Below are positions 1 through 14,099 of a stretch of DNA of 14,099 nt, piece by piece. How positions within the stretch are numbered: position 1 is the stretch's first letter; each line of letters opens with the position of its first letter. The DNA lies in the IMG/VR virus record IMGVR_UViG_3300032038_006501, positions 71,889-85,987 of that record; one strand, written 5' to 3'. The DNA is from a virus. Made by a program: the position numbers and the translations under genes. Below the pieces are notes generated by a model. It saw nothing but the letters and a program-made list of their open reading frames with translations, ran no database searches and was not told where the DNA came from.

Positions 1-476
1 CTACTAAATTTACCTTACTAAAGTATGCGGGCAAGGATACAAATAAAACTCCAATTGGAGGAGCAACTTTTAATTTACTAGATACTAATGGTAATAAAGT
101 TCAATTCTATGAAATCATTCCTAATCAAAAATATCGTTTAACAACTTCAGAAGATAGCAGTTCTATGACTGATATTGTTACAGCCGCAGGAAAAACTGTT
201 GAAATTGAAGGTTTAGATGCGGATATTACTTATCAATTAAAAGAAATTAAAGCTCCGCAAGGATATGATTTATTAACTGAAACTATTGCAATTCAAGCTC
301 CAGATGATTTATCTTTAGTTGTAGAAGTTGCAAATAATACTCATAGCATTCTTCCTTCTACTGGTGAAGATGGTATTTATCTTTACTATTTAATTGGAGC
401 ATTTTTATTAGTTGGTGGAATTTTAGTTATTATTGCTTCTAAAAAAAATAAAAAAGATATGGACAAAATTGTATAA
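1..476 (+). CDS. C-terminal part (5' truncated by the window edge, reading frame starts at nt 3) of an LPXTG-anchored cell-wall surface protein with a Cna-B/SpaA-pilin-like domain
   Basis: Frame is open from nt 3 to the TAA at 474-476. Translation ends ...NNTHSILPSTGEDGIYLYYLIGAFLLVGGILVIIASKKNKKD, which is LPSTG followed by a hydrophobic segment and a K-rich tail, the classic sortase sorting signal. Upstream FTLLKYAGKD..PIGGATFNLLD...EIKAPQGYDLL resembles the Gram-positive pilin / Cna-B isopeptide-domain pattern. The track's ATG at 165 is internal. Confidence 0.75.
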   Translation, partial: TKFTLLKYAGKDTNKTPIGGATFNLLDTNGNKVQFYEIIPNQKYRLTTSEDSSSMTDIVTAAGKTVEIEGLDADITYQLKEIKAPQGYDLLTETIAIQAPDDLSLVVEVANNTHSILPSTGEDGIYLYYLIGAFLLVGGILVIIASKKNKKDMDKIV

Positions 477-537
477 TATCTCACTATAATTTTTTATATT
501 TGTTAGAGATAATTTTCATTTAAAATGCAATAATAGA

Positions 538-577
538 GAACTTAGCAACACTATTGTTGTTAAGTTCTTTTTTTTAT
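538..577 (+). terminator. Rho-independent terminator after the surface-protein gene
   Basis: GAACTTAGCAACA-CTAT-TGTTGTTAAGTTC forms a 13-bp stem with one G.T wobble and a 4-nt loop. A T8 run follows at 568-575. Confidence 0.7.
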
Positions 578-613
578 AGAAATAGCAGTAATTAATAAGG
601 GGTGAGACGATTC

Positions 614-784
614 ATGATAAAACTATTAAACGTAGATACTCAATATAATATTTATGAATATTTTGTAGATTCAACAGAAGATATAGCAAATCTACCTACA
701 GATAGTCCAGGGTCAACCGCATTAGTTGCAGCTACTTCCGAGGTTTACATTTTAAACAATCAGGGTCAATGAACAATTCTTTAG
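614..784 (+). CDS. Small hypothetical protein (56 aa), intact only if the TGA at 770-772 is read as Trp
   Basis: ATG 614 preceded by AAGGGGTGA. It fills the gap between the terminator and the next gene. Translation under code 4 is MIKLLNVDTQYNIYEYFVDSTEDIANLPTDSPGSTALVAATSEVYILNNQGQWTIL. The TAG stop overlaps the SD of the downstream gene. Confidence 0.3.
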
Positions 785-799
785 AAGGAGGTATATTTT

Positions 800-1096
800 A
801 TGGATATTACAACATATGCTTTAGCTAAAAAATATACTGATTCTAAAGTTATTCAAGTCTCAGAGGGTATTGTCCCGCAAATTGGAGAAAATGGAAACTG
901 GATAATTGCGGGAGTAGATAGCGGAATTAAAGCATCTTCTGAACAAGTTGAAGTAGATGGTACAGGTAAATTAAAAGTTGATTCTACTAATGGAAATCTT
1001 TTAATAGTAGATGAAGATGGACATACTATTGCAACAATTACAGGACAACAAGAAATTTCTGATGATAATATAGACGCCTTGTTTGAAGATGATTAG
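800..1096 (+). CDS. Hypothetical protein (98 aa), paralogue of the next gene
   Basis: Strong SD GAAGGAGG 8 nt upstream of ATG 800. The N-terminus (TTYALAKKYTDSK) and C-terminus (ISDDNIDALFEDD) match motifs in the 1105-1404 product. Confidence 0.6.
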   Translation: MDITTYALAKKYTDSKVIQVSEGIVPQIGENGNWIIAGVDSGIKASSEQVEVDGTGKLKVDSTNGNLLIVDEDGHTIATITGQQEISDDNIDALFEDD

Positions 1097-1104
1097 GAGA
1101 AAAA

Positions 1105-1404
1105 ATGACACAGTATCTTAGTTATGAGGGTCTTCAAAAATATGATGAAAAACTCAAAAATTGAGTGCGGAATCAAGACTCTGTTTTACAACAATTAATT
1201 GGAAATGAATCAGTTTCAACTCAAATTACAAACGCTATCGCCGCACTTATTAATAGTGCTCCAACAGAATTTGATACTTTAAAAGAAGTTTCTGATTGAA
1301 TACAAGAACAAAAAATATTAAATACTCAAATTTCTGATAAATTAGATAAAATAGATGATATAGAAATAATCTCTTCCGAGGATATAGATTCTTTATTTAA
1401 TTAA
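1105..1404 (+). CDS. Hypothetical protein (99 aa) with a phage tail-fibre-like AP..DTL.E motif; needs TGA read as Trp (two in-frame TGA codons)
   Basis: SD AGGAGA precedes ATG 1105. Translation under code 4 is MTQYLSYEGLQKYDEKLKNW VRNQDSVLQQLIGNESVSTQITNAIAALINSAPTEFDTLKEVSDW IQEQ...IISSEDIDSLFN. The segment LINSAPTEFDTLKEV resembles the conserved tail-fibre N-terminal repeat (APxxLDTLxEL). The standard code breaks the ORF into fragments under 60 aa, so the track does not show it. Confidence 0.55.
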
Positions 1405-1410
1405 TATAAT

Positions 1411-1448
1411 AGGCTCGACTTTATTTTTTAAAGTCGGGCCTTTTTTTA
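1411..1448 (+). terminator. Rho-independent terminator
   Basis: AGGCTCGACTTT-ATTTTT-AAAGTCGGGCCT forms a 12-bp GC-containing stem (one T.G wobble). A T7 run follows. Confidence 0.75.
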
Positions 1449-1477
1449 TTGTCATATACCTTTTATTTTGATATAAT
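1449..1477 (+). promoter_or_regulatory. sigma70-like promoter: TTGTCA, 17-nt spacer, TATAAT
   Basis: TTGTCA at 1449-1454 and TATAAT at 1472-1477 with a 17-nt spacer, directly downstream of the terminator and ~60 nt upstream of the ATG at 1537. Confidence 0.5.
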
Positions 1478-1536
1478 TATATATAAAGAAATAACAGTGA
1501 ATATGCAAAAAGACTTCAATTGAAGGAGAATCAGGA

Positions 1537-1824
1537 ATGAGAATTAACATAATAAACAGCTATCTCAAAGAAGTAAATATAAATCCAAGATACATAACCC
1601 GAGCATATATAGATGAGAACGGTAAAGCGATAGTGACGATTGTCGGGTTCGAGAGTATATGGGGCGAGTACACAAATGAGGGCTATCAACTTCCATCAGA
1701 ATATACAATAGATATGGAATCTTACGAGCGCATCGTAGCATATATGGATACGGTAGAAAAACAGCAATACAAACTTAGTGAGTTAAATGATAAGCTGTGC
1801 GAACTTGGAATCAAGGTGAGTTAG
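1537..1824 (+). CDS. Hypothetical small protein A (95 aa), first gene of the GC-rich cassette
   Basis: SD GAAGGAG upstream. The ORF is open in the standard code and uses TGG for Trp. The C-terminus ...CELGIKVS is encoded by the junction repeat. Its TAG stop abuts the next ATG (TAGATG). Confidence 0.6.
   Translation: MRINIINSYLKEVNINPRYITRAYIDENGKAIVTIVGFESIWGEYTNEGYQLPSEYTIDMESYERIVAYMDTVEKQQYKLSELNDKLCELGIKVS
1799..1817 (+). repeat. Junction repeat copy 1: GCGAACTTGGAATCAAGGT
   Basis: First of three direct copies at the 3' ends of consecutive genes. It encodes (C)ELGIKV and contains the SD (AAGGTGA) for the next gene. Confidence 0.8.
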
Positions 1825-2136
1825 ATGGATGAAAACGAAATGATAGTGTGTGAGTTTCTACGCAAAATTGCACCGCCACGCGAGTGGAAATACCTTGGCG
1901 AAGTCGAGCATTACTGGATTAGTCAACTTTGTGACGAGTTGAACAAGCAGCTCAAGGCTGAGAACGCCAAACTGCGCAAGTATGCCAAGCTGTACGCTGG
2001 CGCAGTCAAGATTATTTGTGACCTATGCCCATACTGCGATGACTTCGAGACATGTAAAGACACGGAGGTTGAGCCGATGAGTGAAGGATGCGCTCTGCAC
2101 ATGGAAATGTGCGAACTTGGAATCGAGATAGACTAG
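1825..2136 (+). CDS. Hypothetical Cys-rich small protein B (103 aa)
   Basis: GC-rich codon usage (CTG, GCC, CGC). Cys-rich (CDLCPYCDDFETC...). The C-terminus ...MCELGIEID lies in the repeat. TAGATG junction with gene C. Confidence 0.6.
   Translation: MDENEMIVCEFLRKIAPPREWKYLGEVEHYWISQLCDELNKQLKAENAKLRKYAKLYAGAVKIICDLCPYCDDFETCKDTEVEPMSEGCALHMEMCELGIEID
2111..2129 (+). repeat. Junction repeat copy 2: GCGAACTTGGAATCGAGAT
   Basis: 16 of 19 positions identical to copy 1, including the TG(T/C)GCG lead-in. Confidence 0.8.
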
Positions 2137-2430
2137 ATGGCTAAGTATGTTGGCTTCAAGATTGGCAAAGTACATGAAAGCCATGTAATCAGTGAATACT
2201 ACTGTGGCAGTTGCGGGTTTCCCGTCACTGACCACGACAGCTTTTGCCCAGAATGCGGTGGAGCATTTCACGAGTGCGACGTAAGCAATCTCGAAAACGA
2301 GAATAAAAAGTTGCGGGAGTTGATTGACGAAGTACACGAGATGCTTTACACTGATAGGGCTGGTATGTTCCATAAGTTGATTCTTTCAGAATTGGAAGAT
2401 GGTATGCGCGAACTTGGAATTGAGGTATAA
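2137..2430 (+). CDS. Hypothetical zinc-ribbon small protein C (97 aa)
   Basis: CGSCG...CPECGG pattern (two CxxC pairs). The C-terminus ...MRELGIEV lies in the repeat. The TAA stop is followed one nt later by the next ATG. Confidence 0.6.
   Translation: MAKYVGFKIGKVHESHVISEYYCGSCGFPVTDHDSFCPECGGAFHECDVSNLENENKKLRELIDEVHEMLYTDRAGMFHKLILSELEDGMRELGIEV
2408..2426 (+). repeat. Junction repeat copy 3: GCGAACTTGGAATTGAGGT
   Basis: Third copy. The GAGGTA within it serves as SD for gene D. Confidence 0.8.
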
Positions 2431-2431
2431 A

Positions 2432-2779
2432 ATGGATGATTGTATGAGTTTTCCGCCATTATGGCAAGACTTCGTTGCAAAGTACCAATTTCGAGACAGA
2501 GAAGAGGTCTATACCAACGGCTCGAAACTGATACCTGTATTTCGCATCGAGCAGATGATGGAGCATTACCACGAGCATATTGAAGAAGAAAACGAAAAAC
2601 TCAAAATGCAGGTCGAAGCATTAAAGAATTATGCGCACGTTTTAAAGCTGTGCAAGGATCAAGCCTATTTGTGTGAATACTGCACATTTAATGGTATCGA
2701 TTTCGAACACAACGATATCAATTGCACTATCAATTTCAGCAAATTGCGAAAAAAGGCAGGGATGCAGAAAGAAAATTGA
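2432..2779 (+). CDS. Hypothetical Cys-containing small protein D (115 aa). It ends at TGA 2777-2779 in the standard code, and 4 codons later at TAA 2789-2791 if TGA is read as Trp.
   Basis: ATG 2432 with the GAGGTA SD is preferred over the overlapping track start at 2399. Last gene of the GC-rich block. Confidence 0.5.
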   Translation: MDDCMSFPPLWQDFVAKYQFRDREEVYTNGSKLIPVFRIEQMMEHYHEHIEEENEKLKMQVEALKNYAHVLKLCKDQAYLCEYCTFNGIDFEHNDINCTINFSKLRKKAGMQKEN

Positions 2780-2793
2780 GGAGATAATTAATA

Positions 2794-3402
2794 ATGGATA
2801 AAGTTACTATTATAGAAATTACCGAACATCCAATTGAAATTATTTCAAAAGGAGCAGGAACTAGCTATAAAAAAATTAATAATTCGTGACAAAGAGTTCA
2901 AACATGTATTAAAAATGGACATTTATCTGTAACTGAGTTTGCTCATATTAATTTTAAAATTGATGGAATTTCAAGAAGCTGTTTAGCACAATTAACTCGT
3001 CATCGTCTAATGTCTTTTTGTGTTGAATCTCAACGTTATGTCAAATATAATTTTAAAGATAATAATTGATATGTAATGCCAAAGGCTTTTAAAAAATCTA
3101 ATGCTTGAACTAGAAGATATATTTATGAAATGCGTAATGCAGCTTTAAGTTATAGACAAGCTATAGAAGATGGTATTAAACCAGAAGATGCTAGATTTCT
3201 TCTCCCAGAAGCAACAAAAACAAATTTAACTTGCGGGATGAATCTTAGAGAGTTTTTTAATTTTCTTAATTTAAGGCTTGATCCGCATGCACAATGAGAA
3301 ATTAGAGAATTGGCAGAAGAAATGTTTAATCAAGTATTAAATTATAATAATGAATGAAAAACTATTCTATCCTATTGGAAAGAAACTTGTTTTAATAAAT
3401 AA
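2794..3402 (+). CDS. thyX: Flavin-dependent thymidylate synthase ThyX (202 aa), intact only under translation table 4 (five in-frame TGA codons)
   Basis: SD GGAGAT upstream. The ThyX signature motif RHR-x7-S is present ([16 protein letters not shown]). Upstream matches include [15 protein letters not shown] (~ GHETPFEHIVFTFHV in Thermotoga ThyX). [15 protein letters not shown] aligns with T. maritima NFLNLRADSHAQWEI, and the W there is encoded by TGA. The standard-code track shows only sub-threshold fragments. Confidence 0.85.
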
Positions 3403-3408
3403 TTTTCT

Positions 3409-3438
3409 TTGTCAGTTGTTTTAAAAATATAGTATAAT
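3409..3438 (+). promoter_or_regulatory. sigma70-like promoter: TTGTCA, 18-nt spacer, TATAAT
   Basis: TTGTCA at 3409-3414 and TATAAT at 3433-3438, 25 nt upstream of the 3464 ATG. Confidence 0.5.
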
Positions 3439-3463
3439 AATATAAAAGAAAGGAGCAAGAGTA

Positions 3464-3643
3464 ATGACTAGAAAGAAAAAGCATTATAAACCAATACATA
3501 TTATGTCTAGCATAGAGCATACTCTTGCTCTAATGCCAAAATTTTATCCTGCTTCTCGTTGTGGGATAATTGGAGATACTTCTTATAATAGAAGAAAAGA
3601 AAAAAGAAATTTCCAAAGAGAACTCCAAGATGAGGGATATTAA
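3464..3643 (+). CDS. Small basic hypothetical protein (59 aa), first gene of the methyltransferase operon
   Basis: SD AAAGGAG 8 nt upstream of ATG 3464. Translation MTRKKKHYKPIHIM...NRRKEKRNFQRELQDEGY is Lys/Arg-rich. The stop lies 2 nt before the next ATG. It is below the track's length cut-off. Confidence 0.4.
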   Translation: MTRKKKHYKPIHIMSSIEHTLALMPKFYPASRCGIIGDTSYNRRKEKRNFQRELQDEGY

Positions 3644-3645
3644 AG

Positions 3646-4212
3646 ATGATTACTCAATATTCTTTTGGATTGAATACTCATGCAAGCAAGAATAATAATG
3701 TAAAAGATATTTGGAAAACTTGGAGTTGTGAAGAGATCCGTGCAGATTTACAACCCAATAGAAGTGCAATGATTAATATTTGTCAAAATTTAACTTCTGA
3801 TTTTAATAAAGGTACAATTATTAGAAGTCACAACGCTTTTCTTGGTAAAAGTGTATATATGATAGGTAAAAGAAAATATGATAAAAGAGGTGCTGTAGGT
3901 ACTTATCATTTAGAAACAGTTTATCATGCAGATACTTTTGAAGAAGTATTTACTTTATTAAAATCTCAAGGATATTTAATTTTGGCTGTTGATAATATTG
4001 AAAAATATAATCCAATAGCATTGAATGAAATAAGACTTCCATATTCTACTGCATTTGTTTATGGAGAAGAAAATGCGGGATTAGATGAAAAAACTATTAA
4101 GATGTGTGATGCTATGGTCTATATTAAGAATATTGGAAGTGTGCGGTCAATGAATGTAGGATGTGCCGCGAGCTGTTGTATGTATGAATATTCAAAACAA
4201 TGGAGGATATAA
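3646..4212 (+). CDS. SPOUT-class (SpoU/TrmH/TrmL family) RNA 2'-O-ribose methyltransferase (188 aa)
   Basis: The three SpoU motifs are present: NKGTIIRSHNAFLGKSVYMIG (N.G.IIR..A.G), FVYGEENAGLDEKTI (vFG.E..GL) and VYIKNIGSVRSMNVGCAASCCMYEY (IPM.G..RS.N...A..I..YE). The SPOUT core (~150 aa) is TrmL-sized, with a ~40-aa N-terminal extension. Confidence 0.8.
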   Translation: MITQYSFGLNTHASKNNNVKDIWKTWSCEEIRADLQPNRSAMINICQNLTSDFNKGTIIRSHNAFLGKSVYMIGKRKYDKRGAVGTYHLETVYHADTFEEVFTLLKSQGYLILAVDNIEKYNPIALNEIRLPYSTAFVYGEENAGLDEKTIKMCDAMVYIKNIGSVRSMNVGCAASCCMYEYSKQWRI

Positions 4213-4213
4213 A

Positions 4214-4948
4214 ATGAATCGAGCTAAAAGTCCTATGACTTATTATTCTAGTGATTTTCATTTTGGACATAATAGTCAATGGATTGATAATGATGGAATT
4301 CTACATAATCGAGGAATTATTACTTTTGAACGTCATCAATTTAAAACTATTAAAGAGCATGATGTCTATCTTATTCAATTAATCACAAATTGGTCTCAAC
4401 GCTGGGCAAAAGGTTCTGTTTTTTGGTTCCTTGGAGACTGGGGAAGTTTAGAATATCTTTGGATTATTCAACTTTTAAAAGATAATGGAATTGTTACTAA
4501 GATGATTCTTGGTAATCATGATTCTGTTTCTGATATCCCAATTTTTAAGCAATATTTTGATGAAGTTTATCAATATCCAGTCTTTATTTCTCAAAAACTG
4601 GTTCTTTCTCATTTTCCTGTAGCTGTTTATCCCGACCAAATTAATGTATGCGGTCATTTGCATGGAAGTAAATTAAAAGATGATAATCATGTCATAGCTT
4701 CTATTCATGTAGCTAATTATAATGCAATTTCTGATAAGAATCTTGCAGCAACTTTTAGTAAACTTCCAAAATTCACTCGTCGTTTTCTCTACGAGCCTTG
4801 GGCCGCAGATTATGTTTTTATTCAACCTAAAGAAGATGTAGTAATGGATAGAAATGGCAATATTGATCTTTCTGCATCTAGACTACTTCAAAGATTTAAT
4901 AAAGAAAAAAGGGATAAGAATGACCCTTATCAACCTTTTGTAGGATAA
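4214..4948 (+). CDS. Calcineurin-like metallophosphoesterase (244 aa), translationally coupled to the methyltransferase
   Basis: ATG 4214 lies 1 nt after the upstream stop, with GGAGGA as SD. The track's longer start at 4163 is rejected. Motifs SDFHFGH (DxH), GDWG (GDxx), GNHD and GHLHG (GHxH) are present. Confidence 0.8.
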   Translation: MNRAKSPMTYYSSDFHFGHNSQWIDNDGILHNRGIITFERHQFKTIKEHDVYLIQLITNWSQRWAKGSVFWFLGDWGSLEYLWIIQLLKDNGIVTKMILGNHDSVSDIPIFKQYFDEVYQYPVFISQKLVLSHFPVAVYPDQINVCGHLHGSKLKDDNHVIASIHVANYNAISDKNLAATFSKLPKFTRRFLYEPWAADYVFIQPKEDVVMDRNGNIDLSASRLLQRFNKEKRDKNDPYQPFVG

Positions 4949-4966
4949 TTTAAGAGGAGTTTTTTT

Positions 4967-5227
4967 ATGATTTATCAAATTGTAGCAAAAGAAAAACAAA
5001 TTGAAAATGAATGTGATGTTTGTACACTAGTTGTACCTACTTATTTAGAAGATTTTAATGAGAAAAAGGGATATAATTTTATTAATGAAGAACGTTTCTC
5101 TACTGATCTTGTAGATACTAAATTCCGTTATGTATCTGCTGATAATATTGTACAATTAAAAATTGCAATTTCAGAATTCAATCAAACAATTGGAGAAAAT
5201 GTAATTTCTCTTATTGAATTAATTTAA
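4967..5227 (+). CDS. Hypothetical protein (86 aa)
   Basis: SD AAGAGGAG upstream of ATG 4967. No recognisable motif. Confidence 0.5.
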   Translation: MIYQIVAKEKQIENECDVCTLVVPTYLEDFNEKKGYNFINEERFSTDLVDTKFRYVSADNIVQLKIAISEFNQTIGENVISLIELI

Positions 5228-5230
5228 TTT

Positions 5231-5260
5231 TTGACAGTCTCCCTTTTTCTATGATATAAT
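5231..5260 (+). promoter_or_regulatory. sigma70-like promoter: TTGACA, 18-nt spacer, TGaTATAAT (extended -10)
   Basis: TTGACA at 5231-5236 and TATAAT at 5255-5260 preceded by TG. It lies ~30 nt upstream of the 5292 ATG. Confidence 0.55.
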
Positions 5261-5291
5261 TATATTACAGAAAAGGAAAGGAGACTTAAAT

Positions 5292-5753
5292 ATGGAGTCC
5301 GACTTGAAGATTTTGCCACATGATATGCGTTTTTTTGAAATGGCAAAAGCTGAAGCAGAAAAAGGAACTTTTCCTCGATTTAAAATAGGATGCGTTGTAG
5401 TATATCGAGGAAAAGTTATTTCTTCTGCTTTTAATACACAAAAGCCAGACCCTGTGCAAAAGAAATATAACTCTTATAGAAAATTTAATAATATGAACAA
5501 TAAGGGTTGTATTAATCATTCTATTCATGCTGAAATTAGAGCATTAAAGCATATTTCTTATCCAATGTCTCAAAAAATAAATTGGTCTAAAGTTAAGATT
5601 TTTACTTATAGAATTAGTCCAGGTTTACCTTATGGACATGGAATGAGTCGTCCTTGTCCAGCTTGTATGCAATTTATTATGAATCACGGTATTCGTCAAA
5701 TTTATTATAGTACAGATATTGGATATGCAAAGGAGATAATTGAAGGATGCTAG
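5292..5753 (+). CDS. dCMP / cytidine deaminase family zinc enzyme (153 aa)
   Basis: HAEIRAL (H-A-E zinc/catalytic motif) and RPCPACMQFIMNHGIRQIYY (PCxxC). SD AAAGGAAAGGAG upstream. Confidence 0.8.
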   Translation: MESDLKILPHDMRFFEMAKAEAEKGTFPRFKIGCVVVYRGKVISSAFNTQKPDPVQKKYNSYRKFNNMNNKGCINHSIHAEIRALKHISYPMSQKINWSKVKIFTYRISPGLPYGHGMSRPCPACMQFIMNHGIRQIYYSTDIGYAKEIIEGC

Positions 5754-6022
5754 CTAGAATATATACTTCTAAAGAAATTCAAAATATATTAAAAAAGCAT
5801 AATGATGAATTAGATACTTGTTATACTATTTGTTATAAACAAAATGAGCCATATTTTTATTTACAAGAATTTAAAGATGGAAAATGACAAAATAAAAAAT
5901 TAACACAAGAAGAATCTAAAGAACTATTACTTAAAGATTTCTTTTATCAAATTGTTCCTAAATATTGGCATCTTTATTGTGATAATATATGTGGACATTA
6001 TATTTTAGTATGGGAAATGTAA
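5747..6022 (+). CDS. Hypothetical protein (91 aa), needs one TGA read as Trp; overlaps the deaminase stop (ATGCTAG)
   Basis: Open from ATG 5747 to TAA 6020-6022 under code 4 (…EFKDGKW QNKKLTQEE…). It is truncated in the standard code and absent from the track. Confidence 0.45.
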
Positions 6023-6023
6023 T

Positions 6024-6386
6024 ATGCCTTATAGCATGAAACCAATAGTTGGAATAATTGGTAGTAGGTCAATTACAACTTTAAATTTAGATTTATTTAT
6101 AGATAAAACTCATGTTGGAGAAATAGTAAGTGGCGGAGCTAATGGTGTAGATAAAATTGCAGAAAATTGAGCTAAAAAAAATAAAATCGAGTTTATTGCA
6201 ATGTTACCTAATTATAAATTATTAGGAAGTCATTGAGCTCCACTAAAAAGAGATGAAGATATTGTAGATTATTGTGATTTAATTATTTGCTTTTGAGATA
6301 CAAAATCTTCTGGTAGTAAATATACTATAAATTATGCCTTAAAAACAAGTAAACAAATCATTTTACATGAAATTATAGACAGATAG
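6024..6386 (+). CDS. SLOG-family protein (DUF2493 / DprA-Smf-like Rossmann fold), 120 aa; requires three TGA read as Trp
   Basis: Translation under code 4 is MPYSMKPIVGIIGSRSITTLNLDLF...VSGGANGVDKIAENW AKKNKIEFIAMLPNYKLLGSHW APLKRDEDIVDYCDLIICFW DTKSSGSKYTINYALK. The GSR...GGA.G.D..A..WA...........G.RN pattern is typical of phage DUF2493 proteins. Confidence 0.6.
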
Positions 6387-6399
6387 GGGAAAAACAATT

Positions 6400-6591
6400 A
6401 TGCTTTTTGGAAATGCTATGGAACGCGCTTTTCTAAAAGTTGGACTTATTAATCACAAACGCAAATCTCGTACTCCTAAAATTCGCACTTTTCCTTGCTA
6501 TAAATGTCAAGGAACTCTGGAAACTATTCCTTATACTAATGTAGCAGCTTGTCAAAATGAAAAGTGTAATAACAGGATTATATTTAATTAG
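6400..6591 (+). CDS. Small zinc-ribbon protein (63 aa)
   Basis: CYKC...(16 aa)...CQNEKC. SD-like GGGGAAAAA upstream. Confidence 0.5.
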   Translation: MLFGNAMERAFLKVGLINHKRKSRTPKIRTFPCYKCQGTLETIPYTNVAACQNEKCNNRIIFN

Positions 6592-6842
6592 TTTTAAATA
6601 GACCATTAAAGTCGTTATGCAAAAGCTAGACTTAGTCTTGGTCAGACTCTTGATTAATCAACTATACAGAGATTAATTAATGTTTGCTGCGGAAGGTAGA
6701 AAAGTTTAATTGTATAGAATTTAAAATAAGCCGCGTAAAAACTTTTCTCGAAGGAAATTTCTTTTAAAGGTTTTGAATAACATGCGTAGTTGGATAATAA
6801 ATGAAAAACCTTTTTCTAATTTATTTTTTATGAAAGGTTAAA
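6592..6842. other. 250-nt non-coding island with several inverted repeats; candidate ncRNA, regulatory element or origin-like element
   Basis: Stop codons in all six frames even under code 4. Paired segments include AGAAAAGTTT (6698-6707) with AAACTTTTCT (6739-6748), CTATACAG with TTGTATAG, and AGTCT-TGGTC-AGACT. It is the only gap longer than 120 nt in this compact stretch. Confidence 0.3.
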
Positions 6843-7031
6843 ATGTACGAAGAATATTATGATGAGTTTGAAGAATTTGATTCTTTTGAAAAAATTTCTC
6901 ATCAAATTCCAAAAGGTTTTAAAGGAAATAAACATTATAAATCAAATCAAGATAAATATAAAGCTCGTCGTAAGGCAAAAACCCAAGAGAAACAAAGAAT
7001 GATAGAAAATCAACAATCTTTTTATGAATAG
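6843..7031 (+). CDS. Small charged hypothetical protein (62 aa)
   Basis: SD AAAGGTTAAA upstream. Acidic N-terminus and basic C-terminus. Confidence 0.45.
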   Translation: MYEEYYDEFEEFDSFEKISHQIPKGFKGNKHYKSNQDKYKARRKAKTQEKQRMIENQQSFYE

Positions 7032-7039
7032 AGGTTGTT

Positions 7040-7828
7040 ATGGAAAGTAATATTAAAAAAAGAGTAAGTCAGCATTTGCGGGAAGCCATAGATAAAGATG
7101 CTGTAACTGAAAAAGGTTGATTTATTATAGCTCCATATGGTTCTATGAATTATGGCTTATATGACTATGATAGTGATGTAGATAGTAAAATTATTAAAGT
7201 TCCTAATATGAAGGAAATTATAAAAAATATAGGCTCACGTGGAAGCTTGACCCGCACGCTTAATTTTAATAATGAAAAAATAGAAATTAAAGATACAAGA
7301 GAATTTTTTCGTATTCTTAAAACAGGTTCTATTAATTTTATGGAAATTTTATTTTCAGATTATATTCAAGTAAATTCTTTATATGAGGAAGAGTGGAATT
7401 TACTTTGTAGCAAAAGAGAAGCTTTAGCTTATGCATATCCTGAAAATACATTATCTTCTTCTCTTGGAATGGCTAAAACAAAATATCGTAATTTAGAGAA
7501 ACAAGATTATGATAATTGTAATTTAAAAGATTTTATGACTCTTATGAGATTAGAATTTTTTGTAAAAAACTATCTTGAAAAGGTTCCTTATAAAAAATGT
7601 ATTACTGTTGAAGATTTACCAGAAGTTCAAGAATTATGGCTAAAATTTAAACATCAAAAAACAATAAATGTTGAAGGTTTTAATCGTATTTTATTAGAAG
7701 CTCAATTAATTGTTTCTAGAATAGCAAGTATGGTAGAAAATAGTAATATGAAAACTGATTATTCTATGGATAATTTTATATATGATATTAATAATAAATT
7801 AATTTTAAAGAGAATTAAGGAGACTTAA
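7040..7828 (+). CDS. Pol-beta-superfamily nucleotidyltransferase (262 aa). The true start is ATG 7040, upstream of the track's 7145, and reaching it requires TGA 7118-7120 read as Trp.
   Basis: SD AGAGGT lies 5 nt upstream of ATG 7040. The N-terminus MESNIKKRVSQHLREAIDKDAVTEKGW FIIAPYGSMNYGLYDYDSDVD carries the hG[GS]-x9-13-DxD nucleotidyltransferase signature (GS...SDVD). Its stop sits immediately before the GTG of the next gene (TAAGTG). Confidence 0.7.
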
Positions 7829-8266
7829 GTGAAAAATCAAATTCTAAAAGATTTTTGGGATGCAGAAAATGGAATTTGTGAACTGGTTGTACTAAATAAA
7901 TGGGGAAAATTTTCCGCAAAAGCAATTTGTTCAAAAGAAGATAAAGATGTTCTTAGTTATTGGACTGGAATTCATCTTTGTGAATATAAAATTTTAATTA
8001 AAACTCTTCAAGCAAAAGCTTTAGCATTTGATCAGCGAGTTATTGGTATTAAACATGCTATTAATGTTTTACACAATATTGATTCTCAAGCTAAATGGTG
8101 TGCAAAAACAAATGGAGATAGCTATTTTAATCTTTGGTGCTGTGTAGAAGCTACTGAACTAGAAGCTAAAAAAATTCGTGCTAAAATTAAAGAACTTAAA
8201 AAAGATTATCCTATTTATGCAGAATATTTAATTAGTTCTAAAAGAAAAATTTCAAATAAAGATTAA
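7829..8266 (+). CDS. Hypothetical 145-aa protein coupled to the nucleotidyltransferase; contains an R-x5-H motif (QRVIGIKHAIN) that could be HEPN-like
   Basis: GTG start with AAGGAG 8 nt upstream. Tightly coupled to the nucleotidyltransferase. No definitive motif; the HEPN suggestion rests only on the R-x5-H motif. Confidence 0.55.
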   Translation: MKNQILKDFWDAENGICELVVLNKWGKFSAKAICSKEDKDVLSYWTGIHLCEYKILIKTLQAKALAFDQRVIGIKHAINVLHNIDSQAKWCAKTNGDSYFNLWCCVEATELEAKKIRAKIKELKKDYPIYAEYLISSKRKISNKD

Positions 8267-8280
8267 AAGGAGTTTTTAAA

Positions 8281-9051
8281 ATGAGTGGTCGTATTTTTGT
8301 AGTAGCTGATATTCATGGCTCTGCGGCCGTAGTAAAAAATATTATTTCTTTAATTGGCAACCCAAGACCGGATGATGTTATTATTGTCGCTGGAGATGCT
8401 GGTTTTGAGTATGGTAAACATATTATGGGTTCTGCAAAAAGGGCTGCTCATAGATTTGTTGGTAAATGGATTGTTATGAGAGGTAATCATGACAATTGTT
8501 ATCAAGATAATCATACTCATTGGGATGAAGAAAAACAAAATTATGATTTAGATGCTGGATGGTCTTGGGCAGAGGATGGATATTCTTTATATCAAAACAA
8601 ATATCCTAATATTTTATATGTTCCTGATAGTGGAGGAATTTTAAAAATTAAAGATTTTAATTTTCTTTTTTGTCCAGGAGCTTATTCTATAGATAAGATG
8701 TATCGTTTAAGAATGAATTATCCTTATAATTTTAATGAGCAGCTATCTGTAGAAGATATGAATAAACTAATTGATATTGTTAAAAATTGGAATAAAAATG
8801 GTTTTGATATTGATTATGTAATTGGACATACTTTTCCACTTTATTTAGAGCGTCACTATCGTGATTTATTCATGTCTGGTATTTCTCAAACCTCTATAGA
8901 TAAAACTACAGAAAAATGGTTAGATATTATCAGTGAAGAATATGAAAGAAATCCTGCTTTTAAACAATATTATGGTGGACATTTTCATAATTCTCGCGTT
9001 TTAGATGATAAATATACTATGGTTTATCAAACTCCAGTTCAAATTGTTTAA
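8281..9051 (+). CDS. Calcineurin-like metallophosphoesterase (256 aa), second copy of this fold in the window
   Basis: VVADIHGS (DxHG), VAGDAGFEYG (GDxx), MRGNHDN (GNHD), IGHTF and GGHFHNS (GHxH). SD AAGGAG upstream. Confidence 0.8.
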   Translation: MSGRIFVVADIHGSAAVVKNIISLIGNPRPDDVIIVAGDAGFEYGKHIMGSAKRAAHRFVGKWIVMRGNHDNCYQDNHTHWDEEKQNYDLDAGWSWAEDGYSLYQNKYPNILYVPDSGGILKIKDFNFLFCPGAYSIDKMYRLRMNYPYNFNEQLSVEDMNKLIDIVKNWNKNGFDIDYVIGHTFPLYLERHYRDLFMSGISQTSIDKTTEKWLDIISEEYERNPAFKQYYGGHFHNSRVLDDKYTMVYQTPVQIV

Positions 9052-9064
9052 ACCTTCTTTCTAA

Positions 9065-9100
9065 TGGTCTAAATTTCATTAAATTTAGGCCATTTTTTTT
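9065..9100 (+). terminator. Rho-independent terminator
   Basis: TGGTCTAAATTT-CATT-AAATTTAGGCCA forms a 12-bp stem (one T.G wobble). A T8 run follows at 9093-9100. Confidence 0.7.
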
Positions 9101-9103
9101 CTT

Positions 9104-9133
9104 TTGACAGTTATTAAAATTTTTTGATATAAT
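9104..9133 (+). promoter_or_regulatory. sigma70-like promoter: TTGACA, 18-nt spacer, TGaTATAAT
   Basis: TTGACA at 9104-9109 and TGATATAAT at 9125-9133. Same architecture as the 5231 promoter, directly after the terminator. Confidence 0.55.
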
Positions 9134-9163
9134 ATAAATAAAGAAAAGAGAGGTGTTAATAAT

Positions 9164-11074
9164 TTGAATAATTTTTATAAAAACGACTCAATTGAGTCAC
9201 TTACTCCACGAGAACATGTTAGACTTCGTCCAGGAATGTACGCGGGAGATACCAGTGATGCAACACAACTTGCAATAGAAATTTTGGGAAATTCTATTGA
9301 TGAGTTTAATATTGGTCATGGAGATTTAATCGAAATTTATATAAATCCCGATTGGATTGATGAACAAAATGTTATTCTAATTCGCGATCATGGTCAGGGG
9401 TTTCCGATAAATGTTCAACGAGATGATGGAGAAACAGTTCTTCAAGCTTCTTTTGATGTTATTAATACTTCTGGTAAATATCGTGATGACGGTGTGTATG
9501 AAGGAACGGCAATTGGTTTAAATGGAATTGGAGCAAAATTAACTAATTTTCTTTCTCATAAATTGAATGTAGTTTCTTTCGATGATGAAGGTAATTTTGA
9601 GTCTATTTTTTTTACAGAAGGAATTTTTGAAAAAAGAGAAACAGGAAAATTAATTCATGCTTCTGGTACAGAAGTAGCTTTTATTCCCAGTGAAGAATTT
9701 TTTACTTCACCTACAATAAATGAGAAAAAGTTAAAAGATTTTTGTGAAGATATTACTTGTTTATGTGAAGGTCTTACTATTATTTTTAATAATGAGACTA
9801 TTAAGCATGAAAATGGTATTCAAGATTTATTAATTAAACATCTTGGTAAAGAAATTGAAATTCTTAATAATCCATTATTTATCCAAGAGAAGAGAAATAA
9901 ACAAGCTATTTCATTAGGACTAACTTATACAAGTAAAGGTTCTTCTACTATTATTCCTTATGTTAATTGTGGATTAACATCATCTGGCCCGCATATTACA
10001 GCTATTAAATCAACAATTACACGTGTTTTAAATAAATGGGCAAAAGAACAAGGAATATTAAAAGCTAAAGATAAAAATTTAGATGGTTCTTCTCTTCAAG
10101 AAGGATTAATTTTAGTTGCTAACATTACAGCAGAAAATGTAGCTTATAATGCTCAAATTAAATCTACAATTACTAAAATTGATACTAGTTTTATAAATAC
10201 TATACTTGCGGAGCAGCTTGAAATTTGGCTTGATAATAATGTTGAAGATGGTACTAAAATTATTGAAAAAGCTCTTATAGCTCGTAAAGCCGCAGAAGCT
10301 GCTAAGAAAGCTAGAGAGCAAGTCAAAAATAAAGCAAATAAATCTGAAAAAAAGAAAAATATTCAACTACCTACAACTTTAACAGATTGTTGGAGCAAAG
10401 ATAGAACAAAATGTGAATTATTAATTTGCGAAGGTAAGTCAGCTGCATCTGGATTAGTAGCAGCAAGAGATAGTGAGATACAAGCAGTTTATGGTGTTAG
10501 AGGGAAAATGTTAAGCGTTTTAAAAACAGCTCCCGCAAATATTTATAAAAATAAAGAAATTAATAATTTAGTTCAAGCTCTTGGATTACCGGTTAATTCT
10601 GCGGATTGTAAATTAACATATGACGCATCTAAACTTCGTTATGGAAAAATTATAGCTTGTGCAGATGCAGATCCAGACGGTTCAGCTATTGAAAACTTAC
10701 TATTTAATATTTTATGGTATATGTGTCCAGAACTAATAATTAATGGTCATGTTTATTCAGCAGTACCACCTCTTTATAAAGTAATTACTAATAAAAATGA
10801 GTATATTTATCTTAAAGGGGATAAAGAGTTAAAAGAATGTCAACAAAATTGTACTATTAAGACGATAAATCGTTTAAAGGGACTTGGCGAAATGGACTCA
10901 ACAGAGCTTAACGAAACTCTATTAGATCCAATCACAAGACAAGTTTTACAACTTGAAGTAAAAGATTTTAAAGAAACTGATAAAATTTTTACAGATCTTT
11001 ATGGTAAAGTAGTTGAACCAAGAATTAAATTTTTACAAGAGCATGGAGAGGAAGCGAGAGCTGATTATGAATAG
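9164..11074 (+). CDS. Type II DNA topoisomerase large subunit, GyrB-like, with ATPase, transducer and Toprim domains fused (636 aa; compare the T2/T6-type fused gp39+gp60)
   Basis: TTG start with GAGAGGTG SD. N-terminus EHVRLRPGMYAGDT resembles GyrB VRKRPGMYIGDT. GHKL ATPase boxes are present: EILGNSIDE, IRDHGQGFP, GLNGIGAKLTNFLS. ARKAAEAAKKARE...LPTTLTDC resembles the GyrB transducer end. Toprim motifs ELLICEGKSAASG and CADADPDGSAI are present. Confidence 0.9.
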   Translation: MNNFYKNDSIESLTPREHVRLRPGMYAGDTSDATQLAIEILGNSIDEFNIGHGDLIEIYINPDWIDEQNVILIRDHGQGFPINVQRDDGETVLQASFDVINTSGKYRDDGVYEGTAIGLNGIGAKLTNFLSHKLNVVSFDDEGNFESIFFTEGIFEKRETGKLIHASGTEVAFIPSEEFFTSPTINEKKLKDFCEDITCLCEGLTIIFNNETIKHENGIQDLLIKHLGKEIEILNNPLFIQEKRNKQAISLGLTYTSKGSSTIIPYVNCGLTSSGPHITAIKSTITRVLNKWAKEQGILKAKDKNLDGSSLQEGLILVANITAENVAYNAQIKSTITKIDTSFINTILAEQLEIWLDNNVEDGTKIIEKALIARKAAEAAKKAREQVKNKANKSEKKKNIQLPTTLTDCWSKDRTKCELLICEGKSAASGLVAARDSEIQAVYGVRGKMLSVLKTAPANIYKNKEINNLVQALGLPVNSADCKLTYDASKLRYGKIIACADADPDGSAIENLLFNILWYMCPELIINGHVYSAVPPLYKVITNKNEYIYLKGDKELKECQQNCTIKTINRLKGLGEMDSTELNETLLDPITRQVLQLEVKDFKETDKIFTDLYGKVVEPRIKFLQEHGEEARADYE

Positions 11075-13166
11075 TATTAATGTTATTTCAGAGATTTCTC
11101 AAAACTTTCTTGATTCATCTCTTGAAACAAATATGAATAGAGCTTTTCCGAATATTTTAGACGGTTTAAAACCCGGTCAACGCGCTTGTATTTGGGAAAT
11201 GTATATAAAGAAATATACAAGCAAAAAACCTCATGTAAAATCTGCTAAAGTAAGTGGTGGTGTTATTGCTGATTTATGGCCACACTCTGATGTAGCTATT
11301 TATGAAACTTTTGCTCGTATGTCTCAACCATTTATTAATAATATTCCTGAAATTGATTGGCATGGAGCAAATGGTAATCCTATTCTTGGTGGAGATGCTT
11401 TAGCAAATCAACGTTATACCGAATGTCGTTTAGCAGCTATTACAGAAGATGGTATGCTTCAAGGAATTAATAAAAATAATGTAGATATGATTCCTAACTT
11501 TAGTGAAGATGCTAAATGGCCTAAGGTATTACCAGCAATCTTTCCTCGTCTTCTTGTTAACGGAGCACAAGGAATTGGAGTATCTTTATCAAATACTTGG
11601 CTTTGTCATAATTTTACCGAAACAGCCCAATTAATTTTTGATTATATCCGCACAGGAATTGTGGATAATGATAATTATTATCCTGATTTCCCAACAGGTG
11701 GAATTATAGTAAATAAAAAAGATTTACCAGAAATTAATAAAACTGGTAAAGGTAAAGTTATTATTGAAAGTAAATATACTATTAATGGAAATGAAATTAA
11801 TTTTTCAGAACTTCCTTATCAAGTATATATTGAACCAGTAATTGATGAAATTAAAAAAGGAATCCAAGAGGGTAAGATTACTGGAATTCAAGAAATTTAT
11901 AATAAATCTGATAAAAATAGAATTCTTTTAACTATTGAGTGTGAAAATAATTATAGTCCAGAACAAGTAGTTCTTCAATTATTTGAAAGCACTAATCTTC
12001 GTAAACAATATAATGCTAATCAAAATGGTATTATTAGTAAAACTCCAATTATGATTACTCTTGAGCAATATCTTCAAGAATATGTTAAACATAATCTTAA
12101 TTGTATTAAAAGAGAATTTCAATATGATTTAAACGAAACAAGTGAAAAAATTGAAATTCTTGAAGGATTAGTAAAAGCTTTAGAAGATATTGATAATATT
12201 ATTCAAACAATTAAACAGAGTAAAAATACTTCAGAAGCTAAAATTAATTTAATTAATAGATTCAATTCTACAGAATTACAAGCAGATGCAATTCTTAAAA
12301 TGAGACTTAGTAAATTAGCAAATATGGAAAAAATTGCTATTAATAATGAGCTCCAAGAGAAAAAGGAATTTGCATTATATTGTGCGGGAATTGTTGAATC
12401 AACAGATAAACAAAAAGAAGTTCTAATTAATAGATTAGAAGAACTTGTTAAAAAATATGGAGACAAGCGCCGCACACAAGTAATTCAAAAAGAAATTGCT
12501 TCTAAAGATAAGAAGAAAAAAGAAAAAGTTATTAAAGATGTAGTTATTACTTATGATGAAAAAGGTTATTTACAAAATATTCCTATTTCTATGTATAAGA
12601 AAATTGGGACTAAAGTAAATGTCCTTAAAATGAAGTCGAATGAATTATTTTTACTTTTCTCTTCTCTTGGACGAATTTTTAAAGTAAGAGCAGAAGAGAT
12701 TAAAGAATGCGGGAATCGAGATAAAGGTCAGGCAGTTGGAACTATTTTAAGCCTCGCCCCGCAAGAAAAGATTCTAAATATTTTTAATATGGGAATAGAT
12801 AAAAAACATCCTTATATTATTTTCTTTACTAAATATGGTTTAATAAAAAAGACTAATAAAGATATTTGGATTACAACAACTCAAAATAAAAAGGGAATGA
12901 AAGGAATTTCTCTTAGAGAAAATGATTCTATTGTAGGAGTTTTTGAAAGCAATGGAGATTTAGCGATTGTTAAAAGTAAAACTCATATTATTAAATTTGA
13001 AGTAGAATTTATTAGAGCTACTAAAAATGGATATGGAGTAAAAGCTATTTCTCTTGATGAAGATGATATAGTAGAAAGTGTAGAGATTATTCCTAAAAAT
13101 TCTATTAAATATAATAATATTAAAGTTCAAAGTCATGGTGGCAGAGGAGTTCTTATTCATGTCTAG
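11067..13166 (+). CDS. Type II DNA topoisomerase subunit, GyrA/ParC-like (T4 gp52-like), with a truncated beta-pinwheel C-terminal domain (699 aa)
   Basis: ATG 11067 overlaps the upstream stop (ATGAATAG). This start is preferred over the track's TTG at 11013 because it leaves a 23-aa lead before NRAFPNILDGLKPGQR (compare T4 gp52 NRAIPNMIDGFKPVQR). The catalytic Tyr context NQRYTECRL resembles GyrA RYTE. C-terminal GyrA-box-like blades are present: KGQAVGTILSL..., KGMKGISLREND..., NGYGVKAISLDEDD. Confidence 0.88.
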   Translation: MNSINVISEISQNFLDSSLETNMNRAFPNILDGLKPGQRACIWEMYIKKYTSKKPHVKSAKVSGGVIADLWPHSDVAIYETFARMSQPFINNIPEIDWHGANGNPILGGDALANQRYTECRLAAITEDGMLQGINKNNVDMIPNFSEDAKWPKVLPAIFPRLLVNGAQGIGVSLSNTWLCHNFTETAQLIFDYIRTGIVDNDNYYPDFPTGGIIVNKKDLPEINKTGKGKVIIESKYTINGNEINFSELPYQVYIEPVIDEIKKGIQEGKITGIQEIYNKSDKNRILLTIECENNYSPEQVVLQLFESTNLRKQYNANQNGIISKTPIMITLEQYLQEYVKHNLNCIKREFQYDLNETSEKIEILEGLVKALEDIDNIIQTIKQSKNTSEAKINLINRFNSTELQADAILKMRLSKLANMEKIAINNELQEKKEFALYCAGIVESTDKQKEVLINRLEELVKKYGDKRRTQVIQKEIASKDKKKKEKVIKDVVITYDEKGYLQNIPISMYKKIGTKVNVLKMKSNELFLLFSSLGRIFKVRAEEIKECGNRDKGQAVGTILSLAPQEKILNIFNMGIDKKHPYIIFFTKYGLIKKTNKDIWITTTQNKKGMKGISLRENDSIVGVFESNGDLAIVKSKTHIIKFEVEFIRATKNGYGVKAISLDEDDIVESVEIIPKNSIKYNNIKVQSHGGRGVLIHV

Positions 13167-14099
13167 TTTATATCCAGAATCTTGGCAAATTCCACCTATG
13201 AAATATTGTTCTAAAGCATCTGATAAAGCCGCAAGACAAGCTTTCGAATCAGGTGATTTTATCATGCAAGAAAAATATGACGGAGCTTTATATCAATTAG
13301 AGAAAACTGATTCTGGATATATTTATTTATTTTCTAGAACAAAATCTCGTAAAACAGGAGAGCTTGTAGAAAAGTCTGATAACTTTCCTCATATTAAGAA
13401 ATGGGCTGAATGGGCTATTCCAAATGGAACTATTCTTGTAGGTGAAATTTATGTAGAAGGTGGACATTCTAATGATGTGACTAAATTATCTGGATGTTTA
13501 CCTCAAAATGCAGTTAAACGTCAGTTTGATTCAAATGAATATGGCGGTCCTGTAAAATATAAAGTATTTGATATTATTAGATTTGCAGGAGAAGATATTC
13601 AAAATAAACCGACTATTGAAAGAATTGATAATTATTTAAATAATACTAGTTTAGATTATTCTTTTTCTGATAGATATGTACAAAGAGTAACTACTTATTA
13701 TGATAATTTTGAAGAACGACTTCAACAAATTTTTAAAAATGGTGGAGAAGGTGCTGTTTTTAAAAATAAAAATTGTCCATATCGTGCGGGAAAACGCTCA
13801 ACTGTATCTCAGGCTTTTAAGTGGAAACAACATTTAGATTCTATTGATTTAATTTGTACAGAATTAATAGACCCAGAAGATTATTATACGGGAAAAGAAA
13901 TTGAAAGTTGGCCTTATTGGATGGAACATTCAAAAACAATTAATAAAGAAAATTTATGGTATCCAATATATGGCTTATATTATGAAAAATATAAAAAACG
14001 CCCGCATGTATATAAACCAGTAACAAAGCCAGCGTATTTTGGTTGGAAAAATGCTATGGCTCTTGGATGCTTTAATAAAAAAGGAGCAATTGTTCATGT
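13159..14099 (+). CDS. ATP-dependent DNA ligase, 3' truncated by the window end (313 codons visible)
   Basis: ATG 13159 overlaps the topoisomerase stop (ATGTCTAG). Motif I is KYDGAL (K-x-D-G). Motif III is LVGEIYV. Motif IV is EGAVFK, followed by CPYRAGKRS. Motif V is AFKWK. The long IV-V spacing with GKRS matches T7-type DNA ligases rather than Rnl1. Confidence 0.8.
   Translation, partial: MSSLYPESWQIPPMKYCSKASDKAARQAFESGDFIMQEKYDGALYQLEKTDSGYIYLFSRTKSRKTGELVEKSDNFPHIKKWAEWAIPNGTILVGEIYVEGGHSNDVTKLSGCLPQNAVKRQFDSNEYGGPVKYKVFDIIRFAGEDIQNKPTIERIDNYLNNTSLDYSFSDRYVQRVTTYYDNFEERLQQIFKNGGEGAVFKNKNCPYRAGKRSTVSQAFKWKQHLDSIDLICTELIDPEDYYTGKEIESWPYWMEHSKTINKENLWYPIYGLYYEKYKKRPHVYKPVTKPAYFGWKNAMALGCFNKKGAIVH

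Follow-up and report, generated by a model that had tools for sequence, protein, structure and literature searches.

The window, the whole 14,099-nucleotide stretch of viral DNA that was analysed, forms the end of an 86-kb ENA contig and carries the genes and predicted signals collected in Table 1. A composite of 147.3 kb, obtained by walking through relatives at 95% identity until the contig ends overlapped, was consistent with a circular phage genome of ~148 kb originating from rumen or gut metagenomes, and encodes portal, terminase and head proteins together with DNA pol III alpha, a DnaB-like helicase, RuvC and a GH25+CHAP lysin. Because an accessory and tail-fibre segment rich in TGA meets the replication segment within the window, the unequal use of TGA appears there as a gene-by-gene split.

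Table 1. Genes and predicted signals of the window, with tryptophan codon counts and the positions of in-frame TGA codons
Feature	Position	Strand	TGA/TGG	In-frame TGA	Evidence or remark
SpaA-type pilin, 602 aa, LPXTG anchor, C-terminal part	1..476	+			Pfam SpaA, Gram_pos_anchor
Terminator-like hairpin, 3' of pilin gene	535..570	+
56-aa gene	614..784	+		770	TGA read as Trp, four codons before TAG
98-aa gene	800..1096	+			TGG 899 is TGA in three relatives
99-aa tail-fibre-like gene	1105..1404	+	2 TGA	1162, 1297	PHROG tail-fibre matches
Terminator-like hairpin, then sigma70-like promoter match	1411..1441	+			Promoter match 1449-1477 (11/12 positions)
GC-rich cassette, four small ORFs	1537..2791	+	no internal TGA		GC 0.37-0.48
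thyX, flavin-dependent thymidylate synthase	2794..3402	+	5/1	2887, 3067, 3106, 3295, 3355	Pfam Thy1 1.9e-50
Sigma70-like promoter match, ahead of SpoU operon	3409..3438	+			11/12 positions
SpoU/SPOUT methyltransferase	3646..4212	+	0/3
Phosphoesterase-like gene, 244 aa	4214..4948	+	0/7
Perfect sigma70 consensus with extended -10, ahead of deaminase-to-phosphoesterase operon	5231..5260	+			Predicted
dCMP deaminase	5292..5753	+	0/1
91-aa gene	5747..6022	+		5885
DUF2493/YAcAr (SLOG) gene	6024..6386	+	3/0	6168, 6234, 6294	Pfam YAcAr, DNA_processg_A
RlaP-type nucleotidyltransferase	7040..7828	+	1/2	7118
145-aa gene	7829..8266	+	0/5
Metallophosphoesterase	8281..9051	+	0/6
Terminator-like hairpin 9063-9094, then perfect sigma70 consensus promoter 9104-9133	9063..9133	+			Predicted
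Type II topoisomerase B subunit	9164..11074	+	0/5
Type II topoisomerase A subunit	11067..13166	+	0/6
ATP-dependent DNA ligase, N-terminal part	13159..14099	+	0/8

Counts made on the code-4 gene map confirmed the 13 TGA codons originally read as Trp, distributed over six genes, and recorded 51 TGG codons in the window genes; TGA was absent as a terminator, every window gene stopping at TAA or TAG. A 14th, ambiguous TGA at 2777, left uncounted in the original prediction, is located four codons ahead of the TAA of the last gene of the GC-rich cassette, which is itself missing from four of five relatives, and is probably the ancestral stop of that ORF. The thyX ribosome-binding site follows this codon. 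The portion of the pilin gene inside the window contains zero Trp codons, while the full ORF (L001 388-2196) has four in-frame TGA, equivalent to four stops under table 11, all upstream of the window. As first reported, the topoisomerase subunits, DNA ligase, both phosphoesterases, the SPOUT methyltransferase and the deaminase use TGG exclusively (0 TGA at 36 Trp codons), the Metallophos match of the 244-aa gene being weak and present in relatives only. Since these seven enzymes hold 36 of the 51 TGG codons, the accompanying figure of 'over 50' TGG-only Trp codons stands for the whole window but not for the named genes. Equally, the proposed divide between accessory and nucleotide-metabolism genes that carry TGA and long replication genes that do not has to be redrawn, as dCMP deaminase, SpoU and two phosphoesterases are TGA-free, and the TGA-rich class genome-wide consists of virion, tail-fibre, surface and lysis genes plus thyX, DUF2493/YAcAr and RuvC.

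The identity of TGA as a Trp codon in this phage was established by several independent comparisons, which bear out the initial reading. In relatives of 90-99% identity, TGA codons that varied alternated with TGG only, at seven swap sites, the one further change at a Trp codon being TGG to CGG. Thus both 1162 and 1297 are TGG in some relatives, codons 5885 and 5966 of the 91-aa gene vary between TGA and TGG, 7118 is TGG in three relatives, and codon 7961 of the 145-aa gene is TGA in relative L005; TGA 770 is present in five close relatives and replaced by TGG in the 84%-identity relative L205, where the downstream TIL-stop is kept. In ThyX, TGA codons 92, 168 and 188 correspond to invariant or nearly invariant Trp residues among 30 homologs, the Pfam Thy1 match covers all five TGA, and all five are kept in five close relatives, while the three TGA sites of YAcAr align with W, Y and W in the standard-code ortholog of L198. 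Over the composite genome, which has 277 in-frame TGA, standard-code relatives have TGG-Trp at 44 of 66 TGA positions and Tyr or Phe at 14, a profile the same as that found at composite TGG positions, and Trp density is equal in the late virion/lysis and replication blocks described below (1.36 and 1.38 per 100 aa) only with TGA counted as Trp.

The alternative in which the TGA-bearing ORFs would be pseudogenes, or would encode selenoproteins or depend on programmed read-through, draws on the UCA tRNA of the phage's own contig, whose Rfam tRNA-Sec score of 50 bits passes the gathering threshold of 47, but is already refuted by pN/pS values of 0.14 for thyX and 0.11 for YAcAr, Pfam matches that continue across the TGA codons, the position of TGA at invariant Trp residues, the genome-wide number of such codons, the restriction of all differences at TGA codons to swaps with TGG, and the ordinary 7/5 cloverleaf of the tRNA at the same array position in 95%-identical relatives. 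Pseudogene status, which the original prediction had singled out as fatal, is therefore excluded. Selenocysteine decoding was separately rejected, the 277 TGA lying at Trp positions and the tRNA having an 8/4, 12-bp rather than 13-bp helix with A1-U72.

The distribution of TGA among genes was clearly non-random. Heterogeneity among window genes (G=51.9) was matched by none of 50,000 permutations (p ~2e-5), the absence of TGA at the 36 Trp codons of the seven enzymes had a chance probability of 1.3e-6, and the composite genome gave a permutation p below 5e-5. Many genes have few Trp codons, and polymorphic singletons make up four of the 13 window TGA, both of which would favour chance or local mutation bias as the origin of the split; that reading is nonetheless already refuted by the permutation tests. 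Moreover, the two classes are equal in GC and in A-ending codon fractions, the GC of thyX (0.27) and DUF2493 (0.26) being inseparable from that of topoisomerase II A (0.28) and the 145-aa gene (0.27), and the same split is seen again in the recoded relative L205 (TGA/TGG: thyX 5/1, YAcAr 2/1, SpoU 0/3, 246-aa gene 0/7).

Extension of the counts to the composite demonstrated that structural and lysis genes are rich in the recoded codon and replication genes poor in it. The late virion/lysis block contained 200 TGA and 58 TGG (78% TGA), homogeneously between genes, a share close to the neutral A/G expectation given that the A-ending member makes up 82-92% of the remaining A/G two-fold codon pairs in either block. 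By way of contrast, the replication block (84-115 kb) contained 15 TGA and 105 TGG (12%), with 11 of the 15 TGA confined to thyX, YAcAr and RuvC, so that the even spread over all genes that would have countered the original prediction was not observed. Within the late block a 3,924-aa protein holds 62 TGA, the lysin has 17 TGA and 7 TGG, and the gene heading the block, which resembles a sigma factor by PHROG match only (Pfam gave no match), has TGA at 7/7 Trp codons. That the TGG-only genes are under active selection against TGA was shown by comparing these genes between the window and contig A: xAG had changed to xAA at 25 of 79 codons, while TGG had changed to TGA at 0 of 39, an outcome with a probability of about 4e-7 under neutrality. 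The gene set is accordingly not uniformly code 4, but that of a recoded phage with a TGA-free class maintained by selection.

The relatives also bear on the residence times of the two classes. The standard-code genomes L196-L198 carry the same thyX-SpoU-Metallophos-deaminase-YAcAr-RlaP module with in-frame TGG only and TGA as a stop, genes ending in TGA being found in L196-L198 and L204; as the module is syntenic in standard-code relatives, its TGG-only and TGA-rich genes have been resident together equally long. The existence of such relatives makes the suggestion of a 'recently or partly recoded' genome a fair one.

The associated Mollicutes framing fared less well, since a walled Gram-positive host is indicated by the LPXTG pilin, the sortase and the GH25+CHAP endolysin, the last of which has a weak peptidoglycan-binding match. 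Judged from these wall-related genes of the phage and from the selection against TGA, the host most likely keeps the standard code. The competing view, in which the phage mirrors a code-4, Mollicutes-like host and the TGG-only genes are recent standard-code imports, agrees with the AT-rich DNA (GC 0.29), the use of TGA for Trp and the fact that no window gene stops at TGA. It is nevertheless improbable given the indications of a walled host, the UCA tRNA encoded by the phage itself, the equal residence time of the two classes and an ongoing selection against TGA that is unexpected in a code-4 host. A code-4 cellular (Mollicutes) gene set was also considered and rejected: 31 of the 71 genes with at least three Trp codons have zero TGA, all of them outside the late block, and virion and cell-wall-related genes are present. 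In the code-4 Mycoplasmatales and Entomoplasmatales, TGA occurs in all gene classes and is read by an ordinary class I tRNA-Trp(UCA); these bacteria are not known to possess RF2. The phage has in common with them TGA as Trp, a UCA-anticodon tRNA and AT-rich DNA, but differs in that about half of its genes with at least three Trp codons avoid TGA under selection, and in the long variable arm of its tRNA.

The phage tRNA genes, 25 in one array, lie 2-9 kb upstream of the window, and the suppressor tRNA that the original prediction had proposed looking for is present as the only one with anticodon UCA (L003 1566-1661, 7.5 kb upstream). By simple motif search neither an RF1 or other release-factor gene, the second candidate proposed there, nor a TrpRS gene was found in the phage. 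In the own-contig UCA tRNA the acceptor stem is 8 bp and the T stem 4 bp long (8/4), the D stem of 6 bp closes a 4-nt loop, the variable arm is long, and A1-U72 and G73 are present; the version found in relatives is 7/5, and its variable-arm loop is identical. A1-U72 and G73 are identity elements of bacterial tRNA-Trp, and the variable-arm loop, GUCCAAA, is a copy of the tRNA-Trp anticodon loop.

A metagenome scan for long-armed UCA tRNAs, in which the variable loop was left unconstrained, returned 106 distinct hits, roughly 80% of which were tRNA-Sec-like and devoid of UCCAA. Nearly all of those unlike tRNA-Sec had UCCAA in the variable arm (UCCAAA in 15), the rest having one-base variants such as UCCAAC, UCCAU and UCCAC. 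In all, 33 distinct tRNAs with such an arm were recorded, most from phage or phage-like contigs, and most of their loci gained long ORFs under code 4; across 185,579 species genomes the arm motif occurred in only five MAG contigs of 3-42 kb. Placed where the variable arm would be, the extra arm is a hairpin resembling an anticodon arm, with U-CCA-A kept in the loop, and in some copies it repeats the real anticodon arm almost exactly, C34 replacing U34. Its stems covary, with 52 double changes against 15.7 in shuffles, a value matched in 0 of 500. It may tentatively be suggested that these UGA-reading tRNAs, which belong to this phage and to many other TGA-recoded phages and likewise show A1-U72 and G73, form a class in which the arm acts as a CCA decoy for host TrpRS: CCA would be shown to the synthetase while the working anticodon is UCA, Trp charging would thereby be kept, and SerRS would be avoided in spite of the long arm.

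Taken with the codon profiles, the likeliest cause of the two gene classes is probably the timing of suppression. TGA and TGG are interchangeable in a permissive class (virion, tail-fibre, surface-protein, lysis and sigma-factor-like genes, thyX, DUF2493/YAcAr and RuvC), where TGA has drifted to its AT-biased level of about 80%, whereas selection purges TGA from a protected class (topoisomerase, ligase, polymerase, helicase, NrdD, SpoU, phosphoesterase and deaminase). Protected genes would be translated by unmodified host machinery, for which UGA would be a stop, and permissive genes would be required only after build-up of the suppressor tRNA; each TGA would thereby constitute a translational gate, and such gating may be the selective cause of TGA avoidance. 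The early or late order itself is suggested by gene function and strand blocks. The genes immediately upstream of thyX and of YAcAr are TGG-only, and both genes stand behind predicted sigma70-like promoter matches; as these promoters are shared with TGG-only genes, the class of thyX and YAcAr could not be set by the timing of transcription. This arrangement counts against timing, as do the want of an evident reason for delaying these two enzymes, the location of the suppressor tRNA in a block on the same strand as the early-type genes, and the negative outcome of the simple motif search for RF1 and TrpRS.

Predicted operons and promoters common to TGA-free and TGA-bearing genes are easier to reconcile with a cost paid by each gene than with a class set by transcription, and together with the failure of the simple motif search to find RF1 or any anti-RF2 function in the phage, they would favour yield as the determinant: suppression would compete with host RF2, every TGA would cost full-length protein, and genes needing an accurate or abundant product would avoid TGA whatever their time of expression. 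This is unlikely, however, because TGA is most frequent in the largest and presumably most abundant products (the 3,924-aa protein, the lysin, portal and terminase), the one with 62 TGA being producible only with near-complete suppression during its expression, and because late-block TGA stands at the neutral A/G level. Suppressor timing thus remains the preferred reading.

The resemblance to phages that place recoded stops in a distinct gene class, noted at the outset, matches the published model of the Agate phages of cattle, TGA-recoded phages in which, according to the preprint, structural and lysis genes are recoded, replication genes keep the standard code, and some close relatives use the standard code throughout (Borges et al., bioRxiv 10.1101/2021.08.26.457843; Nat Microbiol 2022). 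Features common to both include an origin in animal guts, those of cattle among them, a large genome of about 127-154 kb, TGA as Trp, recoded modules at various places in the genome, a suppressor tRNA and standard-code relatives; low GC with loss of TGA as a stop is the proposed route to recoding there (10.1101/2021.08.26.457843). When compared by description, the size (~148 kb), source, code and standard-code relatives of the present phage are consistent with membership of the Agate clade. The preprint text consulted holds no mention of TGA-saturated thyX, YAcAr and RuvC amid TGA-free replication genes, of TGA-saturated thyX and YAcAr behind sigma70-like promoter matches, of a sigma-factor-like gene with 7/7 TGA heading the late block, or of a suppressor tRNA with this unusual shape. 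TAG-recoded crAss-like and Lak phages, with their block-wise dual coding (Mgcod, bioRxiv 10.1101/2022.06.29.495998), likewise have genomes partitioned into blocks of standard and of altered code, together with suppressor tRNAs and recoded late genes, but reassign TAG to Gln in Bacteroidetes hosts, and in the present phage the boundary runs, beyond blocks, gene by gene inside predicted operons. With tRNA-Sec, allo-tRNAs and selC* tRNA-Cys (Mukai et al., NAR 2017, PMC5389517; review PMC7609411) as the reference, the own-contig tRNA resembles this group in its 8/4 form, 6-bp D stem with 4-nt loop, long variable arm, G73 and 50-bit Rfam tRNA-Sec score, and differs in A1-U72, the GUCCAAA arm loop, Trp as the target codons and the 7/5 form in relatives. 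A literature search found no description of an extra variable arm copying the Trp anticodon loop; the TGA layout has already been published for such phages, and the extra arm is apparently undescribed.

The TGA split confirms the published idea that a private codon can serve phages as a late-gene timer, and adds a sharper measurement in the form of TGA-saturated beside TGA-free genes in one conserved module, with which the rate of removal of TGG to TGA changes in TGA-free genes can be quantified. If the extra arm recruits TrpRS, it would explain how a standard-code host is recoded without a phage synthetase, and why tRNA finders miss such tRNAs or call them 'SeC'; it would also represent a design principle for suppressor tRNAs, in which the synthetase's anticodon contact is placed on a separate arm.

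Mapping of the window under code 4 gave 24 genes, all on the plus strand and each terminated by TAA or TAG, and bore out the original prediction of 13 in-frame TGA codons read as tryptophan, exactly in number and in the genes concerned. The accompanying figure of over 50 TGG codons held for the window as a whole (51) but not for the seven enzymes to which it had been attached (the topoisomerase subunits, DNA ligase, two phosphoesterases, the SPOUT methyltransferase and the deaminase), which account for 36 of the 51. Heterogeneity of TGA/TGG usage between the window genes (G = 51.9) was reached by 0 of 50,000 permutations, confirming a highly non-random gene-wise split, and the probability of encountering no TGA among the 36 tryptophan codons of the seven enzymes was 1.3 × 10−6. 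A GC or mutation-bias artefact was rejected as the source of the split, the GC content of TGA-bearing and TGA-free gene sets in the window being the same.

A further TGA at 2777, probably a relic stop, falls in the final gene of a GC-rich cassette, four codons short of that gene's TAA, with the thyX ribosome-binding site immediately 3′ of the TGA. This cassette (1537–2791) consists of four small ORFs (GC 0.37–0.48 versus 0.29) with no internal TGA, three of which share a terminal ELGI(K/E)(V/I) motif, while one has a zinc ribbon; it is missing from four of five close relatives, in which genes of 176 and 213 aa are present instead.

Positions of mapped features in the window and in the 147.3-kb composite genome, with tryptophan codon usage of the composite
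Feature	Position	Strand	TGA/TGG (TGA share)	Detail
Gene 614–784	in-frame TGA 770	+		code-4 gene map
Gene 1105–1404	in-frame TGA 1162, 1297	+		code-4 gene map
thyX (2794–3402)	in-frame TGA 2887, 3067, 3106, 3295, 3355	+		code-4 gene map
Gene 5747–6022	in-frame TGA 5885	+		code-4 gene map
DUF2493/YAcAr gene (6024–6386)	in-frame TGA 6168, 6234, 6294	+		code-4 gene map
RlaP-type nucleotidyltransferase (7040–7828)	in-frame TGA 7118	+		code-4 gene map
Sigma70-like promoter match	5231–5260	+		perfect 12/12, extended −10 (TG), just upstream of TGA-free deaminase
Sigma70-like promoter match	9104–9133	+		perfect 12/12, extended −10 (TG), just upstream of TGA-free topoisomerase B
Sigma70-like promoter matches	1449–1477, 3409–3438	+		11/12 positions each
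Terminator-like hairpins	535–570, 1411–1441, 9063–9094	+		consensus scan
Late (virion + lysis) block	composite	−	200/58 (78%)	portal, terminase, head, virion, tail and baseplate-like proteins, giant leucine-rich-repeat proteins, GH25+CHAP endolysin
Replication-type block	composite	+		DNA pol III alpha, DnaB-like helicase, RecJ-like, NrdD, topoisomerase II, ligase, RuvC, 25-tRNA array
Accessory segment	composite 63–84 kb		35/30 (54%)	
Replication segment	composite 84–115 kb		15/105 (12%)	
Whole composite			277/301 (48%)	

Several comparisons established that TGA means tryptophan and that the genes carrying it are functional. Among five relatives of 90–99% nucleotide identity, differences from the window at tryptophan codons were nearly all TGA/TGG swaps (at 899, 1162, 1297, 5885, 5966, 7118 and 7961), the sole exception being one change of TGG to CGG, while in a more distant relative TGA 770 is replaced by TGG with conservation of the residues downstream. 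Since PDB structures of ThyX proved too remote for assessing its TGA codons, the protein was aligned with 30 homologs of 43–57% identity, and TGA codons 92, 168 and 188 lay in invariant or nearly invariant tryptophan columns. Standard-code orthologs have TGG-encoded tryptophan at 44 of 66 TGA positions of the composite, and tyrosine or phenylalanine at 14 of 66, a profile equal to that recorded at TGG positions; tryptophan density is equal between TGA-rich and TGA-poor blocks only when TGA is counted as tryptophan; and pN/pS values are low (thyX 0.14, YAcAr 0.11). In combination, these data exclude pseudogenes, a possibility that the original prediction had itself raised, and also selenocysteine decoding.

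As judged by sequence searches, the GenBank phage collection holds no annotated close relative of the window: megablast with the whole window gave no match, and tblastn with topoisomerase A gave identities of at most 31%. An exact-protein look-up with topoisomerase A likewise returned nothing. The window is the terminal part of an 86-kb ENA metagenome contig, matched over its first and last 200 bases, except that its final 16 bases (14084–14099) extend past the contig end, implying that the window derives from a different copy or assembly of this genome. Extension with chimeric protein queries in IMG/VR gave two contig pairs ~95% identical to the window, the members of each pair coming from the same metagenome sample. 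The ends of the walked contigs overlap, evidence of a circular genome of ~148 kb, and contigs of 148.5 and 150.5 kb found elsewhere agree with this size. The resultant composite falls into two parts by strand.

The phage encodes a SpaA-type LPXTG pilin (602 aa, 4 TGA; gene start at 388 of retrieved contig L001), the C-terminal end of which is window 1–476, together with its own sortase (L020 2246–3049; 3 TGA, 0 TGG), a pairing that suggests phage-directed surface pilus formation or anchoring on a Gram-positive host; its endolysin shows a weak peptidoglycan-binding match below the Pfam cut-off. Pilin, sortase and endolysin point to a walled Gram-positive host and not to a Mollicute, leaving the Mollicutes premise of the original prediction without support. 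A reverse transcriptase (359 aa, Pfam RVT_1; L016 3473–4552; 5 TGA, 2 TGG) is situated just 3′ of a 759-aa tail-fibre-like gene (L016 741–3020), and the two may form a diversity-generating retroelement. The giant leucine-rich-repeat proteins of the late block (BspA- or DUF285-like by eye; L028 143–14770, reverse strand of contig B2) include one of 3,924 aa with 62 TGA and 11 TGG and one of 946 aa (10/2), and their repeats coincide with inter-contig assembly breaks. A TROVE-domain (Ro60-like) protein (composite 58,939–60,390) is TGA-free (0/7), and the same phage has a ROOL RNA and 25 tRNAs.

Counting per gene over the composite confirmed that TGA is unevenly distributed, from 78% of tryptophan codons in the late block to 12% in the replication segment. 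Genes within the late block are homogeneous in usage (p = 0.065), and the 31 genes with at least three tryptophan codons and zero TGA all lie outside it. The 63–84 kb segment contains tail-fibre-like genes, the reverse transcriptase, the pilin and the tRNA array, while 11 of the 15 TGA codons of the replication segment fall in thyX (5/1), YAcAr (3/0) and RuvC (3/0). The window looks split because it covers the junction of these two segments; the proposed division between accessory plus nucleotide-metabolism genes and long replication genes stands approximately, but not as an exact functional line, given the TGA-rich late block and the exceptional thyX, YAcAr and RuvC. Other A/G two-fold pairs (Lys, Glu, Gln, Leu) are 82–92% A-ending in late and replication blocks alike, so that TGA in the late block is at the neutral expectation and it is the TGG of the replication genes that is held far from it.

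In TGG-only genes compared between the window and a 95%-identical contig, xAG had changed to xAA in 25 of 79 cases and TGG to TGA in 0 of 39, the latter having a probability of ~4 × 10−7 were TGG-to-TGA change neutral. Three standard-code loci (L196–L198; ~50% protein identity, GC 0.39–0.42) contain the same module of thyX, SpoU, Metallophos, PhoH, deaminase, YAcAr and RlaP genes, with TGG as the only in-frame tryptophan codon and TGA serving as a stop; the same applies to thyX of a further standard-code homolog (L204) in another gene neighbourhood, and late-gene orthologs in the standard-code relatives L049 and L054 are without any TGA. The split is repeated in a recoded relative (L205; 84% ThyX identity), with thyX at 5/1, YAcAr 2/1, SpoU 0/3 and a 246-aa gene 0/7. 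The shared module and the repeated split imply equal residence times for both gene classes, and hence that selection maintains the difference; recent import of the TGG-only genes was rejected, the genes of both classes being syntenic in L196–L198. The lineage arose by recoding of a standard-code ancestor, accompanied by a drop in GC.

The phage-encoded suppressor tRNA that had been sought is present, the sole UCA tRNA of the phage being located 7.5 kb upstream of the window (L003 1566–1661). On the window's own contig it has an acceptor stem of 8 bp, a D stem of 6 bp with a 4-nt loop, a T stem of 4 bp and a long variable arm, thereby resembling tRNA-Sec both in this 8/4 shape and in its Rfam tRNA-Sec score (50 bits; threshold 47), and it carries A1-U72 and G73, acceptor features of tRNA-Trp. 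At the same array position, the 95%-identical relatives have a UCA tRNA of different sequence and ordinary 7/5 cloverleaf. Common to both versions is a variable-arm hairpin with the 7-nt loop GUCCAAA, to be compared with CUCCAAA in the anticodon loop of the tRNA-Trp(CCA) that the phage itself encodes; it is proposed that the variable arm would present a decoy CCA anticodon to TrpRS. No description of such a tRNA was found in the literature searched, which does not in itself prove novelty.

A full-length ROOL RNA (L003 4606–5253, ~4 kb upstream of the window; Rfam RF03087, 292 bits) adjoins tRNA-Trp(CCA) inside the tRNA array, through which HNH and GIY-YIG homing-endonuclease genes are scattered (L002, L003, L004 positions 1–7800). 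Genomes of 95% identity differ in their tRNA complement, having, for example, either Val(UAC) or Leu(UAG) beside the UCA tRNA, pointing to cassette exchange.

A pattern scan of IMG/VR found 18 more UCA tRNAs with such a variable arm, on large phage contigs. A metagenome scan for long-armed UCA tRNAs, with the variable loop unconstrained, gave 106 distinct sequences, roughly 80% of them tRNA-Sec-like (G1-C72); nearly all of the remainder had UCCAA in a variable-arm hairpin, the few exceptions being one-base variants (such as UCCAU and UCCAC). Some variable arms are near-exact duplicates of the true anticodon arm (for instance cgggu-CUCCAAA-acccg versus gcggu-CUUCAAA-accgu). The UCCAA loop, itself a requirement for collection, was invariant over 22 distinct hairpins, the stems of which covary, with 52 double changes versus 15.7 in shuffles (reached in 0 of 500), and at least four flanking pairs were present in 31 of 33 sequences against ~2% chance per sequence, the inner four pairs being a selection criterion. 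On such comparative grounds the hairpin is a conserved feature. Most of the tRNA-carrying loci gain long ORFs under code 4, and the motif's only occurrences in a collection of 185,579 species genomes were on five MAG contigs (3–42 kb, mixed taxonomy). The 33 distinct UGA-reading tRNAs with a long variable arm and, at its tip, a U-CCA-A loop that copies the anticodon loop of tRNA-Trp (L003 1566–1661, L002 1170–1265, L055–L075 and L076–L195) are 95–98 nt long, have A1-U72 and G73 in most cases, and are labelled tRNA-SeC by ARAGORN.

In the model put forward for the TGA-recoded Agate phages, standard host machinery can read the early genes, whereas translation of recoded genes has to await production of the phage suppressor tRNA (Borges et al., bioRxiv 10.1101/2021.08.26.457843). 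The present phage matches that model in its TGA-rich late genes, TGA-poor replication genes and suppressor tRNA, and the model is adopted as the best explanation: early genes would be readable by the host's standard machinery, with TGA-bearing genes translated after production of the suppressor tRNA. The genome-wide contrast of late and replication genes also supports the originally suggested placing of recoded stops in a distinct gene class, as in certain phages. The rival idea, avoidance of TGA on the grounds that suppression is never complete, accords poorly with a protein of 3,924 aa bearing 62 TGA codons. Motif searches of the composite found neither a release factor (GGQ), which had also been suggested for checking, nor a TrpRS (KMSKS), both being weak negatives.

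The promoter matches and hairpins placed by consensus scans of the window add to this model: thyX and YAcAr seem to share transcripts with TGA-free genes, so any delay imposed on them by TGA would act at translation, gene by gene inside the operon. At the head of the late block, the first gene (composite 28,811–29,896, minus strand; L039/L043 region) matched PHROG 5767 'sigma factor' (4.8 × 10−27); a Pfam search of it gave no match, and the label was reduced to sigma-factor-like. All seven of its tryptophan codons are TGA, each of them replaced by TGG in the L049 standard-code ortholog, and, should the label prove correct, late transcription too would be licensed by the code switch.

The phenomenon itself is of a known type; the apparent within-operon islands and the measurements of selection refine the published model, and of the leads that emerged the two-armed tRNA most deserves follow-up.

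What the first reader, a model, noticed from the sequence alone, without database searches (positions are those of the whole stretch)
1537..2791. GC-rich four-gene cassette whose gene junctions share a thrice-repeated ~19-22-nt element
A ~1.2-kb block reaches about 45-55% GC in a ~27% GC background. It uses GC-rich codons (CTG, CGC, GCC), uses TGG for Trp, and includes a gene whose standard-code stop is TGA. All of this points to horizontal acquisition from a standard-code, higher-GC source. It encodes four small proteins, three of them Cys-rich or zinc-ribbon. Genes A, B and C each end in TG(T/C)GCGAACTTGGAAT(C/T)(A/G)AG(G/A)T, encoding ELGI(K/E)(V/I), followed within 1-12 nt by the next ATG. 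The repeat therefore embeds the SD of the downstream gene. The conservation is at the nucleotide level, because the proteins are otherwise unrelated. This looks like a module-junction or translational-coupling element, or a recombination boundary for shuffling small-gene cassettes. Small zinc-binding early phage proteins are often host-takeover or anti-defence factors.
Basis: seen in the sequence. Interest (0 to 1): 0.7.

Follow-up and report, generated by a model that had tools for sequence, protein, structure and literature searches.

The report
Shuffled half-gene cassette in phage
The thrice-repeated sequence is the shared tail end (plus the ribosome-binding site for the next gene) of four small phage genes from a huge undescribed family whose half-genes are swapped at two conserved motifs, and this cassette was picked up by a low-GC, stop-codon-recoded phage from high-GC phages.

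Summary
GCGAACTTGGAAT occurs exactly three times (1799, 2111, 2408). Each copy forms the last codons of genes A, B and C, 4-6 nt before the next ATG. The cassette is 42% GC (GC3 0.41-0.58) against 28.5% (GC3 0.07-0.20) for the rest of the window.

The genes are not unrelated. A-D all belong to a very large undescribed family of small phage proteins (4,657 clusters at 50% identity). Their plan is [variable N-module] - ENAKLRE(LV) zipper-like helix - [variable, often Cys-rich module] - (M)RELGIEV end. They sit in tandem arrays with abutting stop and start codons. The repeat encodes the end motif, and its last codons (ATC GAG GTN) form the Shine-Dalgarno site of the next gene.

The "module junction" idea holds. 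In sister phages with 96-97% identical flanks, and in 52-60% GC phages, half-genes are reassorted. The breakpoints lie exactly in the two motif-coding stretches. Synonymous codons inside the motifs are far more uniform than elsewhere in the same genes.

Gene B is 90% identical in DNA to a gene of a 56% GC phage, so at least B came from high-GC phages; one family array lies in an Atopobiaceae MAG. The recipient is a TGA-recoded phage with its own tRNA(UCA). Protein function remains unknown.

The parts
1411..1441 (+). Intrinsic-terminator-like hairpin plus T-run, ending the upstream (tail-fibre-like) gene block
   Evidence: 13-bp stem followed by TTTTTTT
1449..1477 (+). Near-consensus sigma-70-type promoter TTGTCA-17-TATAAT with a TG extension. 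Predicted start of the transcript that carries A-D and ThyX
   Evidence: 11 of 12 hexamer matches, with TG before the -10 hexamer. Prediction only
1523..1528 (+). AAGGAG Shine-Dalgarno site of gene A, 8 nt before the ATG
   Evidence: Read from the sequence
1537..1824 (+). Gene A (95 aa). It has an N-module (1537-1776), then a fused motif ..ELNDKL-CELGIKVS. The middle module present in sister phages has been deleted between KLREL(V) and LRELG
   Evidence: Sister phages L005-L007 have the same N-module followed by ENDKLRELV + 38 aa Cys-rich module + LLRELGIEVTNG
1796..1818 (+). Junction element copy 1: TGTGCGAACTTGGAATCAAGGTG (C-E-L-G-I-K-V). AAGGTGA serves as the SD for B. Stop TAG 1822-1824 abuts the ATG at 1825
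1825..2136 (+). Gene B (103 aa): N-module 1825-1959, internal motif, Cys-rich C-module, end motif
   Evidence: The identical protein P0001 is on the 86-kb source contig. There are 33 homologues with either half. 89.6% nt identity to a 56% GC contig. AF2 model at pLDDT 74: helix 18-66, Cys loop, helix 87-97
1960..1980 (+). Internal junction motif of B: GAG AAC GCC AAA CTG CGC AAG (ENAKLRK)
   Evidence: Identity to sister phage L017 (97%) stops right after CTGCGC. Identity to L003/L005 (B C-module) starts here and identity to L008/L009 (B N-module) ends here
2108..2130 (+). Junction element copy 2: TGTGCGAACTTGGAATCGAGATA (C-E-L-G-I-E-I). Stop TAG 2134-2136 abuts the ATG at 2137
2137..2430 (+). 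Gene C (97 aa): zinc-ribbon-like N-module (CxxC..CxxC, 2137-2298), internal motif, Cys-free C-module, end motif MRELGIEV
   Evidence: Zn_ribbon_3 scores 22.6 bits, below the cutoff of 27. The N-module recurs fused to B's C-module in P0014/L005-7 and to another C-module in L018. AF2 model at pLDDT 65: helix 44-71, helix 79-92
2299..2319 (+). Internal junction motif of C: GAG AAT AAA AAG TTG CGG GAG (ENKKLRE)
   Evidence: The joint of the C-N::B-C chimera of L005 lies inside this motif
2405..2427 (+). Junction element copy 3: TGCGCGAACTTGGAATTGAGGTA (R-E-L-G-I-E-V). GAGGT is the SD for D. TAA, A, then the ATG at 2432
   Evidence: The 29 nt 2406-2434 are 100% identical in L017, where they follow a different C-module
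2432..2779 (+). Gene D (115 aa; 119 aa up to TAA 2789-2791 if TGA is read as sense). N-module 2432-2587, internal motif ENEKLKM 2588-2608, Cys-rich C-module, variant end motif LRKKAGM 2744-2764
   Evidence: Homologues show both halves recombining independently. P0038 is D-N plus another C-module ending MKELGIGVD. P0042 is an N-module otherwise found with B-C, here joined to D-C
2778..2783 (+). GAGGAG SD for ThyX (ATG at 2794), overlapping D's TGA stop
   Evidence: Read from the sequence. ThyX identified by PDB sequence matches and Pfam Thy1

Best explanation
A-D form a tandem array of four paralogues from a very large, so far undescribed family of small phage proteins. Each protein is built from two exchangeable half-gene modules. 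A variable N-module ends in the internal motif ENxKLRE(LV), which lies in a long helix with a leucine-zipper-like heptad pattern. A variable C-module, often with 4-5 Cys, ends in (M/L)RELGIEV plus 0-4 residues.

The 'thrice-repeated element' is the DNA that encodes this C-terminal motif. Its last codons (ATC GAG GTN) form the Shine-Dalgarno sequence of the next gene, and the stop abuts or overlaps the next start. The array is therefore probably translated as a coupled unit, from one promoter at 1449-1477.

The two motif-coding stretches are the only sequences shared by otherwise unalignable modules. Homologous recombination therefore falls there and reassorts half-genes in frame. This generates new N/C combinations, deletions (gene A) and replacements.

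At least gene B entered this 28% GC, TGA-recoded phage from 52-60% GC phages, and the locus is still turning over between near-identical strains.

Shown: the architecture, family membership, junction geometry, breakpoint positions and the foreign origin of B. Inferred: the recombination mechanism, translational coupling, transcription from the predicted promoter, dimerisation through the zipper, and any early host-directed function.
For: Family and architecture
- B's C-half is found behind at least 6 unrelated N-parts, and B's N-half in front of at least 10 unrelated C-parts. Conservation drops right after ENAKLR.
- D behaves the same way.
- P0014 is the N-half of C joined to the C-half of B.
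- A profile of the C-module finds at least 4,014 90%-identity clusters and 4,657 50%-identity clusters (857 at E<=1e-10). Matches almost always end at the protein's C-terminus.

Arrays
- L003, L009, L011, L012, L013, L015 and L020 carry 4-8 or more consecutive members.

Junction geometry
- In 41 of 41 true motif instances the next start lies -8 to +2 nt from the stop, with GAGGT 6-9 nt upstream of it.

Breakpoints
- Window versus L017 (96-97% identical flanks): identity ends after CTGCGC of ENAKLR. It resumes at GCGCGAACTTGGAATTGAGGTATAAAATG.
- Window versus L005-7: all five breakpoints fall at the two motifs.
- 260 of 501 internal BLASTP alignment ends lie within 5 aa of an ENxKLR motif. Randomised positions give a mean of 120 and a maximum of 153.

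Protein-level constraint
- Differences between motif copies are almost all synonymous third-position changes.

Extra nucleotide-level uniformity, measured against the rest of the same genes
- Gly GGA 27/34 (background 0.30, p=6e-9).
- Second Glu GAG 31/31.
- Arg CGG 17/25 in the internal motif (background 0.14, p=1e-9).

Foreign origin
- GC3 is 0.41-0.58 in A-D against 0.07-0.20 elsewhere.
- 86-91% nt identity to genes of 52-59% GC contigs.
- AT-ward substitution bias of 12:2 and 18:6 in the window copy of B's N-module.

Independent assemblies
- The same locus, just upstream of ThyX, carries three different cassette versions in five independent assemblies.
Against: - Recombination at the motifs is inferred from mosaic patterns. 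No recombination event or recombinase was observed.
- BLASTP alignment ends are only about 2-fold enriched at the motif, and the protein pairs are not independent.
- The uniform synonymous codons could partly reflect shared ancestry of the motif copies, or SD selection, rather than concerted evolution.
- One rearrangement (loss of D codons 2-41 in L017) is not at a motif. It lies at an ATGATGGA/ATGGATGA microhomology, so illegitimate recombination also acts here.
- The structure models are of modest confidence (pLDDT 74 and 65), and no fold or sequence relative of known function was found.
- A's N-module has no relative in IMG/VR and the lowest GC in the cassette, so it may not come from the same donor pool.
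- Translational coupling, the promoter and the protein function are predictions only.
Confidence: 0.75

Rival explanations
1. One reading: the repeat is a dedicated nucleotide-level element placed between unrelated genes. It would be a recombination site or coupling signal whose amino-acid coding is incidental.
For: - 13 nt are identical in all three window copies, including the synonymous sites.
- Synonymous codon choice in the motif is much more uniform than in the rest of the same genes.
- The SD is embedded and start spacing is constant.
- Breakpoints lie there.
Against: - The amino-acid motif RELGIEV is kept in phages from 36 to 66% GC with many different codons (GAG/GAA, CTG/CTT/TTG/CTA/CTC, GGA/GGG/GGT, ATC/ATT/ATA, GTN). 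Differences fall almost only at third positions.
- The genes are not unrelated.
- An SD needs only GAGG, not seven conserved residues.
- The second junction (ENAKLRE) lies in mid-gene, where no inter-gene signal is needed.
Confidence: 0.12
2. Plain duplication and divergence. A-D are old tandem duplicates that kept only two functional motifs, and the motifs play no part in recombination.
For: All members share one architecture and occur in tandem. Conserved motifs amid divergent sequence are typical of old paralogues.
Against: - The same N-module occurs at 80-100% identity with many unrelated C-modules, and the reverse. Divergence alone cannot give that pattern.
- Strains with 96-97% identical flanks differ by a clean replacement bounded by the two motifs.
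- Internal alignment ends are enriched at the motif.
Confidence: 0.05
3. A-D are fragments of one larger, frameshifted or stop-interrupted gene with an internal protein repeat. A, B and C are in one frame, separated only by TAG.
For: A, B and C share a reading frame and are separated by single TAG codons. The phage recodes a stop codon.
Against: - The recoded codon is TGA. The 22 tRNAs next to the window include a UCA anticodon but no CUA anticodon.
- Each ORF starts with ATG behind an SD.
- Homologues exist as separate 56-140 aa proteins with other neighbours. 23 of 41 junctions are ATGA/GTGA overlaps that change frame.
- D is in another frame.
Confidence: 0.02
4. A site-specific cassette system (integron attC-like, or shufflon-like) moves whole small genes, using the repeat as its site.
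For: A short repeat lies at the 3' end of each of several promoterless small genes in a row.
Against: - The repeats are direct, coding, and lack the imperfect inverted-repeat structure of attC or the inverted orientation of shufflon sites.
- No integrase or Rci-type recombinase is found in the window or in the 20-kb source locus.
- The exchanged unit is a half-gene, with a second junction inside the ORF.
Confidence: 0.02
5. Assembly artefact: a GC-rich block, or its internal order, was stitched into a low-GC contig at the short repeats.
For: The data are metagenomic contigs, and repeats can cause chimeras.
Against: - The cassette sits at the same place (terminator/promoter on the left, ThyX on the right) in five assemblies from different samples and pipelines (ERZ27256903, ERZ27256871, JGI 3300028805, JGI 3300031994, ERZ27291698).
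- One arrangement was recovered three times independently.
- The repeats are only 24-33 nt long.
Confidence: 0.02

Closest known systems
PeSLs (promoter-early stem-loops) of T4-type phages, which mediate modular shuffling in hyperplastic regions (Arbiol et al. 2010, PMC2839356; Comeau et al. 2014, PMC4122927)
   Same: Short conserved sequences are repeated between small non-essential ORFs of a plastic early region. Insertions, deletions and replacements between closely related phages have their ends at the repeats. The repeats also carry expression signals.
   Different: PeSLs are intergenic promoter-plus-terminator cassettes. Here the repeats are coding (a C-terminal peptide motif plus SD, stop and start), and there is a second junction inside each ORF. 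Half-genes are therefore exchanged rather than whole ORFs. No promoter or hairpin lies in the repeat.
gp38 adhesins of T-even phages: conserved glycine-rich motifs (GRMs) separating hypervariable segments (Trojet et al. 2011, PMC3157838)
   Same: Conserved motif-coding stretches inside a coding sequence delimit easily interchanged variable segments. The motifs are kept at the protein level as a structural core.
   Different: gp38 is a single virion adhesin gene, not a tandem array of small cytoplasmic-type proteins. There is no sequence relationship. The motif here also provides the translational signals for the next gene.
Short conserved 'linker/boundary' sequences at gene borders of lambdoid phages, and relaxed homologous recombination as a source of phage mosaicism (established phage-genomics concept; recalled from my own knowledge, no paper read here)
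   Same: Mosaic joints fall at gene or domain boundaries where short homology exists.
   Different: Here the homology is a conserved peptide motif reused thousands of times across one protein family. Both intra-gene and gene-end joints are used.
Parallel dimeric leucine zippers of the GCN4/bZIP type (established coiled-coil rules)
   Same: ENAKLRELVRDM places Asn at an 'a' position, followed by Leu (d), Val (a) and Met (d). It lies in the most confident part of a long predicted helix. Weak sub-threshold Pfam coiled-coil/bZIP-type hits were seen.
   Different: There is no basic DNA-binding region and no significant Pfam match. Dimerisation was not tested.

Membership tests
ENAKLRE...RELGIEV small phage protein family (undescribed; defined here) | C-terminal motif (M/L/A)(R/C/H)ELG(I/V)(E/K/G)(V/A/I) within the last ~10 residues | tested here: met
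   A has LCELGIKVS, B has MCELGIEID and C has MRELGIEV. D carries the variant LRKKAGMQKEN, which is the normal end of its C-module in all 9 homologues (GLRKKAGM-EQ/DA/DS).
ENAKLRE...RELGIEV small phage protein family | Internal ENxKLR(E/K) motif in a long helix, marking the boundary between the N-module and the C-module | tested here: met
   B has ENAKLRK (1960-1980), C has ENKKLRE (2299-2319) and D has ENEKLKM (2588-2608). In A the motif is fused with the end motif (LNDKLCELG). Sister phages have the intact ENDKLRELV.
ENAKLRE...RELGIEV small phage protein family | Significant profile match to the family | tested here: met
   C is the first sequence of profile A5, which retrieves 4,657 clusters. 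B and D share modules at 50-87% identity with family members that carry canonical motifs. A was linked only through its sister-phage orthologue.
ENAKLRE...RELGIEV small phage protein family | Tandem array with the next start -8 to +2 nt from the stop, and GAGGT 6-9 nt upstream of that start | tested here: met
   The gaps after the stop are 0, 0 and +1 nt for A/B, B/C and C/D. This matches 41 of 41 junctions in 13 loci.
PeSL regulatory cassettes (T4-type phages) | Intergenic sigma-70 early promoter followed by a stem-loop terminator, repeated between ORFs | tested here: not met
   The repeat copies lie inside ORFs. There is no hairpin at the junctions. The only strong promoter and terminator are upstream of A, at 1411-1477.
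Integron gene cassettes (attC) | Imperfect inverted repeats forming an attC hairpin at each cassette's 3' end, plus an IntI integrase with attI/Pc | tested here: not met
   No inverted repeat lies at the junctions. No integrase is found among the window ORFs or the Pfam-annotated genes of the 20-kb source locus.
Shufflon | Inverted 19-bp sfx repeats, an Rci recombinase, and inversion of C-terminal gene segments | tested here: not met
   All copies are direct repeats on one strand. No recombinase gene was seen.
Zinc ribbon (Pfam Zn_ribbon_3 / Zn_Ribbon_1), N-module of C | Two CxxC knuckles about 10-15 residues apart, with a score above the Pfam gathering threshold | tested here: inconclusive
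   The sequence CGSCG..x13..CPECG is present. Zn_ribbon_3 scores 22.6 bits against a cutoff of 27, E=7e-5. The AF2 model shows two short strands at low confidence.
bZIP / GCN4-type parallel leucine zipper | Heptad repeat with Leu at d and Asn at a; dimer formation; basic region for bZIP proper | tested here: inconclusive
   The heptad pattern can be read from the consensus. The helix is predicted at pLDDT >90. Only sub-threshold Pfam hits were found (HALZ 14.9 bits; bZIP_2 15.2 bits). There is no basic region. Dimerisation cannot be tested with these tools.
Stop-codon-recoded phage (TGA read as sense), for the genome that hosts the cassette | In-frame TGA in conserved genes, plus a phage-encoded tRNA with anticodon UCA | tested here: met
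   13 in-frame TGA codons in 6 genes restore full-length ORFs, for example ThyX with 5. A 96-nt tRNA with anticodon UCA sits among 22 tRNAs just upstream in the source contig. Which amino acid is inserted was not determined.

The most novel reading that the evidence does not exclude
The two motif-coding sequences may be more than passively shared protein motifs. They could be maintained, down to their synonymous sites, as in-frame recombination joints. These would let phages assemble a combinatorial repertoire of small dimerising effectors from a community-wide pool of half-gene modules. Exchange would cross very large GC differences (28% versus 56-60%) and genetic-code boundaries. Because all paralogues carry the same zipper heptads, heterodimers could multiply the repertoire further. 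That would make this a natural domain-shuffling system for fast-evolving early (anti-defence or host-takeover) proteins. The near-identical modules would also imply that the low-GC recoded phage shares a host cell with high-GC (Atopobiaceae-type) phages.
Probability: 0.2. Interest if true: 0.8.

Novelty: new variant of a known kind. Interest (0 to 1): 0.6.

Why it matters
Three points make this matter.

1. It defines a very large family of small phage proteins, thousands of clusters, with no Pfam, PHROG or NCBIfam model. It has no solved structure, no deposited-phage hit and no literature found here. The family has an unusually clean two-joint modular grammar.

2. It gives a concrete, testable example of how phage ORFan regions diversify. 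Half-genes are exchanged in frame at two short conserved coding stretches, one of which doubles as the translational signal for the next gene. The same locus can be seen in three states among near-identical strains.

3. It documents recent gene flow from ~56% GC phages into a 28% GC, TGA-recoded phage that carries its own tRNA(UCA). This bears on the open question of which hosts recoded phages infect and with whom they exchange genes.

Tried and rejected
- Pfam, PHROGs and NCBIfam scans of A-D and of 16 other family members gave only sub-threshold coiled-coil or zinc-ribbon hits.
- A PDB profile search and a Foldseek search of the B model against the PDB found nothing meaningful.
- A megablast of the whole window against GenBank phages gave no match.
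- tblastn of B and of two consensus-like members against GenBank phages gave no match.
- A full-text search for the motif strings gave only irrelevant hits.
- The IMG/VR scan with the B N-module alignment gave no confirmed locus, as did the scan with A.
- An Rfam scan of the window found no RNA family, so an RNA-element reading of the repeat has no support.
- A diversity-generating retroelement, an integron and a shufflon were considered and dropped. There is no reverse transcriptase or recombinase, and the repeats are direct and coding.
- I tried to settle which amino acid TGA encodes by aligning ThyX to PDB homologues. The two alignments shown have Val or nothing conserved at those positions, so the question stays open.
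- The second AF2 job (C with 120 sequences) gave only pLDDT 65, so no fold search was run on it.
Full report
**1. The observation**

The window is a ~28% GC phage fragment with in-frame TGA codons. It encodes tail-fibre-like genes, ThyX, a SpoU methylase, dCMP deaminase, GyrB/GyrA-like subunits and a ligase. Between a terminator-like hairpin (1411-1441) with a near-consensus promoter (TTGTCA-17-TATAAT, 1449-1477) and ThyX (2794) lie four small genes:
- A, 1537-1824
- B, 1825-2136
- C, 2137-2430
- D, 2432-2779

The repeat finder reports one three-copy direct repeat at 1795-1818, 2107-2130 and 2404-2427. The 13-mer GCGAACTTGGAAT is exact at 1799, 2111 and 2408 and found nowhere else; chance expects 0.3 matches even with two mismatches allowed. 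Each copy encodes the last residues of A, B or C, and the next ATG follows the stop directly.

The block is 41.9% GC and the rest of the window 28.5%. The contrast is sharpest at third codon positions. GC3 is 0.41-0.58 in A-D and 0.07-0.20 in each of the other 18 genes.

The 'TGG for Trp' argument does not discriminate. The rest of the window uses 47 TGG and only 13 in-frame TGA, and those TGA codons sit in six genes.

**2. The genes are not unrelated**

A scan of IMG/VR for the repeat found three contigs of 52-59% GC. There, genes also end in ..RELGIEV followed by the next start. Neighbouring genes in those contigs end in the same peptide written with other codons, such as GAGCTGGGAATCGAGGTT or GAGCTTGGTATAGAGGTC.

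A homologue search with B returned 33 small proteins that share either its N-half or its C-half:
- The C-half (ENAKLRKYA..CDLCPYCDDFETC..EPMSEGCALYMEMRELGIEV) follows at least six unrelated N-parts.
- The N-half (ERIVCEFLRKIAPSREWxYLGEVEHYWIxELCDELNKQLKAENAKLR) precedes at least ten unrelated C-parts.
- Conservation collapses immediately after ENAKLR.
- P0014 is the N-half of C joined to the C-half of B.

D behaves in the same way. Its N-half occurs with another C-module that ends in MKELGIGVD. Its C-half, which ends in the variant GLRKKAGM.., occurs behind five or more other N-parts. One of those N-parts is elsewhere joined to B's C-half.

All four genes therefore share one plan: variable N-module, internal ENxKLR(E) motif, variable and often Cys-rich C-module, then the end motif.

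**3. Size of the family**

A profile of 34 diverse C-modules retrieved at least 4,014 90%-identity clusters from only the 8,000 best candidates. An exhaustive HMMER search of 1.84 billion cluster representatives gave 4,657 clusters at E<=1e-3 and 857 at E<=1e-10. Nearly all are 56-200 aa, and the match ends at the C-terminus.

The consensus is L.AENAKLRELVRDM ... DRMRELGIEVD.

The family has no matches elsewhere:
- None of the hits carries a name or a meaningful Pfam domain.
- Pfam, PHROGs and NCBIfam have no model for it.
- There is no PDB relative by sequence or fold.
- There is no tblastn hit in 50,697 deposited phage genomes.
- No paper contains the motif strings.

The only organism label is an Atopobiaceae MAG from sheep jejunum. 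A 60% GC prophage-like region there carries seven or more consecutive members.

**4. What the repeat does at the junction**

In 41 of 41 genuine motif instances from 13 loci, the next ORF starts between -8 and +2 nt from the stop. There are 23 ATGA/GTGA overlaps and 9 TAG|ATG abutments. GAGGT from the Glu-Val codons lies 6-9 nt upstream of the start. The window's three junctions fit this pattern exactly.

The end of the motif is therefore the Shine-Dalgarno site of the next gene. The geometry is that of translational coupling, which is inferred and not measured.

**5. Protein-level or DNA-level conservation? Both.**

Across loci of 36-66% GC the peptide is kept while codons vary, and the differences lie almost only at third positions. 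That is the signature of selection on the protein.

I then compared the motif codons with the rest of the same 37 genes. The synonymous choice inside both motifs is far more uniform than the background.

| Motif | Consensus DNA | Codon | Observed | Background | p |
|---|---|---|---|---|---|
| End motif | CGC GAG CTG GGA ATC GAG GTN | Gly GGA | 27/34 | 0.30 | 6e-9 |
| End motif | (as above) | second Glu GAG | 31/31 | 0.71 | 3e-5 |
| Internal motif | GAG AAC GCC AAG CTG CGG GAG | Arg CGG | 17/25 | 0.14 | 1e-9 |
| Internal motif | (as above) | Ala GCC | 17/22 | 0.28 | 2e-6 |

SD selection explains the GAG codon, and possibly the purine-rich GGA. For the rest, the simplest reading is concerted evolution, because crossovers keep falling in these stretches. 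Shared ancestry of the copies is a caveat.

All five copies in the window lineage use the GAA CTT GGA AT(C/T) variant. That variant also exists in high-GC contigs.

**6. Direct evidence for shuffling at this very locus**

Three versions of the cassette sit at the same place, just upstream of ThyX, in five independent assemblies of sister phages.

(a) Window / L004: A-B-C-D.

(b) L005/L006/L007: A' (A's N-module + ENDKLRELV + a 38-aa Cys-rich module + LLRELGIEVTNG), then the C-N::B-C chimera, then D'. Against the window, every breakpoint lies at a motif: 1776, 1960, 2113/2130, 2315 and 2404. The chimera's joint is inside GAGAACGCGAAGTTGCGC.

(c) L017, a 150-kb contig with 96-97% identical flanks. 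Identity stops right after CTGCGC of B's ENAKLR. A different C-module follows, and identity resumes at GCGCGAACTTGGAATTGAGGTATAAAATG. The C gene is absent.

Window gene A is itself a product of recombination between the two motifs, which share LREL (CTGCGNGARCTKG). Its tail ..NDKL-CELGIKVS is the internal motif fused to the end motif, with the middle module lost.

Among 50 family proteins, 260 of 501 internal BLASTP alignment ends lie within 5 residues of an ENxKLR motif. Randomised positions give a mean of 120 and a maximum of 153. The pairs are not independent, so this is supportive rather than decisive.

Not every event is at a motif. L017's D lacks codons 2-41 through an ATGATGGA/ATGGATGA microhomology.

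**7. Origin**

- B is 89.6% identical over 297 nt to a gene in a 56% GC contig. There it sits in an array of six or more family genes, next to dUTPase and a Lar-type gene.
- B's N-half is 86-91% identical to genes in 56-59% GC contigs. One of these comes from the same sample as the window.
- B's C-half is 88% identical to a gene in a 52% GC contig.
- Where the window copy of B's N-half differs from the high-GC copies, it has A/T in 12 of 14 and 18 of 25 differing sites. This is as expected for a gene ameliorating in an AT-rich genome.

The direction high-GC to low-GC is thus supported for B. By composition it is likely for C and D. It is uncertain for A's N-module, which is 37% GC and has no IMG/VR relative.

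**8. The recipient genome**

The source contig (85,971 bp) carries 22 tRNA genes just upstream of the window. They include a 96-nt tRNA with anticodon UCA and a normal tRNA-Trp(CCA). It is therefore a TGA-recoded phage of the kind described by Borges et al. (bioRxiv 10.1101/2021.08.26.457843), not necessarily a phage of a code-4 host.

The first ORF of the window is the C-terminus of a 602-aa SpaA/GramPos_pilinBB protein. It ends in LPSTG plus a hydrophobic and basic tail, which is a sortase signal. This points to a walled Gram-positive host.

The cassette has no in-frame TGA. D stops at TGA, and if that is read through, four more residues are added before a TAA.

**9. Protein structure and function**

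| Protein | Alignment | pLDDT | Predicted features |
|---|---|---|---|
| B | 34 sequences | 74 | Long helix 18-66 with ENAKLR in its most confident part; poorly defined Cys loop 67-86; helix 87-97; coil tail GIEID |
| C | 120 sequences | 65 | Zinc-ribbon-like hairpins at low confidence; helix 44-71; helix 79-92; coil tail |

The consensus ENAKLRELVRDM places Asn at a, Leu at d, Val at a and Met at d. By established coiled-coil rules this is the pattern of a parallel dimeric zipper, which is an inference.

My best guess is as follows. These are small dimerising helix-loop-helix proteins, and their variable N-modules and loops carry the specificity. They would be made early from a host-type promoter, in the accessory region where Lar-type, dUTPase and HTH genes also sit in the donors. 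The function itself is unknown, and I put no more than about 0.3 on an anti-defence or host-takeover role.

**10. Comparison with known systems**

The behaviour is closest to two T4-superfamily examples. One is the PeSLs, intergenic promoter-terminator cassettes at which small ORFs are shuffled (PMC2839356, PMC4122927). The other is the gp38 glycine-rich motifs that delimit interchangeable hypervariable segments (PMC3157838).

It belongs to neither. The repeats are coding, serve as SD/stop/start joints, and come with a second intragenic joint, so half-genes are the unit of exchange. Integron, shufflon and DGR models fail on their defining features.

**11. Verdict**

The 'foreign, standard-code, higher-GC origin' and the 'module junction with embedded SD' are supported. 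The claims 'unrelated proteins' and 'purely nucleotide-level element' are not.

What is there is a four-gene array of a very large, undescribed, motif-jointed mosaic family. It was caught in the act of module exchange inside a recoded low-GC phage.

Noticed in passing
L004 295-6101 (source contig, just upstream of the window): There is an array of 22 tRNA genes. It includes a 96-nt tRNA with anticodon UCA (called 'SeC' by ARAGORN), which is a candidate opal suppressor, next to a normal tRNA-Trp(CCA). The phage therefore recodes TGA with its own tRNA. The long variable arm leaves open which amino acid is inserted.
   Followed up: partly
window 165-476 (C-terminus of the 602-aa protein at L004 6844-8652): A phage-encoded SpaA/GramPos_pilinBB-domain protein ends in LPSTG plus a hydrophobic stretch and KKNKK. 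This is a canonical sortase cell-wall sorting signal and implies a walled Gram-positive host, not a mollicute.
   Followed up: partly
window, whole: In-frame TGA codons are patchy. There are 13 in total, in only 6 genes: ThyX 5, ORF 6024-6386 3, ORF 1105-1404 2, and one each in three others. GyrB, GyrA, ligase, SpoU and Metallophos use only TGG (47 TGG overall outside the cassette).
   Followed up: partly
window 1822-1827 and 2134-2139: A, B and C lie in the same reading frame and are separated only by single TAG codons (TAG|ATG). The same in-frame TAGATG joint occurs in 9 of 41 family junctions elsewhere. No tRNA with anticodon CUA was seen among the 22 tRNAs.
   Followed up: partly
window 3409-3438: A second near-consensus promoter-like site (TTGTCA-18-TATAAT, 11 of 12 matches) lies directly after ThyX.
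   Followed up: no
L012 1131-1640 (protein P0010): A family member (B-type N-module ... YMRELGVEVND) is fused in frame to a Lar-type restriction-alleviation domain (PF14354). Separate Lar-type genes also sit near the arrays in L003 (2757-3017) and L020 (2736-2930).
   Followed up: no
L015 2766-3941: An IS605 OrfB/TnpB (Cas12f1-like) gene lies inside the high-GC phage contig, a few kb upstream of its family array.
   Followed up: no
L017 5264-5300 versus window 2406-2560: In the 150-kb sister contig, D has lost codons 2-41 through a deletion between ATGGATGA and ATGATGGA. This microhomology event is not at a family motif.
   Followed up: yes
L004 6138-6767 and L017 142-756: A GIY-YIG (homing-endonuclease-type) gene sits between the tRNA array and the pilin-like gene in both sister contigs.
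   Followed up: no
L018 5001-5372 (IMG/VR contig, 36% GC): C's zinc-ribbon N-module is joined to yet another Cys/His-rich C-module that ends in RMHKLGIEKHL. The family therefore also occurs in a second low-GC phage lineage.
   Followed up: no

Follow-up and report, generated by a model that had tools for sequence, protein, structure and literature searches.

We found that three closely packed genes of an uncultured phage of ~150 kb, low in GC and decoding by genetic code 4, are probably part of an RNA-repair island, the repaired RNA probably being tRNA; we put the probability of this reading at roughly 60%. The genes occupy positions 7040–9051 of the window (the whole stretch of 14,099 nucleotides that was analysed) and lie on the plus strand. 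They encode an RlaP-family Pol-beta nucleotidyltransferase (NTase) of 262 aa (7040–7828, translated with table 4), a 145-aa protein of an unnamed phage protein family (p145; 7829–8266), and a calcineurin-like metallophosphoesterase (MPE) of 256 aa (8281–9051). As the first-pass annotation had noted, the first two are joined stop-to-start with a 0-nt gap, the NTase stop codon TAA (7826–7828) abutting the p145 start codon GTG (7829) in the string TAAGTG; a Shine–Dalgarno sequence, AAGGAG (7817–7822), lies 6 nt upstream of the p145 start. The gap between p145 and MPE is 14 nt. The transcription unit is closed by an intrinsic terminator (9063–9104, plus strand) with a 14-bp stem, a 4-nt loop and a T-run. 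A perfect promoter, TTGACA-18-TATAAT with a TG extension (12/12 matches), is found at 9104–9133 (plus strand); since it starts the topoisomerase II genes, it marks the boundary of the module and is not a part of it. The intergenic region 6592–6842 gave no indication of a structured RNA (fold z-score −0.47, no Rfam match), and megablast of the whole 14-kb window against 50,697 phage records returned no match.

We analysed the reading frame and the family of the NTase. Under table 4 its ORF runs from ATG 7040 to the TAA at 7826–7828 and contains a single in-frame TGA (7118, codon 27); the table-11 ORF, in contrast, begins only at codon 36, ATG 7145. The protein contains the motif G34-S35-x9-S45-D46-V47-D48. 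The first-pass annotation placed this catalytic motif upstream of the table-11 start. This is correct for G34-S35, which together with the N-terminal helix and the first strand is the sole part upstream of that start, but not for SDVD, codons 45–48 (nt 7172–7183), which lies downstream of it. The N-terminal extension is conserved in the homologues, and G34, S35, D46, D48, K84, D85 and R87 are invariant in their alignment. The protein thus carries the Pol-beta signature (G-[GS], D-x-D and a third conserved Asp), in agreement with its original description as a Pol-beta-type nucleotidyltransferase, and G34-S35, D46, D48 and D85 are its predicted catalytic residues. PfRlaP has three strictly conserved aspartic acids (PMC12776372). 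It was overstated to expect the N-terminus to be lost in standard annotation: on a 150-kb contig with 97.5% identity, the public annotation already has a 262-aa product (P0006).

Judged by profile comparison, the NTase is a member of the RlaP family (PF10127), as is T4 NrdC.11, itself an RlaP (PMC12776372). The match to PF10127 was marginal (E 4.2e-5; 23.8 bits at a cut-off of 23), and that to the PHROG 388 nucleotidyltransferase stronger (2.1e-12). PF10127 was also matched by six of the eight aligned homologues (best E 1.7e-6), and the homologue in L006 carries a weak precomputed PF10127 label. Comparison with T4 NrdC.11 by hhalign gave a probability of 93.6% (E about 2e-7) over 111 columns. 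The PF10127 alignment covers only positions 26–159 of the 249 in the profile; R170-L171 are conserved, and the length of the protein is compatible with a C-terminal helical domain, which in RlaP enzymes lines the RNA/NTP cleft together with the NTase domain. Profiles of the NTase found no significant match in a copy of the PDB from which PfRlaP is apparently absent. The RlaP homologue of Phass-1 has tRNAs as its sole annotated neighbours.

The phage decodes TGA as Trp. At codon 27 of the NTase (7118–7120, plus strand), the window and a near-identical contig (L001) have TGA, and L004, L005 and L007 have TGG. Since two of the three with TGG, L004 and L005, are relatives with 93–95% identity, TGA 7118 is to be read as Trp, and the true N-terminus of the NTase is indeed reached only in this way, as originally proposed. 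Between strains, all differences at in-frame TGA codons are exchanges of TGA and TGG. In the SLOG gene, TGA codons are aligned with TGG in L007 and L014, and five TGA codons are read through in ThyX, which matches its Pfam family with E 1.9e-50. A check of the genes of the window for TGA ends found none, and the in-frame Trp codons comprise 13 TGA and 51 TGG. The window resembles code-4 recoded phages in that TGA is a sense codon, is interchangeable with TGG and ends no gene. It differs from them in that its TGA codons are clustered in a few nucleotide-metabolism genes (five in ThyX, three in SLOG); the long topoisomerase and ligase genes of the window are without TGA. For an uncultured phage, this is a clean demonstration, at the codon level, that TGA is recoded to Trp; annotation with table 11 cuts the NTase active site short and breaks ThyX and SLOG.

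The second metallophosphoesterase that had been reported to follow p145 is present (PF00149, E 2.6e-13; phrog_1649), the first of the window being at 4211–4948. All five MPE motifs, D10/H12, G38-D39, G68-N69-H70-D71, H183 and H234/H236, are invariant in its orthologues. Searches of the PDB with its sequence and profile gave sub-threshold matches only (ApaH-like 2qjc, E 0.037; lambda phosphatase, E 0.08), and the PADLOC match to PDC-S10 was non-significant (E 0.0038).

p145 could not be assigned to any family of Pfam, PHROG, NCBIfam or PADLOC. Its own family comprises 96 cluster representatives (E≤1e-3; clusters at 50% identity). Pfam and PHROG scans of 68 members gave no consistent match, the p145 profile met only coiled-coil noise among PDB sequences, and tblastn of p145 and of one distant member against phage records found no match. 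The AlphaFold model, built on a 68-sequence alignment (pLDDT 93.8, pTM 0.85), replaced an earlier one from five near-identical sequences (pLDDT 53). In the model, an N-terminal three-stranded beta-meander is followed by a short helix, which holds an invariant Asp (E37-D38-x-D40), and by a two-helix antiparallel coiled-coil hairpin. Conserved residues of p145 include K24, E37, D38, D40, K63 and R70. The first-pass annotation took an R-x5-H string in p145 as a possible HEPN signature. The string exists (R70-x5-H76), but it does not behave as a signature: R70 is found in 63 of 68 relatives and His at 76 in only 23 of them, and R-x4-6-H arises in 17% of shuffles of p145, hence is unremarkable. Nor is the modelled fold, with its three beta-strands and two long helices, the four-helix bundle of HEPN proteins.

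The constant neighbour and evolutionary partner of p145 is the MPE, not the NTase. p145 adjoins an MPE orthologue in all 11 of the 11 MPE-anchored loci. In contrast, many related phages have p145 without a nearby NTase (L009, L014, L015–L017, L020, L022, L023–L026 and L032), so the NTase and p145 are not an obligate pair. The order of the two genes is p145-MPE in the window and in L023–L026 and MPE-p145 elsewhere, and their adjacency outlasts this inversion, as well as turnover of the flanking genes, at p145 identities of 21–36%. One locus, L014, has p145 with neither MPE nor RlaP, which counts against an RNA-repair role.

The company kept by the MPE-p145 pair points to RNA repair. In ~15 phage lineages the pair lies beside RlaP, RNA ligases (PF09414, Rnl1) or a Pnk-type kinase/HD gene. 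The MPE orthologue directly follows or overlaps RlaP in L006, L007, L008, L021, L027 and L028, and in six lineages the overlaps hint at coupled translation. The order MPE-p145-Rnl (PF09414) is seen in L009, which also has a TROVE/Ro60-like gene, and in L015, L017, L020 and L022. In L021 the order is RlaP-MPE-p145-AAA_33 kinase, the kinase having an HD-like C-terminus, and L032, which surfaced in a ligase profile search, has MPE-p145-67aa-AAA_33/HD kinase-Rnl1 (PF09511). Independently, the cultured Lysinibacillus phage LC76P1 encodes a distant RlaP homologue, whose gene is part of an Rnl-RlaP-kinase/HD cassette. Against RNA repair, neither the 14-kb window nor 20.5 kb of the near-identical contig (L001) yielded an RNA ligase or a polynucleotide kinase, and when ligase profiles were searched with the 150-kb contig as the target, ena:ERZ27291698:k119_1280448 of 150,451 bp, none of the matches listed fell on it. 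The related loci all belong to one phage lineage, in which the backbone dCMP deaminase-SLOG-...-gyrB-gyrA-DNA ligase is conserved; some of the adjacency may therefore be inherited synteny.

RlaP enzymes add 1–2 NMP onto an RNA 3'-OH, and use neither RNA with a 3'-phosphate nor DNA (PMC12776372). The rejection of 3'-phosphate RNA means that a 3'-phosphoesterase is required upstream of RlaP. In a review of jumbo phages, RlaP is the commonest repair NTase, and in a few phages calcineurin-like phosphatases are noted as the healing enzymes (PMC7824862). We therefore consider the MPE, which is linked to RlaP, Rnl and Pnk/HD genes, a candidate RNA 3'-end healer that may convert a 2',3'-cyclic phosphate or 3'-phosphate to 3'-OH. 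In the pathway we propose, host ribotoxins such as anticodon nucleases would cut tRNA, leaving a 2',3'-cyclic or 3'-phosphate end and sometimes also removing one nucleotide. The MPE would strip the phosphate to give 3'-OH, and the NTase would restore one or two nucleotides there, if its activity is, as family membership suggests, that of the characterised Pseudomonas RlaP enzymes. The break would then be sealed by an RNA ligase encoded elsewhere; in relatives, RNA ligases occur in the same island. A phage RlaP coupled to a 3'-phosphoesterase would explain the source of its obligatory 3'-OH substrate. The biochemistry of RlaP dates only from late 2025 and concerns bacterial enzymes only.

In this pathway, p145 is a candidate new accessory component, perhaps a regulator or a substrate-binding arm. 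It is possible, though we hold this only tentatively and think it more easily wrong than right, that p145 is a hitherto unrecognised, dedicated subunit of an RNA-end-healing MPE, with the hairpin as a tRNA-docking or regulatory arm, and that RlaP, MPE and p145 make up a self-contained 'trim and refill' unit with which a clade of 125–150-kb gut/rumen-type phages counters nucleotide-excising anticodon nucleases. The p145 family, with its 96 clusters, is a cheap target in the search for a new RNA-repair component.

The location of the module argues against RNA repair, as it lies in a DNA-metabolism region, between dCMP deaminase/SLOG and gyrB-gyrA-DNA ligase, and gyrB is immediately downstream of p145 in L006, L011, L013 and L014. 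Taken with a weak SbcD match of the MPE profile (E 1.7), this could mean that the module processes DNA ends, the MPE being an Mre11/SbcD-like nuclease or a DNA 3'-phosphatase and p145 its coiled-coil partner, and that both serve replication or repair together with the topoisomerase II and the ATP-dependent DNA ligase encoded next to them. We regard this as unlikely, because the pair, where it is apart from gyrB (L009-type loci and L032), keeps RNA ligases and the Pnk/HD kinase and not the topoisomerase. Furthermore, DNA is not acted on by RlaP enzymes, the coiled-coil matches of p145 are generic and the protein has no ATPase domain, and the MPE, at 256 aa in total, lacks an Mre11 capping domain.

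Since every locus comes from one syntenic phage lineage, the three genes might also be unrelated neighbours in a conserved early/middle block. RlaP would then repair RNA alone, with the MPE a general-purpose phosphatase (such as a NinI-like protein phosphatase or an Ap4A hydrolase) and p145 an unrelated small protein. Consistent with this, distant MPE homologues, such as that of the Oscillospirales phage PV036458, occur without p145 and RlaP, and the MPE weakly matches a NinI-like PHROG (E 0.0047). The survival of the MPE-p145 adjacency through inversion and flank turnover, and the overlaps of RlaP with MPE in six lineages, however, make mere neighbourhood improbable.

Some MPEs are cyclic-nucleotide phosphodiesterases, and combinations of NTase and phosphoesterase are known in signalling systems. 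It had been suggested that the NTase makes, or the MPE destroys, cyclic nucleotide messengers, in a CBASS-like system or in evasion of CBASS, and the NCBIfam YfcE phosphodiesterase match of the MPE (E 8.9e-4), weak and below cut-off, leans the same way. The NTase, however, had no match in PADLOC or to SMODS/CD-NTase families of Pfam and matched RlaP instead, effector or sensor genes are absent from its neighbourhood, and the genomic context is that of RNA repair, all of which makes signalling very unlikely. An NTase-HEPN toxin–antitoxin or Abi pair, for which the R-x5-H string, the stop-to-start junction and a weak match of the NTase-core profile to the MNT antitoxin 5yep (E 0.053) could be cited, is hardly credible and is refuted by the fold and conservation of p145, the more so as the NTase is a 262-aa RlaP enzyme, twice the size of a minimal MNT antitoxin (about 100–140 aa), the pairing is not conserved and PADLOC gave no match. 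The first-pass annotation had itself named a p145 unlike HEPN and an NTase resembling an RNA 3'-end-adding enzyme as the outcome that would tell against it, and this is essentially what we observe. A speculative 'toxin-antitoxin or CBASS' assignment is thereby turned into a concrete, testable one, a putative phage counter-defence RNA-repair module.

We compared the cluster with known systems. It shares with HEPN-MNT pairs the adjacency of a Pol-beta NTase gene and a gene for a small, mostly helical protein with R-x5-H, but differs from them in the beta-meander and two-helix hairpin of p145, in the lack of conservation of both the His and the pairing, and in the RlaP architecture of the NTase. 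With RlaP of Pseudomonas fluorescens and P. aeruginosa and with T4 NrdC.11, the NTase shares the Pol-beta core with G-S, D-x-D and the third Asp, a length in the range of ~260–340 aa and, in its relatives, linkage to RNA ligases and end-healing enzymes. It is, however, very divergent, being barely above the Pfam cut-off and showing no similarity to the T4 protein in BLAST, and it has no ligase within reach in the window. Its gene neighbours differ too: they encode a calcineurin-like phosphoesterase and p145, whereas the Pseudomonas gene lies between RtcB and RtcA.

The phosphatase domain of Clostridium thermocellum Pnkp is, like the MPE, a binuclear metallophosphoesterase. In relatives of the phage, MPE-p145 is accompanied by AAA_33 kinase/HD and by Rnl1 or PF09414 ligases, and by analogy with bacterial Pnkp/Hen1 and with T4 Pnkp and Rnl1 the cluster would heal and then seal cut tRNA and so defeat ribotoxins, a scheme that is in part general knowledge and in part described in PMC12776372 and PMC7824862. 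In contrast to the single multidomain Pnkp, the activities here would reside in separate small proteins and there is no Hen1; a fill-in step by RlaP and an extra subunit, p145, would be added, and the window yielded neither the kinase nor the ligase. As an RNA-repair module, the cluster would be a modest variation on a known theme.

The three genes at 7040-9051 (+ strand) most likely form a divergent phage RlaP-type RNA-repair cassette. The 262-aa nucleotidyltransferase encoded by the first of them (7040-7828) is a member of the RlaP family. It matched Pfam PF10127 (RlaP, 'RNA repair pathway DNA polymerase beta family') with 23.8 bits (cut-off 23) and PHROG 388 ('nucleotidyltransferase') at 2.1e-12; PF10127 was also matched by six of eight aligned homologues. 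T4 NrdC.11, which has been assigned to RlaP (PMC12776372), aligned with the family profile at a probability of 93.6%. G34, S35, D46, D48, K84, D85, R87 and E102 are invariant in the alignment, and searches for PADLOC, CD-NTase, CCA-adding and poly(A) polymerase matches found none. The biochemistry of RlaP dates from December 2025: it extends an RNA 3'-OH by one or two NMPs, preferring a mimic of cleaved tRNA, refuses 3'-phosphorylated RNA and DNA, and is proposed to replace nucleotides that 'smart' ribotoxins, RloC for example, have excised (PMC12776372). In a comparison of jumbo phages, RlaP was the most prevalent phage repair nucleotidyltransferase, and 3'-end healing was occasionally provided by calcineurin-like and HD phosphatases (PMC7824862). 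Among named phages, the closest RlaP homologue (29% identity) is encoded by Phass-1, a 'code 15 clade' gut phage (OQ749652, 5983-6807), just upstream of at least 10 tRNA genes.

TGA is read as Trp (table 4) in this phage, as is established at the level of individual codons. Several window genes (those of ThyX and the SLOG protein, and ORF 7040-7828) are broken under the standard bacterial code (table 11) and closed under table 4; in-frame Trp codons of the whole window comprise 13 TGA and 51 TGG, and none of its genes terminates with TGA. All in-frame TGA differences among strains are TGA-TGG exchanges. Codon 27 of the nucleotidyltransferase, its single in-frame TGA (7118), is also TGA in L001, a 150,451-bp metagenomic contig 97.5% identical to the window, and TGG in two IMG/VR contigs (L004 and L005, 93-95% identical) and in L007, whose homologue has 28% identity. 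Likewise, W49 and W91 of the SLOG protein, TGA in the window, are TGG in loci L007 and L014. TGA use is very uneven (2794-3402, 6024-6386 and 1105-1404 compared with 9164-14099): ThyX (2794-3402, +; Pfam Thy1, E 1.9e-50) has five in-frame TGA and one TGG, and the small SLOG/YAcAr (DprA-like) protein (6024-6386, +) needs three TGA=Trp codons and has no TGG, while the topoisomerase II subunits, DNA ligase, both phosphoesterases and the 145-aa protein have 0 TGA versus 37 TGG.

The N-terminus of the nucleotidyltransferase restored by this reading, as proposed in the first-pass annotation, is real. Its 35 residues are kept in homologues down to 24% identity (consensus ..KRV.EHL......F.IA.YGSMNYGL.D..SDVD.K), and an AGAGG ribosome-binding site precedes ATG 7040, with none before ATG 7145. 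The same annotation placed the active site upstream of the table-11 start, which is true of G34-S35 but not of S45-D46-V47-D48, which lies downstream; since that start is codon 36, the lost part is limited to G34-S35 with the helix and strand before it. That the catalytic motif would escape standard annotation was also overstated; the 262-aa product is already in a public gene call (P0006).

The second gene (7829-8266) follows with no gap and encodes a 145-aa protein, p145. A word-indexed search recovered relatives at 90% identity or more only; exhaustive HMMER searching recovered 96 cluster representatives of 118-174 aa. These members matched no consistent Pfam or PHROG family, and p145 represents an unnamed phage family. 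In an alignment of 68 sequences, G26 and D38 are invariant, and G47, R70 and G73 are conserved at 90% or more. The AlphaFold model built on this alignment (pLDDT 93.8, pTM 0.85) starts with three beta-strands (4-33), followed by a short helix (36-41) and a pair of long antiparallel helices (44-87 and 92-144). An R-x5-H motif had suggested a HEPN nuclease. However, its His is present in just 23 of the 68 sequences, and 17% of shuffles yield an R-x4-6-H motif; p145 is therefore not HEPN.

After 14 nt comes the metallophosphoesterase (MPE) gene (8281-9051), recognized already at first pass and matching PF00149 (E 2.6e-13) and phrog_1649. Its orthologues show no variation in any of the five metal-binding motifs, and the enzyme is therefore, judging from sequence, probably catalytically active. 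Matches to solved structures (ApaH-like, lambda phosphatase, SbcD) were sub-threshold only.

The window belongs to the nucleic-acid-metabolism part of a large phage. Its GC content is 27-30%, and the + strand carries every substantial ORF. The order in L001 is GIY-YIG, LPXTG pilin-like protein, ThyX, SpoU methylase, a first metallophosphoesterase, dCMP deaminase, SLOG, the three-gene unit, GyrB-like and GyrA-like topoisomerase II, ATP-dependent DNA ligase and DnaB helicase. The SLOG protein matched the PADLOC Shosha ShosA model (8.6e-9), and its gene adjoins dCMP deaminase throughout the phage lineage. The SpoU-family RNA 2'-O-methyltransferase gene (3646-4212, +; E 2.7e-21) overlaps the start of the first, different metallophosphoesterase gene (4211-4948, +; phrog_547, E 1.7e-22; weak PdeM-like match), and the two may be a second RNA- or DNA-end-related pair. 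A strong intrinsic terminator (9063-9094, +) closes the three-gene unit; directly after it, ahead of the GyrB-like gene, is a perfect sigma-70 promoter (TTGACA-18-(TG)TATAAT; 9104-9133, +), the sole 12/12 match within 3.7 kb. The GyrB-like gene is split in several relatives (L011 1420-4441, L014 6455-8680, L028 3200-6379), in L011 with a GIY-YIG endonuclease gene between the ATPase and Toprim parts.

ORF 165-476 encodes the C-terminal part of a SpaA/Gram-positive pilin-like protein of 602 aa (L001 1785-3593), whose end is a sortase anchor signal made up of LPSTG, then a hydrophobic segment and finally a KKNKK tail; its presence in a phage hints at a Gram-positive host. Positions 1500-2800 are a GC-rich island (0.39-0.43 versus 0.27-0.30 elsewhere), where tandem ORFs for small Cys-rich proteins (1537-1824, 1825-2136, 2137-2430) share a C-terminal ELGI(E/K)(V/I) motif; in place of 1978-2554 (577 bp), L001, elsewhere 97.5% identical, has 196 bp. 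The intergenic gap 6592-6842 (250 nt), upstream of a small acidic/basic ORF (6843-7031) and the nucleotidyltransferase gene, had no match in an Rfam search and folded no better than shuffles (z -0.47).

Using local HMMs, we mapped RlaP, p145, MPE, RNA ligase, kinase, gyrB/A, SLOG and dCMP deaminase in 30 loci obtained via p145, MPE and ligase homologues; their p145 sequences form 15 lineages at 70% identity and are 21-36% identical to that of the window. In 12 of 13 informative lineages, p145 and an MPE orthologue are no more than three genes apart, and p145 adjoins MPE in all 11 MPE-anchored loci. The order is p145-MPE in the window and L023-26, and MPE-p145 elsewhere. RlaP occurs in seven lineages only, always directly upstream of MPE and often overlapping it (L006, L007, L008, L021, L027, L028), except that the window lineage has p145 between the two. 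Loci without RlaP have an RNA ligase nearby: MPE-p145-Rnl (PF09414) in L009, L015, L017, L020 and L022, and a ligase at a distance of 3-4 kb in L023-26. L021 has RlaP-MPE-p145-AAA_33 kinase, whose C-terminus is HD-like by eye, with no HD match in Pfam; the arrangement in L032 is MPE-p145-67aa-AAA_33/HD kinase-Rnl1 (PF09511). LC76P1, a cultured Lysinibacillus phage, has a distant RlaP homologue flanked by an RNA ligase on one side and a kinase/HD protein on the other. A single lineage (L014) carries just p145, upstream of gyrB, and an Oscillospirales phage has a distant MPE homologue without p145 or RlaP. Near the RNA-repair genes, L009 also encodes a 488-aa TROVE/Ro60-like protein (9197-10663), and L032 a 799-aa protein (5623-8022) with a major-vault-protein shoulder domain (PF11978).

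Processing of DNA ends together with the topoisomerase and DNA ligase would fit the genomic position of the cluster, but MPE-p145 keeps with RNA ligases when apart from gyrB, and RlaP is inactive on DNA, making this unlikely. Mere synteny of three neighbours has a similarly small chance of being the explanation, which it retains because every mapped locus comes from one phage lineage. The functions offered at first pass, unlike most of its sequence observations, are contradicted by family, fold, conservation and context: CBASS-like signalling is highly improbable, and a nucleotidyltransferase-HEPN toxin-antitoxin pair scarcely credible.

Ribotoxin cuts leave 2',3'-cyclic or 3'-phosphate ends, as known from the literature, and RlaP requires a 3'-OH (PMC12776372). 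MPE would heal the RNA 3' end, RlaP would then put back one or two nucleotides, and a ligase, with a 5' kinase where needed, would finish the repair. Neither RNA ligase nor 5' kinase was found in the 14-kb window or in 20.5 kb of L001, so these would lie elsewhere in the ~150-kb genome. Since the evolutionary partner of p145 is MPE, our most economical guess is that p145 is an accessory or regulatory subunit. RlaP-type RNA-repair cassettes are already known; the one new element here is the conserved pairing of MPE with p145.
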